Assembly: GCA_014237915.1 (NCBI GenBank)
Contig: JABACC010000007.1
Coordinates: 1,446 to 65,445 of the forward strand
Direction: 5' to 3'
Length of the DNA stretch: 64,000 nucleotides
Source of the DNA: Candidatus Paceibacter sp.
Lineage (GTDB): Bacteria; Patescibacteriota; Minisyncoccia; Phycocordibacterales; GCA-2747955
This document shows positions 1 through 64,000 of the stretch, piece after piece. The translations under genes were made by a program, and so were the position numbers. The notes beneath the pieces were generated by a model, which was not told the DNA's origin, ran no database searches, and saw nothing but the letters and a program-made list of their open reading frames with translations. Numbering within the stretch: position 1 is the first letter of the stretch; the number at the start of each line of letters is the position of its first letter.

Positions 1-500
1 TTTAGTTTTTTAACTTAAATTCTTCGCTGAGAAATTTCGTTTTTTGAGTGAAAAATTTTTGTTGGCAACAAAGAAGCTGTTGCAGGTTTTATTTTTCCAC
101 CCACACAGGAACTCCGTGGTTTAAAAGAAAATCTTCTTTTTCGTCTTAAAGGCAAGAACCCATTAATTTCTTTTAATAAAGTAATTTCTTTCAACATAAA
201 AAGCAACAATATTTTCATTTTACAAACTCCTTTCTTGATTTGAATTTTTAATTTTCTACCTATTTTTTTTAGATTTAAAAAAAATAGGAATATAAAAATA
301 TAAAAATAATACGAAAATAAGTGAATATAAATATACCCCTTCTTCGAGAGTATTAATTTGTTGTTCTATCATTTTAGACTCCTTTTGTTTAATTTTAATG
401 AGAGACTTAATCTAAATTTAATTTTAGTAAATTTTATTAAAAAGTCAAGATTTATTTTTTATTTTTAGTGAAAAAAAATGGCTCGTGATATAATTTTTCT

Positions 501-2348
501 ATGTTAAAAAAAGAATACAAAGTAGCCGTGGGAGGAAAAGAAATAATTTTTGAAACAAATGATTTAAATGTTTTTTCCGACTCCTCAATTTTAGTTTCTT
601 CAGAAGGAACAAAAGTTTTAATAAACATAACAATTTCAAAAGAAGAATCGCGGCTAGACTACTTGCCTTTAAAAGTGGAATATTTAGAAAAATTTTATGC
701 TCGGGGAGAAATTTTGGGCGGAAAATACAACAAAAGAGAGGGAAAGCCTTCAGAAGAAGCAAGCTTAACAGCAAGAGCTGTTGATAGATCAGTGAGACCT
801 TTTTTTCCTAAAAATTTTAGACACGATGTAAATATTTTTGTAACCACTCTTGCTTTGGGAAAAACTGATCCAGATATTTTAGCTTTAAACGGAGCTTCTG
901 TTGCACTTTTAAATTCTTCAATTTCTTGGAATGGCCCAGTTTTTTCTTTTAGAATTGCAAGAGATAAAGAAAATAATTTTGAGCTAAACCCAAATTATGA
1001 TTTTTATCAAAACGAAAAAAATTTATACGAAGCCACAATCTCTTTTAGAGAAAATAAAATTTGTATGGTGGAGCTTGAAGGGGAAGAAGTTTTGGAAGAT
1101 TTTTTAAAAGAAGATATTAAAAAAGCTGAGGCTGAAATTTTTACTTTAGAAAAAGTTTTTTCAGAAATTCATCAAGAAAATAAAAAAGATAAAATTAAAA
1201 CCGAAGAAGAGGAATTAAAAATTTCAAAAGACAAAATTGAAACTTTGGAGAAAAAAATTTTTGAAGCTTTTCCTCAAAATGGAAAAGAAGAATTTATTAA
1301 AAAATTTTATTTAGAAAATAAATCTTTGTTTCATGTTTTTGACGATGAATATTTGCCAGAAAAAAAAGCTTTAAATTTAATAGAAAAATTTGTTAAAAAA
1401 TCTTTAAGAAAAAATGTTTTGGAAAACAAAAAAAGAATTGACGGAAGGAGTTTGGGCGAGGTTAGAAAAATTTTTGCTCAAGCTGGAGGTTTTTCTGAAA
1501 ATTTGCACGGAAGCGGAATTTTTTACAGAGGAGACACAAGGGTTTTTTCTGTTTTAACTTTAGGCTCTTTAGACGATGCGCTTTTTATTGACGGAATGGA
1601 AATTCAGGCTGAGAAAAATTTTATTCATCATTATAATTTTTTGCCTTTTACTGTGGGAGAAACAGGAAGAGTGGGCTCGCCAAAAAGAAGAGAAATTGGC
1701 CACGGAGCTTTAGCAGAAAAAGCTTTTTTAAGAATGATTCCAAACAGAGACGAATTTCCTTACACAATGAGAGTTGTTTCAGAGGTAATGAGCTCGGCAG
1801 GATCCACCTCAATGGCCTCTGTGTGCGCCACAACACTTGCTCTTTTAAACGGAGGAGTTTCTCTTAAAAAACTTGTGGCAGGAGTGGGAATTGGCCTTGT
1901 GGAAGAGGGTGAAAATTACGAGCTTTTAACTGATATTTTAGGAACGGAAGATTTTTATGGAGATATGGATTTTAAAATAGCGGGAACAGACACAGGAATA
2001 AACGCTATTCAGCTTGATATAAAAAACTTGGGGCTTTCTTTTGAAATTTTCCAAAAAGCTTTGGAAAAAGCTAAAACTGCTCGAGAAGAAATTTTGGAAA
2101 AAATAAAAAATGAAATTTCAGAGCCTGCAGAAATTTCAGAAAAAGTTGAAAGAGTAGAAAAAATGGAAATTCCAAAAGAAAAAATTGGGCTTGTTATTGG
2201 CACTGGTGGTGCAACAATTAAAAAAATTACAAAAAACTCGGGAGCCAGAATAAATATAAAAAGAGACGGACAAGCTTTTTTTTACGGAAAGATAGAAAAT
2301 ATTAAAAAAGCCAAAGAAGAAATTGAAAAAATTTTAAATAGAGATTAG
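501..2348 (+). CDS. pnp: Polynucleotide phosphorylase (PNPase). Two RNase PH domains plus KH; no S1 domain visible at the C-terminus.
   Basis: 615-aa ORF. Duplicated RNase PH cores, central alpha-helical linker, C-terminal KH motif (IGLVIGTGGATIKKIT). The protein ends about 30 aa after the KH domain. Confidence 0.88.
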   Translation: MLKKEYKVAVGGKEIIFETNDLNVFSDSSILVSSEGTKVLINITISKEESRLDYLPLKVEYLEKFYARGEILGGKYNKREGKPSEEASLTARAVDRSVRPFFPKNFRHDVNIFVTTLALGKTDPDILALNGASVALLNSSISWNGPVFSFRIARDKENNFELNPNYDFYQNEKNLYEATISFRENKICMVELEGEEVLEDFLKEDIKKAEAEIFTLEKVFSEIHQENKKDKIKTEEEELKISKDKIETLEKKIFEAFPQNGKEEFIKKFYLENKSLFHVFDDEYLPEKKALNLIEKFVKKSLRKNVLENKKRIDGRSLGEVRKIFAQAGGFSENLHGSGIFYRGDTRVFSVLTLGSLDDALFIDGMEIQAEKNFIHHYNFLPFTVGETGRVGSPKRREIGHGALAEKAFLRMIPNRDEFPYTMRVVSEVMSSAGSTSMASVCATTLALLNGGVSLKKLVAGVGIGLVEEGENYELLTDILGTEDFYGDMDFKIAGTDTGINAIQLDIKNLGLSFEIFQKALEKAKTAREEILEKIKNEISEPAEISEKVERVEKMEIPKEKIGLVIGTGGATIKKITKNSGARINIKRDGQAFFYGKIENIKKAKEEIEKILNRD

Positions 2349-2377
2349 AAATAGTTTTAAATATTTTTAAAAATTAG

Positions 2378-2420
2378 GAGTCAAAAAAACAAAAGCGAAG
2401 CTTTTGTTTTTTTGACTCCT
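2378..2420 (+). terminator. Intrinsic terminator hairpin after pnp
   Basis: Perfect inverted repeat aggagtcaaaaaaacaaaag-cgaagc-ttttgtttttttgactcct followed by a T-rich run. Confidence 0.5.
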
Positions 2421-2537
2421 AATTTTTTGGTTTTTGGTTTTCTTTTTTGGCGGATTTTGCGAAGCAAAATCCGCCAAAAAATTTAATTATTTTTTAAATT
2501 TAAAAAATTTTAATACTTTGTGTTAAAATGTTGAACA

Positions 2538-4034
2538 ATGTCAAAAAACTCTACACAAGAAAATATAAAAAAAAGATCTCCCGTTGTTTCTGTTATGGGG
2601 CATGTTGATCACGGAAAATCTTCTCTTTTAGACTACATAAGAAAAACTAATATTGTAGAAAAAGAAGCAGGAGGAATTACTCAGCATTTATCAGCCTATG
2701 AAGTGGAGCACAAAGGAGAGAAAATAACTTTTTTAGATATTCCGGGGCACGAAGCTTTTTCTGCGGTTAAAAAAAGAGGAGCTTCTGTGGCCGACCTTGT
2801 TATTTTAATTGTTTCAGCCACTGAAGGAGTAAAAGACCAAACCGTTTCAGCTATTGAATTTATTAAAGAATCAAAAACTCCGTTTTTGGTAGCTTTTACA
2901 AAAATCGATCTTCCCAACAAAGATGTAGAAAAAGCCAAACTTTCACTTTTAGAAAAAGAAGTTTATTTAGAGGGAATGGGAGGAGACGTTTCTTATACAG
3001 AAATTTCTTCAAAAACAGGAGAAGGAATTGAAAATCTTTTAGAACTTGTTTCTTTAAAAGCTGAAGTTGAAAATTTTACGGCAAATTTTGAAAAAAAAGC
3101 CACAGGTTTTGTTTTAGAAGCTCACAAAAATCCAAAAGTTGGAATTTCAGCCACACTTTTAATAAAAGAAGGAACTTTAAATGTGGGAGATTATATTGTT
3201 TCTGGAAAAACTTTTGTTTCTGTAAAAAGAATTGAAAATTCTTTAAACGAATCGATAAAAGAAGCCTCTGCTTCTTCACCTGTTTTAATTTCTGGTTTTC
3301 AAGAATTACCGCTTTCAGGCTCAGAGTTTTATACTTTTTCTTCAAAAAAAGAAGCAGAAAAATTTATTGAAGAAATGGAAGAAGCCGGCCTTGTGGAAGA
3401 GGCAGAAGATTTTTCATTAAAAAATTCCAAAAACTTTTTCCCGCTCATTGTAAAAGCAGATGTTTCAGGATCTTTGGAAGCTATAAAATCAGAGCTTAAA
3501 AAAATTACCGACGAAAGATCAGAATTTAAAATAATAGAAGAAGGCACGGGAAATATTTCAGAGTCGGACTTAAAAAAAGCAGGAGCAAAATCTTCTGTTA
3601 CGGTGGTTGGCTTTGGAGTAAAAGAAGAATCTTCAGCAAAAAATTTAGCTGAGATATTTGATATAGAAATTAAAACTTTTAATATAATTTATGAGCTTTC
3701 AGAATATTTACAAAAAAGGTTAAAAGAGCTCACACCAAAAGAAAGAATTGAAAAAGAGGTTGCAAAAGCTAAAGTTTTAAAAATTTTTTCTTGGGACAAA
3801 AAAGGCGGAGTTGTGGGAGGAGAAGTTCTTTCTGGTGAAATTTTTAGCGATTCTTTTTTCAAAATAGAAAGAAGAGGGCAGTTTTTAGAAACTGGAAAAA
3901 TTTTACAATTACAATCTGGAAAGAAAAAAGCAAGCTCCGTAAAAGAAGGAGTGCAGTTTGGGGTGGAAATTTTAACAAAAAACGAGTTAATGGAAGGAGA
4001 TATTTTAGTGGCTTTTAAAATTGAAGAAATTTAA
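2538..4034 (+). CDS. infB: Translation initiation factor IF-2 (compact form lacking the long N-terminal domain)
   Basis: G-domain motifs VVSVMGHVDHGKSSLLD, DIPGHEAF and TKID near the N-terminus; C-terminal IF2 beta-barrel domains. Sits in the conserved pnp/infB/rbfA neighbourhood. Confidence 0.88.
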   Translation: MSKNSTQENIKKRSPVVSVMGHVDHGKSSLLDYIRKTNIVEKEAGGITQHLSAYEVEHKGEKITFLDIPGHEAFSAVKKRGASVADLVILIVSATEGVKDQTVSAIEFIKESKTPFLVAFTKIDLPNKDVEKAKLSLLEKEVYLEGMGGDVSYTEISSKTGEGIENLLELVSLKAEVENFTANFEKKATGFVLEAHKNPKVGISATLLIKEGTLNVGDYIVSGKTFVSVKRIENSLNESIKEASASSPVLISGFQELPLSGSEFYTFSSKKEAEKFIEEMEEAGLVEEAEDFSLKNSKNFFPLIVKADVSGSLEAIKSELKKITDERSEFKIIEEGTGNISESDLKKAGAKSSVTVVGFGVKEESSAKNLAEIFDIEIKTFNIIYELSEYLQKRLKELTPKERIEKEVAKAKVLKIFSWDKKGGVVGGEVLSGEIFSDSFFKIERRGQFLETGKILQLQSGKKKASSVKEGVQFGVEILTKNELMEGDILVAFKIEEI

Positions 4035-4037
4035 TTT

Positions 4038-4361
4038 ATGTCAGAAAGGTTAGATAAAGTTTCAAAACTTATTAAAAAAAATGCTGGGGATTTTATCTCT
4101 CAGCAAAACAATAAAACGAGTCTTATTAGCATTACTAGAGTTGATGTTTCAAAGGATTTAAAAAATTCAAATATTTATATTTCTGTTTTTCCTGAAAAAT
4201 CAGAAGAGTCTGCTCTAAATTTTTTAAAAAGAAAAAGAAAAGATTTTAGAGATTTTTTTAAAGCTAATTCAAAAATTAGAATTGTGCCATTTTTTGATTT
4301 TGTTGTAGATGCGGGAGAGAAAAACAGAATTTTAGTGGAAGAGATTTTAAGAAAAAAATAA
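4038..4361 (+). CDS. rbfA: Ribosome-binding factor A
   Basis: 107 aa. Starts 3 nt after the infB stop. RbfA-like pattern (V..V..S.DL..A..Y.S) and classic infB-rbfA synteny. Confidence 0.65.
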   Translation: MSERLDKVSKLIKKNAGDFISQQNNKTSLISITRVDVSKDLKNSNIYISVFPEKSEESALNFLKRKRKDFRDFFKANSKIRIVPFFDFVVDAGEKNRILVEEILRKK

Positions 4362-4426
4362 AAAAGCCCTAAAAGGCTTTTGCGAAGGCTCGAGGCAAAA
4401 CCCTCGAGCCAAAAATATTTTTTGAT

Positions 4427-4609
4427 TTAGGTTTTGAAAAAATATTGTTCAAGTTTTTTCAGAGCCTTCCAGAACGTCACTACAGCAAGGGTCCCAATAA
4501 TAACCCAGAACCATATAATAGACGCAAAGTGGGAAAAAGTTATCCCCACTAATAATTGAAACTCGGAACTAAAAAATGAAAATATTTCCATTTTTTTATC
4601 CTTTCTCAC
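4427..4609 (-). CDS. Small hydrophobic protein (hypothetical)
   Basis: 60-aa ORF with one or two predicted TM helices. No recognisable motif. Confidence 0.2.
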   Translation of the reverse strand: MRKDKKMEIFSFFSSEFQLLVGITFSHFASIIWFWVIIGTLAVVTFWKALKKLEQYFFKT

Positions 4610-4727
4610 AGTTTGTTCCCCGCTATTTTAATTATATTATTTTTTTTAAAAAAGTCAAAGAAAATATTTACTTTTTCCACAACTTTTCCAATTTTTATTT
4701 AAAAAAAAACCATCAAGTTTTGCAAGT

Positions 4728-4770
4728 TTTTTTGAGTGGATTTTGCTGAAGGCAAAATCCACTCAAAAAA
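4728..4770. terminator. Palindromic GNRA-loop hairpin (family member 2), probable bidirectional terminator
   Basis: tttttttgagtggattttgc-tgaag-gcaaaatccactcaaaaaa. T-run upstream and A-run downstream make the whole element palindromic. Confidence 0.45.
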
Positions 4771-4783
4771 TATAAAAATAAAT

Positions 4784-5047
4784 TTAATTTTTAAGAGAGT
4801 TTAAAAGATTTAATTTTTCTTCCCTTTCAAGATCTGTTAAAGTTTTTTTTTCTTCTTGTAAATTTTCCAAAACTTCTTTTTTTTCTGTTTTTGTTTTTGG
4901 AATAAAAACTTCTTCTGTTTTTTCAACCACCCCTTCGACAATTTCTTTTTTTTCTACCTTTAAATCAAAATTAATAAAAAAAATAGAAAGAACTATTAAT
5001 ATAAAAAGTATTATAAAAAAAATATAAATTATTTTTCTTCTATGCAT
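4784..5047 (-). CDS. Hypothetical membrane-anchored protein (C-terminal coiled-coil, charged)
   Basis: 87 aa. N-terminal TM helix followed by a K/E-rich segment. Confidence 0.3.
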   Translation of the reverse strand: MHRRKIIYIFFIILFILIVLSIFFINFDLKVEKKEIVEGVVEKTEEVFIPKTKTEKKEVLENLQEEKKTLTDLEREEKLNLLNSLKN

Positions 5048-5100
5048 AATTTTATTATATAGAAAAAATCTTTTTTTTAAAGCCGTGTTAAAATTAGTTT

Positions 5101-5580
5101 ATGAAAATAATTTCAATTGACCCTGGATATGAAAGAATGGGTGTGGCGGTTTTGGAAAAAAAAGATGGAGTTGAAAAACTTTTATTTTCAGAAACTTTAC
5201 AAACAGATCCAAAAAAAATTTTTCCAGAAAGGCTTTTTGAGCTTGCCGAAGAAGTTGAAAAAATTATTAAAAAATTTAAAGTAGAGGTTTTGGTTTTAGA
5301 AAAAGTTTTTTTTAATAAAAATACAAAAACTTCAGGAAATATTTCAGAAATTAAAGGGGTTTTAACATATTTAGCTTTTTCAAATAAATTAGATTTTTTT
5401 GAATACACTCCGCTTGAGATAAAAACTGCTGTTTGTGGATATGGAAGAGCCGACAAAAAACAAGTTATTTTTATGGTTGAAAAACTTATAAAAATTGAAA
5501 AAAAAATAAAATACGATGATGAGTACGATGCCGTAGCTTGTGGTTTGACTTTTTTTGCTCGAGAAAAAATAAAAAAATAA
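5101..5580 (+). CDS. ruvC: Crossover junction endodeoxyribonuclease RuvC (Holliday junction resolvase)
   Basis: MKIISIDPGYERMGVAVLE N-terminus (RNase H-fold catalytic Asp). Size 159 aa. Conserved acidic residues. Confidence 0.8.
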   Translation: MKIISIDPGYERMGVAVLEKKDGVEKLLFSETLQTDPKKIFPERLFELAEEVEKIIKKFKVEVLVLEKVFFNKNTKTSGNISEIKGVLTYLAFSNKLDFFEYTPLEIKTAVCGYGRADKKQVIFMVEKLIKIEKKIKYDDEYDAVACGLTFFAREKIKK

Positions 5581-5610
5581 GCCCAAATATGTTAAAATTT
5601 AATAAATTTT

Positions 5611-8187
5611 ATGTTAAGAATAGTCAAGAAAATTTTTAATAAAAGAAATCTTTTAAATATTGGTATTTTTGTTTTATTTTTAATCTTCCCTGTTTTTACA
5701 TTAAGCGCAGATTGGGTGATGAGTATTTTAATTGAACTTTTAGGTTTAATTAACTCTCTAACTAATTTAATACTATCTGCTTCTGCTTATATTTTTGACA
5801 ATCTCCTCGCTCTCTCTATAGGATCAACACTTTTTAGTGATGGTGCAGTACTTGAGGCTTGGGGAGAGGTTAGGGATTTGGCAAACATTCTTTTTATAGT
5901 TGGAATTATTCTGATTTCTTTTTCTTACTTAACAAATCATCAAATAGGAGTAAAAAAAAATATGATGGCTCATCTTATAATACTTGCCCTTGTTATAAAT
6001 TTCTCTTTTTTTATTTCAAGAGTAATTATTGATGCTGGAAATATTACAGCCCTTGTAATGTATGATGGAATTTCAGCCCCAATAAGCCAAACCCCTGAAG
6101 ATAGATATAGATTTTTTTCTGATGTTATAAGCGGAAACATTTTAGTAGATAAAGGTTCTAACTGTAGTAAAACAGAAAAAAACCCTAAAAGTTGTGCTAA
6201 GAGTATTTCTGGGGCATTTGTTAATTATTCTGGCTTAAATAAATTTTCTTCTGCAGCAGGGTTTTCTGCAGGGGAAGAGGGTGTCAAAATAGAGACAAGA
6301 CTTTTTCTTGTTTTGATGTCTAGCATTATCTTATCTATTATTTTAGCTAAATCTTTATTTATGGCAGGATTTATGTTTTTAAACAGGCTAATTTGGCTTG
6401 TAATTTATACAATAATTTCTCCTTTAGCTTTTATGTCTTGGCTGCTTCCGAGTATGGGTGGATATTTATCAAGCGGATCATTATCAAAATGGTTTCAAGG
6501 TTTTATTAATAAATCTTTTTGTATAACAATATACCTTTTATTATTGTGGATAGTTTTTAAAATCTTAGCATCTTTTAACAAAGCTCTTGCTAGCGCCAAT
6601 AACAACAAAGGTTTTTTGGAATTATTAATAGGATTTATTTTGCAGGTTATTGTCACATTTGTTCTTTTTGAGATTGTTAATAGGTATGGTTCTAAATTTT
6701 GCGAAGATGGAGAATCTACCTTTGGAAAAATTATAGGAGGAGTTACTAGTGTGGCAACCTCAGCACTACCAGTAGCAGGAGGAGCTGCAAGAATAGCTTC
6801 AGGAGCCTTAGGAAGGGGGCTTGCTGGAAAAGCTGCTGGAAGATTGGCTTCAAGCAATAACAGAGCTGCTAGATTTTTAGGTGAAAACGCTCTTTTGGGA
6901 AGTGATAAATTAAAAAATGTAAAAATAGCTGGAGCTTCTTATAATGACAAAATTACTGACGAGAAAAAAAGAGATGCAAAAATTGAAGAAATACTTTCTA
7001 AAGGAACAGGTGGTGATAAAAATGTTTTCAACAGAAGACTTGCAACCGGTGGAGGAATCGAAAAGTTTGCTTCAAATAGAGAAGGGGTAAAACTTCAAGA
7101 AATAAAAGAAGAAAAAACAAGAGAAGGTTTTGATAATCTTCAAAGTAGTAAAGATTTAGACAACAAGAAAAAAGATCAAAAGACTTTAAATACAAATATT
7201 TTAGGAATAGATGGAGATTTAAAATTATTTTCTGATTTAAGAGAAGCTGAGTCAGAAGTACAGACACAGAGAAATTTAGCTGGAGCAGACGCAACTATTA
7301 AGGGAACATCTGGTTATGAAAATGTTCAAAAAGCTGAAAATAAAAAAACAGATCTTGAGGATAAGATGACCAATCTAGGTATTGAAGAGGCAGATCTTGA
7401 AACTAAGAAAACAGAGCTTGAGAAGAAAAAATCATATATTGAGAAAGAAATTTCAAATCTGGAAAACATAAACACAGAAGAAAAAGAACAAACGAGAGAA
7501 AAAATAGAGGAAGAAGCTAAAGTATCAACAATAGAAGAAGCGGACGCAGAAGATCTTAAAGATGGAACAATCTTAGATGTTCCAAAAGATAACCCACTTA
7601 GCTTCCTTAGAGACAGGGCTGAAAGAGAAAGACTAAGAGACCTTAATAAGGAAAAAGAAAAAGGTGCTGATTTTCTTTTAGACACAGAATCAAGAAAAGG
7701 AGGAAGATATTTAGATAAGTTTAAAGATAGAATTTTAAATTCTGGAGAAGCAGGAATAGAAGGAGCCTTAAAATCTGCTTTAAATGATACAACCAAAGAA
7801 ATTGAAGATTTAACTTATATTTCAAGAGGAGAATCAGACCAAACTCAAAAAATTCTTCGAAGCATTTCTGATAAATTATCAAAAAGCCAAACAGAAGCTT
7901 TTGAAAATGTATCTAATTTTAGAGAAAATATTGAAGACAGAAAAGCTCAAAAAACACAAGCTTTAAGTGATGGAAAAATAGATAAGGCTAAAGATTTAGA
8001 TAAAGAAATTAAGGTTTATGAAAACAGTATTGACGACATTTGGAAAGATTCTGGGTTAGATAAAATTGTTTCCGAAACAATTAACCAAGCAAAAGATAAT
8101 TTAAAAGAATCATTTGAAAAAGCAAAAAAAGATATTAAAAATTCTGCAGATAAAAAAGCAAAAAAAGAAAAAGAAGCAAAAGATTAA
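5611..8187 (+). CDS. Polytopic membrane protein with a long C-terminal charged coiled-coil region; VirB6/TrbL-like candidate
   Basis: 858 aa. Signal/anchor then about 6 TM helices in the first roughly 350 aa. Gly/Ala-rich linker (GGAARIASGALGRGLAGKAAGRLAS). Roughly 450-aa K/E/D-rich coiled-coil tail. Architecture resembles TrbL/VirB6 proteins with hydrophilic C-terminal extensions. Confidence 0.4.
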   Translation: MLRIVKKIFNKRNLLNIGIFVLFLIFPVFTLSADWVMSILIELLGLINSLTNLILSASAYIFDNLLALSIGSTLFSDGAVLEAWGEVRDLANILFIVGIILISFSYLTNHQIGVKKNMMAHLIILALVINFSFFISRVIIDAGNITALVMYDGISAPISQTPEDRYRFFSDVISGNILVDKGSNCSKTEKNPKSCAKSISGAFVNYSGLNKFSSAAGFSAGEEGVKIETRLFLVLMSSIILSIILAKSLFMAGFMFLNRLIWLVIYTIISPLAFMSWLLPSMGGYLSSGSLSKWFQGFINKSFCITIYLLLLWIVFKILASFNKALASANNNKGFLELLIGFILQVIVTFVLFEIVNRYGSKFCEDGESTFGKIIGGVTSVATSALPVAGGAARIASGALGRGLAGKAAGRLASSNNRAARFLGENALLGSDKLKNVKIAGASYNDKITDEKKRDAKIEEILSKGTGGDKNVFNRRLATGGGIEKFASNREGVKLQEIKEEKTREGFDNLQSSKDLDNKKKDQKTLNTNILGIDGDLKLFSDLREAESEVQTQRNLAGADATIKGTSGYENVQKAENKKTDLEDKMTNLGIEEADLETKKTELEKKKSYIEKEISNLENINTEEKEQTREKIEEEAKVSTIEEADAEDLKDGTILDVPKDNPLSFLRDRAERERLRDLNKEKEKGADFLLDTESRKGGRYLDKFKDRILNSGEAGIEGALKSALNDTTKEIEDLTYISRGESDQTQKILRSISDKLSKSQTEAFENVSNFRENIEDRKAQKTQALSDGKIDKAKDLDKEIKVYENSIDDIWKDSGLDKIVSETINQAKDNLKESFEKAKKDIKNSADKKAKKEKEAKD

Positions 8188-8288
8188 AAATAAAATTATT
8201 TTAAAAAAAATAAAAAATTTTTTTAGAAAATTTTTAATAAAAACAAACAAAATACTTATAAAGTATTTTTTTTGTTATAATATTTTTA

Positions 8289-9821
8289 ATGAGCTTTTCA
8301 AAAATTTATTCAACAGGTTTTTCTTCTCTAAAATCTTTTATTATTGAAATTGAAACAGATATTTCAAAAAAAGGTTTACCTTCTTTTAAAATTGTTGGCC
8401 TTGCCGACAAAGCTGTGGAAGAGTCAAGAGAAAGAGTTTTAACCGCGTTAAAAAATATCGGGTATCCAGAATTTAAAAGATGGAAAATTGTAACCTCCTT
8501 TTCTCCGGCCGATTTGAAAAAAGAAGGCCCTATTTTTGATTTAGGGATAGCAGTTTCTCTTTTAATGTCTGGAGAAGAAATAGACTTTTTAAATGAAGGA
8601 AAAATTTTCTTAGGCGAACTTTCTCTTGACGGAAGGGTAAAAAAAATCAAAGGTGTTTTGCCGATGATACGAGAAGCTAAAAAAAGAAATTTTACATCTA
8701 TTTATTTGCCAGAAAAAAATGCTCTTGAAGCTTCTTATGTTGAAGGAGTTAAAATTTTTCCTGTAAAAAATCTTAAAGAGCTTTTAGAACATTTAAATCA
8801 AGAAAAAAAAGAAAAAAAAGATATCAAAAAAATTATTTTTCCTTATAAAAAAAATGAAAATGAAAAAGAAGAAGAGAAAAGTTTTTCTTCCGAAGTTGAT
8901 TTTGAAGATATTAAGGGAAATGAATTTTCGAAAAGGGCAATTTTAATTGCAGCTTCGGGCGGACACAATCTTTCAATGTATGGAAGAGCGGGGGTGGGAA
9001 AAACAATGATGGCAAGAGCAATGTGTGGAATTTTACCAGAGCTTTCAAATGAAGAAGCTTTGGAGGTTTCTGAAATTTATTCTGTTTCTGGTCTTTTGGA
9101 GAAAAATATTATTAAAACTCCTCCTTTTTTTGCCCCGCACCATACTTCTTCTTATGTTTCGATTATTGGCGGCGGGGCTGACTTAAAACCCGGAGCAGTG
9201 ACACTTGCCCACAGAGGAATTTTGTTTATGGATGAGTTTCCAGAATTTGATAGAAGAGTTTTAGAGTCACTCAGAGAGCCTTTGGAAGACGGTTTTGTAA
9301 ATATTTCAAGAGCAAAAGGAAGTGTTTGTTTTCCAGCAAATTTTATTTTAGTAACTGCCTTTAATCCGCCAAGTGAAGTTTCAAGAGGGCAATATATAAA
9401 ACCATCAGAAATTGCAAAATTTCAGAAAAAAATTTCTGGCCCAATAATGGACAGAATTGATCTTTGGTGTGAGGTGGAAAAAGTTTCAGAGGAAAAACTT
9501 AGAGAAAACAAAAAAGGAGAAAACTCAAAAAATATAAAAGAAAAAGTAAAAAAAGCTAGAAAAATTCAAGAAAAAAGATTTGGAAAAACTGGGAAAACAA
9601 ACGCAAGCGCTAAACCAAAAGAAATTCAAGAAAATTTTTTTATAACAGAAAAATCCTACGAGCTTTTGGATGAGGCTTCAAAAAAAATGGATTTTTCATC
9701 AAGGGTTTATCACAAAATATTAAAAATAGCACGAACTTTGGCAGATCTTGAAGAGAAAAAAAACGTTGAAGAAAAACATATTTTAGAAGCTTTACAGTTT
9801 AGACCAAAAGAAATAATTTAA
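8289..9821 (+). CDS. comM: Mg-chelatase-like AAA+ ATPase, YifB/ComM family
   Basis: N-terminal Lon-protease-like domain (FKIVGLADKAVEESRERV). Walker A GRAGVGKTMMARA, Walker B ILFMDEFPEF. C-terminal Mg-chelatase subunit ChlI-type helical domain. Confidence 0.85.
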   Translation: MSFSKIYSTGFSSLKSFIIEIETDISKKGLPSFKIVGLADKAVEESRERVLTALKNIGYPEFKRWKIVTSFSPADLKKEGPIFDLGIAVSLLMSGEEIDFLNEGKIFLGELSLDGRVKKIKGVLPMIREAKKRNFTSIYLPEKNALEASYVEGVKIFPVKNLKELLEHLNQEKKEKKDIKKIIFPYKKNENEKEEEKSFSSEVDFEDIKGNEFSKRAILIAASGGHNLSMYGRAGVGKTMMARAMCGILPELSNEEALEVSEIYSVSGLLEKNIIKTPPFFAPHHTSSYVSIIGGGADLKPGAVTLAHRGILFMDEFPEFDRRVLESLREPLEDGFVNISRAKGSVCFPANFILVTAFNPPSEVSRGQYIKPSEIAKFQKKISGPIMDRIDLWCEVEKVSEEKLRENKKGENSKNIKEKVKKARKIQEKRFGKTGKTNASAKPKEIQENFFITEKSYELLDEASKKMDFSSRVYHKILKIARTLADLEEKKNVEEKHILEALQFRPKEII

Positions 9822-9980
9822 TTTTTTCTTGCATTTTTTATTTTTTACATAGAATATAAAAAAATTTGATCTTTTTAAAAAAAACAAGAAAGTAATATTT
9901 TTTTCGACCCTATCCTGTAAAAATATTAAACTTTCTTGTTTAGACAAGAAATAGTTAAGTCCTTGTATTTCTTGTCAAAC

Positions 9981-10024
9981 TAGCCCCTCTACTGAATTAT
10001 GAGTTTGGTGGAGGGGTTTTTATT
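9981..10024 (+). terminator. GC-rich hairpin + T-run (terminator-like) in the comM/ATPase intergenic region
   Basis: cccctctactgaattatgagtttggtggaggggtttttatttt. The GC-rich stem is unusual against the AT-rich background. Confidence 0.4.
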
Positions 10025-10173
10025 TTAATTTAAAAATATTTTTGATTTTTAAATTTTTAGTACAAAATAGCTGTGAGCAGAACTTACTTGTTTTGTTTTG
10101 CTCGGCGAGATGGTTTGAGATAAGATACTCACTATACCCCCCAATCAGCATCTTGAGCTGTCTCGTCACTACC

Positions 10174-10200
10174 CTCTATTTAAACAATAGGGGTTTTTTA
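10174..10200 (+). terminator. Second GC-rich hairpin + T-run closing a GC-richer untranslated segment
   Basis: ccctctatttaaacaatagggg followed by ttttttatttt. Its stem sequence is related to the 9981-10024 hairpin. Confidence 0.4.
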
Positions 10201-10240
10201 TTTTAAAAAATTTTTCTTTATTTTTTGCTATAATTATTTT

Positions 10241-13200
10241 ATGGAAAAAGAATTTTTTGGTGAGAAAATAATAAAAACCCCCGAGCAAGATAAAGAATTT
10301 TTTAATACTAATTTAAATTTAAACTCTCAAGAAAAATATAATTCTTCTTTTGGAAACTTAAACGAAAAAAAAGCTGAAGCTGTTGCTCGCGATGTTTTGG
10401 AAAAATATCCAAAAGAGGCTATAAGTTTAGCTTCTCCTGAATATTTAAATAAAAAAAATAGTGCAGAAGCCATCGTTTTAAAACTTTCTCCAGATGAAGA
10501 TGATAAAAAAATGGAAGAATTTCTATCTTTAATTAATAAGGTTGGAATTTTAAACACAATTAATGCAATTGAAAAAACAGAATCTTTCCACATTAAAGAT
10601 GATTTTCACAGATTTTTAGTTCAGTATTTAAAATCTGGATATCAACCAAAAAAATTAAAAGAAAAAGAGCCGTTTTTTATTTCTTTAAAAAGAACTTTAT
10701 TTAAAATTCAAATCCCAAATTCTGCAGAAGAGGAAGATAAAAATAAAAATTTAAAAGAATTACTTTCTTCAATGGAACAATTTTTTTCTGGAATGTTTGC
10801 TGTTTCTTCTGCTGAGGAAGAAAATTATTTTTCTTTAGAAATCGCACTGGCGCAAAACTCAGACGAAGTTGATTTTTACTGTGCCATTCCAGACGGAAAA
10901 GAAAATATTTTTAAAAATCAGCTTTTAGCAGTTTTTCCAAAAGCCAAAATTTTAGAAGCCAGTGATGACTACAATATTTTCAATAAAAAAAAACTTGTAG
11001 CAGGGTCTTTTGCAAAATTAAAAAAAAATGATTTTTTTCCTCTAACAACTTATAAAAATTTAGACTATGATCCTTTAAATTTAATCATTCAAGCTTTTTC
11101 TAATTTAAAAAAAGAGGAAGGCGCTGCCATTCAGATTAATTTAAAAACTCCGAAAAAACCTTTTTCAGAAAAAGTTAGAAAAGCTATAAAACAAGTAGAC
11201 GAAGGAAAAGATGTAAACGAAATAGTCTCTAAAAAAACTTCTTTTTTAGTAGATTTAAATAATAAAATTTACAATACTTTTTTAGCCTCAAATAAAAATG
11301 AAGAAAAATCAGGCTCAAGTGAAGAAAAAAATTTTTTCTTAGAGCAATTAAAAGAAAAAAATTCTTCTTCTGTTTTTGAAGCCAATATAAATATTGTCTC
11401 GGCTGGAGAAACAGAGCGGGGAGCTTTGCAAATTCTTTCTGCCATTGAAGCTGCTTTTATGCAGTTTGAAAATCCTGCTGGGAACAGTCTTTTTTTTGAA
11501 AAAGTTGATGGAAAAAAATTACAAAAATTAATTAAAAATTTTACTTATAGAATTTTTGATAAAAAAAATATTTTAAATTTAAATATTTCTGAACTTTCAT
11601 CTTTTTTTCATTTTCCTAAAAAAACTTTGGAAGCAGGAGAAACCCTGTCTTCAGGAGCCAGTGTTTCTTCTGGAGTAGACTTAAAATTAAAGAAAATTTC
11701 AGAAGAAGCTTTGGAAGATTTTCAAGGCTCAAGTTTTTCTGCTCCAGAAAAAAAAGTAGAAAATGAAAAAGTAGAAGCAAAAAATTTTCCTTCGGAAAAT
11801 TTTTCATCTCAAAAAGACAATAATTTAAAAAATATTTCTGAAGATAATTTTCAAGAAAAAGAAAATGAACTTTCTTATAGTTTGGGGAAGGTTGATGATT
11901 TTGAAGAAAAAATTTCAAAAAAAAGTTTTGAGGAAGAGAAAAAAAGGAATGATAATTATGAAAAATTTCAAGAAAAAAAACCAGAAGAAAAAATAAACTT
12001 TGAGAGCGAAAAAATTGAAAAACCTGAAGAGGAATTTTTCCCACAAAAAAAATCAACAGGAAAAATTTTACTTGGAATAAACGAGCACCAAGGAGAAGAA
12101 ACAAAAATTTTTATGAATGAAATCGATAGAATGAGACACCTTTATGTTATTGGGCAAACAGGAACAGGAAAAACAACTCTTTTAAAAAATGCCATAATTC
12201 AAGATATTGAAAATGGAGAAGGGGTTTGCTTTATTGATCCTCACGGCTCAGATATTGAAGATATTTTGAAAAATATTCCGCCAGAACGAGCAAAAGATGT
12301 TGTTTATTTTGATCCATCTGATATGAAAAAAGTTGTTGGTTTAAATATGCTTGAATATGACAAAAATTTTCCCGAGCAAAAAACTTTTGTTGTTGACGAA
12401 ATGCTCTCTATTTTTAATAAACTTTTCGATATGAAAGCAACAGGAGGCCCAATGTTTGAACAATATTTTAGAAACGCTGTAATGCTCACCATTGAAGATC
12501 CAGAATCAGGCTCAACCCTTTTAGATGTTTCAAGGGTTTTGTCTGACTCTGAATTTAGAGAAATGAAATTATCAAAATCTAAAAATTTAATTACAAACCA
12601 ATTTTGGCAAAAAATTGCCCAACAGGCGCAAGGAGAGGCAAGCCTTGAAAATATTGTTCCCTACATAACTTCTAAATTTGATAATTTTTTATCAAATGAC
12701 ATTATGAGACCAATAATTGCTCAGCAAAAATCATCTTTAAATTTTAGAAAAATAATGGACGAGAAAAAAATTCTTCTTGTAAATTTATCAAAAGGAAGAT
12801 TGGGCGAGCTAAACGCTCATCTTTTAGGGCTTATTATTGTTGGAAAAATTTTAATGGCTGCTTTATCTAGGGTTGATTCTGATATAAAAAATCTCCCTCC
12901 TTTTTATCTTTATATAGACGAGTTTCAAAATATTACAACTGATTCAATTTCTCAAATTTTGTCTGAGGCAAGAAAATACAAACTTTCTTTAAATATTGCT
13001 CACCAATATATTTCTCAAATTGATGAAGATATAAAAAATGCTGTTTTTGGAAATGTGGGATCTTTGGCTGTTTTTCGTGTTGGCTCTGAGGATGCAGAAT
13101 TTTTGGAAAAACAATTTTTACCAACATTTTCTAGTAAAGATATTATTGGGCTTAAAAATCACAATGCTTATATAAAATTACTTGTTGGGGGAGAGCCAGT

Positions 13201-13348
13201 TAAACCTTTTAATATAAAAACTCTGGCACCAGAAGAAGGGTCAGAGCTTAATTTAATTAGAGCAAAAGAAATTTCTTCAGAAAAATATGGTAGAGAAAAA
13301 GCTCTCGTTGATAGAGAAATTGAAGAAAAATTTAGACAATTGATTTAA
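10241..13348 (+). CDS. Conjugation/T4SS-type P-loop ATPase (VirB4/TrbE- or VirD4/TraG-family) with a roughly 600-aa N-terminal non-ATPase region
   Basis: Walker A YVIGQTGTGKTT closely followed by CFIDPHGSD (the IDP(K/H)GE motif of the HerA/VirB4/TraG clade). Walker B FYLYIDEF, then EARKYKLSLNIAHQ and VFRVGSEDAEFL, reminiscent of TraG/TraD C-terminal motifs. No searches run. Confidence 0.55.
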   Translation: MEKEFFGEKIIKTPEQDKEFFNTNLNLNSQEKYNSSFGNLNEKKAEAVARDVLEKYPKEAISLASPEYLNKKNSAEAIVLKLSPDEDDKKMEEFLSLINKVGILNTINAIEKTESFHIKDDFHRFLVQYLKSGYQPKKLKEKEPFFISLKRTLFKIQIPNSAEEEDKNKNLKELLSSMEQFFSGMFAVSSAEEENYFSLEIALAQNSDEVDFYCAIPDGKENIFKNQLLAVFPKAKILEASDDYNIFNKKKLVAGSFAKLKKNDFFPLTTYKNLDYDPLNLIIQAFSNLKKEEGAAIQINLKTPKKPFSEKVRKAIKQVDEGKDVNEIVSKKTSFLVDLNNKIYNTFLASNKNEEKSGSSEEKNFFLEQLKEKNSSSVFEANINIVSAGETERGALQILSAIEAAFMQFENPAGNSLFFEKVDGKKLQKLIKNFTYRIFDKKNILNLNISELSSFFHFPKKTLEAGETLSSGASVSSGVDLKLKKISEEALEDFQGSSFSAPEKKVENEKVEAKNFPSENFSSQKDNNLKNISEDNFQEKENELSYSLGKVDDFEEKISKKSFEEEKKRNDNYEKFQEKKPEEKINFESEKIEKPEEEFFPQKKSTGKILLGINEHQGEETKIFMNEIDRMRHLYVIGQTGTGKTTLLKNAIIQDIENGEGVCFIDPHGSDIEDILKNIPPERAKDVVYFDPSDMKKVVGLNMLEYDKNFPEQKTFVVDEMLSIFNKLFDMKATGGPMFEQYFRNAVMLTIEDPESGSTLLDVSRVLSDSEFREMKLSKSKNLITNQFWQKIAQQAQGEASLENIVPYITSKFDNFLSNDIMRPIIAQQKSSLNFRKIMDEKKILLVNLSKGRLGELNAHLLGLIIVGKILMAALSRVDSDIKNLPPFYLYIDEFQNITTDSISQILSEARKYKLSLNIAHQYISQIDEDIKNAVFGNVGSLAVFRVGSEDAEFLEKQFLPTFSSKDIIGLKNHNAYIKLLVGGEPVKPFNIKTLAPEEGSELNLIRAKEISSEKYGREKALVDREIEEKFRQLI

Positions 13349-13352
13349 AGAT

Positions 13353-13928
13353 TTAATTTTTCTTTTTTAAAGATTTTAAGAAAAATAATACGTAGTTAAC
13401 AAGGATAGCAAACAAGAAAAGCCCGATAAACCTAGATATAACAACCAAAAAGTTTCCTGGAAAAGTTAAAGGTTGTGCCTGAGATACTCCGCCCATAAGA
13501 ACTTTTAGAGACCATAAAAAAGAACTCGGTATTGAAGAAAAGACTGCTATTTGTGAATTTTTCTCAAAAATAAAAATTAATATAGAAATAAAGACTGAAG
13601 ATATGAAAAGTATTGTAAGGTAAACTTCTATTGTTATTGAAAGTATTTTTTCTTTATTTTTTAGATTATTTTTTATTGTCCTTAGGAATTTTAATAATCT
13701 TAAACTTCTAAATATTTTTAAATAAGTCGTATTTGGTAAGTTTATAAAAGTCGGCACTACTGCGACAAGATCTATAAATCCCCATATAGAAAAAATATAT
13801 TTTAAGGGTTTTTCAGATCCAATTATTCTACCAATGTATTCTATTGAAAAAATAAAAACAAAAACATATTCAAAAATATCAAAAACTTTTTGGTATTTAA
13901 AAAACTCTGGAACGGTCGATAGAGCCAA
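13353..13928 (-). CDS. Voltage-sensor-containing ion transport protein (cation channel-like); possibly N-terminally truncated in the ATG-based ORF call
   Basis: S4-like segment with Arg/Lys every third residue (IFRSLRLLKFLRTIKN), then a pore-loop-like segment (SFLWSLKVLMGGVSQ) and a final TM helix. Resembles Ion_trans (NaChBac/Kv-like) architecture. Confidence 0.4.
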   Translation of the reverse strand: MALSTVPEFFKYQKVFDIFEYVFVFIFSIEYIGRIIGSEKPLKYIFSIWGFIDLVAVVPTFINLPNTTYLKIFRSLRLLKFLRTIKNNLKNKEKILSITIEVYLTILFISSVFISILIFIFEKNSQIAVFSSIPSSFLWSLKVLMGGVSQAQPLTFPGNFLVVISRFIGLFLFAILVNYVLFFLKSLKKKN

Positions 13929-14129
13929 ATTTAGTATAGATAATATTATTATTATATTTAAAAAATAATGTACTCTAAAAAATTTTTTTTATTTGATTGG
14001 TAGAAAATTTTTTTACAAAATTCTTTAATCATTTTTAAATAATACCATATTTTTCTAGCTTATAAGTATACAAGAATTATCTTTTTATAATTTTTAAAAC
14101 TTATTTATTATTTTGTTATACTATTTTTT

Positions 14130-14720
14130 ATGTATGAAGTTTATTCTGATGAAATTTTTGTTTTAAAAACTGAAGAAAAAAAAGAAAAAAGCTTGGAAGT
14201 TTTAGCTTTTTCAAAATTTTTTGGAATTATAAAAATAGAAGTAGTAGACGGAAGATCAGAAAAATCAAAATTAAAAAATGCTTTTTTAAAATACTCTTTT
14301 TCGGAAGTTGAAATTATAAAAGGAAAATATTCTTGGAGAGCCGTTGGTGGAAAAATGATTAAAAATTTTTATTTTGAAAATAAAAATCAAGAAAAAATAA
14401 TTTTTTTAGAAAAATTCTTTTTTTATTTAGAAAAATTTATGATTTTAGAAAAGAGCGAAGAGGAACTTTTTTCTTTTTGTAAAAATTTTTTCTTTTTCTA
14501 TTTTAAAGATAAAGATCAAGATTTTTCAAAAAAATTAGAAATTTTTTTTATGGCCTATTTTTTAACTTTTTTCGGGTACTTTTCTTTAAAAGGTTTTGAT
14601 TTTGTTAAGAAAGATTTTTCACAAAAAAAAGATTTTTATTTTCTAGAAAAAATTTCAAATGAAAAATTTGAAAAAATAGAAAAAGAAATTAAAATTTTTT
14701 TAGAAGGTTTTACTTTTTAA
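14130..14720 (+). CDS. Hypothetical protein (Phe/Lys-rich)
   Basis: 196-aa ORF with coding-like composition. No recognisable motifs. Confidence 0.25.
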   Translation: MYEVYSDEIFVLKTEEKKEKSLEVLAFSKFFGIIKIEVVDGRSEKSKLKNAFLKYSFSEVEIIKGKYSWRAVGGKMIKNFYFENKNQEKIIFLEKFFFYLEKFMILEKSEEELFSFCKNFFFFYFKDKDQDFSKKLEIFFMAYFLTFFGYFSLKGFDFVKKDFSQKKDFYFLEKISNEKFEKIEKEIKIFLEGFTF

Positions 14721-14723
14721 TTT

Positions 14724-15416
14724 CTATTTATGAGGTTTGTGAATAAACATTGAAAGTAAAAAAGCGGAAATTAAAAATAAAACAGGCTCAAGAGAATTTC
14801 CTAAATTCATACCTCCGTTTTTTCCAACCCATAAAGAAAAAAGCCAAAAAATAAAAAAAATAAAAAAAGAAACAAGCTTTTGAAAATTTTTTCTCCAGAA
14901 AAAAGAAGAAAGGAGAAAAACAATAATAATATCAATTAAAAAGTGAGTTAAAAATCCGACAGAAGCTAAAATTATCAAAAAATCTCCCGTTTGAAAATCT
15001 GAAATAATTTGATATCTAATAATACTTTCTGGAAATAGATGAAATATGAATGCAAGACTTGCTAAAAAGTGACCAATTTTTTCTTTATGAGTACAAACAG
15101 AATGAGAACATGGGACAAAATTTTTCATTTTTGGGTTATGCCAAACATTTACAAATAAACCTAAAATTAAAATTGCCAATAAGTTTTGAAGAGAAAAAAA
15201 ATCAACTATTATGCTAAAAAAATTGTCATGAGAATGATCGTGATCGTGAGAAAAACTTCCAAAAGATGAAAGAAAAATGTTTATTAGGTGTAGAGTTAAA
15301 AAAATAAATATTGGAACGGAAACTATCTCTAAATAATATCTTGTGTTTAATAAGTTTTTCATAATTTTTATTTTAAATATTAATATTTCTAATTTCTTGT
15401 TTTTCTTTTCTGACAA
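14724..15416 (-). CDS. Polytopic membrane protein with His-rich loop (HDHDHSHD); possible membrane-bound metal-dependent hydrolase or metal transporter-like
   Basis: 230 aa, about 6 TM segments. HDHDHSHD and CSHSVCTHKEK motifs suggest metal binding. Confidence 0.3.
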   Translation of the reverse strand: MSEKKNKKLEILIFKIKIMKNLLNTRYYLEIVSVPIFIFLTLHLINIFLSSFGSFSHDHDHSHDNFFSIIVDFFSLQNLLAILILGLFVNVWHNPKMKNFVPCSHSVCTHKEKIGHFLASLAFIFHLFPESIIRYQIISDFQTGDFLIILASVGFLTHFLIDIIIVFLLSSFFWRKNFQKLVSFFIFFIFWLFSLWVGKNGGMNLGNSLEPVLFLISAFLLSMFIHKPHK

Positions 15417-16122
15417 GATGTTCTTGCATTATCATAAAAAGATTTGAGCTTATCCAGTAAAGAGCAATGGCCGCATGAAGCCAAAAAGCAAGAAGCAGGA
15501 AAATAAAAACTGGCAGACCATATTTTATATTTGCAGAAAAGGAAGTTGCCATATCTTTTTTAAAATCTCCAGAAATATTTTTAAAATCTTTTAATTTTAC
15601 GTCTGGCATTGAAATATGGAAATGTACATATTGGCTGACTCCTGCAATTATAGCAAGCACTATTGAAGATTTTGTTAAATCAACAAAACCTAAAAAATTC
15701 ATAATAATATTTTCAGGAATCGAAATGAATGAATATAAAATTTCTGTATTAACTTCTGGCAAACCACCAGAATAAAAAACCCAGTACATTGCTAAAATTA
15801 TTGGAATTTGAATTATTAAAACAAAAAAAGAAATAAAAGGATTCATCTGATATTTTTTATATAAGTCCATTGTTTCAAAAGCCATTTTTTGTTTATTTTC
15901 TTTGTCCGTTTTTCCTTCGTATTTTTTTTTCAGATCATCAAGCTCTGGCTTCATTTTTTTTAGAGCAATTTGAGTTTTAATTTGTTTTTTGAAAAGAGGA
16001 TATAAAATTATTTTTATTAAAATTGTAGTTAAAATAATTGCAATTCCAGCATCCATCCAAGAAAAATTTAAGAAAAAAATTAAAAGATTGTAAATAGGGT
16101 TATAAAAAATTGTTGCAAACAT
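15373..16122 (-). CDS. yidC: Membrane protein insertase YidC/Oxa1 (short form)
   Basis: 249 aa. Conserved YidC core with LYPLFKKQIKTQIALKKMKPELDDLKKKY amphipathic region, MNPFISFFVLIIQIPIILAMYWVF and C-terminal TM helices. Confidence 0.85.
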   Translation of the reverse strand: MFATIFYNPIYNLLIFFLNFSWMDAGIAIILTTILIKIILYPLFKKQIKTQIALKKMKPELDDLKKKYEGKTDKENKQKMAFETMDLYKKYQMNPFISFFVLIIQIPIILAMYWVFYSGGLPEVNTEILYSFISIPENIIMNFLGFVDLTKSSIVLAIIAGVSQYVHFHISMPDVKLKDFKNISGDFKKDMATSFSANIKYGLPVFIFLLLAFWLHAAIALYWISSNLFMIMQEHLVRKEKQEIRNINI

Positions 16123-16202
16123 AATTAAATTTTTAAGTTATTTATATTTTCAGATTATAACAGAAAAAAAAGTAAATATTTAAATTTTTTGGATTTTTAT
16201 AT

Positions 16203-16247
16203 TTTTTTGTGGCGGATTTGCCGAAGGCAAATCCGCCACAAAAAAAT
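16203..16247. terminator. Palindromic GNRA-loop hairpin (family member 3)
   Basis: tttttttgtggcggatttgcc-gaag-gcaaatccgccacaaaaaaa, between divergent yidC (-) and pilB (+). Confidence 0.45.
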
Positions 16248-16289
16248 ATAAAAATAAAATTTTTTAAAAAAACATAGTATAATTAAATT

Positions 16290-17978
16290 ATGTTGGAATT
16301 TAAAGATTCAAAATCAATGCAAAGATTTAGAAAACTCAAGGCAAATAATGCAGAAAGAATTATTTCAGTCCTTGCTAAAAAATATGGAATTTCATATGTA
16401 AATTTAACAAATGTTTCTATAAATACAGACGCTTTAAGGCTTATTTCTGAGGAAACCGCAAGGGCTACAAAAATCGCAGGCTTTGAAATTAAAGGAAGAA
16501 AAATTTATTTAGCGGTAATTTCGCCATTTCCCGAAGAGATTCAAATGGAAATTGAAAAATTAAAAGCAAAAAAATATGAGGTTGTTTTATTTATGGCTTC
16601 AGAAAAATCTTTAGAAAAAGCTTGGTCTCGTTATGGAGATATTTCTTACGCTGTAAAAACTGAAAAAGGAGTTATCGATATTTCTTCTATTGAAATCGAA
16701 GATGTTTTAAATGATTTAAAAAATATTGACTCAGCTAAAAAAATTATTGATCAAGCTCTAGCTTCAACCAAATCTTATAGAATTTCAAAAGTTATAGAGC
16801 TTATTTTATATTCTGCAGATGCTCTTGGAGCTTCAGATATCCATATTGAGCCAGAAGAAAAAAATTGCAGGTTGAGGTTTAGAGTTGATGGAATTTTAAC
16901 AAATATAACTTTTTTAGACTTACAAACTTACAACAGAATTTTATCTAGAATAAAAATTACATCAGGAATGAAATTAAATATAAAACAATCAGCTCAAGAC
17001 GGGAGATTTTCTATAAAAATGAAAGAGTCAAAATTAGAAATTAGAGTCTCCTCAGTTCCAAATCCATACGGAGAATCTATTGTTTTAAGGCTTTTAGATC
17101 CAGATTCAATTTCAGTTTCAATTGAGCATTTAGGAATGTTTTCGTATTTTAGAGAAATAATGCAAGAACAAATAAAAAGGCCAAATGGAATGATTTTAAA
17201 TACCGGCCCAACTGGATCTGGAAAATCAACAACTCTTTTTGCTTTTTTGAAAAAAATTCAAAATCCAAGTATAAAAATAATGACAATTGAAAACCCAGTC
17301 GAATATCATGTTCCGGGGATTGTTCAAACTCAAGTAAACAGAGAAAAAGGTTACGGATTTTCAGAAGGGTTAAGAGCTGCCCTAAGACAAGACCCAGATG
17401 TGGTGATGATAGGTGAGATCAGAGACAAAGAAACAGCAAACGTTTCTGCAAACGCAGCGCTTACGGGGCATTTAGTTTTATCAACTTTACATACAAACTC
17501 AGCCGCAGCTTCTTTTTCTAGAATTTTAGATTTAGGAGTAAACCCAAAAATTTTATCAACAGCTGTTAATTTAATTATTGCTCAAAGACTTGTCAGGAGG
17601 CTCTGCACGCACTGCAAAAGAGAAACATCTTTTATAGAAATTGATGGAAAAACAAGAGAAATTTTAGAAAAAGTTTATGATGGAATTGGTGATATTGAGA
17701 AAAAAACAGGCGAAAAAATTTTAAAAGAAAAAATTTTTGAACCAGCTGGCTGTGAAAAATGTAACAACACAGGTTATAGGGGTAGAGTTGGAGTTTTTGA
17801 AGCAATTTTAATGGATAATAAATTAGAAGAGATTTTAAAAACTTCCCCAACGGAAAAAGAGATTAAAGAGGGCACCAAACATCAAAATATTTTATTTTTA
17901 AAAGAAGATGCAGTTTTAAAAGTTTTAAATGGAACAACAAGCACCGAAGAGATTTTTAGAGTAATTGATTTTTATTAA
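16290..17978 (+). CDS. pilB: Type IV pilus assembly / type II secretion ATPase, GspE/PilB family
   Basis: Walker A ILNTGPTGSGKSTT. Asp box and His box (VMIGEIRD ... LVLSTLHTNSAAASFSRI). Tetracysteine motif CTHCK...CEKCNNTGYRGRVGVFE. N-terminal GSPII_E_N-like domain. Confidence 0.9.
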   Translation: MLEFKDSKSMQRFRKLKANNAERIISVLAKKYGISYVNLTNVSINTDALRLISEETARATKIAGFEIKGRKIYLAVISPFPEEIQMEIEKLKAKKYEVVLFMASEKSLEKAWSRYGDISYAVKTEKGVIDISSIEIEDVLNDLKNIDSAKKIIDQALASTKSYRISKVIELILYSADALGASDIHIEPEEKNCRLRFRVDGILTNITFLDLQTYNRILSRIKITSGMKLNIKQSAQDGRFSIKMKESKLEIRVSSVPNPYGESIVLRLLDPDSISVSIEHLGMFSYFREIMQEQIKRPNGMILNTGPTGSGKSTTLFAFLKKIQNPSIKIMTIENPVEYHVPGIVQTQVNREKGYGFSEGLRAALRQDPDVVMIGEIRDKETANVSANAALTGHLVLSTLHTNSAAASFSRILDLGVNPKILSTAVNLIIAQRLVRRLCTHCKRETSFIEIDGKTREILEKVYDGIGDIEKKTGEKILKEKIFEPAGCEKCNNTGYRGRVGVFEAILMDNKLEEILKTSPTEKEIKEGTKHQNILFLKEDAVLKVLNGTTSTEEIFRVIDFY

Positions 17979-18045
17979 TTTTTTAATTTTTTGTTTTTTA
18001 GATATATTGATATATAATTTATATTATTAAATTTTAAAAATTTTT

Positions 18046-18525
18046 ATGTCAAAAAACACTATCACCACACTAACCGTTCTAATAATTTTAATTTTAGCTG
18101 GTTTTTTCTATTATTTTTTTATGGAAAAAACTGAAAATCAAAATTTAGAAGAAACACCTTCTGCAGAAGAATCAAGAAATGTTACAAAATTAGAAATTTC
18201 TGAGGAAGAATCTGATATTTTAGCCAAAGAAAATGAAATTTCCTTAATCGAATTTGAAGAAATTATGAATGAATACAAAGAAAGTGGAAATATTTCTGGC
18301 TGTGAAAAAGTTTCTCAGTTCGGCCTTAAAGATTCTTGCGTTTTTTCTTATCTTTTAACAGACGCTTTTTATAACAACAATATTGATTTTTGTGAAAGCT
18401 CACAAACAGTTCCAGAGTTTAAAGATGCCTGCCTCGATGTTTTTTCAAGAGAAAAAACCGAAGAGATAAAATTTTACAGAGTTGAAGATATTTTTATGAA
18501 AAGTTTTTTCGTAGAAAATAACTAA
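18046..18525 (+). CDS. Hypothetical membrane-anchored protein (4 Cys in ectodomain)
   Basis: 159 aa. N-terminal TM helix and an acidic extracytoplasmic domain with several Cys. Confidence 0.3.
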   Translation: MSKNTITTLTVLIILILAGFFYYFFMEKTENQNLEETPSAEESRNVTKLEISEEESDILAKENEISLIEFEEIMNEYKESGNISGCEKVSQFGLKDSCVFSYLLTDAFYNNNIDFCESSQTVPEFKDACLDVFSREKTEEIKFYRVEDIFMKSFFVENN

Positions 18526-18603
18526 AAAATTAAAACTAATTTTTTAAACAAAAATCCTTTCTATTTTTTGTTTATTTTTCTTTTATACAATATAATATAA
18601 TTA

Positions 18604-19134
18604 ATGTTTGTTGATCCTAAAAAAGTTTTAGAACAAATAGAAATTTTAGAAGGCACTAATGTGGCCGATTTTGGAGCAGGCTCTGGTTTTTATACAAAGC
18701 TTCTTTCAGAAAAAGTTGGACCAAGCGGAAATGTTTTTTCTGTTGAGTTAAACAAAGAGATAAGTCAAAAATTAGCACAAGAGCTGCAAGGAGAAAATTA
18801 TAGAAATATAAATTTTTTAATTTCTGATTTAGAGAAAAAAAATTCTTTAAAAATTGAAAATGAAAAAATTTCCCTGGTGGTTGCTTCTTTTATGTTGTTT
18901 CAAATAAACGATAAAAATTCTTTTGCTGAAGAGGTAAAGAGAGTTTTAATTTCAAAAGGCAGAATTTTGGTAATCGATTGGAAAGATTCTTTTTCTGGAA
19001 TTGGCCCAAACGAAAATCTTGTTTTTTCTGAAAATAAAGCCTTAAAGCTTTTTGAAACTTTTGATTTTAAAGTTGAAAAAAAACTTGATTTGGGAAAATA
19101 CGCTTACGGAATTTTATTTAGAAAAATTAATTAA
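18604..19134 (+). CDS. Class I SAM-dependent methyltransferase
   Basis: Motif I VADFGAGSGFYT. Post-I acidic residue (VFSVE). Motif IV-like LVVASFML. 176 aa. Confidence 0.6.
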   Translation: MFVDPKKVLEQIEILEGTNVADFGAGSGFYTKLLSEKVGPSGNVFSVELNKEISQKLAQELQGENYRNINFLISDLEKKNSLKIENEKISLVVASFMLFQINDKNSFAEEVKRVLISKGRILVIDWKDSFSGIGPNENLVFSENKALKLFETFDFKVEKKLDLGKYAYGILFRKIN

Positions 19135-19143
19135 AAATATAAA

Positions 19144-20448
19144 ATGAAAAAAAAAATAAGTATCTTTCAAATAATTCTTTTAATTTTTTTTGGGGTAACC
19201 GGACTTTTTGGATTTATTGCATTTACAAACTACAGCCCAAGCGGAAATACAGAAACAGAAAATTTAGGGCAAATGCAAATCTGGGGAACTTTAGATGAAG
19301 ATATTTTTAATGAAGGACTTTCTTTTTTGAAAAATTTAGATGAGGGATATTCAAAAGTTTCTTATGTTCAAAAAAGCGAAGAGAGTTTTAATCAAGAATT
19401 TTTAGAAGCGGTAGCTGAAGGAAATATTCCAGACCTTATTTTAGTTTCTAATTCCACAATTTTTAATAATATAAATAAAATTTACAAAATTCCAACTTCT
19501 AGTATTTCTGAAAGTGTTTTTTTTGGGACTTTTTTAGAATCTTTTTCTCCTTTTTTTGAAGAAGATGGATCTTTGGCTATTCCTTTTTTAGCTGATCCAA
19601 TTGTAATGTATTACAACAAAGACCTTTTTTTCTCAGCAGGAATTCCAATCCCTCCTCAAGAATGGAAAGATTTTTTAGAAATGGCTCCTAAGATAAATAA
19701 AATAGATGAAAATAAAAATATTATAAAATCTATTGTGGCTTTTGGAGACGGAGATAACGTGGAAAATTTAAAAGAAATTTTGGCAACACTTTTTTTTCAA
19801 AGCGGAAATCCAATTATAAAAAAAGAAAACGGAATTTATAAATCAACTCTTTATGAAAATTCTTCTTTTCAAACCCCTTACGACGCACTAGATTTTTTCT
19901 CTTCTTTTTCAAATCCAAATGCTCCACAATATTCTTGGAATACCGCTATGCCAAACTCTAAAGATTTTTTCATAGGAGGCTCTTTAGGGGTTTATTTTGG
20001 TTATGCTTCAGAAATTTCTGATATAAGGTTAAAAAATCCAAACTTAAATTTTGATGTAACAGAAATTCCAAGAACATCTTCTGACTTAAGAAATAATGTA
20101 ATGTTAAAAACTTTTGCTTTTGCTATTCCAAAAAGCGCTAAAAATATAGAAAATTCTTCAATTCTTGCCTTTAGAATTGCAAATAAAGATATTTTAGAAA
20201 AAATTGAAGAAAAAACACAACTTCCGCCAGTGCGAAAAGAAATGGTTGCGAATTTAAAAGGTGATAAATATTTGGATATTTTTTATAAAGAAGCAATTTA
20301 CGGAAGCTCTTTTATGGATCCAGACGAAGAAAAAACTGACAAAATTTTTTCTGACCTTGTAAATAATTATATTAGTGGAAGATTTTCCGCCAAAGAATCT
20401 TTTTCTTCTGCTTCAAGATCTATTGACTTACTTCTTCTTGGCAAGTAA
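19144..20448 (+). CDS. Hypothetical secreted/membrane-anchored protein
   Basis: 434 aa. N-terminal hydrophobic anchor and a large extracytoplasmic domain. Vaguely solute-binding-protein-like; no firm motif. Confidence 0.3.
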   Translation: MKKKISIFQIILLIFFGVTGLFGFIAFTNYSPSGNTETENLGQMQIWGTLDEDIFNEGLSFLKNLDEGYSKVSYVQKSEESFNQEFLEAVAEGNIPDLILVSNSTIFNNINKIYKIPTSSISESVFFGTFLESFSPFFEEDGSLAIPFLADPIVMYYNKDLFFSAGIPIPPQEWKDFLEMAPKINKIDENKNIIKSIVAFGDGDNVENLKEILATLFFQSGNPIIKKENGIYKSTLYENSSFQTPYDALDFFSSFSNPNAPQYSWNTAMPNSKDFFIGGSLGVYFGYASEISDIRLKNPNLNFDVTEIPRTSSDLRNNVMLKTFAFAIPKSAKNIENSSILAFRIANKDILEKIEEKTQLPPVRKEMVANLKGDKYLDIFYKEAIYGSSFMDPDEEKTDKIFSDLVNNYISGRFSAKESFSSASRSIDLLLLGK

Positions 20449-20454
20449 AATGTA

Positions 20455-21828
20455 TTGATAATGCATATTTTTTCTAATCTTAAAAAAATTTTAAAAATAT
20501 TTTTTCTTTCAGTTTTTTTTGTATTCAACTTTGTTTTTTCTGAAATTCCAGCAGAAGAAGTTTTTCAGTATTTTTTAGAAAACCCAGAAAAAATATTTGA
20601 AACTGAAGTTCAGGAAGTTTTTTATTCAGCTCAAAATTCTCGGTATGAAATTTCATCTTTAAGTAAAGACAACTCAAATATTTCTTATATTTTTTTTGCT
20701 GAAGAGCAAAGCGGAGAAATTTTTTTTCTTGATGGAGATGGAGAAAAAAAATACACAGGCTACACCGTCACAATTTTACAAGAAAATTCAGATAATGAAG
20801 ACGAAGATATTGAAGATAAAATTTTGGATAACTTAACAGATTTTGAAGGGGTTTACAACGATCAACTTGGGGGAAATAACAAAAGAAATAGTTTTGCTGA
20901 AAACGAAGATGAGGTTGAAAAAACTTTAACACCCTCAGAGCAATTAGAAGAAGCAAATAAAAGTTTGGAAGATACAGATGAAGATATTAAAGATTTAGCA
21001 ATTGAAACGTTAGAAAATTATAGTTCGCTAAAAGAATTTGTACAGTTTAAAGAAACTTTAGATGAGGACGAAGATGGACTTTCTCCTAACTCGGGTACTG
21101 ATCTTTACAGAGACATACTTGAAGATTATTTAGCAAGCGAAGACGGAAAAGAAAAAATCCAAGATCTTTTTGAAAAAAGTTCTGTAGAAGATATTGAAGA
21201 ATTTGTCGATAAGTTTTTTATAGAAAATCCAAATTTAACTAATACTGAAAAAGAAAATTGGATATTTTATCTAGAAGAGTTAAAAGAAGTTGATGAGCAA
21301 AGAGAAATAAGAAAAGCTGAAAATTTCAGCGCTCCAGAAATTAATGAAGATGGGCTAAGTAATTTTGTAGAAGCCGGCCTAAAGGCTGTTTTGAGTGATT
21401 CTCAAGAAGGACGAGGGTCAGAAGAAGGAGATGGCCAAGATCCTAACTGCTATAAATATGACGAAAAAGGGAATCCAGTAAATGATACCAGCAGGGGATA
21501 TGAAAGAGGGCTTGTGAAATATGATCCAGTATGTGATAAAAATACTAAAGGATTTGATGGTTTAATAATGACAATAAATGCGGTCACTAGTTTTGTTACA
21601 GGTATTGCTATTTTTTTATTTGTCGTTACCTTAATTTGGGCAGGAGGAATTTTAATGTTTCAAGGATCAAGTACCGGAGGAAGAGATAAAGCAAAAAAAA
21701 TGATAAACGGGGCAGTTATTGGAATATTTTTCATATTAGGAGCAACATTTATTGTAAGCTCGATTTTTTCTGTTTTCGGATTAGAAGATGAAGATTTAAT
21801 CGAAGGGAGTGTTGAAATATCTCAATAG
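20455..21828 (+). CDS. Secreted acidic protein with C-terminal VirB2/TrbC-like two-helix pilin module (long-form paralog)
   Basis: 457 aa. Signal peptide, roughly 330-aa D/E-rich region, then a C-terminal module (AVTSFVTGIAIFLFVVTLIWAGGILMFQGSSTGGRDKAKKMINGAVIGIFFILGATFIVSSIFSVFG) matching the downstream small paralogs. Confidence 0.4.
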   Translation: MIMHIFSNLKKILKIFFLSVFFVFNFVFSEIPAEEVFQYFLENPEKIFETEVQEVFYSAQNSRYEISSLSKDNSNISYIFFAEEQSGEIFFLDGDGEKKYTGYTVTILQENSDNEDEDIEDKILDNLTDFEGVYNDQLGGNNKRNSFAENEDEVEKTLTPSEQLEEANKSLEDTDEDIKDLAIETLENYSSLKEFVQFKETLDEDEDGLSPNSGTDLYRDILEDYLASEDGKEKIQDLFEKSSVEDIEEFVDKFFIENPNLTNTEKENWIFYLEELKEVDEQREIRKAENFSAPEINEDGLSNFVEAGLKAVLSDSQEGRGSEEGDGQDPNCYKYDEKGNPVNDTSRGYERGLVKYDPVCDKNTKGFDGLIMTINAVTSFVTGIAIFLFVVTLIWAGGILMFQGSSTGGRDKAKKMINGAVIGIFFILGATFIVSSIFSVFGLEDEDLIEGSVEISQ

Positions 21829-21873
21829 ATAAATTTGTTTTTTCTTTTTTTTAGCTTATAATATATTAATATC

Positions 21874-22314
21874 ATGAATCAAATTTTTTCAAAAAAATAT
21901 TTATTTTTTCTAATAATCCCTTTTTTATTTTCTATTTATTTTGTTACTTTTTCTTATAGTGCAGAATCTTGCGCTGGAGATTTTGAGTGTTTACAAAACC
22001 CATTAAAAGATAGCAATATTGGCTCAATTTCAGATTTAATTTCCACAATTTTAAATTTAATAATGATTTTAGCCGTTCCTTTTATAGTTATCGCTATAGT
22101 TTACTCAGGTTTTCTATTTATTCAAGCTCAAGGAAATCCAGAAAAAATAAAAACAGCTAGAAGTTTTTTACTTTGGTCCCTTGTTGGAGCTGGTATTGTT
22201 CTGGGTGCAAATGTTATTTATACCGTCATGGAAGATACATTTAAAAAATTTATTGCAGAAGAGGGTATAGAAAAAATAGAAGAAAAAAATTTAATAGAAG
22301 ATTATTATGTTTAA
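21874..22314 (+). CDS. VirB2/TrbC-like pilin candidate (paralog 2)
   Basis: 146 aa. Signal peptide, hydrophobic helix (LIMILAVPFIVIAIVYSGFLFI), short basic loop (QAQGNPEKIKTARS), second helix (FLLWSLVGAGIVLGANVIY). Confidence 0.45.
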   Translation: MNQIFSKKYLFFLIIPFLFSIYFVTFSYSAESCAGDFECLQNPLKDSNIGSISDLISTILNLIMILAVPFIVIAIVYSGFLFIQAQGNPEKIKTARSFLLWSLVGAGIVLGANVIYTVMEDTFKKFIAEEGIEKIEEKNLIEDYYV

Positions 22315-22663
22315 AAAAAAACAATTTAAAATATTTTTTTTGTTTTTATTAATTCCCTTTTTTTCTTTTTCAGCCAGCTTTTCAGAATTAGTAGACACAA
22401 TTTTTGTCGGAAGTTTAATTAAAGGTTTTGTTGGTTTAATTTTTTCTCTTTCTTTTCTATTTTTTTTATGGAAAGCCTTGCAGGTTATTTTAAACTTTGC
22501 TTCTTCAAAAAGAGGAGAATATTTAAAAGGGCTTTTTTTCAGTATTTTTCTTTTATTTGTAATGTTTTCAATTTGGTCTTTGGTAAACATTGTTTTAAGC
22601 ACTAATTTAAAAACAGGAACAGGATCTTCCGAAGATGTTATTTTTGATAAAATTAAATTTTAA
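22307..22663 (+). CDS. VirB2/TrbC-like pilin candidate (paralog 3)
   Basis: 118 aa. Same signal, helix, K/R loop, helix layout (…FLFFLWKALQVILNFASSKRGEYLKGLFFSIFLLFVMFSIWSLVN). Confidence 0.45.
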   Translation: MFKKKQFKIFFLFLLIPFFSFSASFSELVDTIFVGSLIKGFVGLIFSLSFLFFLWKALQVILNFASSKRGEYLKGLFFSIFLLFVMFSIWSLVNIVLSTNLKTGTGSSEDVIFDKIKF

Positions 22664-22771
22664 ATAAATTTTAAATAAATTTTTAACCCTTCAAATTCTT
22701 TAATCTTTAATTTTGACTTTATTTATTTTTTTTGATATAAAGGTATTATTAATAAGTAAATTTATTTTAAT

Positions 22772-23116
22772 ATGAAAAAAATTTTATTAACTTTGTCAGG
22801 GATTTCAGTTTTACCTGTTTTAGCTTTAGCTGATAATGGAATTGAAGAACTTATAAACACATTAGGAGAATTAATTCAAAGCGCTTCTACTGTTATTTTT
22901 GCTCTTGCAGCTCTTGTTTTCTTTTGGTCTTTAATTACCTACTTATGGGGAGCTGAAGAAAAAAAAGAAGGTGCTACAAAAGGAATTACTTTAAGTATCG
23001 TAGTTTTGTTTATAATGTTTTCAATTTGGGGAATTATTCAAATCCTTCAAGAAACAGTAGATGTTGATGGAGACGACTCAATAGATGTTCCAGAGTTTCC
23101 TGCTTTAAAATCTTAA
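22772..23116 (+). CDS. VirB2/TrbC-like pilin candidate (paralog 4)
   Basis: 114 aa. Cleavable signal (…LPVLALA). Helix 1 STVIFALAALVFFWSLITYLWGA, loop EEKKEGATKG, helix 2 ITLSIVVLFIMFSIWGIIQIL. Confidence 0.5.
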   Translation: MKKILLTLSGISVLPVLALADNGIEELINTLGELIQSASTVIFALAALVFFWSLITYLWGAEEKKEGATKGITLSIVVLFIMFSIWGIIQILQETVDVDGDDSIDVPEFPALKS

Positions 23117-23139
23117 AATAAAATAGTTTTAATTTAACT

Positions 23140-23421
23140 ATGGATAAAGTTGCCAAAATAATTCAAATTTTTGTTACAGAAATTTTAAATCCAATTATTG
23201 TAATTTTGATTTCTCTTTCTGTTGTTTATTTTTTTTGGGGAATGATGGTTTTTATTTTAAATTCTGACGATGAAACAAAAAGAACAGAAGCTAAATCTCA
23301 CATTTTTTGGAGCATTATAGGATTTGTTATTATTTTTGGAGTTTGGGGGATATTAAATTTTGTTGTTTTCAGTATTTATGATTTAACAAACCCAACCTCT
23401 GTTTCAGCAGCAGAAGCTTAA
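23140..23421 (+). CDS. VirB2/TrbC-like pilin candidate (paralog 5)
   Basis: 93 aa. Helix 1 …VVYFFWGMMVFILNS, loop DDETKRTEAKS, helix 2 HIFWSIIGFVIIFGVWGILNFVVF. A terminator hairpin (aaaaagcccgaagggctttttt) follows at about 23445-23470. Confidence 0.45.
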   Translation: MDKVAKIIQIFVTEILNPIIVILISLSVVYFFWGMMVFILNSDDETKRTEAKSHIFWSIIGFVIIFGVWGILNFVVFSIYDLTNPTSVSAAEA

Positions 23422-23534
23422 ATTTAAAAAATTAAATTTAAATAAAAAAGCCCGAAGGGCTTTTTTATTTAAATAACTTAAGATAAATTTGACAGGCATG
23501 TTATAATTTTAAAATCCTAAAATTTAGGATAAAA

Positions 23535-24089
23535 ATGAAAGTTATGAAAAAAAATAAAATTGATAAAAAAAATTCAGAAGAAGAAAATTCTTCTGAAAAT
23601 GAAACAAAAAAAGAAAACGAAAGCACGGAAGAAATTTCAGATCTGGAAAAATTAAAAAAAGAAAACGATGAGTATTTAGGAGGTTGGCAAAGAGCTTTGG
23701 CTGATATTGCTAACTTAAAAAAAAATCACGAAGAAGAAAAAAAACTTTTTACTTCTTTGGGAAAAGAAAATATTGTTTTAGAAATTATCCCTGTTTTGGA
23801 TAATTTTGATGCCGCTTTTTCTAACAAAGAAGTTTGGAATTCTGCTCCAGAAAATTGGAGAGTGGGAGTTGAATATATTTATAAACAACTTTTGGGAATT
23901 TTAGAAAATGAAAAAATAGAAAGTTTTGGATCTTCCGGAGAAATTTTTGACCCTAAAATTCATTTTTCTTTAGAAAAAATAAAATCAGAAAAAAAGGAAG
24001 ATTCTGGAAAAATTTCTGATGTTATTCAAAAAGGATATAAAAAAGAAGAAAAAATTTTAAGAGAAGCAAAAGTAAAAATTTTTGAATAA
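23535..24089 (+). CDS. grpE: Nucleotide exchange factor GrpE
   Basis: 184 aa. Coiled-coil N-terminal region then a GrpE core (WQRALADIANLKKN… IIPVLDNFD…). Directly upstream of dnaK. Confidence 0.85.
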   Translation: MKVMKKNKIDKKNSEEENSSENETKKENESTEEISDLEKLKKENDEYLGGWQRALADIANLKKNHEEEKKLFTSLGKENIVLEIIPVLDNFDAAFSNKEVWNSAPENWRVGVEYIYKQLLGILENEKIESFGSSGEIFDPKIHFSLEKIKSEKKEDSGKISDVIQKGYKKEEKILREAKVKIFE

Positions 24090-24168
24090 TTTAAAATTAT
24101 CTAAAAATTTTTCTTTATTTTCTTTATTTTTTCTATTAAAAATTATTATTAATTAATTTACAAAAAAT

Positions 24169-26109
24169 ATGAGTAAAATTATAGGAATAGATTTAGGAAC
24201 TACAAACTCTGCTGTTTCTGTGATGGAAGGAGGAGAGCCTAAAATTTTGGAAAATGCTGAAGGCTCCAGAACCTCACCTTCTGTTGTTGCAAAAACAAAA
24301 GCAGGAGAAAGAGTTGTTGGAATGCTCGCAAGACGCCAAGCAGTTACAAACCCAGAAAATACAGTTGTAGGAATTAAAAGATTTATTGGTCATTCTTTTG
24401 ACGAAAACGAAGTTCAGGAAAATATAAAAAAAGTTCCTTTTCAAACAAGAAAATCTAAAAACGGAGGAGTTGAAATAAAAATGGGAGAAGATTGGCATAG
24501 GCCAGAGGAAATTTCCGCTTTTATTTTACAAAAACTTAAAGCGGATGCAGAAGAAAAATTAGGTTCTGAAGTTAAAGAAGCTGTTATAACAGTTCCAGCT
24601 TATTTTAACGATTCTCAAAGACAAGCCACAAAAGACGCAGGAAAAATCGCAGGCCTTGAAGTAAAAAGAATTATAAACGAACCAACAGCAGCAGCCCTTG
24701 CTTATGGTTTTAACAAAAACACAGATCAAAAAATAGTTGTGTTTGATTTTGGAGGAGGAACATTTGATGTTTCTGTTTTAGAAGTTGGAGACGGAGTTGT
24801 GGAAGTTAGATCAACAGCAGGAGATCATAATATGGGAGGTCGAGATATTGATTATAAAATTATCGATTGGATTGCAGATGAATTTAAAAAAGAAAGTGGA
24901 ATTGATCTTAAGAAAGATCCACTTGCTCTGCAAAGATTAGATGAAGCGGCTGAAAAAGCAAAACTTGAACTTTCAACTTCAAACGAATCTAACATAAACA
25001 TTCCCTTTGTTACTTCTACAGACGAAGGTCCAAAACATTTAGACTTAACTTTATCGAGAGCAAAGCTTGAAGAAATTGCAGATAAATATATTTCAAAATC
25101 AATAGAAATTACAAAAAAAGCTATCGCAGATTCACCTTTTGAAATTTCTGACATAAATGAAATTATTTTAGTTGGAGGACAAACAAGAATGCCAAAAATT
25201 ACCGAAGAGGTAAAAAATCTTTTTGGAAAAGAGCCAAATAAATCGATTAACCCCGATGAAGTTGTGGCAAATGGAGCCGCTATTCAGGCGGGAATTTTGC
25301 AAGGAGATGTGAAAGATGTTCTTCTTCTAGATGTCACACCGCTTTCTCTTGGAATCGAAACACTTGGAGGAGTTTCCACAAAATTAATTGAAAAAAACAC
25401 AACAATTCCAGCTTCAAAATCTCAAGTTTTTTCAACAGCGGCAGAAAACCAAACTTCAACAGAAATTCATGTTGTGCAAGGTGAAAGATCAATGGCATCT
25501 GACAATAAATCTTTAGGAAGATTTGTTTTGGAAGGAATTCCACCAGCTCCAAGAGGTGTACCTCAAATTGAAGTTACCTTTGATTTAGACGCTAACGGAA
25601 TTTTAAACGTTAAAGCAAAAGACAAAACTTCAGGAAAAGAAAATTCTATTAAAATTGAAGGGTCGTCAGGTCTTTCAGAAGATGAAATAAACAAAATGAA
25701 AGCAGATGCTGAAACTAATGCAGAAGAAGATAAAAAGAAAAAAGAAGTTGTGGATGTAAAAAACCAAGCTGAACAAATAATTTTTCTTGCAGAAAAATCT
25801 TTAAAAGATGCTGAAGGAAAAATTTCAGAAGAAACGAAAAAAGAAATTGAAGAAAAAATAGCTTCTTTGAAAACAGTTAAAGAAGGAGAAGATTTAGAGG
25901 CAATTAAAAAATTTTCCGACGAGCTAAATCTTTCTTTGCAAAAAATTATGGCAGAGATGCAAAAAGCAGGAGAAGAAAAAAAAGAGGAAGGAGAAAAATC
26001 GGAAGATGAAAATTCTTCAGAAGAACAAGAAGCAGAAGTTGTTGAAGACGAAAACAAAAACGAGGAAGAAGAAAAAAAAGATTCTGAAAGCGAAGAAGAA
26101 AAAAAATAA
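24169..26109 (+). CDS. dnaK: Molecular chaperone DnaK (Hsp70)
   Basis: Hsp70 signatures [27 protein letters not shown]-terminal acidic/EEKK tail. Confidence 0.95.
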
Positions 26110-26131
26110 AAAATTTTATTTCAATTCTAAA

Positions 26132-26160
26132 AAAAATCACCCGAAAGGGTGATTATTTTT
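26132..26160 (+). terminator. Intrinsic terminator after dnaK
   Basis: aaaaaaatcacccgaaagggtgattatttttttg: GAAA-loop hairpin plus T-run. Confidence 0.5.
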
Positions 26161-26250
26161 TTGAAATAAAAAACTTATCCCCAGAAATTTTTTTTGAAAT
26201 TTTTTTATGTGTTAATATAAATTTAAATTAGTAACTTTAACAATATAAAA

Positions 26251-29200
26251 ATGGCAAATCGATCTTTTAAAATTTTTTTAACTTTAGTATTTTTTTTAAC
26301 ACCTTTTATTTCTTTTGGGGCTGATATTTATCTTCAAAAAGATAATGCTTTATGGTCTGATCCCACAGCTTGGAGTGGAGGAGTTTTACCAACAAGTTCC
26401 GATAATGTTTATTTAAAAAAAGAGGACGGAACGGAGTTTGATAAAATTACAATTGATTCTGTCGCAACCTATTTATCTATGGATGCTTCAAACATTAAAG
26501 AAATTGATGTAAAGTATAATTTATATAGATCAATAGAAGCGCCAAATTCCATTGTAAATTTTTACAATGGAAGCAACCAAATAGCATCATCTAATTTTAA
26601 AATAAAAGCCAAAGAAATATATTTTAAAGAAGGCACCGTAGAAATTATTCGCTATCCTTATTTTGAGGCAGATAAAATAGTAGTAGAGGAGAATGCTAGT
26701 ATTTATATTTCTATAACCGCGTTAGGTTATTATAATTCTATAGAAATAAAAGGAGACTTAATTCATAATGGAAAATTTTTTGGAGTAAGGGATTTTGATA
26801 TAAATCTCGATGGAAGTTTTATTAATAATGGAGAGATGGAAGATGTTCATCACTTTTATATTTCAAAAAATATTGAAAACAATTCAGTTTTACCAGATGA
26901 TTTTTATTTTCGGTATAAAACAAGCACATCAAAAAATCACCCAGTTGAAATAAAAGGTTCTGAAAAAGTTTCCTTAATTGTGACAAATGATTCAAACAAT
27001 ATTTTTTATTTTCATGATTCCGTTGATCTTAAAAATTTTTATTCTTATTATGATTCATCAGTTATAGACACAGAAAATAGTTTAAGTATTTATCTTGAAG
27101 ATGGAAAAAGTTTTAAAGCAGAAAAAGTTTATGGTCATAACGTATATTTTTTAAACAATAATAATTTTCATTTAGAATCATACGGCTCTATTACTTTTTC
27201 TCCGTATCGACTTCCAAATATTTATGCAGAAAAATCAACTGTGATTATTGAGGGAGATGGTATTTTTAAGGAAATAAAAGCAAAAGAAATATATTTTTTG
27301 GAAGGGATTCATGAGTATCCCTATAAAGGAAATACAATCACAGCGGATAATATAGTTTTAGAAGAGGGCTCATATATTCGTAATAATCAAGACCCGTACC
27401 AAAGTGGGGTAGAACCACTGACCATAAATGGAGATGTGAAAAACATGGGTTCCTTAGGAGATGATAACTTTATTATAAATGGAAACCTAGAAAATAATGG
27501 GAATGTAACAAACTTCAAGACAATTAAGGTGTATGGAGATGTATATAATAATGGTACATTTCAAGAAAACTCAAGAGGCGATTCTCCAACAATTTTTGCA
27601 TATGGAGATTTCTATAATTTTGGAACATACACATCACGAAACTTTTATTCCTATGGAAATATAGATTCAAGTGATATATTAGAAACAAGTATTAATCTAT
27701 ATGAAAACGTTGATGGAATCCATAAAAAGCTATCTTTTTCTGGAGATTATTTAAATTCAAATCTTATTATTAGGGAAAATATAACCTTAGATAAATCAGT
27801 AAGAGAAATTCCTTTTGATATTGAAGATGCAGAAATTATTGTAAATTCTAACTTCCTAGAGGTTCCAACTTTAAAGAATTCTAAACTTGAAGGAGATTTT
27901 GTTTTAGAAGTAAGAAATATTATAGACACTGAAGCTTTAAACGTAAAAGTTAGTGTAAGTAACGATATCGGAGGAAATATTTCGGTGAAAAATATAGTGC
28001 TCACTTCAGGAGATTTAGAAAATGGAGTAAACAGAGTAAGTGATGACGTGGTAAGGTTTGAAACGCTCGAGATAGAAGAGAATGTCTCTCTAGAGGTTTA
28101 CAAAAGGGCACCAAAACTTTATGGAAAAATTCTAAACAAGGGAACAATTTATGGCCTCGACAACTATCAAGAATTGTTATTCATTTTTGAGGATTTCAAC
28201 AATCAAGGAATAATTGAAAATGAAATATCTGTGTATTTTTATTTTAACAAAGAAATTAACCAAACCAATCAATATTTCATAAAAGAAGGAACTTCTTTTT
28301 CAGAACCATCAGTTGATGAAATAAAAACAGGATATTCAGCTAGGGTTGAGGACTATCTAAACCAAACAGACAAAGAATTTTCAATTTGGTATAAACTTCC
28401 AGAAGAATCCGAATGGAAAGTAAATTATTTTAATGTTGATTTTGAAATTCCAGAAATTGTTGTTCCTCCTCCAGAACCTGAAACTTTAGAATTTTCTTTT
28501 TCTAACATCGAAGATCATTTAAAAAACGAAGAAGTAGAAATTACACTAAGCGCTGCAAGGAATTTGCAAGATAGGGATTCTAAAGTAAGAAGAAAAGAAA
28601 TGTATTTTTATCTTTCTACAAACAAAGGAGATATTGTTTATCCTTCTGTTGTAACTTTTGCAGAAGATGGAGATTATTATGAAAAAGAAAAAACTTTTTC
28701 TATGAAAATAGATGAAGCAGAAAGTGATATTGAAATATATATTAAAGATAGTGAGGGAAATCTTTTAGGAACTTCAAAACCTTTTTCTGTAGTAGAGTCG
28801 GGAAAAGCTTATTTTAAATTTAGAGAGGATCATTATCATAGGTATGATTTGGACATAAAATTAGGAACAAAAGACTACTCTTTTGAATCCACAAAATCTA
28901 TAAATTTAATGGTTTTACCTTGCGATGAAAATCTCTCTGTTATACCAAAAGGTAATATTTTTATTCCAAGCGACACAGGCCTTATACATCAAGAATTTTT
29001 TTATCTACCAATACAAGTTAACATATCTTGCGACACAACAGATACGATAGAAATAGCAAAATCTATTCCCTACGAAAATTGGGTTTGTGAAGACTCAGAC
29101 AAAACCCCAGTTTTACTTTTACCGGGGATTATGGGCTCTGATACAAAATTTAACCTTTCTGTTTACCCTCAAATACCAAAAGATTCCCCTGCTTGGGATT

Positions 29201-30201
29201 CTGAAAAACTTGTTTTACATGATCCAGGACCAGCTAATTTTTCAGTAGGTTGGGAAAATCTTAAAGATGAGCTTAGGAGCGAAGGTTACAGAGGAGGTTG
29301 CAATATTATAGATGTTCCCTACGATTGGAGGTTAGAAATTCCAGAAATTAGAGATTTATACCTAATCCCTTGGATCGAAGAAGCAAAAAGACTAACAGGT
29401 AAAGATGAAGTTGATATTGTAGCTCATTCAATGGGCGGGCTTGTGGCCAGATCTTTTATTCAATCTTCAAAACATTTAAACGAAGTGAGAAATTTTGTAA
29501 TGGTAGGAACTCCAAACTCTGGCTCAGCCTCAACTTATCCTATCTGGGAAGGAGGGGATCCAATTTTAGTAGATAAAAATACTCAAGATTTATCAACTAT
29601 TGGAGGATATGTATCAAAGTATTTTTACACCAACACTATAAATAAAAATTATAAAAAAGTTATCGAAGATAAAGATTTATGCATTTGGGAATCAGGATTT
29701 TTACCTGCTCCAATTTATTGCAACAAAGAAAAAGTTTATGATTTTTTACATACATACTCTCCTTCTGTTGGAAACTTAATGCCAACATACCCCGGAGCTT
29801 TAAAAGATCATCTTAGCGAAGCAGATTTAAATATATCAGCTGAGCCAAATAATTTTCTTCTTGCTTTAAATAGTGGAGGAGATTACGGCAGAGATACATA
29901 TATTCACCCAGACGATATTAATAATAAAATATCAGGAGAGAGTATTCTTTTTTATGGAGATAATTTTGATACAATAGAAAATATAAAGGTAGATCAAAGC
30001 TTTTCTCATCAATTTTTGTATCAAGATGGAAAACCTTCTGGCCTAGATTTTATAATTAAAAATCAAGGAGACAAGACAGTTCCTAAAGTCTCAATACCGA
30101 TAGGTAATATTAATTTATCTTCTGATGTTTCAGATCAGGAACACGGGCGACTTATAAATGATTTAAAAGAAGAAATTGTTGAGTTTATTAATAATAATTA
30201 A
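26251..30201 (+). CDS. Giant secreted surface protein with C-terminal LCAT-like alpha/beta-hydrolase (phospholipase/acyltransferase) domain
   Basis: 1316 aa. N-terminal signal peptide (FLTPFISFGADIY). Roughly 900 aa of Asn/Gly/Tyr-rich repetitive beta-type sequence. C-terminal domain with PYDWR (the LCAT/PDAT-family YDWR motif), nucleophile elbow VAHSMGGLVAR (GxSxG), and downstream Asp/His candidates. Confidence 0.6.
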   Translation: MANRSFKIFLTLVFFLTPFISFGADIYLQKDNALWSDPTAWSGGVLPTSSDNVYLKKEDGTEFDKITIDSVATYLSMDASNIKEIDVKYNLYRSIEAPNSIVNFYNGSNQIASSNFKIKAKEIYFKEGTVEIIRYPYFEADKIVVEENASIYISITALGYYNSIEIKGDLIHNGKFFGVRDFDINLDGSFINNGEMEDVHHFYISKNIENNSVLPDDFYFRYKTSTSKNHPVEIKGSEKVSLIVTNDSNNIFYFHDSVDLKNFYSYYDSSVIDTENSLSIYLEDGKSFKAEKVYGHNVYFLNNNNFHLESYGSITFSPYRLPNIYAEKSTVIIEGDGIFKEIKAKEIYFLEGIHEYPYKGNTITADNIVLEEGSYIRNNQDPYQSGVEPLTINGDVKNMGSLGDDNFIINGNLENNGNVTNFKTIKVYGDVYNNGTFQENSRGDSPTIFAYGDFYNFGTYTSRNFYSYGNIDSSDILETSINLYENVDGIHKKLSFSGDYLNSNLIIRENITLDKSVREIPFDIEDAEIIVNSNFLEVPTLKNSKLEGDFVLEVRNIIDTEALNVKVSVSNDIGGNISVKNIVLTSGDLENGVNRVSDDVVRFETLEIEENVSLEVYKRAPKLYGKILNKGTIYGLDNYQELLFIFEDFNNQGIIENEISVYFYFNKEINQTNQYFIKEGTSFSEPSVDEIKTGYSARVEDYLNQTDKEFSIWYKLPEESEWKVNYFNVDFEIPEIVVPPPEPETLEFSFSNIEDHLKNEEVEITLSAARNLQDRDSKVRRKEMYFYLSTNKGDIVYPSVVTFAEDGDYYEKEKTFSMKIDEAESDIEIYIKDSEGNLLGTSKPFSVVESGKAYFKFREDHYHRYDLDIKLGTKDYSFESTKSINLMVLPCDENLSVIPKGNIFIPSDTGLIHQEFFYLPIQVNISCDTTDTIEIAKSIPYENWVCEDSDKTPVLLLPGIMGSDTKFNLSVYPQIPKDSPAWDSEKLVLHDPGPANFSVGWENLKDELRSEGYRGGCNIIDVPYDWRLEIPEIRDLYLIPWIEEAKRLTGKDEVDIVAHSMGGLVARSFIQSSKHLNEVRNFVMVGTPNSGSASTYPIWEGGDPILVDKNTQDLSTIGGYVSKYFYTNTINKNYKKVIEDKDLCIWESGFLPAPIYCNKEKVYDFLHTYSPSVGNLMPTYPGALKDHLSEADLNISAEPNNFLLALNSGGDYGRDTYIHPDDINNKISGESILFYGDNFDTIENIKVDQSFSHQFLYQDGKPSGLDFIIKNQGDKTVPKVSIPIGNINLSSDVSDQEHGRLINDLKEEIVEFINNN

Positions 30202-30203
30202 AT
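30141..30203 (+). repeat. Junction repeat copy 1 (3' end of giant-protein CDS + RBS/start of downstream gene)
   Basis: …aatgatttaaaagaagaaattgttgagtttattaataataattaaatATG…, repeated nearly identically at 30541 and 30921. Confidence 0.8.
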
Positions 30204-30539
30204 ATGAATATTATAGAAAAAATAAATATAAAATTAATATTGTTAACAATATATATATATATATATATAAATTTAGGCGGAGCTTATTTGGTATTTCAAT
30301 TTTCTAGAAGTTCTATGTGGGGTCAAGATTTTGACAATATTTTAAGTCATTTATTAGAAGTTCTAAATACTCTTTTTAACTTAATGTATTCTAACTTTTT
30401 AATATTTTTATTATTATTTACTTTTTCTTTTTTTCTTTCCAAGTTTTTCTTAAAAAAAGAAAATAAATTATATTATATTTTATTCCACATTTTAGCCTTA
30501 CCTGCATCTTTTTTTGGGTATTTTATTTTAGTTGTATAG
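30204..30539 (+). CDS. Small polytopic membrane protein (cassette paralog A); immunity-protein-like position
   Basis: 111 aa. Conserved N-terminus MNIIEKINIKLILLTIYIYIYI and C-terminus YILFHILALPASFFGYFILVV shared with the next ORF; middle diverged. Contains (AT)10 at 30249-30269. Confidence 0.4.
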   Translation: MNIIEKINIKLILLTIYIYIYINLGGAYLVFQFSRSSMWGQDFDNILSHLLEVLNTLFNLMYSNFLIFLLLFTFSFFLSKFFLKKENKLYYILFHILALPASFFGYFILVV

Positions 30540-30540
30540 G

Positions 30541-30600
30541 TTAGTAAATGACTTAAAAGAAGAAATTGTTGAGTTTATTAATAATAATTAAATATGAATA
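30541..30600 (+). repeat. Junction repeat copy 2
   Basis: gttagtaaatgacttaaaagaagaaattgttgagtttattaataataattaaatatgaatattatag: duplicates the last roughly 50 nt of the giant CDS plus the start of the small gene. Confidence 0.8.
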
Positions 30601-30920
30601 TTATAGAAAAAATAAATATAAAATTAATATTATTAACAATATATATATATATATATATTAGTCTGGGGGGAGTTTTTGCAACAATGATATTTTCAGATTT
30701 TCGTATAGATGAATTAGTTACCGCTTTTTTTTATTCTTTTATTCCTTTTTTTATTTATATTTGGAGTAAACACTTTGTTATTTCTTTGATTTCGGTGATC
30801 ATCTCTTTTTCACTTGTTAAATTTAATATGATAAAAAAAATAAAAAAAATCTACATAATACTATTTCATATTTTAATTTTACCCCTTTCTTTTTTTGGGT
30901 ATTTTATTTTATTTGTATAG
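30594..30920 (+). CDS. Small polytopic membrane protein (cassette paralog B)
   Basis: 108 aa. Same conserved termini as paralog A with a different central segment. (AT)10 tract at 30639-30658. Confidence 0.4.
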   Translation: MNIIEKINIKLILLTIYIYIYISLGGVFATMIFSDFRIDELVTAFFYSFIPFFIYIWSKHFVISLISVIISFSLVKFNMIKKIKKIYIILFHILILPLSFFGYFILFV

Positions 30921-30980
30921 GTTAGTAAATGACTTAAAAGAAGAAATTGTTGAGTTTATAATTAATAATAATTAAATATG
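30921..30980 (+). repeat. Junction repeat copy 3 (with 5-nt insertion)
   Basis: gttagtaaatgacttaaaagaagaaattgttgagtttataattaataataattaaatATGaaaaatc… The ATG at 30976 opens a 21-codon frame that stops inside an (AT)6 tract, 1 nt out of frame with the 31010 ORF. Confidence 0.75.
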
Positions 30981-31009
30981 AAAAATCTAAAAGAATTTAT
31001 TAAAAAAGA

Positions 31010-31627
31010 TTGGTGGAGATTAATATTAATATATATATATTAATATTAGTAATTTTCCCTAATATTTTAATAGGATTATCATTTAGTATAACATATTTTG
31101 AATTTATTACATATTACCTTGAAGAAACAAAAACAATCTTTCTTACACTAGGTATAGCTTTTGGTTTTTTCTTATTTTTTCTATCAATATTTAAATTTAT
31201 TTTTGTAGAAAAATATTTTCTAGCATTTAACACATTTTTCGCAATCTCCCTGCCTACGATATACAGCGTTTTACGTATAGGAGAAGTATCAAGTCTTTTT
31301 TACGCAATACTTATGATGTTTATTTTTTTCGTAATTGTCCCTTTGGTATTTGAAAGTATATTTAAAGAAAAATATTTTTTATTTTTTAATGCGTTTATAC
31401 TCTTATTAGCAATTTTTATTTTTTCTTTTTTAAATTCGATAGTTTTATATTTTTTTTTAGCTCTTGCTGTATACATAATTTTACTTTTATTTTTTCTATC
31501 AATATTTAAATTTTCTCTTAATGAAAAAGTTAGAAATTACATAACAATATCTTTATTTTTTTTCTATATATTTTTCTTCGTAGCTCTATATTTTTATTTT
31601 TATAATATTTTTATACCCAGTCTTTAA
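31010..31627 (+). CDS. Polytopic membrane protein (cassette-associated); N-terminus possibly phase-variable via (AT)n
   Basis: 205 aa, roughly 6 TM helices. An internal near-repeat (FFLFFLSIFKFIFVEKYFL ... LLLFFLSIFKFSLNEK) suggests internal duplication. Confidence 0.35.
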   Translation: MVEININIYILILVIFPNILIGLSFSITYFEFITYYLEETKTIFLTLGIAFGFFLFFLSIFKFIFVEKYFLAFNTFFAISLPTIYSVLRIGEVSSLFYAILMMFIFFVIVPLVFESIFKEKYFLFFNAFILLLAIFIFSFLNSIVLYFFLALAVYIILLLFFLSIFKFSLNEKVRNYITISLFFFYIFFFVALYFYFYNIFIPSL

Positions 31628-31637
31628 TTTTTAAAAA

Positions 31638-32219
31638 ATGCAAAGTTTAGAAAAATTAAAAAAAAATATTCAAAAAAACTTTTATGTAATTTTAGCTTTT
31701 TTAATTCCATTAATTCTTATTATTTCAGTAGCTTTAAATATTTATTTTTCTGCACTTTCTGTTAATTCCAGCCATGAATTTATCTACACTTCTTGCATGA
31801 AAAAAAATACAGATTGCGATAATAGTTATAGAGAAAATTATAAAGAAAATTTTTATTCTGTTTCTAATAAAAAAATAATTAAAAATTTTGAAGAAGGCCA
31901 AGTTGTAGATGAAAAAGAGATTGAAAAAAGAGATATTCCAAATCTTTTTATATACAATCCTGAAAATAATTCTAGCAGAGAGGTTCTCTTTGAAGAGATA
32001 GAAAATCTAAAAATTAGAGAACAAATCACTTCCCCAGAAGGAGTTATACTTTTATATGATTTTGACAGAAATCCTGGAGGTTTTTTATTGTTTGAGGGAG
32101 GTGGTTATGACTATGAATTTTTTTTAGCAAAAGAAAATAAAAAAAGAAAAATAAATCTAATTTCAAATGGAACAAGGTGGGAAAAACCAATCCATTTTAT
32201 TGGTTGGATAGAAAATTAA
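31638..32219 (+). CDS. Hypothetical membrane-anchored/secreted protein
   Basis: 193 aa. N-terminal TM and a soluble domain with two Cys. No motif recognised. Confidence 0.3.
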   Translation: MQSLEKLKKNIQKNFYVILAFLIPLILIISVALNIYFSALSVNSSHEFIYTSCMKKNTDCDNSYRENYKENFYSVSNKKIIKNFEEGQVVDEKEIEKRDIPNLFIYNPENNSSREVLFEEIENLKIREQITSPEGVILLYDFDRNPGGFLLFEGGGYDYEFFLAKENKKRKINLISNGTRWEKPIHFIGWIEN

Positions 32220-32236
32220 TTAAATAATCAAAAAAT

Positions 32237-32770
32237 ATGAAAAAAGAAAAAATATTAGAAGAGCTTGCTTTAAAAATTATAAAAAAAGAAATAAGTAAAG
32301 ATGAAGTTGATATAGTGGCTCATTCAATGGGCGGGCTTGTGGCCAGATCTTTTATTCAATCTTCAAAACATTTAAACGAAGTGAGAAATTTTGTAATGGT
32401 AGGAACTCCAAACTCTGGCTCAGCCTCAACTTATCCTATCTGGGAAGGAGGGGATCCTATGGAAGTAGATATTTTACTAGGCGGAACTTTCGCTATCATT
32501 TTTTTTAACGAAGGAGATATATCGATGCTCAAATGGAATATTTTATATTTTTTGTTTACCATCTTTTGTGTTTTTCTATCTGTTAAAATGAAGAGTACTT
32601 CCATTTTATCTATTAATACATTATTTTTACTTTTATATATTTCTTATAATGTTAATGAATATTTTTCAAACTCCGTCAGCTTTCCTTTTTTGATCATCGT
32701 TTTAGGTTTTATTTTTTTACTTTTCGGATATCTTGCATTTCATTTTAATAAAAAATATATTAAAAACTAG
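32237..32770 (+). CDS. Orphan fragment: duplicated lipase active-site segment fused to a hydrophobic C-terminal region (possible pseudogene or recombination cassette)
   Basis: nt 32300-32460 are near-identical (one or two mismatches over about 160 nt) to nt 29401-29560 of the giant CDS. These encode EVDIVAHSMGGLVARSFIQSSKHLNEVRNFVMVGTPNSGSASTYPIWEGGDP. Flanks are unrelated; the C-terminal 100 aa are TM-rich. Confidence 0.35.
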   Translation: MKKEKILEELALKIIKKEISKDEVDIVAHSMGGLVARSFIQSSKHLNEVRNFVMVGTPNSGSASTYPIWEGGDPMEVDILLGGTFAIIFFNEGDISMLKWNILYFLFTIFCVFLSVKMKSTSILSINTLFLLLYISYNVNEYFSNSVSFPFLIIVLGFIFLLFGYLAFHFNKKYIKN

Positions 32771-32879
32771 AACTTAAAAATATCTGGGGATAAGTTTTTT
32801 ATTTTTTTAAAAAAGTGTGCTTTAATGTATTTAAGCGAAAATAACTTTTTTCTGCTCTTTGTAATATAATTAATTCGAT

Positions 32880-33761
32880 ATGATAAATTTTAAAAATAAT
32901 TTTAAAAAAATATTTTATATATTTTTTTGTTTACCGGCAATGTCTTTTGCTTCTGACTTTTCTTTTTCTTTCCCTGGATTTGTTAACGGATATGTGGAAA
33001 ACCAAAATGGAGAAAAAGCCGGAATTTTTGATTTGGATATTTGGGAAGAAATTGAAGGATATGATTTATATTTAAGCACTGAAAACGGAAGCAGAATAAC
33101 CTTGAATGAAATTGAAGACGGAAATTATAAAATATTTTTACAAGCATATGAAGAAATTGGAGAATATGAAACAAGTATTTTATTTGTTAATGATTTAGGC
33201 GATGTAAATTATTATTCACAAAATCATTATTTAAAGACTGGAAGAAACATAGATCTTCTAAATTTTTCTATAGAAAACGGAGAACTTGTTCTAGGTAAAG
33301 AATTTTCTCCAGTTGACGGAGTGAAGATAGATTATAGAAGTGGCCAAGAATTTTTACTTTGGAATGAAGTAGCTGGAGCCATAGCTTATGATATTTTTAA
33401 AAAAATGCCCGGAGAGGAAATACAAAATTTATATTCTATATCTGGAACGGAAACCCAGCTTATGGTCACAACTCCAAAAAGTTCAGAGTTTTATATTTCT
33501 GCAGTTTTTTCTAGAGAAAGTGGAGTTAAAGAAAAATCAGTCTTACATTATGGATCTTTAGGAACTTATGCTCCTGGGAAAGATGACGACGAAGATTCTA
33601 TCTCTGATTACTGGGAAGATGTTATTGGAACAGACAAAAACAATCCAGACTCAGATGGAGACGGAGTGGGAGATTTGGAAGAGATTTTAGGGGGGACAGA
33701 CCCAACCGTTGCAGATGTTTGGGAAGAAATCGTTTTATTTTTTAAGAGACTTTTTAGTTAA
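32880..33761 (+). CDS. Secreted protein with C-terminal thrombospondin type-3-like Ca-binding repeats
   Basis: 293 aa. Signal peptide (…CLPAMSFASDF). C-terminal D-rich DxDxDG-type motifs (DDDEDSISDYWEDVIGTDKNNPDSDGDGVGDLEEILGGTDP). Confidence 0.4.
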   Translation: MINFKNNFKKIFYIFFCLPAMSFASDFSFSFPGFVNGYVENQNGEKAGIFDLDIWEEIEGYDLYLSTENGSRITLNEIEDGNYKIFLQAYEEIGEYETSILFVNDLGDVNYYSQNHYLKTGRNIDLLNFSIENGELVLGKEFSPVDGVKIDYRSGQEFLLWNEVAGAIAYDIFKKMPGEEIQNLYSISGTETQLMVTTPKSSEFYISAVFSRESGVKEKSVLHYGSLGTYAPGKDDDEDSISDYWEDVIGTDKNNPDSDGDGVGDLEEILGGTDPTVADVWEEIVLFFKRLFS

Positions 33762-33797
33762 TTTATAAAATTTATTTTTTTGTTAAAATAGCTTTAA

Positions 33798-34103
33798 ATG
33801 AAAAAAAATTTTCAACAAAAAGTTTTGGAAAAAATAGAAAAAATTCCTAAAGGAAAAATAGTTACTTATAAAATTTTAGCTAAAAGTTTAAACTCAGATG
33901 CTTATCGCGCCGTAGGATCTTGTTTGGCAAAAAATAAAAATCCTGAAAAATTTCCTTGCCACCGAGTTGTTCGTTCGGATGGAAAAATTGGTGATTATGC
34001 TTTTGGAGGAGAAAAAAATAAAAGTAAGATTTTAAAAAAAGAGGGGATAAATATAAAAAATAATAAAATTGTAGAAATGGAAAAATTTTTATATAAATTA
34101 TAA
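33798..34103 (+). CDS. Methylated-DNA-protein-cysteine methyltransferase DNA-binding/active-site domain protein (Ogt/MGMT-like, stand-alone C-terminal domain)
   Basis: 101 aa with a PCHRVV active-site motif and the helix-turn-helix of the MGMT C-domain. Confidence 0.65.
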   Translation: MKKNFQQKVLEKIEKIPKGKIVTYKILAKSLNSDAYRAVGSCLAKNKNPEKFPCHRVVRSDGKIGDYAFGGEKNKSKILKKEGINIKNNKIVEMEKFLYKL

Positions 34104-34128
34104 AAAATATTAATTTAATTAATTTATT

Positions 34129-34410
34129 ATGAAAGCAATTTGGAAAGACAAGATTTTAGCAGAAAGTGACAAAACTATTGTTATTGAAAATAATCATTAT
34201 TTTCCAGCAGAATCTTTAAATATGGAATTTTTTGAAGAAAGTTCACACACCTCTGACTGCCCTTGGAAAGGACATGCAAAATATTATTCGGTTGTTGTTG
34301 ACGGAGAAAAAAAATCTGACTCAGCTTGGTATTACCCAGAACCTTTTGATGCAGCTCAAGAAATAAAAGGAATGGTTGCTTTTTGGAAAGGAATTGAGAT
34401 TATTCAATAA
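34129..34410 (+). CDS. DUF427-family small protein
   Basis: 93 aa. Pattern …HYFPAESL…CPWKGHAKYYSVVVDG…AWYYPEP… recalled as typical of DUF427. Confidence 0.45.
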   Translation: MKAIWKDKILAESDKTIVIENNHYFPAESLNMEFFEESSHTSDCPWKGHAKYYSVVVDGEKKSDSAWYYPEPFDAAQEIKGMVAFWKGIEIIQ

Positions 34411-34453
34411 TTTTTTTTAATTTTTCTAATTTGGAAATTTAAATAAATTTGGG

Positions 34454-34487
34454 GGCGGAAAAATTGGCGAAGCCAATTTTTCCGCCG
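34454..34487. terminator. Palindromic GNRA-loop hairpin (family member 4)
   Basis: ggcggaaaaattggc-gaag-ccaatttttccgcc between the DUF427 gene and tyrS. Confidence 0.4.
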
Positions 34488-34539
34488 CACTTATTTCTAT
34501 TTTAAAAATTTTATAAAAAAAATTTGCTATAATTTAAAA

Positions 34540-35760
34540 ATGTTAAAAAATTTTTTTGAAAAAAAAATAAAAATAAATACTGATGAGAAAAAAATTTCGG
34601 AAGTTGTTTCCAGAGGCGTTGTGAAAAATTTTCCCTCTGATGAATTTTTAAGAAAAAAACTTTCTTCAGGAGTTGCTCAAAAAATTTATTTAGGAATCGA
34701 TCCGACTGGCCCAACTTTGCATATGGGGCACGCCGTTTCTTTAAAAAAATTACAAGCTCTTCAAAAAATGGGCCATAAAATTATTTTATTGATTGGGGAT
34801 TTTACTGCCCGAATTGGTGATCCTGACAAAAAAAATGTCAGATCTCAACTTTCACATAAAGAGGTTTTAGAAAACTCTAAACTTTATAAAAAACAAGCAG
34901 AAGTTTTTTTGAATTTTTCTGGAAAAAATCCAGCTTCTTTAAAATATAATCACAATTGGCTTTCTAAATTAAATTTTGAAGATGTTATAAAACTTTGTTC
35001 GAAGGTGACAGTTCAAAGAATGCTTGATAGAGATATGTTTAGAAAAAGAATGACAGAAGAAAAACCAATTTATCTTCATGAATTTTTATATCCATTAATG
35101 CAAGGTTATGACGCAGTTGCAATGGATGTAGATGGAGAAATCGGAGGAAACGACCAAACTTTTAATATGCTCACAGGGCGAGATTTAATGAAAGAATATT
35201 CAGGAAAAGAAAAATTTGTTATTCCTATGAAACTTTTAGTTGATAATTCTGGTTCCAAAATGGGAAAAACAACAGGAAACATGCTTTCTTTTTTAGATTC
35301 AGCAGACGAAATGTTTGGAAAAATTATGTCTTGGAATGATGAAATGATTGTTTTAGGATTTGAGCTTTTAACAGACAAAAATTTAGAAGAAATTACAAAA
35401 AGATTAGAAAGTGGAGAAAACCCAAAAAATTTAAAAACAGAACTTGCTTTAGAAATTATTGAAATTTTTTACAACAAAGAAAAAGCACAAAAAGCACAGA
35501 AAAATTGGCAAGCTCAGTTTTCAGAAAGAGGAATTCCGGAAAATTTAGAAGAGATAGAAATTTTAAATGGCGAGAAAATTTTAGAGGTTTTGAAAAAAGC
35601 AGAATTTATTTTTTCCAACAAAGAAGGAAAAAGAAAAATTGACGAAAAGGCAGTGCAAATTGATGGAGAAAAAATTTTAGATTATGATTTTTCTTTTAAT
35701 AAAAACGGGGAAAAAATTTTAAAACTTGGAAAAAAAATGAAAAAAATTATTATTAAATAA
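34540..35760 (+). CDS. tyrS: Tyrosyl-tRNA synthetase
   Basis: Class I signatures GIDPTGPTLHMGHAV (HIGH) and KMGKT (KMSKS). C-terminal S4-like domain. 406 aa. Confidence 0.85.
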   Translation: MLKNFFEKKIKINTDEKKISEVVSRGVVKNFPSDEFLRKKLSSGVAQKIYLGIDPTGPTLHMGHAVSLKKLQALQKMGHKIILLIGDFTARIGDPDKKNVRSQLSHKEVLENSKLYKKQAEVFLNFSGKNPASLKYNHNWLSKLNFEDVIKLCSKVTVQRMLDRDMFRKRMTEEKPIYLHEFLYPLMQGYDAVAMDVDGEIGGNDQTFNMLTGRDLMKEYSGKEKFVIPMKLLVDNSGSKMGKTTGNMLSFLDSADEMFGKIMSWNDEMIVLGFELLTDKNLEEITKRLESGENPKNLKTELALEIIEIFYNKEKAQKAQKNWQAQFSERGIPENLEEIEILNGEKILEVLKKAEFIFSNKEGKRKIDEKAVQIDGEKILDYDFSFNKNGEKILKLGKKMKKIIIK

Positions 35761-35768
35761 TTAAAAAA

Positions 35769-36212
35769 ATGGACGATAAATATTTTTTAAAAAAAGCATA
35801 TGAGCAAGCAAAAAAAAGTTACGACGAGGGAGGAATTCCTATCGGTTCTGTTATTGTAAATAATGGAGAAATTATAGGGGCAGGGCATAATCAAAGAATT
35901 CAAAAAGGCAGTCCTATTTTACACGGAGAAATGGATGCTTTTGAAAATGCAGGAAGAGTAAAAGCTTCAGTTTATAAAAACTCAGTTTTGTACACAACAC
36001 TTTCTCCTTGTCCGATGTGTTCTGGAACAATTTTGCTTTATGGAATAAAAAAAGTTGTTATTGGTGAAAATAAAAATTTTTTAGGAAGTGAAGAGCTTTT
36101 AAAAAAAAACGGAGTGGAAGTTTTAGTTTTGGACGATAAAAATTGTATTTTTTTGATGGAAAAATTTATTAAAGAAAAACCAGAAATTTGGAATGAAGAT
36201 ATTGGAGTTTAG
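35769..36212 (+). CDS. Cytidine/deoxycytidylate-type zinc deaminase (nucleoside/nucleotide or tRNA-adenosine deaminase family)
   Basis: CDA-fold Zn motifs HGEMDAF (H-x-E) and SPCPMCSG (PCxxC). 147 aa. Confidence 0.7.
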   Translation: MDDKYFLKKAYEQAKKSYDEGGIPIGSVIVNNGEIIGAGHNQRIQKGSPILHGEMDAFENAGRVKASVYKNSVLYTTLSPCPMCSGTILLYGIKKVVIGENKNFLGSEELLKKNGVEVLVLDDKNCIFLMEKFIKEKPEIWNEDIGV

Positions 36213-36242
36213 CCTCAGAAATATTATAAATTAGAATAAAAA

Positions 36243-36287
36243 TTTTTTTGAGTGAAAATTGCTGAAAGCAATTTTCACTCAAAAAAA
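36243..36287. terminator. Palindromic GNRA-loop hairpin (family member 5)
   Basis: tttttttgagtgaaaattgc-tgaaag-caattttcactcaaaaaaa. A second canonical terminator (aaagcccgaaagggcttttt) lies at about 36348-36368. Confidence 0.45.
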
Positions 36288-36401
36288 TTTCCATTCTTTA
36301 CTTTTCTTGCTTTTTTTAAAAAAAAATATAAAATAGAGATATTAGAAAAGCCCGAAAGGGCTTTTTAAAATAAATTATTAAATATAAAATTAAATAAAAT
36401 T

Positions 36402-36569
36402 ATGGAATATCTTAAAGGCGTACGCGAAGAGTTTGGAAAAATTACTTGGCCAACTCAAAAAACAACTTTATATTTTACAATCGCAGTTGTTTGTATATCT
36501 TTATTTTTTGCAGCTTATTTAGGAATTTTAGATTATTTGTTTTCAATGTTTACAAATAGTTTGATATAA
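36402..36569 (+). CDS. secE: Preprotein translocase subunit SecE (short form). Not in the supplied ORF track (<60 aa).
   Basis: 55-aa ORF MEYLKGVREEFGKITWPTQKTTLYFTIAVVCISLFFAAYLGILDYLFSMF… with the conserved (V/T)-x-W-P-T motif before a single TM helix. Sits immediately upstream of nusG-rplK (classic secE-nusG-rplK order). Confidence 0.6.
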   Translation: MEYLKGVREEFGKITWPTQKTTLYFTIAVVCISLFFAAYLGILDYLFSMFTNSLI

Positions 36570-36594
36570 AATTATTAATTAAATAAATAAAATT

Positions 36595-37143
36595 ATGGCA
36601 AAACAAGGAGATGAGGCAGTAAGAAATTGGTATGCAGTGCATACATATTCAGGTTACGAAAAAGCTGTGGTAAAAAATATTAAACAAAGAATTGAATCAC
36701 TCGGAATGGATCATTTAATTTTTGATGTAGTTTTACCAACAGAAAAAGTTATAAAAATTAAAGGAAAAAATAGAGTGGAAGAAGAAAAAACTATCTACCC
36801 CGGATATCTTTTAGTAGACATGAAAGTAACAGATGAATCTTGGCACGTTATTAGAAATACTCCAAGAGTAACAGGTTTTGTTGGTGCTGGAGTTCATCCT
36901 GTTCCTATTTCTGAAACCGAAATGGCGTTTTTAATAGAAAGTATGAGAGAAGACAAAAAAGCAGATTACAAAATAGATTTTGCATCAGGAGATCTTGTAA
37001 AAATTATCGACGGCCCGTTTAAAGGCACAGAAGGAAAAATTATTTCTTTAGATCCTCAAGCTGGGCAAGTAAAAGTTTCAGTTTCAATGTTTGGAAGAGA
37101 CACAGAATTAGAATTAGATTATTTGCAAATTCAAAGAATATAA
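36595..37143 (+). CDS. nusG: Transcription termination/antitermination factor NusG
   Basis: NGN domain (WYAVHTYSGYEKAV…) and C-terminal KOW motif (GDLVKIIDGPFKGTEGKI). Confidence 0.9.
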   Translation: MAKQGDEAVRNWYAVHTYSGYEKAVVKNIKQRIESLGMDHLIFDVVLPTEKVIKIKGKNRVEEEKTIYPGYLLVDMKVTDESWHVIRNTPRVTGFVGAGVHPVPISETEMAFLIESMREDKKADYKIDFASGDLVKIIDGPFKGTEGKIISLDPQAGQVKVSVSMFGRDTELELDYLQIQRI

Positions 37144-37205
37144 AATTTCTAAAAATTTTATATTATTCTTAAAATTGTTATAATAATAAAAAATAAATTA
37201 AAAAT

Positions 37206-37631
37206 ATGGCTAAAGAAATCATAAATACATTAAAATTACAAATTCCAGCAGGAGGAGCATCACCCGCGCCACCAGTGGGGCCAGCTTTAGGGCAAGCCGG
37301 AATAAATATTGGGGAATTTACAACTCAATTTAACGAAACGACAAAAGAAAAAGCAGGAGACATTATTCCAGTTGTTATTTCTGTTTTTGACGACAGAACT
37401 TTTGAAATAAAATATAAAACTCCGCCAGCATCTTCACTTATTTTAAAAGCTATTAATCAAAAAAAAGGTTCTGGAAAAAATTTGGTTAAAAAAGTTGGAA
37501 AAATAACAAAATCTCAGATTAAAGAAATCGCCGAAAAGAAAATGGAAGATCTTTCTGCTACAGATTTAGACGCTGCTTGTAAAATTATCGAAGGAACTTG
37601 TAGATCAATGGGAGTTGAAGTTGAAGCTTAA
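37206..37631 (+). CDS. rplK: 50S ribosomal protein L11
   Basis: LQIPAGGASPAPPVGPALGQAGINIGEF signature. 141 aa. Confidence 0.95.
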   Translation: MAKEIINTLKLQIPAGGASPAPPVGPALGQAGINIGEFTTQFNETTKEKAGDIIPVVISVFDDRTFEIKYKTPPASSLILKAINQKKGSGKNLVKKVGKITKSQIKEIAEKKMEDLSATDLDAACKIIEGTCRSMGVEVEA

Positions 37632-37680
37632 AATTTTTACATAAAAAGTAAAATAAAAAATGCCAATTTTTTGGCGTTTT

Positions 37681-39012
37681 TTATTTTAATTCAACCCAAG
37701 ATTTTCCCATATTTTTTTCAACTTTTAGAGAAATAGGAATTTTGGAAATTTTTCTATTTTCTTTTAAATATTTTTTAACTTCTTTTTCTTCAAAAACATT
37801 TTCCATTATGTTTTCAATTTCTTCAATATTTTTTTTTGAAACAGAATCTTTGATTTCAAAAATTAGCTCATCGTGAACTTGAACTAAAATTTTTATATCA
37901 TTTAGTAAATTTTCTTTTTCTAAAAACTCGTAAACAGAACCCATTGCTATTTTTACAACGTCAGCCGCACTTCCTTGAACAGGAGCATTAATAGCGGTTC
38001 TTTCAGCCATAGCTTTTAGAAAAGGAATTTTAGAATTTATTTCTGGAAAAAACCTAACTCTTCCAAAAAAAGTTTCAGAATAACCTTTTTCTGTAACTTT
38101 TTTTTTAGTTTCTTCTAAAAAATTTGCAAGTCCTGAAAATTTTTCAAAATAATTATCTAAATATTTTCGAGCTTCGTCTAAAGAAATTTCTCCACCTAAA
38201 TTTTTTCTTAAAGCAGACGGCCCCATTCCATACAAAATTCCAAAATTTATAACCTTAGCTTTTCTTCTTGTTTCTTGGTTTTCTTCTCCGAAAACTTCTT
38301 TTGCAACCTCAGAATGAAAATCAGCCCCAGAAGAAAAAGCTTTTATCATTTTTTTATCTTTTGATAAAATTGCCGCAAGGCGTAGTTCGATTTGAGAATA
38401 GTCAAAAGAATAAAGAGAAAAATTTTTTTCAGTTACAAAAAATTCTCTAATTTTTTTCCCATAATTTCCTCCAACGGGAATATTTTGAAGATTAGGGTCT
38501 CTTGAAGACATTCTTCCTGTGGATGTTCCATTTTGTAAAAATCTTGCAAAAATTCTTTCTGTTTTTTTATCAATCATTTTTTTTAAATTGTCGGTGTAAG
38601 TAGTGGTTAGTTTTGTTAGTTCCCGGTATTCTAAAATTAGTGGAATAATTTTATGTTCGTTTTTTATTTTTTCCAGCTCTGGTTCTGCTGTGGAAATTAC
38701 CCCTTTTGGTGTTTTTTTTAAGCCTTTTGTTGGAATTAATAATTTCTCAAAAAGAATTTTTGAAAGTTGCTGAGTTGATTTTATGTTAAAAACCTCATCT
38801 GAAATTTCAAAAATCTTACTTTCAAGTGAAGAAATTTTTTTAGCAAAATCACGAGAAATTTTTTCTAAAAGTTTTTTGTCAATTTTGAAACCATTCTTTT
38901 CCATTTCTGAAGTTGCTTTTAAACATCTTTTTTCAACATAATTTAAAACAAAATCTAATTTGAATTTTTTAATTTCTTTTTTTATATTTTTTTCAATTTT
39001 TTTGAAATCCAT
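37681..39012 (-). CDS. polA: DNA polymerase I, polymerase (family A) domain only. No 5'-3' or 3'-5' exonuclease domains in this ORF.
   Basis: Motif A (…SFDYSQIELR), motif B (RRKAKVINFGILYGMGPSAL) and motif C (VQVHDELIFE). The ORF begins at the thumb/palm boundary (EMEKNGFKIDKKLL). The upstream DNA on that strand carries a divergent + strand gene. Confidence 0.85.
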   Translation of the reverse strand: MDFKKIEKNIKKEIKKFKLDFVLNYVEKRCLKATSEMEKNGFKIDKKLLEKISRDFAKKISSLESKIFEISDEVFNIKSTQQLSKILFEKLLIPTKGLKKTPKGVISTAEPELEKIKNEHKIIPLILEYRELTKLTTTYTDNLKKMIDKKTERIFARFLQNGTSTGRMSSRDPNLQNIPVGGNYGKKIREFFVTEKNFSLYSFDYSQIELRLAAILSKDKKMIKAFSSGADFHSEVAKEVFGEENQETRRKAKVINFGILYGMGPSALRKNLGGEISLDEARKYLDNYFEKFSGLANFLEETKKKVTEKGYSETFFGRVRFFPEINSKIPFLKAMAERTAINAPVQGSAADVVKIAMGSVYEFLEKENLLNDIKILVQVHDELIFEIKDSVSKKNIEEIENIMENVFEEKEVKKYLKENRKISKIPISLKVEKNMGKSWVELK

Positions 39013-39131
39013 TTTATTAATTTGATTATAACAAAAAATATTTTAAATTTTATTTAACTTTTTTATTTAAAAATTTTTATTATTGATTTTGTTTAAGTTT
39101 AAAGCTATAATTGAAGAATATTTAATTTAAA

Positions 39132-39797
39132 ATGACTGTTATTAAACACAAAGATCAGCGAGTGGCTGTTTTAATAGATACGCAAAATATTTACCACTCA
39201 GCAAAAAATTTATATAAAAAAAACGTTAATTTTCCAAAAATTGTCGATGACATGGTTGGAGACAGACTTTTAGTTAGGTCTATTGCTTATGCAATTACAA
39301 CAGAATCAGGAGAGGAAAAAACTTTTTTAGAAGCTTTAGAAAAAGGAGGAATTGAAACTAAATTAAAAGATTTACAGATTTTTTTAGGTGGAGCAAAAAA
39401 AGGTGATTGGGATGTTGGCCTTGCGGTTGATGCTATAAAACTTGCTCCAAAAGTGGACGCCCTTATTTTAATAGCTGGAGACGGGGACTTTGTTCCAATG
39501 GTTGAATACATAAAAGCTAAAGATTTTTGCCAAATTGAAGTTGTTTCTTTTTTAAAATCTTCATCTGCAAAATTAGTTGAAATTTCAGATGATTTTACAG
39601 ATTTATCGGAAAATCCGAGAAAATATTTAATGGGGAAATTTTCAAAAAGAGTTAGGATTGAAAAAAAAACTCCAGAAAAAATCTCTAAAACAAAAATCAG
39701 TAAAACTTCTAAAAAAATAGCTCCTACAAAGAAAAAAGGAAGCTCAGATGTTTTAGACAGACTCAATGAAGAGATTAAAAAAATAGAAAATGGATAA
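39132..39797 (+). CDS. NYN-domain (LabA-like, PIN-fold) protein
   Basis: VAVLIDTQNIYH… DVGLAVDAI… LILIAGDGDF motifs typical of NYN/LabA nucleases. K-rich C-terminal tail. Confidence 0.65.
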   Translation: MTVIKHKDQRVAVLIDTQNIYHSAKNLYKKNVNFPKIVDDMVGDRLLVRSIAYAITTESGEEKTFLEALEKGGIETKLKDLQIFLGGAKKGDWDVGLAVDAIKLAPKVDALILIAGDGDFVPMVEYIKAKDFCQIEVVSFLKSSSAKLVEISDDFTDLSENPRKYLMGKFSKRVRIEKKTPEKISKTKISKTSKKIAPTKKKGSSDVLDRLNEEIKKIENG

Positions 39798-40701
39798 TGA
39801 AAATGATTTAAATAAAAATAATAATTCTCAAAAAGTATCTCAAAAAAAAACACCTTCCAAAAAAAGAAGCGCAATTAAAACTTATAGGGATTATGCCGCA
39901 GAGTCTTTAAAAGGAGACACAAAATCTTTAGCTGAGCTAATCATTCAAGAAAAAAGAAAAAAAGAAGAAAAACAAAGGAATTCTCCAAAAAGAGGAAAAA
40001 ATGTTTTACTTATTTTCCTCTCTTCGGTTTTTGTTATTATTGGAGTTGTTACAATTTTTATAATTATTTATTTTGTTCAAATAAAAAACCAGCAAGACGA
40101 AATAGACAGTGCTCCTGTGCAAGCAGAGCTTTTAATTGATGTAGAATTTAGATCAGAAATAGACCTTGAAAATATAAATGTTAGGGAGCTAACCTCTATT
40201 TTTAGAAGTGAAATCGAAGGAGCCACTGTGCCAGTTAGTGAAATAAAATTACTTTATTTTACAAATAAAAATCAATTTGGAAGAAAAGTTTTATCAACAG
40301 CTGGAGATTTTTTAGAAAAAATAACTTCAAGGCAAATTGGTCCACTCATAAGATCTTTAGGGCCACATTTTAATACTGGAATTTATTCTGGAATTGATAA
40401 CTATCCTTTTCTAATTTTTGAAGTAGATGTTTATAGCACATTTTTTCCAGAAATTTTAAATCTTGAAGAGCATCTTCTCTCAACCTTAGGTGTTGCAATG
40501 GGGGTTCCGTTTGACCACAGCGGAAAAGGTTTCTCTGACTTGGTACTTTTTAATCAAGACACAAGAGTTGTTTTAAACGAAGAAGCTAAAATTGTTTTTG
40601 GATATAGTTTTATAGGTAAAGACAAAGTAGTTTTTTTCACTGACGAGCAAGCCCTTAGAGAAGTTTTAAATAGATTAGAAGATTTCCACATTAGACATTA
40701 A
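39790..40701 (+). CDS. Hypothetical membrane-anchored protein (basic N-terminus, single TM, extracytoplasmic domain)
   Basis: 303 aa. No motif recognised. Confidence 0.3.
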   Translation: MDNENDLNKNNNSQKVSQKKTPSKKRSAIKTYRDYAAESLKGDTKSLAELIIQEKRKKEEKQRNSPKRGKNVLLIFLSSVFVIIGVVTIFIIIYFVQIKNQQDEIDSAPVQAELLIDVEFRSEIDLENINVRELTSIFRSEIEGATVPVSEIKLLYFTNKNQFGRKVLSTAGDFLEKITSRQIGPLIRSLGPHFNTGIYSGIDNYPFLIFEVDVYSTFFPEILNLEEHLLSTLGVAMGVPFDHSGKGFSDLVLFNQDTRVVLNEEAKIVFGYSFIGKDKVVFFTDEQALREVLNRLEDFHIRH

Positions 40702-40785
40702 AAGTAAATAAAAAATCAAAAATCATTTTTTTATTTTTTTCTAAAATTTCTTATATTAATTTTTTTATGTTAAAATTTTCTCACT

Positions 40786-41364
40786 ATGAATAAAAATAGT
40801 ATTTATGAAGTTGGGTTTTTATTAAACCCAGAAATGTCACAACAGGAGGCTGATGAAAAAGTTTTAGAAATTGAAAAATTTTTAACTGAATCTGGCGCTT
40901 CTGTTATATCCAAAGGTGAGAACGTTTTTATAGATCTCGCTTACCAAATTATTACTAAAATAGGGCCAAAAAACGAAAGATTTGATAAGGCTTATTTTTC
41001 TTGGATTAAATTTAACTTATCTCCTGAAAAAATTTCAGATTTTAAGAAAAAGGTCGAAGAAAATAAAGATTTTGTTTTTAGATTTTTAATCACCAAAACA
41101 AAAGAAGACGATTCTTTAACTGATTTTTCAGTTTTAGACATCGAAGAAGAGGAAGCTGAAAAAAAAGAAGACAAGAAATTAACAGAAAATATTGATAAAA
41201 ATATAAAAGAAGTTGAAAAAGAAGATTCAGAAAAGAAGGTAGAAGAAAATTCTGAAAATGAAGAAAAAACCGATGACAATCAAGAACCAAAAGAAGTAGA
41301 AGAAAATTCTGAAAATGAAGAAAAAACAGAAGAAAAGAAAGGAAAAATGTTTGGTCTTTTTTAA
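40786..41364 (+). CDS. rpsF: 30S ribosomal protein S6 with long acidic C-terminal extension
   Basis: YEVGFLLNPEMSQQEADEKV… S6 fold at the N-terminus. E/K-rich tail with an internal direct repeat (VEENSENEEKT twice). rpsF-ssb-rpsR synteny. Confidence 0.8.
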   Translation: MNKNSIYEVGFLLNPEMSQQEADEKVLEIEKFLTESGASVISKGENVFIDLAYQIITKIGPKNERFDKAYFSWIKFNLSPEKISDFKKKVEENKDFVFRFLITKTKEDDSLTDFSVLDIEEEEAEKKEDKKLTENIDKNIKEVEKEDSEKKVEENSENEEKTDDNQEPKEVEENSENEEKTEEKKGKMFGLF

Positions 41365-41387
41365 AATCTTTTTAAGATAATAAATTT

Positions 41388-41849
41388 ATGAATGTAAATA
41401 AAGCAACAATAGTCGGAAGAATCACAAATGATTTAGAACTTAAGACAACACCAACAGGGCGATCCGTTCTTTCTTTTGGAGTTGCCACAAATTTTGTTTA
41501 CAAAGATCAAAACGGAGAAAAACAAGAAAAAACTTCTTTTCATAATATAGTTGCTTGGGGAAAACAAGGAGAAGTAATCGCACAATATTGTGTAAAAGGA
41601 CAAGAAATTTTTGTTGAAGGAAGATTAGAAACAAGATCTTGGGACGATCAAGAAAGTGGTAAAAAAATGTATAGAACTGAAATTATTTTAGAAAATTTTC
41701 AATTCGGTCAAAAGCCAAATGGATCTGGGAATTTTTCTCAAGATTCACAAAACAATCAAAGTGCTAAAAACGAAGAAAGTAAAGCTCCTGAAAAAAATAA
41801 TGTAGATTATCCAGAAGAGGAAATTAACCCAGAAGATATTCCTTTTTAA
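41388..41849 (+). CDS. ssb: Single-stranded DNA-binding protein
   Basis: OB-fold (ATIVGRITNDLELKTTPTGRSV…NIVAWGKQGE…) and C-terminal acidic tip ending DIPF. Confidence 0.9.
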   Translation: MNVNKATIVGRITNDLELKTTPTGRSVLSFGVATNFVYKDQNGEKQEKTSFHNIVAWGKQGEVIAQYCVKGQEIFVEGRLETRSWDDQESGKKMYRTEIILENFQFGQKPNGSGNFSQDSQNNQSAKNEESKAPEKNNVDYPEEEINPEDIPF

Positions 41850-41859
41850 AATTAGAATT

Positions 41860-42063
41860 ATGCAAATAAAAAAAGATAAGAAAAAAATTAGTTTAAAATT
41901 TGTTGATTATAAAGATATTAAAACTTTAAAAAAATACACAAATCAACACGGAAGAATTTTAGCTAGAAAATATACAGGGCTTGATAGAAAATCTCAAAAA
42001 AACTTTAGCCAAGCGGTTAAAAGAGCAAGATTTTTATCTTTAATTCCTTACGTTTCAGAATAA
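41860..42063 (+). CDS. rpsR: 30S ribosomal protein S18
   Basis: 67 aa. …KYTNQHGRILARKYTGLDRKSQKNFSQAVKRARFLSLIPY. Confidence 0.85.
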   Translation: MQIKKDKKKISLKFVDYKDIKTLKKYTNQHGRILARKYTGLDRKSQKNFSQAVKRARFLSLIPYVSE

Positions 42064-42120
42064 AATTAATTTTTTAAAAATAAAAACTCAATATAAAATA
42101 TTGAGTTTTTATTTTTTAAT

Positions 42121-42161
42121 TTTTTTTGATGGATTTTGCCTTCGGCAAAATCCATCAAAAA
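42121..42161. terminator. Palindromic hairpin (family member 6, UUCG-type loop)
   Basis: tttttttgatggattttgcc-ttcg-gcaaaatccatcaaaaaa, downstream of rpsR (+) and tRNA-Pro (-). Confidence 0.45.
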
Positions 42162-42186
42162 ACAAATAACTAAACTTTCAAATTTG

Positions 42187-42260
42187 TCGGAGCGCCGAGA
42201 TTCGAACTCGGTCTACATGATCCCAAATCATGCGTGCTAGCCGTTAACACTACGCTCCGA
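42187..42260 (-). tRNA. tRNA-Pro (anticodon UGG)
   Basis: Reverse complement TCGGAGCGTAGTGTTAACGGCTAGCACGCATGATTTGGGATCATGTAGACCGAGTTCGAATCTCGGCGCTCCGA. 7-bp acceptor stem, anticodon stem CATGA/TCATG with loop TTTGGGA, T-arm GAGTTCGAATCTC. CCA not encoded. Confidence 0.75.
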
Positions 42261-42286
42261 ATTTAAAAATAATAGCAAAAAAGATT

Positions 42287-42769
42287 CTAAAAACCAATAA
42301 TTTTTTGCATAAAAATTTCAACTTTTGGAATTTCCAGATCTTCATCTTTGCTTATTTCTTTTTCAGCGAGAAGCTCCTCAATTTTTTCAAGAGGAGAATT
42401 TTCATCAATAGGAATTTTTTTTAAAAAATCAGTTTTTGATTTTGTTTTTAAGAGAAGTTTTTGGTTTTGTTTATCAAAGTTAAAAGTTTCTAAATCTTCT
42501 ATTTTGATTTTTCCTTCTCCGTTTTCGATAATTTTTTTCTCTGTTATTTCAAAAAAATAATTTTGAGGCTTTTTTGTTGATCCTATGGAAATTGCAATCG
42601 TTATGAAAAATATTAAAAAAGCGAAGCTTGCGTCATCAAACACAAAATAAATAAATAAAATTAAGAAAATAGAAATTGTCCACAAAAACCAATACCACTC
42701 GGTGCTTTTTTTTTGAAATTTATATTCAGGAGCAACCCAGTTAACTAAAGCTTCTTTTTTTTCTGACAT
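42287..42769 (-). CDS. Hypothetical membrane protein
   Basis: 160 aa. Two TM helices near the N-terminus and a charged C-terminal domain. Confidence 0.3.
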   Translation of the reverse strand: MSEKKEALVNWVAPEYKFQKKSTEWYWFLWTISIFLILFIYFVFDDASFAFLIFFITIAISIGSTKKPQNYFFEITEKKIIENGEGKIKIEDLETFNFDKQNQKLLLKTKSKTDFLKKIPIDENSPLEKIEELLAEKEISKDEDLEIPKVEIFMQKIIGF

Positions 42770-42839
42770 ATTATAAATAAGTATACAGAAAAAATTTGAA
42801 AAAAAAACCTCTTTGTTTTAAAATTTAATTTATATTTTT

Positions 42840-44231
42840 ATGATTGAGGTTAATTCACTAAAAAAAGAATATGGTGAAAATTTTTTATTTAAGGAGCTAT
42901 CCTTTAATTTGCTTAAAAATGAAAACCTAGCTCTTGTTGGGAAAAACGGATCAGGTAAATCGACTTTATTTAAAATTTTAAATAGTGAAGATGAGGATTT
43001 TTCTGGAAATTTTAATATTTTGAGTAAAAATATTTTTTACGTAAATCAAGATATTAATATTTTTTTAAAAAAACAAAATATTGAGAATATTCTATTTTCA
43101 GACTTTTTAGAAAGAAATAGAAAAGTTTTTAAATTTTTTGATTTTAGTAATTTTAATCATAATTTAATTATTAAAAATTTAAGTTTAGGGCAAAAAACAA
43201 AACTTGCTCTAGCATACATATATTCAAAAGACCCAGATATTGTTTTTTTAGATGAGCCAACAAATAATTTAGATTTTTCAGCAATAGAAAATTTAAAAAA
43301 AAACATTAAAAAAAACACTAAATATATTAACTGGAGAGATGAAAAGAAAAAAGAATATTATAAAAAGATGAATATTTATAAAAATGAAATTGAAAAATCT
43401 AAAAAAATAAAAGAACAGGCAAGAAAGTTTCATCAAAACAGCATCAAAGGTGTTAAAAAAAAACTCATGGATGAAAAAGACCACCTTATAAGATCCTACA
43501 AAAAACAAGGTTTTGTAAATATAAAATCTAGATCAGGGTTATTGAAAAAAAAAACTTTAGAAATTAAGGAAAATGCTGAGAAACCAGAAAAAGAATTTGA
43601 GACAAAATTTTTTACTGAAAATGTTTCTTTTTTTGAAAATAAACCAACATTGAAAATCAAAAATGGAAATATCGGATATGAAAGAATACTGGTAGAAAAT
43701 ATTTTTATAGAAATTTTTTTTGGAGATAAGATAGCTATTGTTGGAAACAACGGAGAGGGGAAATCTACGCTTTTAAAAACAATAACAAGAGAAATCCCTA
43801 TTTTTTCAGGAGAAATAGAAGTTGGGAAGAACATAGTTTTTGGAAATTTGATCCAAGATAGATCTTTGGTAGGGGATGAAAATTTATATAATTTTTTTAA
43901 GTTAGAAACAGGAGAGAGTGATGGTATTATTTTTCATTACCTTAAAAAAGCTGGAATCTCAGAAGAAAAAATAAAAAAAGATATAAAATATTTATCCCAT
44001 GGGGAAAGAACAAGAGCTCTCCTTAGTTTTTTTTCCCTAAAGAAAGTAAACACTTTAATTTTAGACGAACCAACAAATCATTTGGATATTGACGGAATAT
44101 TCTCTCTTGAAGAATTTGTTAAAGATTTTAAAGGAAGTGTTATTTTAGTTTCCCATAATAAATATTTTTTAGAAAATTGTCAGATAGATAGGATTTATGA
44201 AGTAAAAGATAAGAAATTAAAACTAATTTAA
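42840..44231 (+). CDS. ABC-F family ATPase (tandem ABC domains, no TMD; translation-associated)
   Basis: Two sets of Walker A (LVGKNGSGKST / IVGNNGEGKST), signature (LSLGQKTK / LSHGERTR) and Walker B (VFLDEPTNNLD / LILDEPTNHLD), with a K/E-rich inter-domain linker. Confidence 0.75.
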   Translation: MIEVNSLKKEYGENFLFKELSFNLLKNENLALVGKNGSGKSTLFKILNSEDEDFSGNFNILSKNIFYVNQDINIFLKKQNIENILFSDFLERNRKVFKFFDFSNFNHNLIIKNLSLGQKTKLALAYIYSKDPDIVFLDEPTNNLDFSAIENLKKNIKKNTKYINWRDEKKKEYYKKMNIYKNEIEKSKKIKEQARKFHQNSIKGVKKKLMDEKDHLIRSYKKQGFVNIKSRSGLLKKKTLEIKENAEKPEKEFETKFFTENVSFFENKPTLKIKNGNIGYERILVENIFIEIFFGDKIAIVGNNGEGKSTLLKTITREIPIFSGEIEVGKNIVFGNLIQDRSLVGDENLYNFFKLETGESDGIIFHYLKKAGISEEKIKKDIKYLSHGERTRALLSFFSLKKVNTLILDEPTNHLDIDGIFSLEEFVKDFKGSVILVSHNKYFLENCQIDRIYEVKDKKLKLI

Positions 44232-44319
44232 TTTTTATAAAAAAATTTGAAAAAAAAACCTTTTTAGTTTAAAATTTTAGGACTTTTTAAATTTTATCTA
44301 AATTTAATTTAAAAAACTC

Positions 44320-44405
44320 GGAGGTGTGGCAGAGTGGTCGAATGCACCGGTCTTGAAAACCGGAGTGCGGCAACGTACCGGGGGTTCGAATCCCTCCACC
44401 TCCGC
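44320..44405 (+). tRNA. tRNA-Ser (anticodon UGA), long variable arm
   Basis: GGAGGTGTGGCAGAGTGGTCGAATGCACCGGTCTTGAAAACCGGAGTGCGGCAACGTACCGGGGGTTCGAATCCCTCCACCTCCG. Anticodon loop CTTGAAA, class II variable arm, T-loop GGTTCGAATCC. Followed by a hairpin terminator. Confidence 0.8.
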
Positions 44406-44460
44406 AACAAAATTTAAAATCTTGTTTTGAAAACTTGGAAAAACAAGTTTTTTTATTTTT

Positions 44461-44576
44461 GTAGGAAGTGTGAAGATTCGAAAAGTCGGGGCAGCGAGTA
44501 CTTAAATTTTTGAGCCACGAAGTGGTGATAAAAATTTTAGTATTGGCGCCGAATCCCTCCACCTCCGCAACAAAAT
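44461..44576 (+). pseudogene. Degenerate tandem copy of tRNA-Ser (5' half decayed, 3' end + terminator intact)
   Basis: 44550-44622 repeats 44386-44459 (T-arm 3' half + acceptor 3' strand + terminator) with 1 mismatch. The preceding roughly 90 nt (GTAGGAAGTGTGAAGATTCGAAAAG…) is a recognisable but mutated version of the tRNA 5' half and cannot form an acceptor stem. Confidence 0.4.
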
Positions 44577-44795
44577 TTAAAATCTTGTTTTAAAAACTTG
44601 GAAAAACAAGTTTTTTTATTTTTTAAAATTTAAATACAACTTCTGGACAACCCTAAGTTTCGTAACTTATTTTTTAAGAGGTTTTTTCCAGAATTAAAAA
44701 TTTGCTAAATAGAAAGCCAATCTTGTCTGTGGATAAGTCAAGAGTGTCAAATAAACTTTACTATTTTATTTAAAAAAATATGATATAATCTTTCT

Positions 44796-45422
44796 ATGCA
44801 CTTAACACAAAAAAAAATAATAGAGGTTATTTCAGAACAAACAGGTGCAGGAAAATTAAGTTTAAGAAAAATGGCAGATTTAATTGAAGTATCTGGAAAA
44901 CCACAAATAGTTAAACATCATTTAACCCAACTTGTTAAAAAAGGTTTTTTGAGGTTTACAGAAGCTGGGTACCAGCTCGTTAAAAACGAAAGTGGAAAAA
45001 GCACTTCTTCTTTAATAGCTATTCCGATAGTGGGAGCTACTAACTATGGCTCTCCCACGATCTTTGCAAAAGAAAATATAGAAAAATACTTAAGAGTCTC
45101 ATCCAAACTTCTTCCAAAAAAGAAAAAATTATTTGGATTAGTGGCAAATGGAGTCTCTATGAACAAAAGCCTTGTTAATGGAAAAAATATAGAAAATGGA
45201 GATTTTGTTATTGTAGACTCAGAAGCTAAAAATTTTAAAAATGAAGATATAGTGGTGGCAATTATAGACGGCATGGCAACTGCTAAAAAAATTATTAAAG
45301 AAAAAGCGAAAAAAAGAATTGTTTTACTTTCAGAATCAACGGATGATTTTTTACCTATTTATTTAGATGAATCTGATGATTTTATTATTAATGGAAAAGT
45401 TGTCGATGTTATTAAAAGATAA
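44796..45422 (+). CDS. lexA: LexA-like repressor (S24 peptidase family)
   Basis: N-terminal winged HTH. Ala-Gly-like cleavage region (VGATNYG). Catalytic Ser in GVSM and Lys in ATAKKI. 208 aa. Confidence 0.7.
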   Translation: MHLTQKKIIEVISEQTGAGKLSLRKMADLIEVSGKPQIVKHHLTQLVKKGFLRFTEAGYQLVKNESGKSTSSLIAIPIVGATNYGSPTIFAKENIEKYLRVSSKLLPKKKKLFGLVANGVSMNKSLVNGKNIENGDFVIVDSEAKNFKNEDIVVAIIDGMATAKKIIKEKAKKRIVLLSESTDDFLPIYLDESDDFIINGKVVDVIKR

Positions 45423-45515
45423 TTTATATCTATTTTTTGTTAAAAATGTTATAATATAAAAAATAAATAAAAAAATGAGCGGAGTGAACCTGTGGTGTGA
45501 TTAATTTAAGCACCG

Positions 45516-46406
45516 TTGGTATTCCGCTCATTTTTTATAATAATATGGTTTATGGTGAAAAAGAAAAGAAATAACAAGACAAAACAAGAATTAGTACGAA
45601 AAATGCAAAAAAAAGAATCGGATAAATATTTTTATGAAAATAAATATAAAAACTTAGGTTATAAAGAAATCCCGTATTCTAAAATAAAGGAAAAATTAAC
45701 AAAAAAAGAATTACATCTTTTTTTGTCTTTAAATTTAATAAAAAATCATTTTATAACCTTAGGGGACTTAAACATAAATTTGGAAAAATCATTAGAAGAC
45801 GAAAGCAAAGATGACGTCTTTGATGGATTAAAGAATGAAAGACAGCTTTTTATGCTCAGGTTGTTATCATCTCAAATTTATGAATCCCTAATATTTTTTA
45901 GAAATTATAAAAAGCAAATATGGACAATAAAAAATCTTGATGAAATAAAAGAAATTGGCGGAAGTAAGGATGCTACGAAATTTTTTCCGTTTATATTGAA
46001 AGTAATAGATATTAAAGACAGTGAATGGAAAGAAAGAAGTAATGAATTATTAGAAATAGATAAAACATTTGGAAATAAAGCTGTAAGGTTTTTTGAATTT
46101 ATATATCATTCAAGAAATGCTACTTTTCACTTTGGAAACAAACTTGATTGTGGATTTGAAAAGTTTTTTAATGATAAAAAAATAAAAAAAAAAGTAAATA
46201 ATCCTTGTTTTATTAAGATAGATGAAATGTCAGAGAAAAATCAACCTCTGTTTATAAATAATGTTTTTTATCATCAATATCATGAAAAATTTACTACAGA
46301 AAAAGAGCAAGAAAATTTAAATATGGAAATAAGTTTTTTTTTTATTTTAATGTCTAAGGTTTGTGATATTTTGATTGAAGAATTATTTAAGAAGATAGAT
46401 GGTTAA
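45516..46406 (+). CDS. Hypothetical protein
   Basis: 296-aa ORF. The start is uncertain: the first roughly 10 codons overlap a long hairpin, so the start may be the internal MVKKK. No motif recognised. Confidence 0.3.
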   Translation: MVFRSFFIIIWFMVKKKRNNKTKQELVRKMQKKESDKYFYENKYKNLGYKEIPYSKIKEKLTKKELHLFLSLNLIKNHFITLGDLNINLEKSLEDESKDDVFDGLKNERQLFMLRLLSSQIYESLIFFRNYKKQIWTIKNLDEIKEIGGSKDATKFFPFILKVIDIKDSEWKERSNELLEIDKTFGNKAVRFFEFIYHSRNATFHFGNKLDCGFEKFFNDKKIKKKVNNPCFIKIDEMSEKNQPLFINNVFYHQYHEKFTTEKEQENLNMEISFFFILMSKVCDILIEELFKKIDG

Positions 46407-46465
46407 CTTTTGTTTTAAAAATATGTATATAAATTTTTGAAATTAAATGTTATAATTTTTGGATT

Positions 46466-46945
46466 ATGGAAGAAAATACAAATAAAACAAAAAAAATAAT
46501 AATTACTGTTGTTGTAATTTTAGTTATTATCTTACTAATTTTTATTTTTTCAAAAGATAAAAATGAAGAAGTAGATAATAGTGAAATTTCAGAAACAGCT
46601 TCAGAAGTAAGTTCTGTTGAAGAAGTTGAGTCTGAAAAAGATATTGAAAATAATATTGCAGAAGAAGATATTTCTGAAATTTTTATAAATGAAAACGAAG
46701 ATGGAAACTTAGAAAATCTTTCAGAAGAAAAAAAACCAAGTCTTTCTTTTTCTTTTAAACAAAAATTTGAAGTTGTTTCAAATGAAAACAGAAAAATTTC
46801 TCTGCTACCGAAAATAAAACAAACTCTAATTTACGTAGATGAAAAACTTGAAAATTTAAAAGGAGTGGTTAAAGATGGAAATCCTATTTTGACAAAAATT
46901 GGCGGAATTTTAAATTCATTTGAAGAATTTATTTCTAGTATTTAA
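46466..46945 (+). CDS. Hypothetical membrane-anchored acidic protein
   Basis: 159 aa. One TM helix then an E/S-rich segment. Confidence 0.3.
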   Translation: MEENTNKTKKIIITVVVILVIILLIFIFSKDKNEEVDNSEISETASEVSSVEEVESEKDIENNIAEEDISEIFINENEDGNLENLSEEKKPSLSFSFKQKFEVVSNENRKISLLPKIKQTLIYVDEKLENLKGVVKDGNPILTKIGGILNSFEEFISSI

Positions 46946-47002
46946 TTTTTAAAAAATAAAAAATTTAGTTTTTATTTTTTATAAAAATGTTAAAATTATT
47001 TT

Positions 47003-48031
47003 ATGATTTTTGAGCATACTCTTTGGGAATATTTTTTATTTTTAATAGTTTTCCTGATTTTAATTTTTGTCTTTGGTATTTTTAGAGATTTTTTGGCAAA
47101 ATATTTAAAAAAAATTTTCTCTAAAACATCTAATAAATATGATGATTTTATAGTTGAACAAATTGGAAAAAGCAGAAAAATTTTTTATTATTTTATTTCC
47201 TTTTATTTACCATTTATTTCTTTTTTTAGTTTTGAAAAAGCAGAAGAATTTTTGAAATATATTTTTATTTTGGTAGTTGTAATTGAAGTTGCAAAAATAT
47301 TTTCATCTTTAATTAATTTTGTGGAGAGCCTTCTACAGAAAAAAAATCAAAAAGATAAACACGCTAAAACCGCTTATAATGCAATTTCTAAAGTTCTGAA
47401 AATTCTTGTTTGGATTTTTGCATTTTTATTTTTATTTTCAAATTGGGGAATTGACATCACTGCTCTTGTCGCTGGGCTGGGAATAGGAGGTATTGCAATA
47501 GCTTTTGCTTTTCAATCTATTTTAAAAGATTTATTTGCCTACCTTTCAATTTTATTAGATGCGCCAATTGATATTGGTGATTACGTTGAAGTTGAAAATT
47601 CTGGGGGCTGGGTTAAAAAAATCGGAATTAAAACGACAAGACTTTTAGGCGCAGGTGGAGAGGAACTTATTATTTCAAATGATAAATTGGTTTCTGGTAT
47701 TTTAGATAATTCTGGAAAAAGAAGTCACAGAAGATTTAGTTTTAAAGTTGGGGCAGCTTATGGGACAAAAACTGAAAAATTAAAAAAAATAAGAACTGGA
47801 ATTGAAGAAATTATAAAATCAGAAAAAGATGTTGAATTTATAAGATGCCATTTAAAAGATATGTCAGATTTTTCTTTAGATTTTCATGCAACTTATAAAG
47901 TTGAAGACCAAGGATATAATCATTATATGGATATTAGAGAAAGAATTAATCTTTCAATTTTAGAACTTTTTGAAAAAGAAGGAGTGGAAATTCCTTTTCC
48001 AACCCAAACTCAATACAACAGAGAAGGATAA
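47003..48031 (+). CDS. mscS: Small-conductance mechanosensitive channel (MscS family)
   Basis: TM3 pore-helix pattern ITALVAGLGIGGIAIAFAFQSILKDLFA followed by a beta-domain (IDIGDYVEV…GWVKKIGIKTTRL). Confidence 0.8.
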   Translation: MIFEHTLWEYFLFLIVFLILIFVFGIFRDFLAKYLKKIFSKTSNKYDDFIVEQIGKSRKIFYYFISFYLPFISFFSFEKAEEFLKYIFILVVVIEVAKIFSSLINFVESLLQKKNQKDKHAKTAYNAISKVLKILVWIFAFLFLFSNWGIDITALVAGLGIGGIAIAFAFQSILKDLFAYLSILLDAPIDIGDYVEVENSGGWVKKIGIKTTRLLGAGGEELIISNDKLVSGILDNSGKRSHRRFSFKVGAAYGTKTEKLKKIRTGIEEIIKSEKDVEFIRCHLKDMSDFSLDFHATYKVEDQGYNHYMDIRERINLSILELFEKEGVEIPFPTQTQYNREG

Positions 48032-48088
48032 AAATTGTTTTTTCTTTTTTAAAATTTATTTTGTGTTAAAATATTTTTATAAATTTTT

Positions 48089-48676
48089 ATGTTAATTCCT
48101 ACTGTAATAGAAAAAACAAATATGGGAGAAAGAGCCTATGATATTTACTCAAGGCTTTTAAAAGATAGAATTATTTTTGTCTATGGTCCGATTAGAGACG
48201 AAAGCATAAATTTAATAATTGCTCAACTGCTTTACCTAGAAGCAGAAGATTCTGAAAAAGATATAACTCTTTACGTAAACTCTCCTGGAGGATCTGTTAT
48301 GGCGGGACTTGCCCTTATAGACACCATGAATAATATAAAACCTGATATCTCCACCGTTTGTGTAGGAATGGCAGCATCTATGGGCGCTATGATACTCTCT
48401 TCCGGAGCTAAGGGAAAAAGATTTTCTCTGCCAAATTCTGAGGTTATGATTCATCAGCCTTGGGGTGGATTTGAGGGTCAAGTATCTGATTTAGAAATTA
48501 CAACAAAACAATTTGTAAAACATAAAAAATTGTTAACAGAAATGCTTTCAAAAAACACTAAACAAAAATTTTCTAAACTAGAAGAAGATATGGATAGGGA
48601 TTTTTGGCTCTCAGCTGACGAGGCTAAAAAATATGGAATTATCGACAAAGTCTTGGAAAATAAAAAGAAAAAATAA
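48089..48676 (+). CDS. clpP: ATP-dependent Clp protease proteolytic subunit
   Basis: Ser-His-Asp triad context: [18 protein letters not shown], …D. 195 aa. Confidence 0.95.
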
Positions 48677-48683
48677 TTATAAT

Positions 48684-48712
48684 TTATGCGGGCCCCTACG
48701 GTGCCCGCATTT
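48684..48712 (+). terminator. Intrinsic terminator after clpP
   Basis: atgcgggcccctacggtgcccgcattttt: GC-rich hairpin plus T-run. Confidence 0.55.
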
Positions 48713-48732
48713 TTAAAAAATAAAAAATAAAA

Positions 48733-49428
48733 ATGAAAAGAATCTTAATAAAATTATCAGGAGGAGCACTTGCAGAAGGTGAGGAAAAATTTTCACATTC
48801 TGTTTTGGAAAATACTGCAAAAAAAATTAAAAATATTCAAAAAAAAGGAGTTGAAATTGCAGTCGTTGTTGGCGGTGGAAATTTATTTAGAGGAAGGGAT
48901 TTGGAATCAGGAGATAAATTAAAAAGACCAACAGCTGATTATGTTGGAATGCTTGGAACTATTCAGAATGCCCTTATTGTGCGAGACTTTTTTATTTCAC
49001 AAGAAATTCCAACCATTGTTTCTTCTGCAATTTCAATGCCGCAAGTTTGCGAGCCATATATGCCAAGAAAAGTAACCAGTAATTTAAAAAAAGAAAGAGT
49101 TGTAATTTTAGCTGGAGGATTAGGACAGCCATATTTTTCTACAGATTCAGCAGCAGTCCAGAGAACTTTAGAGCTCGGTTGTGAAAAACTTATTTTAGCT
49201 AAAGACGGAGTTGATGGAGTTTATGATTCAGATCCAAAAGAAAACCCAGAGGCTAAAAAAATTGACAGATTAACTTGTTCTGAGATTTTAGAAAAAAATT
49301 TAAAAGTAGCTGACTCTTCAGCGGTTTCTCTTGCCAGAGAAAACGGACTTTCTATGAAAGTTGTTTCAATGGAAAATATTGAAGATTTTGATAATAAAAA
49401 TATTGGAACAGAAATTTTCCCAGAGTAA
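48733..49428 (+). CDS. pyrH: Uridylate (UMP) kinase
   Basis: ILIKLSGGAL… VVGGGNLFRG… amino-acid-kinase-fold motifs. 231 aa. Confidence 0.88.
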   Translation: MKRILIKLSGGALAEGEEKFSHSVLENTAKKIKNIQKKGVEIAVVVGGGNLFRGRDLESGDKLKRPTADYVGMLGTIQNALIVRDFFISQEIPTIVSSAISMPQVCEPYMPRKVTSNLKKERVVILAGGLGQPYFSTDSAAVQRTLELGCEKLILAKDGVDGVYDSDPKENPEAKKIDRLTCSEILEKNLKVADSSAVSLARENGLSMKVVSMENIEDFDNKNIGTEIFPE

Positions 49429-49441
49429 ATCACAATAAAAA

Positions 49442-50569
49442 ATGAAAAAAGAAAAATTTTCGTTAAAAGACCATCTTTTTAATAAGGAAAAAGTTATATA
49501 TTTTTCAAAACTTTTAAAAAAAGCTGACAAGAATTTTCCAGAGAAAAAATTTACAAAAGAAGTTTTAGAAAATTTTCCGCAATTGGAATTAAAAGAGAGG
49601 ATTTTTTTAATGAGGCAAAAACTCGAAGAGTTTTTGCCTCAAAAGTTTGAAAAATCAGCAGAAATTATTTTAAAAGCACTGCCTCCAGAATTTGATTCTA
49701 AAAAAACAGATGATGATTTTGGAGATTTTATTTTAGCTCCTTTTCAATATTTTGTAGCTAAAAATGGAAATAATAAAAAAGATTTAAAACTTTCACTAAA
49801 AACTCTTTCTGAAATTACAAAAAGATTTACGACAGAAGACGGAATAAGATATTTTATAAATTCATACCCAAAAGAAACTTTTTCTTTTTTACAAAAAATG
49901 TCTAAATCAAAAAACTATCACCAAAGAAGACTTTCCTCAGAAGGATTAAGACCAAATCTTCCTTGGTGTATTTCCATAAATTTTTCATACAAAAAAGGAG
50001 CTGAGATTTTGGATAATTTATATTTTGATAAAACTCGCTATGTTGTACGTTCAGTGGCAAATCATTTAAACGACATTTCAAAAATAGATTCAGATTTTGT
50101 TATAGAAAAATTAATTTTTTGGCAAAAAGAAAATAAGCAAAATGAAGATGAGTTCCGGTATTTAAAAACACATTCGCTAAGAACCCTCTTAAAAGATGGA
50201 AACGATAGCGCGCTTAATTTTTTAGGTTATAAGAAAAATATAAAAATAAAAAATTTTAAGTTTTTTTTGAAGAAAAAAAAAATATTTTTGGGAGAAAATT
50301 TGGATTTTCAAATTTCTTTTGAAAATTTTGAAAAAGAGAATATTTTATTAAATTATAAAATATATTTTTTGAAAAAAAATAGAAATTTAATTTCCAAAAC
50401 TTTTAGAATTAAAAAATTTTCTTCAGAAAAAAATAAAAAATATATTTTTGATAAAAAACATTCTTTTGCTGAAATTTCTACAAAAAAATATTATTCTGGT
50501 AAACACAAAATAGAAATTATTTTAAATGGAAAGATTTTAGCTTCAGAAAATTTTGATTTAAAGATTTAG
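49442..50569 (+). CDS. HEAT-repeat protein, possibly DNA alkylation repair enzyme (AlkD/AlkC-like)
   Basis: 375 aa, helical-repeat composition. The …RRLSSEGLRPNLPW…VRSVANHLNDISK… segment recalls the DNA_alkylation family. Weak, from memory. Confidence 0.3.
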   Translation: MKKEKFSLKDHLFNKEKVIYFSKLLKKADKNFPEKKFTKEVLENFPQLELKERIFLMRQKLEEFLPQKFEKSAEIILKALPPEFDSKKTDDDFGDFILAPFQYFVAKNGNNKKDLKLSLKTLSEITKRFTTEDGIRYFINSYPKETFSFLQKMSKSKNYHQRRLSSEGLRPNLPWCISINFSYKKGAEILDNLYFDKTRYVVRSVANHLNDISKIDSDFVIEKLIFWQKENKQNEDEFRYLKTHSLRTLLKDGNDSALNFLGYKKNIKIKNFKFFLKKKKIFLGENLDFQISFENFEKENILLNYKIYFLKKNRNLISKTFRIKKFSSEKNKKYIFDKKHSFAEISTKKYYSGKHKIEIILNGKILASENFDLKI

Positions 50570-50590
50570 TTTTTGAGGATTTTGTTTTTT

Positions 50591-50634
50591 GTTTTGGCGG
50601 AAAAATTGGCTCCGCCAATTTTTCCGCCAAAACC
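50591..50634. terminator. Palindromic hairpin (family member 7)
   Basis: ttttggcggaaaaattggc-tccg-ccaatttttccgccaaaa. The stem is almost identical to member 4 (34454-34487) but with a different loop. Confidence 0.45.
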
Positions 50635-50673
50635 CAAAGATTTAAAAAAAATTAAATTTGTTATAATAATTTT

Positions 50674-51135
50674 ATGTTTAATAAAGAAAAAATTACTATA
50701 AATTTAGCCACAGATCATGCTGGATTTTCTCATAAAGAAAAAGTCAGAAAAATTTTAGAAGAGAAAAATTTTAAAGTTTATGATTTTGGCGCTTTTGAAA
50801 ATAATCCAGATGATGATTATCCAGATTTTATTTCACCCTTAGCTTCCAAAATTTCAGAAAACTCAGAAGAAAACATAGGGATAATTTTTGGAGGATCTGG
50901 GCAAGGTGAAGCAATGTGTGCAAATAGATTTAAAAATGTAAGAGCAGTTATTTTTTATGGAAATTTTGAAGAAAAAAAGGAAATTTTAGAACTTTCAAGA
51001 AAACACAATAATGCAAATATTTTATCAATCGGAGCAAGGTTTGTAGCAGAAGGGGATTTAGAAAAAATCTTGAATTTTTGGCTTGAAACTAAATTTGAGG
51101 GTGGAAGACACTTAAGAAGAATTGAAAAATTTTAA
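50674..51135 (+). CDS. rpiB: Ribose-5-phosphate isomerase B (RpiB/LacAB family)
   Basis: …INLATDHAGF… GIIFGGSGQGEAMCANR… motifs. 153 aa. Confidence 0.85.
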   Translation: MFNKEKITINLATDHAGFSHKEKVRKILEEKNFKVYDFGAFENNPDDDYPDFISPLASKISENSEENIGIIFGGSGQGEAMCANRFKNVRAVIFYGNFEEKKEILELSRKHNNANILSIGARFVAEGDLEKILNFWLETKFEGGRHLRRIEKF

Positions 51136-51168
51136 AAAAATATTTTTTGAAAATGTTATAATTTTAAA

Positions 51169-52227
51169 ATGTTAGAGTTAAGTATTTTTAAAGTATTAAT
51201 TCCCGCACTTTTTTCTTTTTTATTAGGAATTTTAATGGCTCCAAAAATCTTAAATTTTTTATACAAAAAAGAAGTTTGGAAAAAAAAAGCTGGAAATGAA
51301 AAAGGCCTAGGAGACAACAAAGGAACTCCAATTTTTAATAAACTACATAAAGAAAAAGATGTTAAAACTCCTAGAATGGGGGGCCTTGTAATTGTTTTTT
51401 CTGTTTTTTTAACAATCGTTGTTTTTTGGTCTTTATCATTTTTTTTAACAGGAGGCCCTTCTGGAAAAACTGACTTTTTATCTCGTGATCAAACTTGGCT
51501 TATTTTTGCTACTTTTTTATTTGGAGCAATTATTGGTTTTTTTGATGATTTTTTTACTATTAAAAAAGAAGGATTGTTTGCGGGAGGAATTTCTATAAAA
51601 TACAGACTTTTAGCCGTTGCCTTTTTTTCTTTTTTTATTTCTTTGTGGTTTTATTTTAATTTAGAAATGACCTCCATAAAAATTCCTTTTTATGGAGATT
51701 TCTTTTTGGGAATATTTTTTATTCCATTTTTTATTTTAGTTTTTGTATCTCTTTTTGCCACATCAAATATTGACGGACTAGATGGTCTAGCAGGAGGAAT
51801 AATGGCAATTATTTACGGAGCGTATGGATTTATTTCTTTTTTTTATGATCAAATAAATATCTCAGCTTTTTGTTTTACTATTTGCGGATCGGTTTTAGCT
51901 TTTTTATGGTTTAACATTCCGCCAGCAAAATTTTATATGACAGAAGTTGGCTATACTGCACTTTCTCTCACGTTAGGAGTAATTGCTTTTTTAACAGATA
52001 CAGTTATTTTGCTTCCAATAATTGCCTTTATGCTTTTTTTCACAGAGATCACAACAATTTTACAAGTTTTATCAAAGAAATTTAGAGGAAAAAAAATATT
52101 TCTCTCAGCGCCAATTCACCATCATTTTGAAGCTTTAGGAATGAAACATCACACAATTGTTATGAAATATTGGATTATAAGCGCAATTTTTGCCATTTTT
52201 GGAGCTATTTTGGCTGTAATGGGATAA
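51169..52227 (+). CDS. mraY: Phospho-N-acetylmuramoyl-pentapeptide transferase
   Basis: DGLDGLAGG and PIHHHFE motifs. Roughly 10 TM segments. Confidence 0.9.
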   Translation: MLELSIFKVLIPALFSFLLGILMAPKILNFLYKKEVWKKKAGNEKGLGDNKGTPIFNKLHKEKDVKTPRMGGLVIVFSVFLTIVVFWSLSFFLTGGPSGKTDFLSRDQTWLIFATFLFGAIIGFFDDFFTIKKEGLFAGGISIKYRLLAVAFFSFFISLWFYFNLEMTSIKIPFYGDFFLGIFFIPFFILVFVSLFATSNIDGLDGLAGGIMAIIYGAYGFISFFYDQINISAFCFTICGSVLAFLWFNIPPAKFYMTEVGYTALSLTLGVIAFLTDTVILLPIIAFMLFFTEITTILQVLSKKFRGKKIFLSAPIHHHFEALGMKHHTIVMKYWIISAIFAIFGAILAVMG

Positions 52228-52231
52228 TTTT

Positions 52232-53812
52232 ATGGATGAAGTTTTTAACCAAAAAAAAATATTAAATACAAATATTAAAATAATTTCTTTTTTTACAGCC
52301 ATTTCCTTACTTTTAGCAATTTTTAGAGACAAAATTTTTTCAATTTTTATAGGATCTGGCCCAGAATTAGATATTTATTACACAGCTTTTAAAATTCCAG
52401 ATTTAATTTTTTTACTTATAGCTACTACTTTTGGACCTTTTGTCTTAATCCCATATTTAAAAAAAATAAAAGAAAGTGGAAAAAATATCGAAGAAAGTTT
52501 GGCAAAAATTTTTTCTCTTTTTTTTCTAATAATTTTTTTTGTTTCAGCTTTGGTCTATTTTTTATTACCTTATTTTTTAAATTATTTTTTTCCAGATTTT
52601 GTAGGAGAGAATTATAAAAATTTATTAAATTTAACGAGATTTTTTCTTCTCTCCCCAATCTTAATTGGGCTTGGAAATATTTTTCTTTCTTTAAATAACT
52701 TTTCTGAGAAATTTTTCGTAAGTTCTATTACAGGAATTTTATACAATCTTTCAATAATATTTTCTGTTTTTATTTTTTTCCCATTTTTTGGAGTTTATGG
52801 GCTTGGTCTAGGGGTTGTTTTAGGAGCGTTTTTTTATTTTTTAGCAAGTTTTTTTTCAGTAAACAAAAAACAAATAAAAATTTTTTTTCTTTTTTTGAAA
52901 AATTCCGCAACCTCAATAAAAAAAGAAGAGTTTTTGTATTTTTTTAAAAAAGGAATACCGCGATCGCTTTCCGTTTTTGTTTATTCTTTGGGGGTTTTTT
53001 TAATTTTCTCTAAAATTTCTCGTTTAGGTTCTGGTTCAGTTACGATTTTTTCATTTGCTTCAGGTTTATTTGCCGTTCCAGTTTCTGTTTTTTCTGGAGC
53101 ATTTTCTTCAGCTATTTTTCCTAGACTTTCAGAAAATTTTATAAAAAATAAAATTGATAAGTTTAGAGAAAATATAAAAAAGATTTTAAACCAGATTTTG
53201 TTCTTCACTCTACCAACGTCTGCAGTTTTTTTCCTTCTTTCTCACGAGATTTCAAGTATTATTTTTGCCTCGAACCTTTACGGCCCAGAAGAGGTTTATA
53301 AAACAAGCATTTTGTTAAAAATTTTTTCAGTGGCGATTATTTTTCAAAGCCTAATTATTTTTATAACAAGAGCTATTTATTCAACAGGTAAAAATTTAAT
53401 TGTTTTTTTACTTTCATTTTTATTTTTTCTTTTTATTTTAATTTCGTATTTTTTTATAAAAGAGGGTGATTTATTTTTTTGGACTGCGCTTTATTCTTTT
53501 TCCATAATTTTAATTTCACTTTTATTTTATTTTATTTTCAAAAAAGTTTTTTTTAAAAATTTTAAATTGTTAGATAAAAATTCTTTCAAAATTATCGGAG
53601 CAAACATTCTAACTTTTATTTTTATATATTTTTTGAAATTTTCTTTTCTAAAAAATATTCAAAATTTTATTTTAGAAAATATTTTTTTAAACTTTATTTT
53701 TTTTGGTTTTTTGTTTTCGATTTTTTTGTTGGTAGTACTTATTTTTTTGAAAGAAGAAAATATTCTCTCTTACAAAAATTTTGTTTTCAATTTTTTTAAA
53801 AAACAGACTTAA
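52232..53812 (+). CDS. murJ: Probable lipid II flippase MurJ (MOP/MATE-superfamily polytopic membrane protein)
   Basis: 526 aa, roughly 14 TM. N-terminal R…IF…G…LD.YY.AFKIPDL pattern similar to MurJ. Located between mraY and the ftsW-murG region. Confidence 0.5.
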   Translation: MDEVFNQKKILNTNIKIISFFTAISLLLAIFRDKIFSIFIGSGPELDIYYTAFKIPDLIFLLIATTFGPFVLIPYLKKIKESGKNIEESLAKIFSLFFLIIFFVSALVYFLLPYFLNYFFPDFVGENYKNLLNLTRFFLLSPILIGLGNIFLSLNNFSEKFFVSSITGILYNLSIIFSVFIFFPFFGVYGLGLGVVLGAFFYFLASFFSVNKKQIKIFFLFLKNSATSIKKEEFLYFFKKGIPRSLSVFVYSLGVFLIFSKISRLGSGSVTIFSFASGLFAVPVSVFSGAFSSAIFPRLSENFIKNKIDKFRENIKKILNQILFFTLPTSAVFFLLSHEISSIIFASNLYGPEEVYKTSILLKIFSVAIIFQSLIIFITRAIYSTGKNLIVFLLSFLFFLFILISYFFIKEGDLFFWTALYSFSIILISLLFYFIFKKVFFKNFKLLDKNSFKIIGANILTFIFIYFLKFSFLKNIQNFILENIFLNFIFFGFLFSIFLLVVLIFLKEENILSYKNFVFNFFKKQT

Positions 53813-53842
53813 ATATGGCTTTGTTTTTGCTATAATTTCAAA

Positions 53843-55360
53843 ATGTTAAAAAAGTTTCTAATTTTTTTAGATAATACAACAATGTATCGATTAACTTTAG
53901 TCTGTCTTTTTTTAATTTCCATATTTTCTCTATTTTTTTCTTTTTTTGGTTTAATTTATTATCCAATATTTAATTTATTTTTCTCTCTCGGAGTTATTTT
54001 GCTTTCTTGTGTTTTTTTTCATTATCTTTTTTCTTTTTTAAAAAAAGCTCCTTCAAACATTGAATCAACTTTAATTTCAGCTTTTTTAATTTTTTTAATT
54101 TTTGACCCGTTTTTTAACTCAGAAGGTTTGTTTTCTTTAGTTTTAATTTCATTTTTAACAATCGCCTCAAAATATTTAATCGTTTATAGAAAAAATCATT
54201 TTATAAATCCTGTTATTTTTGGAGCAGTTTTAATTTCTCTCTTGGGTTTAAATTATGCAACTTGGTGGGTGGCAAACCCATATCTTTTTTTACCAGTTTT
54301 AATTTTAGGTTTTTTATTAATTTACAAAATTAGAAAAATTGAAATGGCAGTAACATTTATTTTAAGTTCATTTATTTTTTCTTTTTTAGTTTTATTTTTT
54401 GAAAATTCTTTAGATTTTTCTTTTTTTTATACTTTTTTCTTAGCTTGGCCTATTTTATTTTTTTCTTTTTTCATGCTTACAGAACCTATAGGAATTCCCT
54501 CGGAAAGAAAAAATCAGATTTTTTATGCAATTTTAGTGGGAGCCCTCTCTTCTGTATCTTTTTCTTTTTTATTTTTTAATTCTTCTTTTGAAATGTCACT
54601 TTTTTTAGCCAATCTTTTGTTTTTTTTCTTTTTTCAAAAATCAGGAAAATTTATTTTGAAGTTAAAAGAAATTAAAAAAGTTTCTGAAAATAGTTTTTTA
54701 TATATTTTTTCTCGTCCAAAAAATTTAAACTTCAAAGCAGGACAATATTTAGAAGCGGTTTTGCCACACAAAGAGCAAGATTCTCGGGGAGTTTCTAGAT
54801 ATTTTAGTTTAGCCTCATCTCCCACAGAAAAAGATTTGGCTTTTTTAATAAAAATGGAAAATAAAAAAAGCTCTTTTAAAGAAAAATTAAAAAATATGAA
54901 AAAAGAAGATATTCTTTTTGCTAAAAATATTTCTGGAGATTTTATTTTGAAAAAAAATGAAAAAAAGGAAATAGTTTTTGTTGCAGGAGGTGTTGGGATA
55001 ACTCCTTTTTTTTCGATGATTAAATATATTATTGATAAAAAACAGGAAAGTCAGATTAAACTTTTTTTATGTGCTCAAAACCATAATTCTATTACAAACA
55101 TTTCTCTTTTGAAAAAATGGCAAAAAGAAAACAAAAATTTAAAAATAATTTATGTTCTAGATGAAAAAACCGATTTATTAAATTGCAAAAAAGGAAGGTT
55201 AAACAAGAAAATTTTAGATGAAGAAAATGTTTCTTTTAAAGATTCTATTTTTTATATTTCAGGCCCTACGGCCATGGTTAAATCGGTAGAAAGTCTACTT
55301 AGAAATTCACAAACGCCAAAAGAAAATATTAAAACAGATTATTTTCCAGGATTTTCTTAA
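53843..55360 (+). CDS. Membrane-embedded FAD/NAD(P)-binding oxidoreductase (ferredoxin-NADP-reductase-type C-terminal domain fused to a roughly 300-aa polytopic N-terminal domain)
   Basis: C-terminal FAD_binding_6/NAD_binding_1 motifs: FKAGQYLEAVLP…RYFSLASSP (RxYS), VFVAGGVGITPFFSMI (GGxGxxP), …YISGP. The N-terminal roughly 8 TM segments are His-poor, so not a ferric-reductase heme domain. Confidence 0.55.
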   Translation: MLKKFLIFLDNTTMYRLTLVCLFLISIFSLFFSFFGLIYYPIFNLFFSLGVILLSCVFFHYLFSFLKKAPSNIESTLISAFLIFLIFDPFFNSEGLFSLVLISFLTIASKYLIVYRKNHFINPVIFGAVLISLLGLNYATWWVANPYLFLPVLILGFLLIYKIRKIEMAVTFILSSFIFSFLVLFFENSLDFSFFYTFFLAWPILFFSFFMLTEPIGIPSERKNQIFYAILVGALSSVSFSFLFFNSSFEMSLFLANLLFFFFFQKSGKFILKLKEIKKVSENSFLYIFSRPKNLNFKAGQYLEAVLPHKEQDSRGVSRYFSLASSPTEKDLAFLIKMENKKSSFKEKLKNMKKEDILFAKNISGDFILKKNEKKEIVFVAGGVGITPFFSMIKYIIDKKQESQIKLFLCAQNHNSITNISLLKKWQKENKNLKIIYVLDEKTDLLNCKKGRLNKKILDEENVSFKDSIFYISGPTAMVKSVESLLRNSQTPKENIKTDYFPGFS

Positions 55361-55380
55361 TTTAATGTTATAATTTTTTT

Positions 55381-55803
55381 ATGAAATATTTTTTAATTAT
55401 TTTGATTATAATTTTTTTAGGAGCTTTTTCTATTTTTTACTGGAGAGGAAACGAAGAAGAAAGTCTTAGTGAAAATTTTCAAGATCAAGAGATTTTAGAT
55501 TATAAAAATGGAAATTACCAAGCATCTTCCTCCTACAGAGTTCCAAACGGAAATTCTCATAATATTGATGTAGATTTAGAAATTAAAGAAGACAAAATTA
55601 TTGAAATGAAACTTTCTTTTGACGGCCAAGAAGGCGCAGGAGCTTCCACTTTAAGCAACCAAAGATTTTCTTCAGAAATAGATTTTTATGTTTTAGATAA
55701 AGATATTGACGAGCTTTCACTTTCAAGAATTGGCGGGGCTTCTTTAACAACAAATTCTTTTAACGAGGCTTTAAAAGTTATAAAAAATACAGCCTCTAAC
55801 TAA
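55381..55803 (+). CDS. Membrane-anchored FMN-binding domain protein (ApbE substrate candidate)
   Basis: 140 aa. N-terminal TM. A C-terminal segment …DIDELSLSRIGGASLTTNSFNEAL… resembles the FMN_bind flavinylation motif (D-x-x-SGAT-x-T/S). Confidence 0.5.
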   Translation: MKYFLIILIIIFLGAFSIFYWRGNEEESLSENFQDQEILDYKNGNYQASSSYRVPNGNSHNIDVDLEIKEDKIIEMKLSFDGQEGAGASTLSNQRFSSEIDFYVLDKDIDELSLSRIGGASLTTNSFNEALKVIKNTASN

Positions 55804-55816
55804 TTTGTAATAATTT

Positions 55817-56629
55817 ATGATAAAAATTGGGCCAATTGAAAAACTTGGAACAATTTGGTTTTTTGAGTTTTTTGATTTAGAAAAAAAAGATTTAGATAAA
55901 ATTGAAAATAAAATTTTTCAAATTATGGATAATTTTGAAAATGATTATTCTCGTTTTTTAGAAAATTCAAAATTAAACATTTTAAATAAAAATAAAATTT
56001 TTGAAAATCCAGATAAAGAATTTTTAGAACTTTTGAGCCTTGCAGAAAAATCTTTTTTCCAAACAAATGGAGCTTTTAATATTTTAGTCGGAGATTTTTT
56101 AGAAAAATCAGGTTATGATAAAAAATATTCTTTTAAAGCCCAAAAAAAATTGCCAAAAATTCCAGATTTTCAAGAAGCTATTTTTTTCGATAAAAATAAA
56201 ATTATTTTAAAAGGGGATTTCAAAATTGATTTTGGAGGTTTTGGGAAAGGTTATTTAATCGACAAGTTAGCATTTTTTTTAAAAGAAAATAAAATAAAAC
56301 ATTTTTTAATAAATGGCGGAGGAGATATTTATGCTACAGAAAATAAAAAAAAAAAAGGTTTTGAGATTTTTTTAAAAAATCCTCAAGATGAGAAAAAAAT
56401 TTTTGCAAAAATTATTTTAAAAAATGAAGCTCTTTGCGTTTCATCTTCTTTTTATAGAAAATGGCAGTCTGAAAATAAAGAATTTTCGCATCTTGTAGGA
56501 TCTGAAAACCCAGAAAATTCTTTTGTTATTTCAAAAAAAGCAGTTGATGCAGATATTTGGGCAACAGCACTTTCCATAAATTCTAAAATCAAAAACCCAA
56601 AAAATATAAATTTTTTAAAAAATTTTTAA
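55817..56629 (+). CDS. apbE: FAD:protein FMN transferase (ApbE/Ftp family)
   Basis: …IDFGGFGKGYLIDKLA… and …INGGGDIYA… ApbE signatures. 270 aa. Confidence 0.75.
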   Translation: MIKIGPIEKLGTIWFFEFFDLEKKDLDKIENKIFQIMDNFENDYSRFLENSKLNILNKNKIFENPDKEFLELLSLAEKSFFQTNGAFNILVGDFLEKSGYDKKYSFKAQKKLPKIPDFQEAIFFDKNKIILKGDFKIDFGGFGKGYLIDKLAFFLKENKIKHFLINGGGDIYATENKKKKGFEIFLKNPQDEKKIFAKIILKNEALCVSSSFYRKWQSENKEFSHLVGSENPENSFVISKKAVDADIWATALSINSKIKNPKNINFLKNF

Positions 56630-56684
56630 AAACAAAACGGCGGATATTGAAGCTTTTTACAAAACTTTCAACATCCGCCAACAA

Positions 56685-57053
56685 CTAAGCAGCGAGAGAA
56701 TCTTCTTGCAAAAAAGTAATTATTAATATTATACTTTTTCCCCCATCTTTATTTTTTCTGCCCTTTGCTCGCACAGCACACATAGTTCCTTCTTCAGGAC
56801 AGCCCTTTTTTCTCGGGGCACATATTTTTATTTTAAGAAGTTTTTCAGACCCTTTAATGTTTTTGAGAACAGCTGGAAGACCTTCCATGTCTTGACGGAG
56901 AGTTGTTGACTTCTTTTTTTCCTCAAGTGCTTTTTTCAATAAATTGTATATTTTCTCCAGAACATGCGTCTGAAGGACGGTGGTTTGTTTGATATTCAAA
57001 ACAATTCTCCTGATTGAAAATTTGCCACTATCAGCAAACTTATAATATTTTAT
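56685..57053 (-). CDS. Hypothetical Cys-containing small protein; start uncertain
   Basis: The ATG-based ORF (to 57344) overlaps tRNA-Gln and is therefore over-extended. An in-frame TTG at 57053 or the internal Met (MEGLPAVLK…) are more plausible starts. C-terminal CAPRKKGCPEEGTMC. Confidence 0.2.
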   Translation of the reverse strand: MKYYKFADSGKFSIRRIVLNIKQTTVLQTHVLEKIYNLLKKALEEKKKSTTLRQDMEGLPAVLKNIKGSEKLLKIKICAPRKKGCPEEGTMCAVRAKGRKNKDGGKSIILIITFLQEDSLAA

Positions 57054-57134
57054 ATTAACAATTTTTTTTGTCAAACATTTTTTAATTAAAAAATTTAAAA
57101 AACCAAGAAAAATCTTGGTTTTTAATTTTCTAGT

Positions 57135-57203
57135 TGCCAGACAGGGACTCGAACCCCGATTAACCGGACCAGAACCGATTGTCCTACCGTTAGACGATCT
57201 GGC
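57135..57203 (-). tRNA. tRNA-Gln (anticodon CUG), compact D-loop
   Basis: Reverse complement GCCAGATCGTCTAACGGTAGGACAATCGGTTCTGGTCCGGTTAATCGGGGTTCGAGTCCCTGTCTGGCA. Anticodon loop TTCTGGT, T-loop GGTTCGAGTCC, 7-bp acceptor stem with one G·U pair. Confidence 0.6.
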
Positions 57204-57360
57204 AAAAATTATGAAAGCTGAAAGCTTGATAAAATTTTTAATGCCAGTCGTCGGGCGATTTCTGGCAAAAACGCTGGTTAAAAATTTCACTGCGGTTTTT
57301 TGTGGAAAAATTTTCCACAAAAAACCGCAATGAAATTTTAGCAAAAATAAATATTTAAAA

Positions 57361-57413
57361 AAGGCGAAAAGAAATTTAAAAAATATTTTTTAAATTTTTT
57401 TTCGCCTTTTTTA
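57361..57413. terminator. Long AT-loop palindrome (bidirectional terminator candidate) at the 3' side of rnpB
   Basis: aaggcgaaaagaaatttaaaaaatattttttaaattttttttcgcctttttt. Confidence 0.4.
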
Positions 57414-57416
57414 AAA

Positions 57417-57707
57417 CCTTTTACAATAAGCCGAGTTCTGTCTCAAAAATGAGTGATGATATTTATCTACTTTTTTTGTTGCCAAAAAAATTTAGCGACT
57501 CTCCCCAAACGGGGCGCGGTCTTGCATACAGGCAAGGATTTAGCCGTTTCATTTTTTAGTTTCCTAAAAATTTATCCCGAAGGATAGTTTTTGATTACTC
57601 AAAAAACCGTCACTGCTCGCACCTCTTTAAGATGGCCGTTAGCCACTACCAAATTATATGCTCGGACTTTCCTCTTTGTAAAAACAAAGCATCAGCATAG
57701 TAAAAGG
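57417..57707 (-). ncRNA. rnpB: RNase P RNA (bacterial type, reduced, roughly 290 nt)
   Basis: On the minus strand: P4 5' strand GAGGAAAGTCCGAGC (canonical GGAAAGUCCGGGCUCC). P4 3' strand ACAGAACTCGGCTTA (canonical ACAGAACCCGGCUUA). P1 pairing CCTTTTAC (57417-57424) with GTAAAAGG (57700-57707). GC-rich island with no ORF. Confidence 0.7.
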
Positions 57708-57741
57708 TTTATTTATTTTAACAAAAAAAATATAAATAGCA

Positions 57742-58890
57742 TTGAAAAGAAAAAAAATTTTATATAATAAGAAAATGTTAAAAGTTTTTAAAATTGCTGA
57801 CAAAATTTTTCTAAGTAGTTTTTTTATTCTTGTTGTTTTAGGATTTTTTATTTTTCTCTCTGCTTCTTTTGGAAGCTTACACGATATGAAATTTTTTTTA
57901 AGTTTAACCTTAAAACAATTAATTTCTATTTTTTTAGGAATATTAGTTTTTTATTTTTTAGCTTATTCTAAAAAAATAAATGAAAAATGTTTTCGAAAAT
58001 ATTCTGTTTGGATTTTTTTTATAACTCTTATTATTCAGCTTTTAGTTTTTTTTCCGGGTCTTGGAATTGAAATAAAAGGAGCCACAAGGTGGCTTGATCT
58101 TGGGTTTTTAACAATTCAGCCATCTGAAATTTTAAAATTAGGAATTGTAGTTTTTGCTCCAGCTCTCGTTTTAGCTTTTGTGGAAAATTTTTATAAAAAT
58201 AAATTTTTTAATTTACTGCTTTTTTTAACAATTTTCACAATTCCTCTTTTTTTAATATTTTTTTTTATTAAAGATTTCGGAACTCTAACTACAATTTTAT
58301 TTTCTATCTTTTCGGTAATTTTAGTTTCGAAAGTTAAATTTACGCACACACTTTTTTCTGCTTTTTTGGGAATTTTATTTTTATTTATTTTAATCTTTTT
58401 CTTGGTTCCACACGGAAAAGAGAGAATTGAAAATTTTTTAGGCTCCGAAGAAGATCCTCTCGGAAGTTCTTTTCACACAAACCAATCTATAATGACAATC
58501 GGCTCGGGGGAAATTTTAGGAATTGGTTTTGGAAAATCATTGCAAAAATTTGATTACCTACCAGAGCCTTTAGGAGACTCAATTTTTGCCGTCTACGCGG
58601 AAGAAAAAGGTTTTTTAGGCTCTGTCTTCTTTCTTTTAGTTTTTATGGTTTTTACAGGAAGAGGTCTTTACCTTTCTTATAAAAATAAAAATAAATATTC
58701 AAGACTTGTTTCTGTTGGAATAATTTCATTAATAGTTTTTCCTGTTTTTTTAAATATCGCTTCGGTTTTAAAACTTTTTCCACTTTCTGGGCTCCCTATA
58801 AATTTTGTCTCAAAAGGAGGGTCTGCAATTTTAATTTCTATAATTTTAGTAGGAATTTTTATTAATTTAAATCGAAAAATAAGAGTTTAA
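57742..58890 (+). CDS. ftsW: SEDS-family peptidoglycan glycosyltransferase FtsW/RodA
   Basis: 382 aa, roughly 10 TM. Conserved periplasmic loop (…RWLDLGFLTIQPSE…) and C-terminal …PLSGLPINFVSKGGSA…. Confidence 0.8.
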   Translation: MKRKKILYNKKMLKVFKIADKIFLSSFFILVVLGFFIFLSASFGSLHDMKFFLSLTLKQLISIFLGILVFYFLAYSKKINEKCFRKYSVWIFFITLIIQLLVFFPGLGIEIKGATRWLDLGFLTIQPSEILKLGIVVFAPALVLAFVENFYKNKFFNLLLFLTIFTIPLFLIFFFIKDFGTLTTILFSIFSVILVSKVKFTHTLFSAFLGILFLFILIFFLVPHGKERIENFLGSEEDPLGSSFHTNQSIMTIGSGEILGIGFGKSLQKFDYLPEPLGDSIFAVYAEEKGFLGSVFFLLVFMVFTGRGLYLSYKNKNKYSRLVSVGIISLIVFPVFLNIASVLKLFPLSGLPINFVSKGGSAILISIILVGIFINLNRKIRV

Positions 58891-58938
58891 TTTTTAATTC
58901 TTATTTTTTCTCCTTTAAAAATTTAGTATAATCTAAGT

Positions 58939-60069
58939 ATGAAAATAGTATTAACAGCGGGAGGCTCTGGGGGGCATTTTTATCCACTTATTTCCGTGGC
59001 AGATAAAATAAGAGAAATTTCTGAAAAAGAAAAAATGGTTTCTCCTGATATTTATTATTTAGCCAACGATCCTTATGACAGGGATATTTTATTTAAAAAT
59101 GATATTCAGTTTGTAAAAATTTATGCTGGAAAAATGAGAACATATTTTTCTGTTAGAAATTTTTTTGGTTTATTTAAAACTTTTTTTGGAACATTAAAAT
59201 CTATTTATATAATTTTTAAAATTTTTCCAGATGTTGTTTTTACAAATGGATCTTATGTAGCTTTTCCTGTTTTGGTGGCTGCAAGAATTTTTGGAATTCC
59301 TGTGGTTTTGCATTCTTCAGACACGATTCCCTCAAGAGTAATTTTATTTGCTTCAAAATATGCTAAAAAAATTTCGGTTGCTTTTTCTGAATCGGCCGAT
59401 TATTTACCAAAAGAAAAAATTGTCCTTTTGGGGAATCCTGTTCGTGATGAGATAAAAAATAAAGAAGTTGGGGATTCAAAATCTTTTTTAGGTTTAGAAT
59501 ACGGAATAAAGACAATTTTTGTTTTGGGAGGTTCGCAAGGAGCAAAAGCCATAAATGATGTTATTTTAGGATCATTACCAGAGCTTTTAAAAGAATATCA
59601 AATTATTCACCAAGTTGGTAAAAAAAATATTGAAGAGGTTTATGGAAGATCGGGAGTGATTTTATATGACAATCCTTTAAAAAAAAGATACAAAATTTTT
59701 GATTATATGGATGATTTAAATTTAAGAATGGCGGCAGGAGCGGCTGATTTAATAATTTCAAGAGCGGGCGCTGGATCTATTTATGAAATTGCAAACTGGG
59801 GCGTGCCGAGCATTTTAATTCCTATTGATGGAAAAGTTTCAAGAGACCAAGAGACAAACGCTTTTTCTTATGCTCGAGATGGAGGCGGAATTTTTATAAA
59901 AGAGAAAAATCTTAGTTCAGGAATTTTACGTTTAGAAATTAAGAGAATTTTAGAAAATGAAAAAATTTATAACGATATGAAATTAAAATCAAAAGCTTTT
60001 TCAAAACCAGAAGCTTCAGAAAAAATTGCAGAACAAATTATAAAAATTGGAATTTCTCATAAAAAATAA
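58939..60069 (+). CDS. murG: Undecaprenyldiphospho-muramoylpentapeptide beta-N-acetylglucosaminyltransferase
   Basis: N-terminal GGSGGHFYP (G-loop). GT-B fold. C-terminal …GAGSIYEIANWGVPSILIP… motif. Confidence 0.9.
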   Translation: MKIVLTAGGSGGHFYPLISVADKIREISEKEKMVSPDIYYLANDPYDRDILFKNDIQFVKIYAGKMRTYFSVRNFFGLFKTFFGTLKSIYIIFKIFPDVVFTNGSYVAFPVLVAARIFGIPVVLHSSDTIPSRVILFASKYAKKISVAFSESADYLPKEKIVLLGNPVRDEIKNKEVGDSKSFLGLEYGIKTIFVLGGSQGAKAINDVILGSLPELLKEYQIIHQVGKKNIEEVYGRSGVILYDNPLKKRYKIFDYMDDLNLRMAAGAADLIISRAGAGSIYEIANWGVPSILIPIDGKVSRDQETNAFSYARDGGGIFIKEKNLSSGILRLEIKRILENEKIYNDMKLKSKAFSKPEASEKIAEQIIKIGISHKK

Positions 60070-60078
60070 TTTTTTAAA

Positions 60079-60411
60079 ATGAATGTAGTTAAAAAATTTC
60101 AAAAGAAAAAAGAAGATTTTTCTTGCTCCAATTGCGGTTTTTTGGTTAAAGGTGATGGTTTTACAAATCATTGCTCGCAATGTTTTTTTTCTAAACATGT
60201 TGATATTTTTCCGGGAGATAGACTTGAAAATTGTGGTGGAAAAATGGAAGTTACTGATATTGTTTCTTCAAAAAGAGGAAAATATATTATAGAGCATAAG
60301 TGTTTAAAATGCGGAGAAATTTCAAAAGATAAGTTTAGAGACGGGCTGGATAATTTTGAAAATTTTTTAGAATTAGTAAAAAAAATTAATAAAAAGAAAG
60401 GTTTGAATTAA
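60079..60411 (+). CDS. RNHCP-domain zinc-ribbon protein
   Basis: CSNCG…TNHCSQCFFSKH… matches the RNHCP (C-x2-C…RNHCP-x-C) pattern. Second CLKCG ribbon. 110 aa. Confidence 0.4.
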   Translation: MNVVKKFQKKKEDFSCSNCGFLVKGDGFTNHCSQCFFSKHVDIFPGDRLENCGGKMEVTDIVSSKRGKYIIEHKCLKCGEISKDKFRDGLDNFENFLELVKKINKKKGLN

Positions 60412-60461
60412 TTTTTTTTGAAAAATTGTGTTAAGATATTAATATATTTTAATAAATAAAA

Positions 60462-61670
60462 ATGCTTTTTAAATATAAGGTTTTAGATAGAAATTCTGGT
60501 ACAGAAAAAAATGGAGTTATCGAAGCGCATTCAAAAGATGTTGCAATTTCATCTCTTCAAGATAGAGGTTTTTATGTTATTTCTGTTGTTGATGGAGATA
60601 AAAAATCTTTTTTAGAGCAAAATGTTTTTTTAGGGAAGGTAAAAAACAAAGATATTGTTATTTTATCTAAACAACTAGCTACACTTTTTGACGCTCAAGT
60701 TTCAGCTTTAAAAATTTTCGAATTAATTTCAGTTGAGACAAAAAATGAAAATTTAAAAAATGCTCTTGTTGAAATTGCAGCCGACATTGCTGATGGATCT
60801 TCTGTAAATAAAGCTTTAGCCAAGCAGTCGCATATTTTTTCATCTTTTTATATAAATATGGTTGCAGCAGGAGAAGAGTCGGGTAAGTTATCAGAAACTT
60901 TTATTTATCTTTCAGATTATTTAGATAGATCTTACGAAATTTCTTCAAAAGCAAAAACGGCTTTTATTTACCCTGCTTTTGTTATTTCTGTTTTCATCAT
61001 CGTTATTTATTTAATGCTTACTATGGTTATTCCAAATATTGCTGGAATTTTAATTGATTCTGGACAGGATCTTCCACTTCCAACAGTTATTATTTTAGCT
61101 CTTTCTTCTTTTATGACTGATTACGGAATTTATTTAATTATTATTTTAATTATTGGAGCAATATCTTTATTTAGATACTCAAAAAGTGCTGCTGGAAAAT
61201 ATATTTTTGATGAGTTTAAAATAAAAATTCCATACATAGGGAGTTTGTATAAAAATCTTTATTATTCAAGAATTTCTGGAAATCTAAATTTAATGCTTTC
61301 TTCAGGGGTTGCGATGGTTAAATCTCTTGAAAATACAGCAAAAATTGTTGATAATAAAATTTATGAAGATATGTTGATGGAAATAGCGGAAGATGTTAGA
61401 GGAGGAGCTTCTGTTTCAAATTCTTTTATGAAAGGCGAAAAATATATTCCGTCACTTTTAATACAAATGATTAAAGTTGGAGAGGAAACTGGAAAATTAT
61501 CTGACATTTTAAAAACAATGAGTAAATTTTATGAAAGAGAGGTTTTAAACTCTGTAAATAGTTTGGTCAGTTTGATAGAACCAGCTTTAATTGTAGCTTT
61601 GGGAGTTGGAGTTGGAGGAATGCTTTCAGCTGTTTTAATCCCGATTTACAGCATCACAGGAACTGTTTAA
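60462..61670 (+). CDS. pilC: Type IV pilus assembly / T2SS platform protein, GspF/PilC family
   Basis: Two T2SSF repeats (…MVAAGEESGKLSETF… and …MIKVGEETGKLSDIL…), each followed by TM helices. 402 aa. Confidence 0.85.
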   Translation: MLFKYKVLDRNSGTEKNGVIEAHSKDVAISSLQDRGFYVISVVDGDKKSFLEQNVFLGKVKNKDIVILSKQLATLFDAQVSALKIFELISVETKNENLKNALVEIAADIADGSSVNKALAKQSHIFSSFYINMVAAGEESGKLSETFIYLSDYLDRSYEISSKAKTAFIYPAFVISVFIIVIYLMLTMVIPNIAGILIDSGQDLPLPTVIILALSSFMTDYGIYLIIILIIGAISLFRYSKSAAGKYIFDEFKIKIPYIGSLYKNLYYSRISGNLNLMLSSGVAMVKSLENTAKIVDNKIYEDMLMEIAEDVRGGASVSNSFMKGEKYIPSLLIQMIKVGEETGKLSDILKTMSKFYEREVLNSVNSLVSLIEPALIVALGVGVGGMLSAVLIPIYSITGTV

Positions 61671-61742
61671 AAAACTTTAAATTTAAAAAATAAAAAAGTG
61701 GAAAATTTTCCACTTTTTTATTTTTATAAATTTTTTATAAAT

Positions 61743-62090
61743 TTATTTTTTCACTTGCTCTACAATTCTTGCAAAAGTCTCAGGGTTTTCTTTAGCGATT
61801 TCTGAAAGCATTTTTCTATTTATACTAAAATCTTTTTTGTGAACAAGGTCCATAAATTTAGAATAAGAAATTTCGTACTCTTTTAGGGCACCAGATATTT
61901 TTATTTGCCAAAATTTTCTAAATTCTCTTTTTTTCTTTCTTCTGTGAGCAAAAGCGTGTTGCCCAGCTCTTAACACTGCTTGTTTGGCTTGTTTGTATTT
62001 CGAGTTTCTGGCATTTGTAAAACCTTTTGCTAAAGCTAAAATTTTACTTTTTCTCTTATTTTTTAATGTTCCTCTTTTTACTCTTGTCAT
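61743..62090 (-). CDS. rplT: 50S ribosomal protein L20
   Basis: MTRVKRGTLKNKRKSKILALAKGF…AFAHRRKKKREFRKFWQ. 115 aa. Confidence 0.9.
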   Translation of the reverse strand: MTRVKRGTLKNKRKSKILALAKGFTNARNSKYKQAKQAVLRAGQHAFAHRRKKKREFRKFWQIKISGALKEYEISYSKFMDLVHKKDFSINRKMLSEIAKENPETFARIVEQVKK

Positions 62091-62153
62091 AATTATTTTT
62101 TAGTTACCCGGACATCTTAATTTTTCAAATTAAGGAAACCAGAGCTTTTAATT

Positions 62154-62342
62154 TTATTTTTTTGGAAGAAATCTTGCTTTAATTTTATTTGTTAAAAGAT
62201 TAAAATTCATCAATTTTTTCTTACCCATTTTTGTACTATTTGATTCTTTAGCATTGTAATGGTTTCTTCCTTTTTTTCTCATTTTTACCTTATTATTTTT
62301 AGATATTTTAAGTCTTTTGGTAAATGATTTATTTGTTTTCAT
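62154..62342 (-). CDS. rpmI: 50S ribosomal protein L35 (start at internal Met of the tracked ORF)
   Basis: MKTNKSFTKRLKISKNNKVKMRKKGRNHYNAK… fits the L35 basic pattern (K..K…KRfK.t..GK…R.GK.H). Immediately upstream of rplT as in infC-rpmI-rplT operons. Confidence 0.55.
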   Translation of the reverse strand: MKTNKSFTKRLKISKNNKVKMRKKGRNHYNAKESNSTKMGKKKLMNFNLLTNKIKARFLPKK

Positions 62343-62411
62343 AGCGGGGGTATTATAGCACAAATGAAAATAAAAAAACAATTTTTACTTTTTTTGATAT
62401 AATTTAAAAAT

Positions 62412-63134
62412 ATGATTAATTTTCAATCCGAATTTAAAATAAAAAACTCAAATTTCGAAGGCCCGTTTGAGGTTTTATTAAAGATGATTGATAAAAAAAA
62501 AATTTTTATCAATGAAATTAACCTCTCAAAAATAACAGATGAATTTATTTTATTTGTGAAAGAAAATGAAAATACTCTAAAAGATATTTCCTATTTCATC
62601 TCAACAGCCTCAACTCTTCTTTTATTAAAATCAAAAAACCTTTTGCCTAAAATGAGTCTCTCAGACGAAGAAGAGCAAGAAGTTAAAAATCTTTCTGAAA
62701 AGTTATTACTTTACAAAAAATTTGTTGAAATTTCAGAAAAAATCAAAGAAAAATATGGTAAAAAAATTCTTCCTTTAAAAAAGAAAAATTTTAAAAGAAA
62801 AATTGTTTTCTCCCCCCATGAAAGTATAAATAAAGAAAATATTTCTGCATCAATTGAAAATCTATTTTTCGTTTCACCAATTTTTATTCCAAAGCCAGAA
62901 AAAAAAGTTGAAAAAATAATTTCTTTAAAAGATGTAATTGAAAAAATATCTTCTAGAATAAAAGTTTTAACAAAAATGTCTCTTTCTGAAATTTTTAGCG
63001 GTCAGGATAAAAAAAACAAAGCAGTTTCTTTTTTAGCTTGTTTGGAGCTTTTTCGAGAAGGGAAAATTGACATGTCTCAATCTGAATCTTTTTGTGATAT
63101 TATTATTGAAAATAAAGATGAGAAAAAAAATTAA
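62412..63134 (+). CDS. scpA: Segregation and condensation protein A (kleisin)
   Basis: N-terminal F-x-GPFEVLLKMI motif. 240 aa. Followed by scpB. Confidence 0.7.
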   Translation: MINFQSEFKIKNSNFEGPFEVLLKMIDKKKIFINEINLSKITDEFILFVKENENTLKDISYFISTASTLLLLKSKNLLPKMSLSDEEEQEVKNLSEKLLLYKKFVEISEKIKEKYGKKILPLKKKNFKRKIVFSPHESINKENISASIENLFFVSPIFIPKPEKKVEKIISLKDVIEKISSRIKVLTKMSLSEIFSGQDKKNKAVSFLACLELFREGKIDMSQSESFCDIIIENKDEKKN

Positions 63135-63150
63135 AGTTAGAAAATAAAAA

Positions 63151-63765
63151 ATGGAAGAAAAAGAGTTAGAAAATTTTGAAGATCAAAAACCAGAAGCTTT
63201 AATAGAAAGCTATCTTTTTTATAAAGGAAGTGAAATTTCATTTTCTGAGCTTTCAAAAAAAATGGGGTTTTTAGCAAGAGATATTGAAAATTTTTGTAAA
63301 ATTTTAGTAGAAAAATATGAAGAAGATGAAAAATCTTCACTAAATTTAGTTTTAACAGAAAACTCAGCCACGCTTTCTTTAAAAAAAGATTTTTTAAAAA
63401 TTTTAGACAATGCAAATCAAGAAGAAATTTCTGGCGAACTTTCAAAACCAGCCCTTGAAACACTTTCTATTATTTTATACAAATCTCCAATTTCTCGTTT
63501 TGAAATTGATTCTGTCAGAGGAGTAAATTCAACATATATTTTAAGAAACTTATCTATTAGAGGATTAATTTCAATACAAAAAAAAGACGGAAAAATTTTT
63601 TATGTTCCCACAACTGATCTATATCGTTTTTTAGGAATTAGTAAAAAAGATGAATTACCTGATTATGAAAAATTTTTAAAAAAAATTGAAATGATAGAAA
63701 AGGGCGATGAAGAGAATTTAGAAAAATCAGACCAAAATAAAGATGAGAAAAATAATGAAAATTAA
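63151..63765 (+). CDS. scpB: Segregation and condensation protein B
   Basis: Tandem winged helix: …ALIESYLFYKGSEISFSEL… and …SKPALETLSIILYKSPISRFEIDSVRGVN…. Confidence 0.8.
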   Translation: MEEKELENFEDQKPEALIESYLFYKGSEISFSELSKKMGFLARDIENFCKILVEKYEEDEKSSLNLVLTENSATLSLKKDFLKILDNANQEEISGELSKPALETLSIILYKSPISRFEIDSVRGVNSTYILRNLSIRGLISIQKKDGKIFYVPTTDLYRFLGISKKDELPDYEKFLKKIEMIEKGDEENLEKSDQNKDEKNNEN

Positions 63766-63780
63766 AAATAATTTTATTTT

Positions 63781-64000
63781 ATGGAAAATACTTTTTTAAA
63801 AAAAGAAAAAAATAATAATAAAATTTTTGTAAATATAGTTTTTTTGTTTTTAGGTTTTTTAATTTTTTACTCTTACAATTATTATGTTGAAAAAAAAGTT
63901 TTAGATGAAGATTTAGAGAAAAAAACACAGCAAAACACAAAAGAACAGGAAATTCTAAAAATAAAGGCTGAGAATGAAAAAATTTTGGAAAATATTTTTG
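63781..64000 (+). CDS. Hypothetical membrane-anchored protein (5' partial; runs off window end)
   Basis: MENTFLKKEKNNNKIFVNIVFLFLGFLIFY… TM anchor then coiled-coil. No stop before the window end. Confidence 0.3.
   Translation, partial: MENTFLKKEKNNNKIFVNIVFLFLGFLIFYSYNYYVEKKVLDEDLEKKTQQNTKEQEILKIKAENEKILENIF

Follow-up and report, generated by a model that had tools for sequence, protein, structure and literature searches.

The new analysis points, with a probability of roughly one half, to a lineage-specific repeat family, made up of short, perfect palindromes dispersed in the tiny, AT-rich genome of a Patescibacteria (CPR) bacterium, which resemble REPs without being REPs and which probably form stable RNA or DNA hairpins. 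The host is a Campbellbacteria-like member of the Patescibacteria, whose closest relative is ~67% identical (TyrS). The sample is one 66-kb scaffold, including the 64,000-nt stretch of DNA analyzed here (the window), and it holds 8-9 copies and no dimers of family members. The palindromic repeats are intergenic and 33-63 bp long, and their layout consists of a T-run, a G-rich clamp (GGCGGA, GAGTGGA or GATGGA), an A/T run, GC and a cGAAg triloop, followed by the mirror image. All seven hairpins reported in the initial annotation are present in the window as described. The common layout with flanking T- and A-runs proposed for them applies to A, B, C, E and F, whereas D has no homopolymer runs and G carries only GTTTT/AAAAC (Table 1).

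The stems of the seven hairpins are perfect over 15-30 bp including the flanking runs, with the unpaired loop-closing T/G of B as the sole exception, and their bases pair in strict Watson-Crick fashion, G.U-type asymmetries being almost absent. Specifically, the window has 11 perfect GC-containing hairpins (perfect stem of at least 12 with at least 4 GC pairs), whereas 100 first-order Markov simulations yielded none, and RNA folding energies range from -24 to -42 kcal/mol on either strand. Two further relatives, H and M, as well as a separate set of canonical terminators (I, J, N and others), had been overlooked in the earlier reading. A comparison with Rfam 15 at gathering score returned only three tRNAs and none of the hairpins, and relative M gave only spurious sub-threshold miRNA-hairpin matches.

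Table 1 Palindromic elements and canonical comparators, with positions in the window
Element	Position	Strand	Structure	Setting
Member A	2443..2481	.	T6-GGCGGATTTTGC-GAA-GCAAAATCCGCC-A6; inverted polarity	15 bp past canonical terminator I, upstream of infB promoter
Member B	4728..4770	.	T6-GAGTGGATTTTGCT-GAA-GGCAAAATCCACTC-A6; inverted polarity	13 nt past stop of minus-strand gene 4784-5047
Member C	16193..16255	.	63-bp perfect palindrome, 30-bp stem; core T7-GTGGCGGATTTGCC-GAA	between divergent yidC(-) and pilB(+); promoter-like -10 box on each side, between hairpin and yidC(-) / pilB(+)
Member D	34454..34486	.	GGCGGAAAAATTGGC-GAA-GCCAATTTTTCCGCC; flanking runs absent	43 nt past stop codon, upstream of tyrS
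Member E	36240..36290	.	AAAT7-GAGTGAAAATTGCT-GAA-AGCAATTTTCACTC-A7TTT; inverted polarity	27 nt past tadA stop
Member F	42122..42162	.	T6-GATGGATTTTGCC-GAA-GGCAAAATCCATC-A6 when read on minus strand; inverted polarity	23 nt past 3' end of tRNA-Pro(-); 5 bp from canonical terminator 42076-42116
Member G	50591..50633	.	GTTTT-GGCGGAAAAATTGGC-TCC-GCCAATTTTTCCGCC-AAAAC; opposite-orientation D with loop GGA	21 nt past stop of alkC-like gene
Relative H	56639..56680	.	GGCGGATATTGAAG...CTTTCAACATCCGCC; one mismatch, ~11-nt loop	convergent gene junction; T-rich tail on minus strand only
Relative M	57291..57329	.	GCGG-T6-GTGG-A5-TTTT-CCAC-A6-CCGC; core same as canonical terminator N, flank polarity inverted	between rnpB terminator and tRNA-Gln
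Comparator I	2369..2427	.	canonical bidirectional A-tract/28-bp stem/T-tract; GCGAAGC loop	after pnp
Comparator J	23436..23474	.	canonical bidirectional A6-GCCC-GAA-GGGC-T6	
Comparator	42076..42116	.	canonical AT-rich bidirectional terminator	after rpsR
Comparator N	61686..61725	.	canonical A6-GTGGAAAATTTTCCAC-T6	between convergent pilC-like and rplT genes

To judge by their arms, the members are related by descent and have been copied between loci in either orientation. Arm similarity was above that in 5000 of 5000 simulations that kept the strong/weak base pattern of each arm, and five arm pairs share at least 9 nt, compared with a simulated mean of 0.13. Specifically, D and the reverse complement of G are identical at 32 of 33 positions, and B differs from the reverse complement of F by a symmetric 1-bp indel and one base. 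Given this similarity and near-identity, the members are copies of each other and not independent inventions, which bears out the earlier proposal of a sequence-related family as opposed to independently evolved terminators; within this genome, the similarity exceeds what AT-rich terminators would be expected to show. A and C differ by symmetric changes as well, and both arms always change together, such that pairing stays perfect. Flank conservation is no higher than background, which makes the palindrome itself the unit. No decayed or solo copies were seen on the scaffold, a pattern which selection for function would explain no less well than recent spread. Presence/absence polymorphism was not seen either, L002 being identical, and 56 kb of CPR relatives contain no family member and one inverted hairpin; CPR relatives do have long GAA-triloop hairpins with different arms.

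The elements had initially been proposed to be capable of bidirectional termination, and it is conceivable, if doubtful, that they are functional intrinsic terminators, acting in one or both directions, which were duplicated between loci. The hallmark of bidirectional terminators is the combination of A-rich tracts upstream and U-tracts downstream (PMC12207403), and the elements do possess the stable GC-rich stem-loop of this class. However, in A, B, C, E and F, and roughly also in G and M, the stem is preceded by the T-run and followed by the A-run whichever strand is read, and the stem is thus followed by a U-tract in neither direction; D has neither run. Specifically, the first five carry T6-7 on the 5' side and A6-7, not U, directly on the 3' side, and on each strand the 8 nt that follow the GC stem include only 0-2 T, as opposed to 6-7 T in the canonical A-tract/stem/T-tract terminators, of which the same window contains ~7. 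Inverted and canonical hairpins number 5 versus 6 here and 6 versus 50 in ~850 kb of other bacterial loci (Fisher p=0.013). Since the genome makes canonical terminators, its RNA polymerase is not unusual. Furthermore, C precedes both of its neighboring genes and is located between their divergent promoters; A, F and M sit just behind a canonical terminator. With flanks that reverse the A-tract/stem/U-tract order and with such placements, the bidirectional terminator role is not supported. Termination might instead use the whole extended stem, including its U/A pairs, and the T-rich sequence that follows, possibly assisted by NusA/NusG. Position speaks for such a mechanism, as the distance from the end of a gene or tRNA to the element that follows it is 9-43 nt in seven of eight cases. 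B, D, E, G and H, which follow a stop codon at 9-43 nt, are the first or sole hairpin at a site where one would look for a terminator. A consensus scan, furthermore, rates A as terminator-like owing to TTTAATTATT after its extended stem, moderately T-rich sequence follows E and D, and the design and GAA loop are shared with canonical terminators I and J. B, C, F and G, however, have no T-tract beyond the extended stem in either direction.

The loops, initially described as GNRA/UUCG tetraloops, turned out to be GAA (or GGA) triloops closed by C-G, U-A or U.G, that is, of the cGAAg/cGGAg type, and those of F and G are of the same type when read on the other strand. GAA is found on the sense strand in ~7 of 9 cases, which hints at RNA-level selection. 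Canonical terminators of the same genome (I, J, N and those at 42076 and 57354) also carry a GAA triloop, and the loop is thus not specific to the inverted class.

The elements fill short non-coding slots that run from a gene end (or a canonical terminator) to the next promoter. The favored reading, a lineage-specific family of REP-like hairpins, would entail REP-type behavior, with small palindromes spreading to tolerated intergenic sites by means of a trans-acting enzyme or by recombination/gene conversion. Once transcribed, the palindromes would be expected to fold into very stable, fully duplexed hairpins, which could block 3'-exonucleases, be cut by RNase III, or exert a weak pausing or insulating effect on transcription, a role that is proposed here instead of U-tract-dependent termination. 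Extrusion of the palindromes as cruciforms or mini-hairpins is conceivable as well, where the DNA is supercoiled or single-stranded.

A bolder reading, which we consider unlikely, holds that the polarity-inverted palindromes constitute an undescribed CPR class, untagged and self-symmetrizing. They would then either act on DNA as cruciforms or mini-hairpins upstream of leaderless-type promoters (as supercoil sinks, insulators or ssDNA initiation sites) or represent a new non-autonomous mobile hairpin with its own mobilizing enzyme. It appears quite improbable, too, that the family as such consists of DNA-level cis elements, be it cruciform supercoil sinks or insulators upstream of promoters, sites for dimeric or hairpin-binding proteins, or ssDNA initiation or priming hairpins. 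The strict Watson-Crick pairing would suit such elements, as would the AT-rich flanks, which should ease cruciform extrusion (C-type cruciform kinetics). C, the longest copy, lies between divergent promoters, where negative supercoiling should be highest according to the twin-domain model, and a -10 box follows the end of several members at a distance of 27-43 nt. In addition, cGNAg triloops combine exceptional stability in DNA with a lower one in RNA, and cGAAg and cGGAg, the most stable loops of DNA mini-hairpins, serve primases and phage N4 RNA polymerase on ssDNA (PMC13037366). However, arm sequence, arm length and half-site spacing are too variable for one sequence-specific protein, no candidate binding protein was identified, the hairpins show no fixed distance to promoters, and GAA triloops also occur in canonical terminators here and in relatives.

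Very unlikely, by comparison with known mobile elements, are true REPs mobilized by RAYT (TnpA-REP) or MITEs mobilized by an IS-encoded transposase elsewhere in the genome. REPs are short extragenic palindromes, one end of which carries an unpaired tag, GTAG or CGTC (PMC3733652), and the elements match the general description in forming a sequence family of short extragenic palindromes that occur in both orientations and mostly downstream of genes. However, inspection of the flanks of all members revealed no GTAG/CTAC or CGTC/GACG tag beside the stem, as RAYT-associated REPs would have, the scaffold contains no inverted dimers or BIME clusters, and the stems are perfect, not imperfect. MITEs are contradicted by the architecture, as the whole element is one hairpin without sub-terminal structure, flanks are at background conservation, and neither target-site duplications nor flanking direct repeats were seen at the members. 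No transposase, RAYT, integrase, Y1/HuH, DDE or TnpB gene is annotated in the window and the 1.36 kb of scaffold before its start (66 kb). These negative results on the scaffold, together with the lack of presence/absence polymorphism, also weigh against mobility in the favored reading. Uptake sequences elsewhere often form inverted pairs at gene ends (DUS/USS, Neisseria/Haemophilus terminators), and pilB, pilC and T4SS-like genes lie in the window, but DUS/USS-like pairs that would serve type IV pili and competence in this CPR bacterium are hardly credible. Such a sequence would be a fixed 9-12-mer, strongly over-represented across the genome and in coding DNA as well. Here, none of the commonest 8-12-mers derives from the arms, no arm-derived 8-12-mer is over-represented, the commonest GC-containing words are low-complexity ones from coding sequence, the clamp varies (GGCGGA, GAGTGGA, GATGGA, GAGTGA), GGATTTTGC is confined to three hairpins, and GGCGGA occurs outside hairpins only in coding sequence, as Gly-Gly codons.

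No account of small dispersed repeats or of how terminators are built in CPR/Patescibacteria was found in the literature. The genomes of these bacteria are extremely reduced, and a copied palindrome family takes up part of the scarce intergenic DNA, which implies either an active spreading mechanism or strong selection for a hairpin function other than canonical termination. The occurrence of the same hairpin design in both flank polarities, as in M and N, furthermore constitutes a natural experiment on the arrangement of A-tract and U-tract. In practice, terminator predictors which score only a "stem plus nearby T" will mis-annotate the palindromes.

Several known systems share individual features with the family. 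Bidirectional intrinsic terminators are likewise GC-clamped stem-loops with homopolymer flanks, wholly palindromic and, in this genome, equipped with the same GAA triloop, and their place at gene 3' ends is shared by most members of the family, but the flanks of the family are reversed, one copy occupies a region of divergent promoters, and a canonical terminator precedes three others. TerR of plasmid pLS20 has a similarly perfect stem, unusually long (18-30 bp) compared with ordinary terminators, but there the A-tract before the stem and the U-tract after it are retained, and TerR is one functional terminator as opposed to a family of repeats (PMC10325885). The inverted-pair DUS/USS terminators of Neisseria and Pasteurellaceae also place a repeated word as an inverted pair at gene ends, in naturally DNA-importing bacteria, whereas here there is no fixed over-represented word and there are no coding copies beyond codon usage. 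The loop motifs GCGAAGC, CCGAAGG and GCGGAGC are identical to those of d(GCGAAGC)-type DNA mini-hairpins at ssDNA initiation sites and of phage N4 hairpin promoters, which, however, are single functional phage or plasmid ssDNA sites with 3-7 bp stems (PMC13037366); here, the motif caps long chromosomal palindromes and ordinary terminators, too. Unlike the REP/BIME elements of Proteobacteria and other phyla, finally, the palindromes have perfect stems, T-run/A-run extensions and a fixed cGAAg triloop, and they come without tag, dimers, clusters or a RAYT gene on the scaffold. Like them, they are short (20-60 bp), GC-containing palindromes that form a within-genome sequence family, lie extragenically in both orientations and for the most part follow coding regions, with the neighboring genes co-directional or convergent; their transcription into stabilizing RNA hairpins is plausible in both cases (PMC3733652).

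All seven hairpins proposed in the initial annotation (A to G) are found where it placed them, and each is a perfect hairpin, the sole unpaired position being the loop-closing T/G of B. A systematic search for stems of at least 12 bp with at least 4 GC pairs recovered 11 perfect hairpins in the window vs none in 100 first-order Markov simulations, and the RNA folding energy of either strand lies between -24 and -42 kcal/mol. The GNRA and UUCG tetraloops originally assigned to the elements are not borne out, as nine of the 11 hairpins carry a GAA (or GGA) triloop closed by C-G, U-A or U.G, which lies on the minus strand in F and G. Two relatives, H and M, extend the set. A further hairpin, K, combines a perfect 14-bp stem with a GAA loop inside an AlkC-like DNA alkylation repair gene, where it encodes the conserved MRQKLEEFLPQ through mutually complementary codons (AGG/CCT, CAA/TTG, AAA/TTT, CTC/GAG). 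Its origin as an in-gene insertion was rejected by a gap-free alignment to conserved residues of the gene; K is a coincidence of complementary codons.

The relatedness that had been proposed for the elements is supported by near-identical pairs. D matches the reverse complement of G at 32/33 positions, the 15-nt arms being identical and the one difference lying in the loop (GAA vs GGA), B is set apart from the reverse complement of F by a symmetric G/C indel plus a single base next to the loop, A and C differ by one symmetric change, and GGATTTTGC is common to A, B and F. In a permutation test that kept the strong/weak base pattern of every arm and redrew base identity alone, five arm pairs had at least 9 nt in common vs a simulated mean of 0.13, and the observed values were reached in 0 of 5000 simulations, which indicates that the members arose by copying from one another. 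They thus constitute a real family, copied between loci, in which arm symmetry is strictly kept. The likeness is limited to the palindrome: flank-only alignments scarcely exceed the random intergenic background (5 of 56 pairs at p<0.05), and a longer repeat unit was rejected on these grounds. A half-element HMM detected neither solo arms nor decayed copies in the window, a lack that, with 8-9 copies on a single scaffold, fits either purifying selection or recent spread.

Hairpins, terminators and other features of the window
Feature	Coordinates	Context
A	2443 (start)	5-25 bp past canonical terminator I
B	4728 (start)	13 nt from nearest upstream gene end
C	16193 (start)	between divergent yidC and pilB
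D	34454 (start)	43 nt from nearest upstream gene end
E	36240 (start)	27 nt from nearest upstream gene end
F	42122 (start)	23 nt from 3' end of tRNA-Pro(-); 5-25 bp past canonical terminator 42076
G	50591 (start)	21 nt from nearest upstream gene end
H	56639-56680	9 nt from nearest upstream gene end; clamp GGCGGA/TCCGCC, one mismatch
M	57291-57329	5-25 bp past canonical terminator 57354
K	49611-49641	AlkC-like gene
Canonical terminators	2369 (I), 23436 (J), 37657, 42076, 57098, 57354, 61686 (N)	
E-to-secE stretch	36291-36401	terminator AAAAGCCCGAAAGGGCTTTTT at 36342-36366
Promoter-box examples	8279-8291, 10225-10243, 34523-34542, 50657-50676, 51153-51171, 53826-53845, 55366-55383, 62396-62414	
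RNase P RNA	57412-57708	minus strand
74-bp direct repeat	44387-44460 / 44550-44623	tRNA-Ser(tga)
S24 peptidase gene and unannotated ORFs	44796-46945	after 74-bp repeat
Duplicated membrane-protein gene	30204-30539 / 30594-30920	111 and 108 aa
Its 3' flank	30540-30593 / 30921-30975	GTTAGTAAATGACTTAAAAGAAGAAATTGTTGAGTTTAT
1316-aa surface protein	26251-30201	upstream of 177-aa ORF
177-aa ORF	32237-32770	
463-aa ABC-ATPase gene	42840-44231	
1-bp indel	~43066 (L001 ~17298)	

The elements occupy intergenic slots. Around C, TGTTATAAT/TATAAT boxes separate the hairpin from each start codon, so that C terminates neither of the two divergent genes. The GAA loop lies on the sense strand in about seven of nine assignable cases, a preference that is suggestive and not significant. 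Between E and secE, a promoter-like TTGCTT-N17-TATAAA is followed by a canonical terminator directly upstream of secE-nusG-rplK, and this stretch is possibly a short leader or attenuator.

A minority possibility is that the palindromes act at the level of DNA. It is favoured by their strictly Watson-Crick symmetry, by the cGAAg loops, whose stability is far greater in DNA than in RNA (PMC13037366), and by the place of the longest copy between divergent promoters. The view that the elements are bidirectional terminators is contradicted by both position and flank polarity. The hallmark of such terminators is an upstream A-rich tract with a downstream U-tract (PMC12207403), and in the canonical terminators of the window, 6-7 of the 8 nt that follow the stem are indeed T on each strand. 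In A, B, C, E and F the order is reversed: whichever strand is read, T6-7 precedes the stem and A6-7 follows it, and only 0-2 of the 8 nt beyond the GC stem are T; the flanks of G are GTTTT/AAAAC, and D is without runs. The opposition is seen most directly in M and the canonical terminator N, which have a common core, GTGGAAAA(A)TTTTCCAC, in opposite flanks (T6...A6 in M, A6...T6 in N). Canonical and inverted hairpins number 50 and 6 in ~850 kb of other bacterial loci vs 6 and 5 in the 64-kb window, a density of inverted hairpins ~11-fold higher in the window (Fisher p=0.013), measured with the same classifier against a baseline that is rough because the loci had been gathered for other purposes. 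The flank polarity is opposite to that of the genome's own terminators, and U-tract-dependent termination in either direction appears unlikely, while A, D, E and H may support weak or factor-assisted termination. Uptake sequences were rejected by word counts, as arm-derived 8-12-mers are not over-represented; outside the hairpins, GGCGGA occurs in coding DNA only.

The window, at 27.4% GC, belongs to the 66-kb metagenome scaffold BUSC20-1_SAMN14422900 scaffold_178 and is ~92% coding, with only ~5.4 kb of intergenic DNA. The gene set is streamlined (615-aa PNPase, 498-aa IF-2, YidC, PilB/PilC, a T4SS-like cluster, secE-nusG-rplK), and the closest TyrS relatives, 64-67% identical and labelled Campbellbacteria or Patescibacteria, place the organism in the CPR. 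Window-wide, TGnTATAAT/TATAAT promoter boxes end just 5-8 nt ahead of the ATG at many genes, a gap too short for a Shine-Dalgarno leader, and this spacing points to individual promoters, with leaderless or near-leaderless mRNAs, for most genes.

Several other features were observed. A bacterial class A RNase P RNA (89.2 bits, E=9e-28), shortened, AT-rich and CPR-type with a conserved GAGGAAAGTCCGAGC core, scores below the Rfam gathering score of 100 and was therefore missed by the default scan. At tRNA-Ser(tga), the last ~19 nt of the gene and its downstream terminator recur 163 bp downstream as a 74-bp direct repeat (98.6% identical), which resembles att sites left behind by an integration event and is followed by an S24 (LexA-like) peptidase gene and unannotated ORFs. 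A small membrane-protein gene is tandemly duplicated with identical N-termini, and its 3' flank is also doubled. Part of the lipase-like domain of the 1316-aa surface protein recurs unchanged in the 177-aa ORF as a ~50-residue stretch, EVDIVAHSMGGLVARSF...IWEGGDP, which marks a recent partial duplication; a search of 5.8 billion sequences returned no homolog of the surface protein but itself.

An independent Logan assembly of the scaffold is identical, and the ENA assembly (L001) differs at one place only, a 1-bp indel with no connection to the hairpins. In the ENA gene calls this indel breaks the ABC-ATPase gene into two ORFs; it probably reflects a difference in homopolymer length, arising either in assembly or within the population. 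Scanning a genome collection without this organism for GGATTTTGC-N3-5-GCAAAATCC yielded at least 116 loci in many unrelated phyla; by their flanks these are unrelated hairpins or repeats proper to the other genomes, so that the scan says nothing about the family. A metagenome scan with T6-GGCGGA...TCCGCC-A6 gave 18 loci, which reduce to a handful of repeatedly sampled, unrelated loci with a GC content of 36-65%; element A was not among them, so this collection does not contain the organism. The matching palindromes are single conserved loci in unrelated organisms, including a loopless 46-bp perfect palindrome (AATCT7GGCGGAAGGGGTACCCCTTCCGCCA7GATT) at ~37% GC and one at ~63% GC that adjoins a canonical terminator. 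When orthologous loci were compared, TyrS identity reached at most 67% and synteny was not kept. The three nearest available relatives (56 kb) have long GAA/TTC-triloop terminators whose arms differ from the family's, no family members and only one inverted-polarity hairpin. In a relative (Campbellbacteria GCA_002747955.1, 9886-9955 of locus L122), two adjacent canonical terminators have TTC loops and a common arm word, AGCCCGCC, so this relative also has within-genome similarity among terminator hairpins, built on different words.

A mobile or REP-like nature, the other part of the initial annotation, is plausible. Compared with the defining features of REPs (PMC3733652), the window contains no GTAG/CGTC tag and no dimers; gene annotation covering the window and a further 1.36 kb of scaffold past the window's start shows no Y1, DDE or TnpB gene, and the terminal repeats and duplication of MITEs are not seen at the members. 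In lifestyle the elements would resemble REP-type elements, as small palindromes that have spread to sites where they are tolerated and whose transcripts probably form stable hairpins. The family falls outside the REP definition and belongs to a known kind, the small dispersed intergenic palindromes.

Follow-up and report, generated by a model that had tools for sequence, protein, structure and literature searches.

The spacer between comM and the downstream ATPase gene in this uncultivated, Paceibacteria-like member of the Patescibacteria is, taken as a whole, best explained by two tandem plus-strand non-coding modules, each ending in a unidirectional intrinsic terminator, a reading that we hold with slightly less than even confidence. 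The spacer spans positions 9822-10240 (419 nt) of the window, by which we mean the whole 64,000-nt stretch that was analysed, and lies on a contig of 27% GC. It is preceded by comM (8289-9821, plus strand; Pfam ChlI, Mg_chelatase and Mg_chelatase_C) and followed by a gene for a VirD4-like ATPase of 1035 aa (10241-13348, plus strand; Pfam AAA_22 and TraG-D_C, with DUF8128 in the precomputed annotation), which is a VirD4/TraD-like core protein in Patescibacteria. Three traits distinguish this spacer: its length, compared with 100-190 nt in typical co-directional spacers of the window; the imperfect, strand-specific helices that add some 250 nt 5' of the terminators; and the tRNA-like GC content of its second module. 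We refer to the modules as unit 1 (approximately 9860-10024) and unit 2 (approximately 10070-10200). An earlier note on this DNA had proposed one or two structured sRNAs, which is plausible and the best reading so far: two plus-strand, terminator-ended, structured non-coding modules are present as proposed, while an Rfam family, a homologue and a canonical promoter were not found for either. It is plausible that the units are lineage-specific small RNAs, or that they represent a 3' tail of comM plus one small RNA.

There is no credible open reading frame in 9822-10240, in agreement with the description of the interval as ORF-free in the earlier note. Spacer ORFs of at least 20 aa start only with TTG or GTG, and a Pfam search of these small ORFs returned zero matches. 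Their GC content at third codon positions is 0.42-0.45, versus 0.16-0.20 in the real genes of the window, and the codon-position GC pattern is inverted. Because of these start codons, the negative Pfam result and a third-position pattern unlike that of real genes, we consider the spacer region to be non-coding.

The GC content of the interval, described earlier as well above background, is so only in unit 2 (0.38-0.44 per 100 nt). Unit 1, at 0.28-0.31, stands at the genome average, although this exceeds the 0.05-0.22 typical of other spacers in the window. The GC content measured over 80 nt peaks at 0.49 at 10095-10174, within unit 2, and just 1.7% of all 80-nt windows reach even 0.45. The peak is comparable to the values at the three tRNA genes of the window (0.51-0.62). 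Among the remaining spacers, one (4362-4783) reaches 0.45, another containing a gene with a TTG start reaches 0.41, and the rest do not exceed 0.39. Unit 2 is itself flanked by AT-rich spacers. The composition of its helices is hard to explain except through selection on RNA structure.

The other GC-enriched spacer, 4362-4783, has its maximum at 4460-4539 and carries several features on the minus strand: a strong promoter-like TTGACT-16-TATAAT (4658-4631), a possible hydrophobic ORF of 54-60 aa (4427-4609) and a terminator (4381-4362). The codon-position GC of this ORF is flat (0.33/0.31/0.38), and the region might encode either a small membrane protein or another non-coding RNA.

Unit 1 consists of three helices on the plus strand. 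The first, H1 (9882-9941), is a long A/U-rich hairpin of 21 pairs with a 2-nt bulge that is present in both the minimum free energy (MFE) and the centroid folds, and its apical region of 16 nt is C-rich (UUCGACCCUAUCCUGU). It is followed by H2 (9943-9976), a folded hairpin of 11 bp with a 12-nt loop, the arms of which (GACAAGAAAUA / UAUUUCUUGUC) are also found at the base of H1, so that ACAAGAAA occurs at both 9885 and 9946 and UUUCUUGU at both 9934 and 9968. The internal helices quoted in the earlier note, cttgtttagacaagaaa at 9936-9952 and cttgtatttcttgtc at 9962-9976, are indeed there. Because of the repetition of arms between H1 and H2, an alternative hairpin is possible at 9934-9952; since it leaves H3 untouched, there is no obvious attenuator in this arrangement. 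H3 (9982-10028), found by both the terminator scan and the fold, is an intrinsic (Rho-independent) terminator, in which a stem-loop at 9982-10018 with 17 pairs, six of them G-C and several G·U, is followed by UUUUUAUUUU, with the U-tract TTTTTATTTT. It is the first terminator past the comM stop codon, comM having no earlier one.

Unit 2 has the same number of helices, again on the plus strand. Folding predicts a 9-bp hairpin, H4 (10075-10103; GAGCAGAAC...GUUUUGCUC), closed by an 11-nt U-rich loop, and then H5 (10104-10167), an 18-bp helix with six G·U pairs, which because of these pairs forms only in the plus-strand RNA. The apical region of H5, 28 nt in length, bears ACCCCCCAAUCAGC. The paired segments gctgtgagc, gctcggcgag and gagctgtctcg to which attention had been drawn earlier correspond to the base of H4 and the arms of H5. 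The last helix, H6 (10171-10203), identified by the terminator scan and by folding, is likewise an intrinsic terminator, with a stem-loop at 10171-10194 followed by UUUUUUAUUUU and the U-tract TTTTTTATTTT. It is an orphan terminator, located 350 nt past the comM stop codon and 3' of H3, without an upstream ORF. In being non-coding and in having its own terminator that is not attributable to any upstream ORF, unit 2 resembles an independent bacterial sRNA gene.

The two terminator-like hairpins with a common core described in the earlier note were recovered both by the terminator scan and by motif counts. The scan reported two plus-strand sites in the spacer (9982-10018, 17 pairs, and 10173-10193, 8 pairs), whereas 0.4 +/- 0.6 were expected from shuffled sequences. 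Of the three copies of CCCTCTA in the window, two lie in the spacer, and AGGGGTTTTT, common to both terminators, occurs just twice in the window, both times within the spacer. The sharing of this core by H3 and H6 exceeds chance. The likeness of the two units does not extend further: a global alignment shows it in the terminator arms alone, and we have rejected the idea that units 1 and 2 are paralogous.

Folding energies are well below those of shuffled sequences for unit 1 (H1-H3; -51.4 kcal/mol, z = -8.0), for unit 2 (H4-H6, 10075-10199; -43.4 kcal/mol, z = -5.2) and for the spacer as a whole (z = -8.0), and in none of the three did any shuffle match the native energy. The MFE helices contain 12 G·U pairs, five in unit 1 and seven in unit 2 (including the six of H5), and the reverse complements fold worse by 12.5 kcal/mol for unit 1 and 9.5 kcal/mol for unit 2. 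We assign the structure to the plus-strand RNA because of these G·U pairs and this energetic advantage over the reverse complement. Several other intergenic regions in the window have z scores of -10 to -15, which are due to palindromic terminators of 20-30 bp, sometimes in tandem. Since strong hairpins are thus common in the spacers of this genome, structure alone constitutes weak evidence. H3 and H6 differ from the usual terminators of the window, which are long perfect palindromes and bidirectional; the upstream A-run that marks a bidirectional terminator is absent at both H3 and H6.

These perfect palindromes of 20-30 bp, flanked by an A-run and a T-run and resembling bidirectional terminators, were observed in many spacers, sometimes in tandem. 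Examples are found at 2443-2481, 4729-4769, 16193-16253 and 42131-42153, and further ones at 2377-2419, 34454-34486, 36243-36287, 57289-57331 and 57362-57407. An exact core, GGATTTTGC-loop-GCAAAATCC, occurs in at least two of the palindromes, and close variants in two others. This common core suggests a family of repeated elements.

Gene starts in the window provide the context for judging whether the units have promoters. A Shine-Dalgarno (SD)-like motif precedes just 2 of the 66 genes, and TAnAAT ends 6-9 nt before the ATG in 26 of the 66, as against 3.8% of all ATG triplets; the distance is exactly 6 nt in 14 genes, and 17 genes have the TGn extension. The genome thus appears, as far as these motifs indicate, to be largely leaderless and SD-free, with extended -10 promoters. 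The ATPase gene is an example, its extended -10 promoter (10226-10243, plus strand) consisting of a TGCTATAAT box at 10226-10234, 3' of H6, that ends 6 nt before the ATG at 10241; this element lies outside the RNA and marks the boundary of the feature. The ATPase homologue at locus L167 has the same layout of box and ATG, as do gene starts in loci L170 and L173. Further instances of the leaderless layout were noted in the window (8273-8291, 34525-34542, 50659-50676 and 53828-53845, besides that of the ATPase gene) and in relatives (L167, 3985-4003; L170, 10153-10167; L173, 7541-7557). A full-text literature search found no paper describing a leaderless, SD-free layout for Patescibacteria or the Candidate Phyla Radiation (CPR).

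The spacer contains no TGnTAnAAT promoter other than that of the ATPase gene, so that neither unit is preceded by one, and this counts against their independent transcription. The tRNA-Ser gene in the window, for its part, has a plain -35/-10 pair, TTGAAA-17-TAAAAT, and RNA genes therefore need not obey the promoter rule of mRNAs. Weak promoter-like sequences can be read on the plus strand upstream of unit 1 (TTGCAT-N15-TAGAAT, 9829-9855) and upstream of unit 2 (TTGATT-N15-CAAAAT, 10042-10068), from which transcription might start, although both are unremarkable in such AT-rich DNA. The former is not of the TGnTAnAAT type and was missed by the promoter scan, which requires a spacer of 16-18 nt.

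Database searches did not assign either unit to a known family. A scan of the whole window with Rfam 15 at gathering thresholds, the check proposed by the earlier note, reported three tRNAs only, while in permissive E-value scans (9700-10400 and 10040-10215) no hit in the spacer region exceeded 30 bits, and none for unit 2 exceeded 18 bits. The sub-threshold matches of unit 1 were to the PyrR-binding site (29.3 bits, cut-off 54) and to SpF39 (29.6 bits, cut-off 60). ARAGORN detected neither a tRNA nor a tmRNA in the spacer. No match was obtained in viral contigs with exact-pattern scans or in phage and plasmid collections with blastn, and no repeat copy of the spacer element was found elsewhere in the window.

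The comparison with relatives drew on 80 loci around comM relatives, 80 metagenome loci around ATPase relatives and eleven look-ups of the closest relatives (eight for ComM and three for the full-length ATPase). The closest relatives of both proteins come from metagenome-assembled genomes (MAGs) of Patescibacteria throughout. In a database of 5.8 billion proteins, the nearest ComM besides the source is 61% identical, and because no closer relative is available, covariation cannot be assessed. An ENA scaffold (BUSC20-1_SAMN14422900 scaffold_178, assembly ERZ23487945) carries the same genes and a spacer that is base-for-base identical to that of the window; as it represents the same genome, it offers no strain variation for comparison. 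Neither blastn nor nhmmer detected any similarity to the spacer in the loci of comM and ATPase relatives. Single-sequence covariance models of unit 2 (R1) and unit 1 (R2), run over 174 loci (about 1.6 Mb of Patescibacteria sequence), retrieved generic terminator hairpins only, at 25 bits or less, and R1 run over the window with filters off gave the same result. In the seven closest relatives for which we read it, at 55-61% ComM identity, the spacer downstream of comM is an unrelated sequence. None of these approaches (blastn, nhmmer, R1 and R2) thus revealed conservation of the structure in relatives, a test of low power because the nearest relatives are so distant (ComM identity of 61% or less). 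The adjacency of comM and the ATPase gene is itself unique to the source genome among the relatives examined.

Several observations were made in passing on these loci and on the window. The ATPase is widely conserved in Patescibacteria: of 8000 candidates scored, at least 545 were relatives at E <= 1e-20, and the C-terminal 41% shows 62-71% identity. The ATPase gene of many relatives (loci L086-L164) comes directly after an ORF of 260-275 aa, a linkage that is broken in the source genome. In a Campbellbacteria MAG (locus L083, 7570-7945), a motif of about 22 nt (ACGTATGTGTTATTACGTTGA-like) occurs three times, in direct as well as inverted orientation, in a 460-nt spacer 3' of comM that also contains a GC-rich terminator; this motif bears no sequence relation to the spacer element of the window. 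The window also includes a tandem duplication (30155-30285 / 30545-30675 and 30451-30588 / 30832-30969; 94% and 83% identity), which spans two ORFs of about 110 aa (30204-30539 and 30594-30920) with identical 40-nt upstream regions.

The main rival account of the spacer would be that it serves for termination and insulation only, its tandem terminators and incidental AT-rich hairpins stopping comM transcription and guarding the ATPase promoter with no functional RNA involved. We regard this as possible though somewhat unlikely. Tandem stable terminators do occur in other co-directional spacers (for example 2377-2419 with 2443-2481, and 57289-57331 with 57362-57407), the lack of conservation of the element would fit, and so would that of a canonical promoter upstream of either unit. 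However, those other spacers are only 100-190 nt long and contain perfect palindromes, whereas here the structure includes a further 250 nt or so that is strand-specific and not palindromic, and the 18 bp of H5 with its six G·U pairs, like the tRNA-like GC content of unit 2, exceed what a terminator needs. Another account would treat the region as a relic, namely a decayed gene, a rearrangement scar or a fragment of a mobile element left where map, the usual upstream neighbour of the ATPase gene, was lost. Among 63 relatives, the ATPase gene is in many cases preceded by the 260-275-aa ORF mentioned above, and the ten such ORFs that we translated were mostly methionine aminopeptidase-like, which, together with the unique synteny and the unusual regional GC content, speaks for such a history. 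Against it, tblastn of map found no remnant in the spacer, repeat copies in the window and phage, plasmid and viral matches are lacking, and decay in a genome of 27% GC would not be expected to retain a stretch of 49% GC and an 18-bp helix. We therefore judge a relic to be very improbable.

The earlier note had also considered a cis-regulatory leader for the ATPase gene, which the evidence disfavours, since the ATPase box lies downstream of H6 and the homologues have no long leader. In its most explicit form, unit 2 would be an attenuator or riboswitch leader, with a transcript started upstream that either stops at H6 or reads through into the ATPase gene. The order of elements suits this proposal, in that a terminator on the same strand comes after the H4-H5 fold, 47 nt ahead of the start codon, and by inspection the GGGG of H6 could pair with the C-run in the loop of H5 instead of with CCCU, over about 5 bp. 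Most of the 63 ATPase homologues, however, lie 13-100 nt behind another gene and none has a related leader; the ATPase gene has its own TGCTATAAT-N6-ATG promoter past H6, as does the L167 homologue; no convincing antiterminator was seen beyond this short pairing, and both the MFE and the centroid structures keep H6 intact; and there is no Rfam aptamer match. A leader of this kind is in our opinion a poor prospect. The full-length alignment of 9894-10023 to the PyrR-binding site family (RF00515; 29.3 bits, E = 0.058 in a 701-nt search) raises the question of whether unit 1 is a divergent attenuator of that family, and the two do have in common the succession of hairpin, hairpin and terminator. 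Yet the score, far under the gathering cut-off and unreported in the gathering scan of the whole window, effectively refutes this identification, the alignment reflects a generic architecture in A/U-rich sequence, and no pyr gene or operon is adjacent, the flanking genes being comM and that of the VirD4-like ATPase. Unit 1 is not a member of the family, and the chance that it is even a divergent one is next to negligible.

The two-module reading resembles known systems in part. RsaE/RoxS of Firmicutes are trans-acting sRNAs that end in a Rho-independent terminator and whose C-rich loops target G-rich Shine-Dalgarno sites. The units are similar in size (about 100-160 nt), in their stem-loops with unpaired C-rich stretches followed by an intrinsic terminator, and in their location between unrelated genes; they differ in that no sequence or Rfam similarity exists and in that the genome of the window is almost SD-free (2/66 genes). 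Compared with tandem intrinsic terminators, the spacer likewise has two GC-cored hairpins with U-tracts between plus-strand genes. Unlike the other tandem terminators of this genome, which are adjacent perfect palindromes, H3 and H6 are 190 nt apart and each follows strand-specific structure. Structured 3'UTRs and sRNAs derived from 3'UTRs, such as CpxQ, SdhX and s-SodF, are a further known kind (see also PMC3919588 and bioRxiv 10.1101/2025.06.06.658255). Unit 1 is like them in lying directly 3' of comM and in sharing its terminator, H3, with that gene, whereas it is a candidate only and has no homologue 3' of comM in relatives.

If the spacer is made up of two RNA modules, H3 would terminate the comM transcript, so that module 1 would form the 3' end of that transcript and H1 and H2 a structured comM 3'UTR. 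Because comM has no terminator before H3, this is the minimum role that we would attribute to unit 1. In addition, an RNA of about 145-165 nt might build up from it, either derived from the 3'UTR or initiated separately. Module 2 would be transcribed on its own, as an orphan unit of about 125-135 nt, giving rise to a lineage-specific sRNA. Interaction surfaces are probably provided by the C-rich loops exposed in H1 (CGACCCUAUCCUG) and on the GC-rich helix H5 (ACCCCCCAAUCAGC), whether through base pairing or through protein binding. H3 and H6 may also keep read-through from reaching the leaderless ATPase promoter (TGCTATAAT-N6-ATG). Transcription of the units, their start sites and the action of their loops are thus inferred from sequence and predicted folds.

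Loop complements searched for in the window gave no match, and duplex prediction against 66 mRNA 5' ends produced a single one, between the C-run and a GGGGGG in the Gly-rich motif of a murG-like gene; we judged this match to be due to chance and do not consider the gene a target. With near-universal leaderless, SD-free starts, the usual sRNA mechanism, occlusion of the ribosome-binding site, cannot apply. If the units were genuine riboregulators in such a mostly leaderless, SD-free CPR bacterium, a proposal that we think unlikely on present evidence, their C-rich loops would instead contact either a protein partner or the coding 5' ends of leaderless mRNAs. Their targets might be connected with the functions encoded next to the spacer, namely competence (comM) and type IV secretion-like (VirD4-like) functions.

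Patescibacteria are ultrasmall, mostly uncultivated symbionts, for which very few regulators are known. The candidate described here comes from a single genome and is unconserved, and its practical value lies in the list of targets that it provides, in the form of coordinates, strand, structures and covariance models, for the mapping of metatranscriptomes. Should the units prove to be true riboregulators, they would count among the earliest sRNAs to be defined in Patescibacteria, and if they are transcribed as stable RNAs, they would offer a first handle on post-transcriptional regulation in this group.

Follow-up and report, generated by a model that had tools for sequence, protein, structure and literature searches.

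The gene at 10241-13348 (+) of the window, by which we mean the whole 64,000-nucleotide stretch of DNA analysed, is best read as coding for a soluble P-loop motor with two domains; it falls in the VirB4/VirD4 superfamily and belongs to a catalogued family. The C-terminal ~400 residues make up a nucleotide-binding domain of the coupling-protein (VirD4/TrwB-like) type, in which Walker A and Walker B are intact, and the core of the N-terminal region, DUF8128, has a predicted fold similar to that of the VirB4 N-terminal domain. We give about an even chance to the proposal that the protein is a coupling-protein-like ATPase without TM helices, which docks via its VirB4-like N-domain and feeds the T4SS of Patescibacteria.

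The ORF list and translation show an intact reading frame of 1035 residues with an ATG start. With an identical protein already recorded and 545 homologues at E<=1e-3, 10241-13348 is not a chance ORF. Among the 120 of the 545 homologues that were listed, lengths were 886-1128 residues and those with a named source were from Patescibacteria/Parcubacteria.

Architecture and the C-terminal ATPase domain

Along the + strand, the coding sequence comprises an N-terminal helical extension (aa 1-140, nt 10241..10660; AF2 model), a DUF8128 core of two alpha/beta subdomains (aa ~145-460, nt 10673..11620; AF2, Foldseek and hhalign), a disordered E/K/S-rich linker (aa 462-603, nt 11624..12049; pLDDT, alignment and composition), a nucleotide-binding domain of T4CP (VirD4/TrwB) type that carries an all-alpha insertion (aa 604-1000, nt 12050..13240), and two C-terminal helices (aa 1001-1035, nt 13241..13345; residues 1002-1016 and 1020-1034 in the AF2 model), in which K1009, S1012, G1017, R1020 and E1024 are conserved. 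The C-terminal motifs pointed out by the sequence-only reading were all located: Walker A, GQTGTGKT (aa 638-645, nt 12152-12175); the F-IDPHG motif (FIDPHG, aa 664-669; IDPHG, nt 12233-12247); Walker B, FYLYIDEF (aa 888-895, nt 12902-12925); and a Pfam TraG-D_C match (aa 887-953, nt about 12899-13099) with 26 bits against a gathering cut-off of 22. AHQY (aa 920-923) and FGNVG (aa 936-940) lie within the same region. The all-alpha insertion (nt about 12341-12745) falls between Walker A and Walker B and was modeled by AF2 as eight helices at aa 712-826.

The Pfam families TraG-D_C, TrwB_AAD_bind and DUF87 match 36/36 family members, and in the short-form relatives matches to TrwB_AAD_bind and T4SS-DNA_transf span about 300 residues and exceed the gathering cut-off. 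FtsK_SpoIIIE reached at best E 3e-4 in the 36 members, under its cut-off. The 25 families matched by most of the 36 members do not include AAA_10, P-loop_TraG or CagE_TrbE_VirB. Of the Pfam families named by the sequence-only reading, TraG-D_C was thus matched and T4SS-DNA_transf was found in the short forms, whereas AAA_10 and CagE_TrbE_VirB were not among the top families. NCBIfam gave SXT_TraD with E 3e-16.

The predicted structure of the C-domain was matched by Foldseek to TrwB (1e9r/1e9s/1gl7) with E 5e-9 and target-normalised TM-scores of 0.61-0.66; the superposition, of about 415 columns with an rmsd of about 5 A, takes in 412-426 of about 420 TrwB residues. TrwK/VirB4 and TrwB/VirD4 came first in the Foldseek order, followed by Cag-beta and DotL, and later by HerA structures (E 3e-7 to 1e-4). 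In hhalign the C-domain matched TrwB with Prob 92-94%, TrwK with 7-14%, and TrsE with 87% over the Walker A region; these profile matches separate T4CPs from MPF-FATA VirB4 poorly (TrwB 94%, TrsE 87%). The C-domain is nearest to the VirD4/TrwB coupling proteins, with HerA second and FtsK weak. The sequence-only reading had assigned the protein to the VirB4/VirD4 superfamily and had set best matches to FtsK/SpoIIIE or HerA against this; the best matches in Pfam, NCBIfam, hhalign and Foldseek are T4SS ATPases, with FtsK_SpoIIIE below its cut-off and HerA ranking lower. An FtsK or HerA identity was rejected, being outscored in all four.

The same data bear on the idea that the protein is a second, divergent VirB4, that is, an ATPase of assembly or pilus biogenesis (for example, extracting VirB2-like pilin from the membrane) and not a coupling protein. 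Its domain order is VirB4-like, the full-length model aligns with TrwK over about 1000 columns (E 7e-10, Foldseek), the TrsE profile match is high, and DUF87, as which TrsE of pSK41 is annotated, matches all members. Against this, all members match TraG-D_C and TrwB_AAD_bind while the three VirB4-type families are not among the top ones, the C-domain profile favors TrwB (Prob 92%) over TrwK (7%), T4CPs lead the single-domain structural matches with the VirB4 C-domain entry 4AG5 outside the top 50, and Patescibacteria own a separate, canonical VirB4, which sits near dnaA (PMC12102498). We consider a second VirB4 improbable.

The N-terminal region and the phage homologues

Residues 1-470 correspond to a conserved folded domain, Pfam DUF8128 (PF26449). 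As a precomputed annotation, PF26449 is present in the identical protein and in each of the 120 listed homologues; one relative is named 'DUF8128 domain-containing protein' in UniProt, and no paper on DUF8128 was found in the literature. The claim of 'no recognisable domain' in the N-terminal ~600 residues therefore gives way to DUF8128 (1-470) followed by the disordered linker (about 462-603). The K/E/F-rich composition reported for this region is borne out (K 13.6%, E 10.9% and F 8.3% over aa 1-470), as is the absence of a TM helix: a Kyte-Doolittle scan found no TM-like segment in aa 1-600, and the sole hydrophobic stretch, aa 857-875, is within the ATPase fold.

The 140-residue extension is restricted to the 'long form' of the family; short forms (about 790-860 aa) and phage homologues align only from query residues ~145-175. 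The AF2 model has six helices at aa 14-131. Invariant motifs are LSPDEDD (nt 10484-10504) and DDFHR (nt 10598-10612), and invariant columns are L80, L82, P84, D88, G102, D120, D121, H123 and R124. Origin of the extension as a fused copy of a small ORF upstream of short-form genes was considered and set aside as weakly supported: the best Prob was 19%, and the two have a G/D/H/L pattern in common.

The AF2 model of the N-domain (pLDDT 80.8, pTM 0.74) was compared with PDB by Foldseek, and all of the top 10 matches were TrwK/VirB4 (E 4e-6 to 3e-4; next E 0.026), with no HerA or FtsK matches. In BFVD it matched phage G gp156 (1.7e-16), the VirB4-type gp155 (1.9e-6) and a 'Component of type IV transporter system' (4.2e-5). 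TM-scores of the N-domain matches are modest, 0.33-0.36. Profile comparison by hhalign of DUF8128 (146 sequences) with a TrwK-type NTD alignment (32 sequences) gave Prob below 1%, as did comparison with TrsD, TrsE and TrwK singly. The N-domain had no CagE_TrbE_VirB or PF27097-type membership and no Pfam match in the Pfam scans run, and HMM searches of PDB sequences found TrwB alone, weakly. Since the hhalign and HMM searches were null for VirB4 N-domains, the VirB4-likeness of DUF8128 rests on predicted structure; on that footing, the DUF8128 core appears to have a VirB4-N-terminal-domain-like fold. The N-terminus had been called atypical for VirB4, which does not hold, since a large soluble NTD, such as residues 15-400 of TrwK, is typical of VirB4 (PMC9259494).

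The linker has pLDDT mostly below 50, with short helices predicted at 481-496 and 554-576, and aa 471-610 consist of 19% E, 18% K and 13% S. The linker region is 79-217 residues long in seven close relatives and 12-18 in 28/35 aligned homologues. It is a lineage-specific insertion.

Bacillus phages share the two-domain architecture of a DUF8128-like NTD and an ATPase CTD. Phage G gp156 was matched by hhalign with Prob 98.2% for the NTD and 99.8% for the CTD, phrog_5156 was matched with E 1.6e-87, and the C-domain identity to phage homologues is 22-26%. Phage G gp156 lies directly downstream of gp155, a VirB4-type ATPase by Pfam (P-loop_TraG 57 bits, AAA_10 36 bits). A SPO1-like phage has its homologue overlapping a gene of the Replic_Relax family (PF13814), and motors of coupling-protein type are classically paired with a neighboring gene of a relaxase family. 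In siphophage vB_BceS-M2 the homologue belongs to a module for recombination and replication, whose other genes include those of a Gam-like inhibitor, an SSAP and replication protein O. A scan of IMG/VR confirmed no family members.

Genomic setting and possible function

The DUF8128 ATPase gene is chromosomal and present in at least 596 species genomes of Patescibacteria (CPR). Its usual setting has secY-adk-map upstream and ndk downstream, not T4SS genes, and ndk, map, adk, secY and ribosomal proteins were the recurrent neighbors over 82 loci. It is a chromosomal gene spread over Parcubacteria-type lineages and not part of a mobile element.

In the window, RuvC lies at 5101, a polytopic protein of 858 aa at 5611-8187, ComM/YifB at 8289-9821, an ORF with weak likeness to RecO_N at 14130, PilB at 16290 and, 7 kb downstream of the ATPase gene, an array of four T4SS_pilin ORFs in 20455-23421 (PF18895). 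Conserved synteny with these neighbors was looked for in 82 loci and not seen: ComM, RuvC and PilB homologues recur in <3, and an HMM search of about 90 loci found no homologue of the 858-aa protein near family members. The sequence-only reading had combined a VirB6-like protein and a pilin array into a divergent T4SS-like apparatus. The pilin array stands. The 5611-8187 protein has weak VirB6/TrbL profile similarity (Prob 46-69%) and no Pfam match. As to the apparatus, neither a VirB4 nor a relaxase was found among the window ORFs scanned, and linkage of the neighbors is not conserved, so a single co-located apparatus is not shown. In the 419-nt spacer upstream of the ATPase gene, no known RNA family matched at gathering score, and matches at E<=1 left the structured part uncovered. 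In one of the loci the DUF8128 ATPase gene is directly followed by that of a protein faintly matching T4SS_pilin; this, like the pilin array, counts for the divergent VirB4. One relative adjoins a diversity-generating retroelement (bAvd and RT).

This retroelement, and the homologues in phages, could be taken to indicate a HerA-like or MADS-like ATPase of a defense system or mobile element on an integrated element; PADLOC mad8 matches the C-domain (E 1e-14; its HerA match is weak), and HerA defense complexes are among the structural matches (E 1e-5 to 1e-4). The number of species genomes and the conserved housekeeping neighborhood speak against it, however, and no partner nuclease, Sir2 or methylase is adjacent within the window, GC content over the window reveals no island, and T4CP matches exceed those of HerA. 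We regard it as very improbable.

VirD4-type T4CP homologues were reported in 2,918/3,035 Patescibacteria genomes, about two per genome, mostly distant from virB4 and possibly exapted, and VirB4 in fewer, 2,417; the T4SS of Patescibacteria has its origin in the MPF-FATA class of monoderms (PMC12102498). In S. epibionticum the T4SS is essential and the T4CP is not (PMC12102498). In the sole genetically tractable Patescibacteria lineage, the T4SS is essential and its cluster has no recognisable coupling protein (PMC10633639).

T4CP homologues being commoner than VirB4, and the T4CP of S. epibionticum (which may or may not carry DUF8128) being non-essential, the motor may work without a T4SS. A cytoplasmic DNA translocase, exapted and in need of neither VirB4 nor a secretion channel, is thus a possible, if rather unlikely, identity of the DUF8128 motor. 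Candidate roles would be recombination, chromosome handling, or taking up transforming DNA via ComEC, where it would stand in for Gram-positive ComFA. The near-universal gene and its housekeeping neighborhood fit this, as do the recombination and competence genes around it in the window, a Wolfebacteria relative, whose gene has a comFC-like gene and a complete type IV pilus cluster at a distance of about 1 kb, and the vB_BceS-M2 and SPO1-like phage homologues. However, the recombination and competence neighbors are not conserved, T4SS docking is the only known role of a VirB4-type N-domain, phage G pairs its homologue with a VirB4-type ATPase, and no DNA-binding domain was identified beyond the generic all-alpha domain. 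A broader version, which we think unlikely, is that DUF8128 ATPases are a third, undescribed branch of the VirB4/VirD4 superfamily, shared by Parcubacteria and Bacillus phages, and act in CPR as a T4SS-independent housekeeping DNA motor, for example in DNA uptake, recombination or segregation in nucleotide scavengers.

The docking proposal, which we prefer, starts from VirB4, whose dimer interface is made wholly by N-domains and whose N-domain is wrapped by VirB3 (PMC9259494). Because the R388 VirB4 N-domain alone makes the dimer contact and holds VirB3 and the tails of VirB8, we propose that the DUF8128 core is a docking and oligomerisation module. The protein would form a ring-shaped (hexameric) ATPase, like other superfamily members, and pass DNA or protein substrates on towards a channel in the membrane. 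The VirB4-like N-domain would dock this motor onto the VirB4/VirB3/TrsD platform of Patescibacteria and so substitute for a membrane anchor, making it a candidate for the coupling or substrate-feeding ATPase of a relaxase-less, pilin-bearing T4SS. Consistent with docking are the T4CP families matched in 36/36 members, the lack of a TM helix, TrwB as the best C-domain match, N-domain matches to one experimental and two independent predicted structures, all VirB4-type, and the phage genes adjoining gp155 and Replic_Relax; the window adds the pilin array and the weakly VirB6/TrbL-like polytopic protein. Weighing against it, most genomes have the gene away from T4SS genes, Patescibacteria seldom carry relaxases, the N-domain likeness comes from a predicted structure with modest TM-scores and profile Prob below 1%, and C-domain profiles poorly separate T4CPs from MPF-FATA VirB4.

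Patescibacteria depend on host cells. In at least the Parcubacteria representatives examined, the anchor-free architecture with a VirB4-like N-domain makes docking testable, either as N-domain to VirB4 N-domain contact or as VirB3/TrsD binding. The Patescibacteria proteins are linked to an uncharacterised Bacillus phage family that is open to experiment, and the finding bears on the divergence of VirB4 and VirD4. Should the motor prove to work without a T4SS, a major bacterial radiation would turn out to have a new housekeeping translocase of DNA or protein.

Comparison with known systems

HerA and FtsK share the P-loop superfamily with the protein studied here, as reflected in the DUF87 match of all members. 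It has neither the HAS-barrel N-domain of the former nor the gamma domain or TM region of the latter, and T4SS ATPases score higher than both, the FtsK_SpoIIIE match being under its cut-off.

With the VirD4-type T4CPs (TrwB of R388, PDB 1E9R/1E9S/1GL7; Cag-beta; DotL) it shares a Walker A followed by (V/I)DP(N/H)G, an all-alpha insertion, Walker B and the TraG-D_C region, and for its C-domain TrwB ranks first among the profile matches and among the single-domain structural matches. Unlike in T4CPs, the N-terminal TM domain is replaced by a soluble DUF8128 region of ~470 residues, and the gene is housekeeping-like and chromosomal, unlinked to a relaxase or T4SS operon; T4CP-type linkage to such genes was seen only in the phage homologues (gp155; Replic_Relax).

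A P-loop C-domain preceded by a soluble alpha/beta N-domain is also the arrangement of VirB4 (TrwK of R388, PDB 7O42/7O43/8RTD; gp155), with which the full-length model aligns and whose N-domains are the only ones matched by the N-domain model. The differences are that N-domain similarity to VirB4 was undetected by sequence or profile, that AAA_10, P-loop_TraG and CagE_TrbE_VirB are not among the top families, that no virB3 or virB6/8 genes are adjacent, and that a 140-residue helical extension and a long disordered linker are added. The phage proteins (phage G gp156; ~900-aa proteins of JL, CP-51 and SPO1-like phages; the 720-aa protein of vB_BceS-M2) have the same two-domain architecture without this extension and linker, and they are encoded beside a VirB4-type ATPase or Replic_Relax.

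A further parallel is TraJ, the coupling protein of pIP501, which is not known to have a large N-terminal domain. The putative docking module here is, in contrast, VirB4-N-domain-like and fused to the motor. Coupling proteins without TM helices are a recognised class in Gram-positive conjugative elements, for example, TraJ/TraI of pIP501, where the membrane protein TraI recruits TraJ and a soluble motor thus reaches the membrane machinery via a partner (PMC7431656), as proposed for the DUF8128 ATPase.

The motor domain of the target protein

The gene at 10241–13348 of the forward strand encodes a protein of 1035 aa, an identical copy of which is on record from a 66-kb metagenome scaffold; an open reading frame of 1035 codons with 545 homologues is not a chance event. 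The Walker A motif GQTGTGKT (residues 638–645), FIDPHG (664–669) and the Walker B motif FYLYIDEF (888–895) are all intact, as the sequence-only reading had described, and the TraG/TraD-like C-terminal motifs are likewise present, the Pfam family TraG-D_C exceeding its gathering score at residues 887–953. The assignment to the VirB4/VirD4 family was right in outline, since the coupling protein (T4CP) families TraG-D_C and TrwB_AAD_bind, together with DUF87, matched all 36 family members searched and T4SS-DNA_transf matched 11 of them, whereas FtsK_SpoIIIE reached an E-value of only 3e-4 at best. VirB4-specific families were absent from the top 25 Pfam families of these 36 members. Distant relatives of a shorter form match TrwB_AAD_bind and T4SS-DNA_transf above the cut-offs over about 300 residues, and the NCBIfam model SXT_TraD matched the target with an E-value of 3e-16.

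Profile comparison of the C-terminal domain by hhalign gave a Prob of 92–94% with TrwB, the VirD4 ATPase of plasmid R388, versus 7–14% with TrwK, the VirB4 of that plasmid, and 38% with TrsK; the Gram-positive VirB4 TrsE gave 87%, for the Walker A region only. A full-length model (pLDDT 75) was matched by Foldseek to TrwK (E 7e-10, about 1000 columns) and to TrwB (E 5e-9, target-normalised TM-score 0.61–0.66, rmsd about 5 Å over about 415 columns), followed by Cag-beta, DotL and HerA; the VirB4 C-domain crystal structure 4AG5 was not among the top 50 matches. In its motor the protein resembles coupling proteins, and in its overall architecture VirB4. That the protein acts as a "second VirB4" appears to us improbable.

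The N-terminal domain and its phage relatives

The N-terminal region of roughly 600 residues is K/E/F-rich, as had been noted, and a hydropathy scan of residues 1–600 found no TM segment, in agreement with the earlier statement. The claim that it holds no recognisable domain did not stand: precomputed Pfam annotation places DUF8128 (PF26449) in all 120 listed homologues, and the region combines a predicted fold like that of the VirB4 N-domain with a linker-like insertion. A literature search on DUF8128 found no paper mentioning the name.

In an alignment of 36 family members, residues 1–470 are strongly conserved, and the invariant positions include L80, P84, D88, G102, D120, D121, H123, R124, M178, E179, Q180, N245, D277, P278, G294, Q298, R437, E451 and H457. 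The E/K/S-rich stretch at residues ~462–603 is an insertion that the target shares with its closest relatives alone (79–217 aa there), and 28 of the 35 aligned homologues have 12–18 residues at this site; AlphaFold predicts most of the insertion to be disordered. The AlphaFold2 model of residues 1–472 is confident (pLDDT 80.8, pTM 0.74) and has a six-helix N-terminal extension (14–131) followed by two alpha/beta subdomains (~150–455). When this model was compared with the PDB by Foldseek, the ten best matches were all R388 TrwK/VirB4 (E 4e-6 to 3e-4, about 410 columns), two orders of magnitude ahead of the eleventh (E 0.026). TrwB, HerA and other P-loop proteins were absent from the matches, so the model matches the N-domain of TrwK (residues 15–400; PMC9259494), the part that is specific to VirB4. 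Among predicted viral structures the best match was gp156 of Bacillus phage G (1.7e-16), and related phage proteins scored nearly as well; next came phage G gp155 (1.9e-6) and a protein named "Component of type IV transporter system" (4.2e-5). These predicted structures give independent support for a VirB4-like fold. Sequence profiles gave a Prob below 1%, both for the DUF8128 profile of 146 sequences against an alignment of 32 TrwK-type N-domains and for the same profile against TrsD and TrsE of pSK41. We therefore place the VirB4 likeness of DUF8128 at the level of predicted fold, as an inference with modest TM-scores of 0.33–0.36.

The target matched the phage family phrog_5156 (E 1.6e-87), and tblastn gave matches to the C-terminal domain in 21 phage records, 19 of them from Bacillus phages. 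Profile alignment with phage G gp156 (N-terminal domain Prob 98.2%, E 3e-14; C-terminal domain Prob 99.8%) shows both target domains to be homologous to this DUF8128-like and T4CP-like ATPase; a 720-aa protein of phage vB_BceS-M2, encoded within a recombination/replication module, gave a weaker match. In the jumbo phage G (locus L089, 1196–5338), gp156 lies immediately downstream of gp155, a VirB4-type ATPase by Pfam (P-loop_TraG 57 bits, AAA_10 36 bits), and the two make a VirB4/VirD4-like pair that is puzzling for a phage. In Bacillus phage SPO1L1 (locus L091, 2759–8284), the gene for a 907-aa homologue overlaps a downstream Replic_Relax (PF13814) gene by 8 nt, and three small ORFs separate the homologue from an Alp7A-like actin gene about 1 kb upstream. 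The group resembles a plasmid-like module carried by an SPO1-like phage. These pairings of the motor with a VirB4 and with a relaxase-family protein are classical coupling-protein associations.

Distribution and gene neighborhood

Searched with the N-terminal domain, representative proteins yielded 860 clusters at E ≤ 1e-3, in a long form (about 900–1130 aa) and a short form (about 790–860 aa) without residues 1–140. The named members belong to Parcubacteria (Nomura-, Taylor-, Campbell-, Zambryski- and Wolfebacteria, and Paceibacterota), and the number of GTDB species genomes with a relative is at least 596. The family is large and already indexed in databases, with a catalogued DUF as its N-terminal region, and it is uncharacterised.

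All ORFs from 82 loci carrying a relative were clustered. The gene ndk was found directly downstream in 43 loci; map (36), adk (31), secY (27) and spc-operon ribosomal protein genes recur upstream, and an MBL-fold protein, rplT and infC recur downstream. No T4SS gene was recurrent in these loci, and ComM, RuvC, PilB and the 858-aa membrane protein of the window are not conserved beside family members. Short-form genes have a different context, with a small ORF directly upstream and also PMT glycosyltransferase, GtrA and dnaX. The small ORFs (131–162 aa) abut or overlap the short-form genes (in locus coordinates, L084 9602–9997, L092 7574–7999, L093 7601–8008 and L086 9479–9967). Two of them align weakly with residues 88–135 of the long-form extension (best hhalign Prob 19%) and share its G102, D120, H123, L126 pattern, a likeness that hints at gene fusion or fission. 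In the Wolfebacteria locus L084 (13268–22379), a comFC-like gene (Pribosyltran and zinc ribbon) stands some 1 kb away from the short-form gene, together with a type IV pilus cluster of pilM, a faint pilO match, pilB, pilT, pilC, a pilin gene and pilD; the target, too, sits between comM and pilB. Elsewhere, a protein with a faint T4SS_pilin match is encoded directly 3' of one short-form gene, and in one Parcubacteria genome (locus L002, 8571–9986) a diversity-generating retroelement (bAvd and reverse transcriptase) lies directly upstream of a family member.

The window (GC ~28%) has the kind of chromosomal housekeeping gene content that is usual in Patescibacteria/CPR. PNPase, IF-2, RbfA, RuvC, the 858-aa protein and YifB/ComM are encoded upstream of the target; downstream are an ion channel, encoded on the opposite strand, and then a weak RecO_N-like ORF, YidC, PilB and a methyltransferase, and further on a solute-binding protein, a T4SS_pilin array and GrpE-DnaK. 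The 419-nt spacer between comM and the target holds a candidate small RNA of ~130 nt (10055–10205, forward strand), with a long hairpin at ~10104–10167 and a terminator-like hairpin with a T-run at 10173–10193 (fold energy −43.4 kcal/mol, z = −5.2 against shuffles); no Rfam family covers this stretch. A separate 17-bp terminator (9982–10018) probably ends comM. A perfect TATAAT (10229–10234) stands six bases 5' of the ATG at 10241 (10229–10243), and no Shine-Dalgarno-like purine run was seen upstream of the ATG; this could reflect a leaderless mRNA or, equally, chance in DNA of 28% GC.

Relation to type IV secretion

VirD4-type T4CP homologues were reported in 2,918 of 3,035 Patescibacteria genomes (5,713 proteins, only 148 near virB4) and VirB4 in 2,417 genomes (Quinonero-Coronel et al. 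2025; PMC12102498); the main text of that paper does not discuss domain architecture. Its authors noted that the T4CP of S. epibionticum is non-essential and may be exapted (PMC12102498). In the essential T4SS cluster of S. epibionticum, no coupling or relaxase proteins are recognisable, according to Wang et al. 2023 (PMC10633639).

The sequence-only reading proposed a local T4SS-like apparatus, which we find loosely supported. The VirB2-like pilin array (20455–23421, forward strand) is real, with four PF18895 ORFs at 20455–21828 (457 aa, pilin domain C-terminal), 21874–22314, 22772–23116 and 23140–23421, and a further ORF at 22307–22663 with a pilin-like TM pattern and no Pfam match; such arrays have been described for Patescibacteria (PMC12102498). 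No VirB4 was found among the scanned window ORFs; in Paceibacteria virB4 has been reported near dnaA (PMC12102498). The supposed VirB6-like 858-aa protein (5611–8187, forward strand) has about eight TM segments followed by ~500 hydrophilic residues, and only 14 homologues among 5.8 billion proteins. In one TM region its profile aligned with the equivalent region of R388 VirB6 (Prob 46%) and of the TrbL-family protein of pSK41 (69%), versus 0.1% for an unrelated membrane protein as control, but it has no Pfam match; the resemblance to VirB6/TrbL, with a topology that would fit an "extended VirB6", is suggestive rather than conclusive.

Elsewhere in the window, at 26251–32770 (forward strand), are encoded a 1316-aa protein that begins with a single hydrophobic segment (residues 6–24), possibly a signal or anchor, and has an LCAT/lipase-like alpha/beta-hydrolase domain (1001–1153), two small 3–4-TM proteins with a pilin-resembling TM pattern (30204–30920), a 5-TM protein (31010–31627) and a second lipase-like ORF (32237–32770). 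These genes could be a host-interaction module.

A DNA motor independent of any T4SS is kept alive by the housekeeping position of the gene, a distribution wider than that of VirB4, the non-essentiality in S. epibionticum and, in the window as in siphophages, a recombination-module setting; we consider it unlikely, though the strongest of the alternatives, and a role in defence very improbable. As a coupling ATPase, the protein would assemble into a ring and feed substrate by ATP, by analogy with TrwB. In R388 the central/outside VirB4 dimer interface is formed by N-domains alone, and VirB3 wraps the VirB4 N-domain (PMC9259494). The VirB4-like N-domain of the target may stand in for a membrane anchor by docking the motor to VirB4, VirB3 or TrsD, and the protein may supply the coupling ATPase that is missing from the Patescibacteria T4SS.

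T4CPs that lack a TM domain form an established class (PMC7431656). The target is such a protein carrying a VirB4-type N-domain, a new architectural variant, in which helices 712–826 of the predicted model, between Walker A and Walker B, would be the counterpart of the all-alpha domain in coupling proteins.

Follow-up and report, generated by a model that had tools for sequence, protein, structure and literature searches.

An operon-like array of VirB2-like pilin genes of four conserved types, adjoining a methyltransferase and a MalE-like binding protein, in a Patescibacterial genome

The locus lies in a 64-kb window (64,000 nt, the whole stretch of DNA that was analysed) with a GC content of 28% and a compact gene layout on one strand. 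Its first gene specifies a class I SAM-dependent methyltransferase (nt 18604–19134, + strand), a cytoplasmic protein of 176 aa matching the Pfam families Methyltransf_31, Methyltransf_11 and Methyltransf_25. This is followed by the gene (nt 19144–20448, +) for a membrane-anchored, MalE-like family-1 solute-binding protein of 434 aa (SBP_bac_1, SBP_bac_8) with profile matches to MBP1 (4r9f, E = 1e-15) and MalE structures. The binding protein has an N-terminal hydrophobic anchor without a lipobox cysteine, and no ABC permease or ATPase genes were found beside it. The remainder of the module consists of five consecutive + strand ORFs, p1 to p5 (nt 20461–23421, or from nt 20455 with the alternative start of p1), in agreement with the five same-strand genes of the first-pass annotation. 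Spacing is close, with 9 nt between the methyltransferase and binding-protein genes, 12 nt between the latter and p1, and gene gaps of −8 to +108 nt. A terminator-like hairpin is present only after p5 (nt 23436–23474); it is palindromic with a G+C core (GCCCGAAGGGC), is followed by TTTTTT and is likely to be an intrinsic terminator, while a promoter-like site (nt 23478–23507) lies 3′ of it, ahead of grpE. This layout suggests that the methyltransferase, binding protein and five pilins are encoded by one chromosomal operon, the genes of which would be co-transcribed. No mention of such an operon was found in the literature searched.

All five proteins have a pair of hydrophobic helices connected through a short loop that contains K/R (hydropathy and alignments), as had been claimed; the signal peptide, also said to be shared, is present in p1–p4 and absent from p5, which consists of two hydrophobic segments only. 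Gene p1 (nt 20461–21828, +; 455 aa, or 457 aa from nt 20455) specifies a type-1 (T1) pilin made up of a signal peptide (aa ~1–27), an acidic insert (~29–363), a Cys pair and a hairpin (365–438). The type-2 (T2) pilin p2 (nt 21874–22314, +; 146 aa) has a signal peptide, a C-x5-C motif, an NPL motif, a hairpin with an AQGN loop and an acidic tail, and its gene overlaps by 8 nt with that of p3 (nt 22307–22663, +; 118 aa), a middle-type (T3) pilin with a signal peptide and two helices. A second T3 pilin, p4 (nt 22772–23116, +; 114 aa), precedes p5 (nt 23140–23421, +; 93 aa), the leaderless last-type (T6) pilin. The mature proteins are ~92–117 aa in length, and ~428 aa in the case of p1, rather than the 60–70 aa first proposed, a figure that corresponds to the hairpin core (~70 aa). 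Nor does the second helix end in an FSIW-like motif, as had been stated: FSIW is found in p3 and p4 only, in the middle of helix 2, FGVW is found in p5, and p1 and p2 have neither.

The long D/E-rich N-terminal extension reported for the first paralogue is real, comprising 335 residues with 26.9% D+E, 9.6% K+R and a pI of 4.05. It has no Pfam family and no fold match, and an exhaustive phmmer search of 1.84 billion representative proteins returned only the insert itself. A word-indexed search with the whole of p1 likewise returned only itself, and the C-terminal domain alone returned nothing. AlphaFold predicts helices at residues 158–287 (pLDDT 66–85), with residues 46–155 below 50. Since p1 forms one open frame of 1.37 kb in a genome of 28% GC, and three deposited contigs carry the identical 455-aa product, an assembly artefact was judged unlikely. 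Among related loci, ORFs of at least 190 aa account for 11 of 58 T1 genes, 6 of 70 T2, 0 of 92 T3 and 1 of 30 T6, and SLT lytic transglycosylase domains (VirB1-like activity) are present in three T1 genes of other loci. T1 is a recurrent site of domain gain, with VirB1-like lytic transglycosylases among the additions, a feature of which no mention was found in the literature searched.

Family membership was assessed against PF18895 (T4SS_pilin; gathering score 26.6 bits) and PF04956 (TrbC/VirB2; 27.9 bits), both named in the first-pass annotation. Four of the five proteins pass the former (p1, 29.3 bits, aa 373–435; p2, 38.5; p4, 26.9; p5, 43.2), and p3 misses it at 14.8 bits. Despite this, p3 is clearly homologous, as it scores 45.7 bits against a T3 profile made solely from pilins of other genomes; by blastp it also gives 51 bits to p4 and 45–51 bits to pilins of other arrays (a4, b3 and c4). 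The PF04956 cut-off was not reached, the best score being that of p1 (24.1 bits, E = 4e-5), with the other four proteins unlisted. Protein p5 passes NCBIfam NF045849 (Mbov_0395 pilin-like conjugal transfer protein) with 46.8 bits against a cut-off of 40. A profile of the array returned 21 matches from outside the window, 20 of which carry PF18895, and the two named matches are from Patescibacteria or Portnoybacteria MAGs. AlphaFold models p5 as a hairpin (H2–40/H45–83, pLDDT 86.8) and gives the p1 core hairpin a pLDDT of 87–97, in line with the two helices and short charged loop of PF18895 that are also seen in hydropathy plots and alignments. Foldseek searches with the hairpin did not tell it from generic helical hairpins (best E = 0.78; an archaeal conjugation pilin was 13th, with E = 2.3). 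The VirB2/TrbC-like layout first read from the sequence is upheld by the PF18895 matches and the confidently modelled hairpins, and p1–p5 are almost certainly VirB2-like members of PF18895. A type IV pilin identity was rejected, as a regular-expression search for the class-III prepilin site (G-F/M-T/S-L-I/L-E) gave no match in the array genes or any other window frame; the initial remark to this effect was correct, as was the placing of PilB (nt 16290–17978) and PilC (nt 60462–61670) elsewhere in the window.

The assignment to types is not circular, the type profiles having been built without window sequences. Protein p1 scores 43.6 bits to the T1 profile and 16 bits or less to the other types, p2 scores 86.9 bits to T2, p4 scores 78.9 bits to T3, and p5 scores equally to T3 and T6. 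The paralogues are closer to their positional counterparts in distant genomes than to their own neighbours, with which they share 14–26% identity (alignments). For example, p2 gives 64–79 bits to a2, b2 and c2 of other arrays and 34 bits to its best neighbour, and its reciprocal best match is the second gene of loci L003, L005 and L007. The types are orthologous across genomes of 28–43% GC. The window array has the order T1, T2, T3, T3, T6 (four types, five genes), and the order T1-T2-T3(×1–4)-T6 recurs in dozens of loci that were anchored on the binding protein alone. Each of three types also has its own hallmark: at least two Cys residues in 47 of 58 T1 members, an NP[LIFMV] motif in 47 of 70 T2 members, and a leaderless form with two hydrophobic segments only in 27 of 30 T6 members elsewhere. 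The sole residual DNA repeat in the array is a 70 nt stretch of 73% similarity between p3 and p4, and neither near-identical DNA cassettes nor invertible elements were found there. Recent tandem duplication or cassette recombination is ruled out by the cross-genome orthology and the absence of near-identical repeats. Very probably, then, the paralogues represent ancient, non-redundant types kept in a fixed order, of which no mention was found in the published survey of Patescibacterial arrays (Quinonero-Coronel et al. 2025, PMC12102498).

The link between the array and its upstream neighbours was assessed at 38 loci anchored solely on the binding-protein gene, not on pilins. At 32 of these, a pilin array starts 0–100 nt 3′ of the binding-protein homologue, whereas equally long + strand upstream flanks gave only 2 pilin matches. 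Of 55 anchored loci, 41 have a methyltransferase homologue that ends no more than 200 nt 5′ of the binding-protein gene; it occupies the same position in L003 and L005. The closest pilin homologues, together with the same module, are found in MAGs named Patescibacteria group bacterium. A genome-collection scan with GrpE as query returned no near relative, the one match being a Clostridia MAG at 30% identity. Because gyrA also shares this synteny (19 loci), the adjacency of binding protein and array may partly reflect general conservation of gene order.

No VirB4, VirB3 or recognisable VirB6 was found in the 64-kb window. An 858-aa polytopic protein (nt 5611–8187) was considered as a VirB6 candidate and gave no family match even at E ≤ 1. 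The window's only T4SS-related ATPase is a T4CP/TraD-like protein (nt 10241–13348, +; 1035 aa; DUF8128, P-loop and TraG-D_C) encoded 7 kb upstream of the array, any link to which is putative. It scores 26 bits to Pfam TraG-D_C (cut-off 22), has a precomputed DUF8128 match, and falls far below the cut-off of NCBIfam SXT_TraD (E = 3e-16). The 25 commonest families among 93 large neighbour ORFs at 37 related loci include no T4SS ATPase, so that the dependence of the array on a T4SS is argued from homology.

Arrays of this kind were at first thought unusual. This does not agree with their presence at 32 of the 38 anchored loci, nor with the 441 arrays of 2–11 VirB2-like genes described in Patescibacteria (PMC12102498). 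The window locus is not a new kind of system, as arrays have already been described in these ultrasmall bacteria. It resembles them in its tandem same-strand PF18895 genes, its low mutual identity (about 25% is reported), its chromosomal position with no relaxase nearby, and the Sec-type leaders on most of its members. The array of Southlakia epibionticum ML1 (SEML1_0014–0019) consists of six PF18895 pilins that follow VirB6 in a T4SS cluster (Wang et al. 2023, PMC10633639). In that study, the sole genetic screen in Patescibacteria, the T4SS and the pilin array as a whole are described as essential, and the three of the six array pilins whose Tn-seq rows were examined were each scored essential. 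By contrast with these systems, the array in the window is preceded by genes for a methyltransferase and a MalE-like protein rather than by VirB6/VirB4, has no VirB4 within 64 kb, and includes a member (p1) with an orphan acidic insert of 335 residues; its linkage to a binding protein is not mentioned in PMC12102498.

The explanation we favour, with a probability of roughly 0.55 for the statement as a whole, is that this Patescibacterial operon codes for hairpin pilins of four types that would be assembled by a T4SS into a heteromeric filament or stalk, with T1 as the carrier of added modules. For the part of it that makes p1–p5 a T4SS-dependent extracellular filament, our analysis puts the chances at about even. 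Export of p1–p4 would be through Sec, followed by removal of the signal peptide, while leaderless p5 would insert as a hairpin. In the topology predicted for all five, the N- and C-termini face outwards and the basic loop lies on the cytoplasmic side. Their assembly into one heteromeric filament or an envelope-spanning stalk would most probably be the work of a VirB4/VirB6-type machine specified elsewhere in the genome. The duplicated T3 is likely to be the bulk subunit, and T1, T2 and T6 may act as specialised subunits (tip, initiator or adaptor). T1 would carry lineage-specific surface modules, represented in the window by a fast-evolving, acidic and partly helical domain of 335 residues. 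No report of a pilus for any Patescibacterial T4SS was found in the literature searched. The Patescibacteria account for a large part of bacterial diversity, and their way of life is one of attachment to other cells. Fixed, ancient and non-equivalent pilin types argue for a multi-component filament over a set of variants; their genes keep company with those for a methyltransferase and a homologue of sugar-binding proteins, and one type carries surface modules that include cell-wall hydrolases. The types, their linkage and the carrier role of T1 can all be tested in cultivable Saccharibacteria.

It is possible, though somewhat unlikely, that the hairpins never leave the cytoplasmic membrane, where they and the adjacent binding protein would make up a translocon or an uptake complex, as an unconventional, VirB4-independent importer or channel. 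Such a complex would fit the close association, seen at many loci, of the array with an orphan MalE-like protein that lacks a neighbouring ABC permease, the neighbourhoods without T4SS ATPases, and the weak matches to NF045849 and NF045890 (pLS20_p028), which are monoderm conjugation proteins not known to build pili. It would fit less well with the homologous array of Saccharimonadia, which adjoins VirB6 within a T4SS cluster, or with the T1–SLT fusions, as domains that cut the cell wall suit a wall-crossing structure, and we know of no precedent for two-TM hairpins as ABC-type permeases. A further reading, which we consider distinctly unlikely, joins the methyltransferase, the orphan MalE-like protein and the ordered pilins into a single machine for capturing and importing host-derived sugars or glycans. 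The pilins would form a heteromeric VirB2-like filament or stalk, the binding protein would be the receptor, and the variable T1 module (acidic here, a lytic transglycosylase elsewhere) would touch or cut the host envelope. If true, this would name the actual components of the Patescibacterial T4SS-pilus uptake conduit that has been proposed.

The heteromeric filament has also to be weighed against the idea, raised in the first-pass annotation and proposed by analogy with Bartonella and Anaplasma (PMC12102498), that the array serves antigenic or host-range variation. The genes would then code for interchangeable major pilins, switched copies of which alter the filament surface; the low identity between neighbours is compatible with this, as is the p1 insert, since fast evolution to the point of having no detectable homologue is what diversifying selection on a surface would be expected to produce. 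However, such variation is made very unlikely by the positional orthology of the types across genomes of differing GC content, their conserved order, the absence of near-identical cassettes (the short p3/p4 repeat being all that remains) and the essentiality of each of the three Southlakia pilins whose Tn-seq rows were examined. The types can also be told apart by architecture (a Cys pair, an NPx motif, no leader on the last gene product) and lie in a single operon-like layout with one terminator. Wide conservation of the operon and its fixed order point to specialised subunits and not to antigenic variants. That p1–p5 are unrelated small membrane proteins (holin-like or generic two-TM), matching pilins through hydrophobic composition alone, is effectively refuted: they do show weak Pfam matches to many unrelated membrane families and a fold that is non-specific in structure searches, but four genes exceed the curated PF18895 cut-off and one a curated NCBIfam equivalog, the homologues retrieved by profile are almost all PF18895, motifs and order are kept across many genomes, and a holin or phage origin was rejected, the searches having given neither a Pfam holin family (E ≤ 1) nor a PHROG match (E ≤ 0.01).

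Compared with the VirB2/TrbC/TraA pilins of PF04956, the array proteins have a similarly long leader and a pair of hydrophobic helices with a short basic loop, besides the weak match of p1. In F and T pili, the short basic pilin loop faces the lumen and binds phospholipid. The array differs in scoring below the PF04956 cut-off, in having no adjacent virB3 or virB4, in comprising several distinct paralogues instead of one major pilin, in belonging to a monoderm rather than a diderm host, and in including one leaderless member and one with a large, predicted extracellular domain. Among conjugation proteins, p5 resembles Mbov_0395/MMCAP2_0565 of Mycoplasma ICEs (NF045849, above cut-off), p4 can be aligned with the hairpin region of pLS20_p028 (NF045890), and p1 is like pLS20_p028 in being a much longer protein (377 aa in the model) with a pilin-like hairpin. 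Those proteins are, however, specified by single genes in mobile-element transfer operons, as against five in a housekeeping neighbourhood, and p1, p2 and p4 score below the cut-offs. Type IV pili and type II secretion pseudopili offer a parallel in organisation, with divergent paralogues in a fixed operon order, one bulk subunit and a few specialised low-copy subunits, some with extra domains. They belong to an unrelated protein family, in which a class-III signal, different assembly ATPases and a single N-terminal helix with a globular head take the place of the hairpin seen in the array.

The window, which makes up nearly the whole of a 66-kb metagenomic scaffold (ENA ERZ23487945, BUSC20-1 scaffold_178), has a G+C content of 28%, is dense in genes and carries nearly all of them on the + strand. 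Among these are the five consecutive + strand genes (nt 20455-23421) recognised as pilin-like in the first-pass annotation: p1 (nt 20455-21828, 457 aa from a TTG start, or nt 20461-21828, 455 aa from the ATG start of the public gene calls), p2 (nt 21874-22314, 146 aa), p3 (nt 22307-22663, 118 aa), p4 (nt 22772-23116, 114 aa) and p5 (nt 23140-23421, 93 aa). Hydropathy and alignment reveal a common core consisting of helix 1, a short K/R loop, helix 2 and a mostly acidic tail. Several details of the earlier description required correction. A signal peptide had been assigned to all five proteins, and p1-p4 do carry an N-terminal Sec-type hydrophobic leader while p5 is leaderless. The FSIW-like motif, thought to end the second helix, is found as FSIW only in p3 and p4 (FGVW in p5) and lies inside helix 2, and the mature proteins are ~92-117 residues long, not 60-70.

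The VirB2/TrbC-like (T4SS pilin) assignment was upheld by profile searches. Four of the five proteins (p1, 29.3 bits; p2, 38.5; p4, 26.9; p5, 43.2) reached the gathering score of PF18895 (T4SS_pilin, 26.6 bits), with p3 below it at only 14.8 bits, although none reached the cut-off of PF04956 (TrbC/VirB2; top score 24.1 vs 27.9). In addition, p5 passes NCBIfam model NF045849 (Mbov_0395 family pilin-like conjugal transfer protein; 46.8 vs 40). Searching with a profile of the five cores brought in 21 more proteins (84-132 aa), 20 of them annotated as PF18895; the two that bear an organism name belong to "Patescibacteria group bacterium" and "Candidatus Portnoybacteria". The source of the window is probably a member of the Patescibacteria, although a genome-collection scan turned up no near relative. 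A holin-like or otherwise unrelated small membrane protein is very unlikely, as the family model searches returned no holin or phage family for p1-p5. An AlphaFold2 model of p5 (26-sequence alignment) is a helical hairpin (residues 2-40 and 45-83, mean pLDDT 86.8). Structure searches with the hairpin matched generic hairpins only (an archaeal conjugation pilin, 8dfu, ranked 13th, E 2.3), so the predicted fold is compatible with VirB2 and non-discriminating. Taken as a set, p1-p5 are very probably genuine PF18895 VirB2-like proteins.

The array is real but of an already known kind, and the view that such arrays are unusual fails for this lineage because others have been published from Patescibacteria. 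VirB2-like pilins were found in 1,948 Patescibacteria assemblies, with 441 arrays of 2-11 genes (mean identity 25%) in 383 of them (Quinonero-Coronel et al. 2025, PMC12102498). In Southlakia epibionticum, a run of predicted pilins lies within the essential T4SS cluster (Wang et al. 2023, PMC10633639); in the tables of that study SEML1_0014-0019 are PF18895 proteins following a VirB6 homologue, and the three checked here, SEML1_0017-0019, are each scored essential by Tn-seq. A 2025 review describes these as the only VirB2-like pilins of monoderm T4SSs and the six-pilin array as essential, the role of the pilus as a conduit being speculation there. The interest of the present array rests on the fixed order of its pilin types, the linkage to a binding protein and a methyltransferase, and a hotspot for added modules in the first pilin.

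In all-against-all BLASTp, p1 and p2 each scored far higher against the pilin at their own position (first or second) in other arrays than against the genes beside them (for p2, 64-79 bits to the second pilins a2, b2 and c2 vs 34 bits inside its own array); p3 and p4 match a middle group and p5 the last gene. Type profiles that excluded all sequences of the window agreed with this for p1 (T1, the first positional type, 43.6 bits; next best at most 16), p2 (T2, second, 86.9; next best 36), p3 (T3, middle, 45.7; next best 23.5) and p4 (T3, 78.9; next best 38.9). By score p5 is ambiguous (T6, the last type, 67.4; T3, 67.1), and it is T6-like by its position and absent leader. In the metagenomic set the types usually follow the order T1-T2-T3(x1-4)-T6, and each type has its own features: at least two Cys in T1 (47/58 members), an NPx motif in T2 (47/70), F[FIL]WG in T3 (55/92) and an absent leader in T6 (27/30). 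The paralogues are thus ancient, ordered types. There are no long near-identical DNA repeats within the array, p3 and p4 sharing the sole residual similarity (73% over 70 nt). Antigenic variation, as had been proposed, sits poorly with types ordered across genomes; the lack of long near-identical repeats and the Southlakia essentiality data likewise speak against interchangeable variants and in favour of subunits with separate roles in a single assembly. The types are probably non-redundant.

Directly upstream of p1 lies a gene for a membrane-anchored MalE-like family-1 solute-binding protein (nt 19144-20448, followed by a gap of 12 nt), an "orphan" lacking neighbouring permease or ATPase genes, and this is preceded by a 176-aa SAM methyltransferase gene (nt 18604-19134, gap of 9 nt). 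Downstream of p5, a palindrome with a perfect 18-bp stem, a GCCC/GGGC core and T-runs on both strands (nt 23436-23474) is likely a bidirectional terminator between the pilin operon and grpE-dnaK, which follows after a promoter-like site. We infer that the methyltransferase gene through p5 form a single transcription unit. Metagenomic loci L003 and L005 also carry the methyltransferase, the binding protein and then 5-6 pilins, and L007 has the binding protein (its gene interrupted by Ns) and pilins in the same layout.

A metagenome-contig scan baited only with the binding protein returned 80 loci. Using pilin profiles built from four arrays and 21 database homologues, at least two pilin ORFs beginning 0-100 nt past the binding-protein gene were detected in 32 of the 38 loci that extend 2.5 kb or more downstream; same-strand upstream flanks of equal length gave 2 pilin hits in total. 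In 41/55 loci the binding-protein gene directly adjoins a methyltransferase ORF. Dozens of loci therefore have an orphan MalE-like protein and a small SAM methyltransferase directly upstream of ordered PF18895 arrays, a linkage of which no mention was found in the T4SS papers searched. The main rival to a filament would have the pilins form a membrane-resident complex working with this binding protein, which we consider unlikely. The adjacency is open to over-reading because the conserved gene order also takes in gyrA: an ORF of ~815-835 aa lies further upstream in 19 loci and was GyrA in the cases checked. The commonest families of 93 neighbour ORFs (at least 300 aa, 37 loci) are housekeeping (S1, IF-2, ComM-like Mg-chelatase, SMC), and no T4SS ATPase family is among the top 25.

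The long acidic N-terminal domain reported for p1 was confirmed as a 335-residue insert between leader and hairpin (26.9% D+E, pI 4.05). It has no Pfam family or fold match, and no homologues were found by word search or exhaustive phmmer against 1.84 billion representatives. In the AlphaFold model of p1, for which the insert is effectively single-sequence, helices at 158-287 have pLDDT 66-85, residues 46-155 fall under 50, and the hairpin (365-438) is confident. ORFs of at least 190 aa occur in 11/58 T1, 6/70 T2, 0/92 T3 and 1/30 T6 members. N-terminal inserts of ~270-340 residues are also present in L040 (acidic, D-rich), L045, L061 and L066, so that the p1 insert is unique by sequence and not by kind. 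Three first-position pilins carry a C-terminal SLT lytic transglycosylase domain (L038:8230-9333, L065:3303-4847, L076:8397-9440), that of L065 together with a He_PIG Ig-like domain. The extension counts, inserts and fusions therefore mark T1, and less so T2, as the place where lineage-specific extracellular modules attach, and the VirB1-like fusions lend indirect support to a wall-crossing, T4SS-like structure.

VirB2 and TraA hairpins have their termini outside and a basic loop inside, and polymerisation brings the termini to the filament surface. By analogy, the p1-p5 hairpins would sit in the membrane in the same orientation and, once polymerised, turn their termini to the surface of a heteromeric filament or stalk, in which T3 may be the bulk subunit, T1, T2 and T6 specialised subunits, and the acidic domain of p1 displayed outward. 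We place the probability that p1-p5 form a T4SS-dependent extracellular filament at roughly 0.5. The 64-kb window encodes neither VirB4 nor VirB3 nor a recognisable VirB6, so T4SS core genes are not near the array. A 1035-aa T4CP/TraD-like ATPase (nt 10241-13348; DUF8128, P-loop, TraG-D_C) lies 7 kb upstream, its N-terminal half long and charged with no obvious transmembrane segment; genes of this kind occur in nearly all Patescibacteria and seldom adjoin virB4. An 858-aa protein (nt 5611-8187), polytopic over its N-terminal half and continuing into a long, charged C-terminal half of coiled-coil-like character, gave no family match even at E<=1 and could be a diverged VirB6-like protein. The PilB (nt 16290-17978) and PilC (nt 60462-61670) homologues noted previously are present, and a canonical class-III prepilin motif, noted as lacking from p1-p5, is absent from every frame of the window; type IV pilins must therefore be encoded elsewhere or be atypical.

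Other secreted and membrane proteins are encoded further downstream. A 1316-aa secreted protein (nt 26251-30201) has an LCAT/lipase alpha/beta-hydrolase domain, and 2 kb beyond it a 177-aa ORF (nt 32237-32770) repeats 54 catalytic-region residues exactly and adds a hydrophobic tail, apparently the product of a recent, partial duplication. A tandem pair of small, paralogous polytopic membrane proteins (nt 30204-30539 and 30594-30920), identical in their first 22 residues and without family matches, is encoded in the part of the window richest in AT (20.5% GC). A 293-aa secreted protein (nt 32880-33761), also without family matches, ends in a D-rich, calcium-binding-like motif of the DSDGDGVGD type that resembles in flavour the D-rich insert of the extended L040 pilin.
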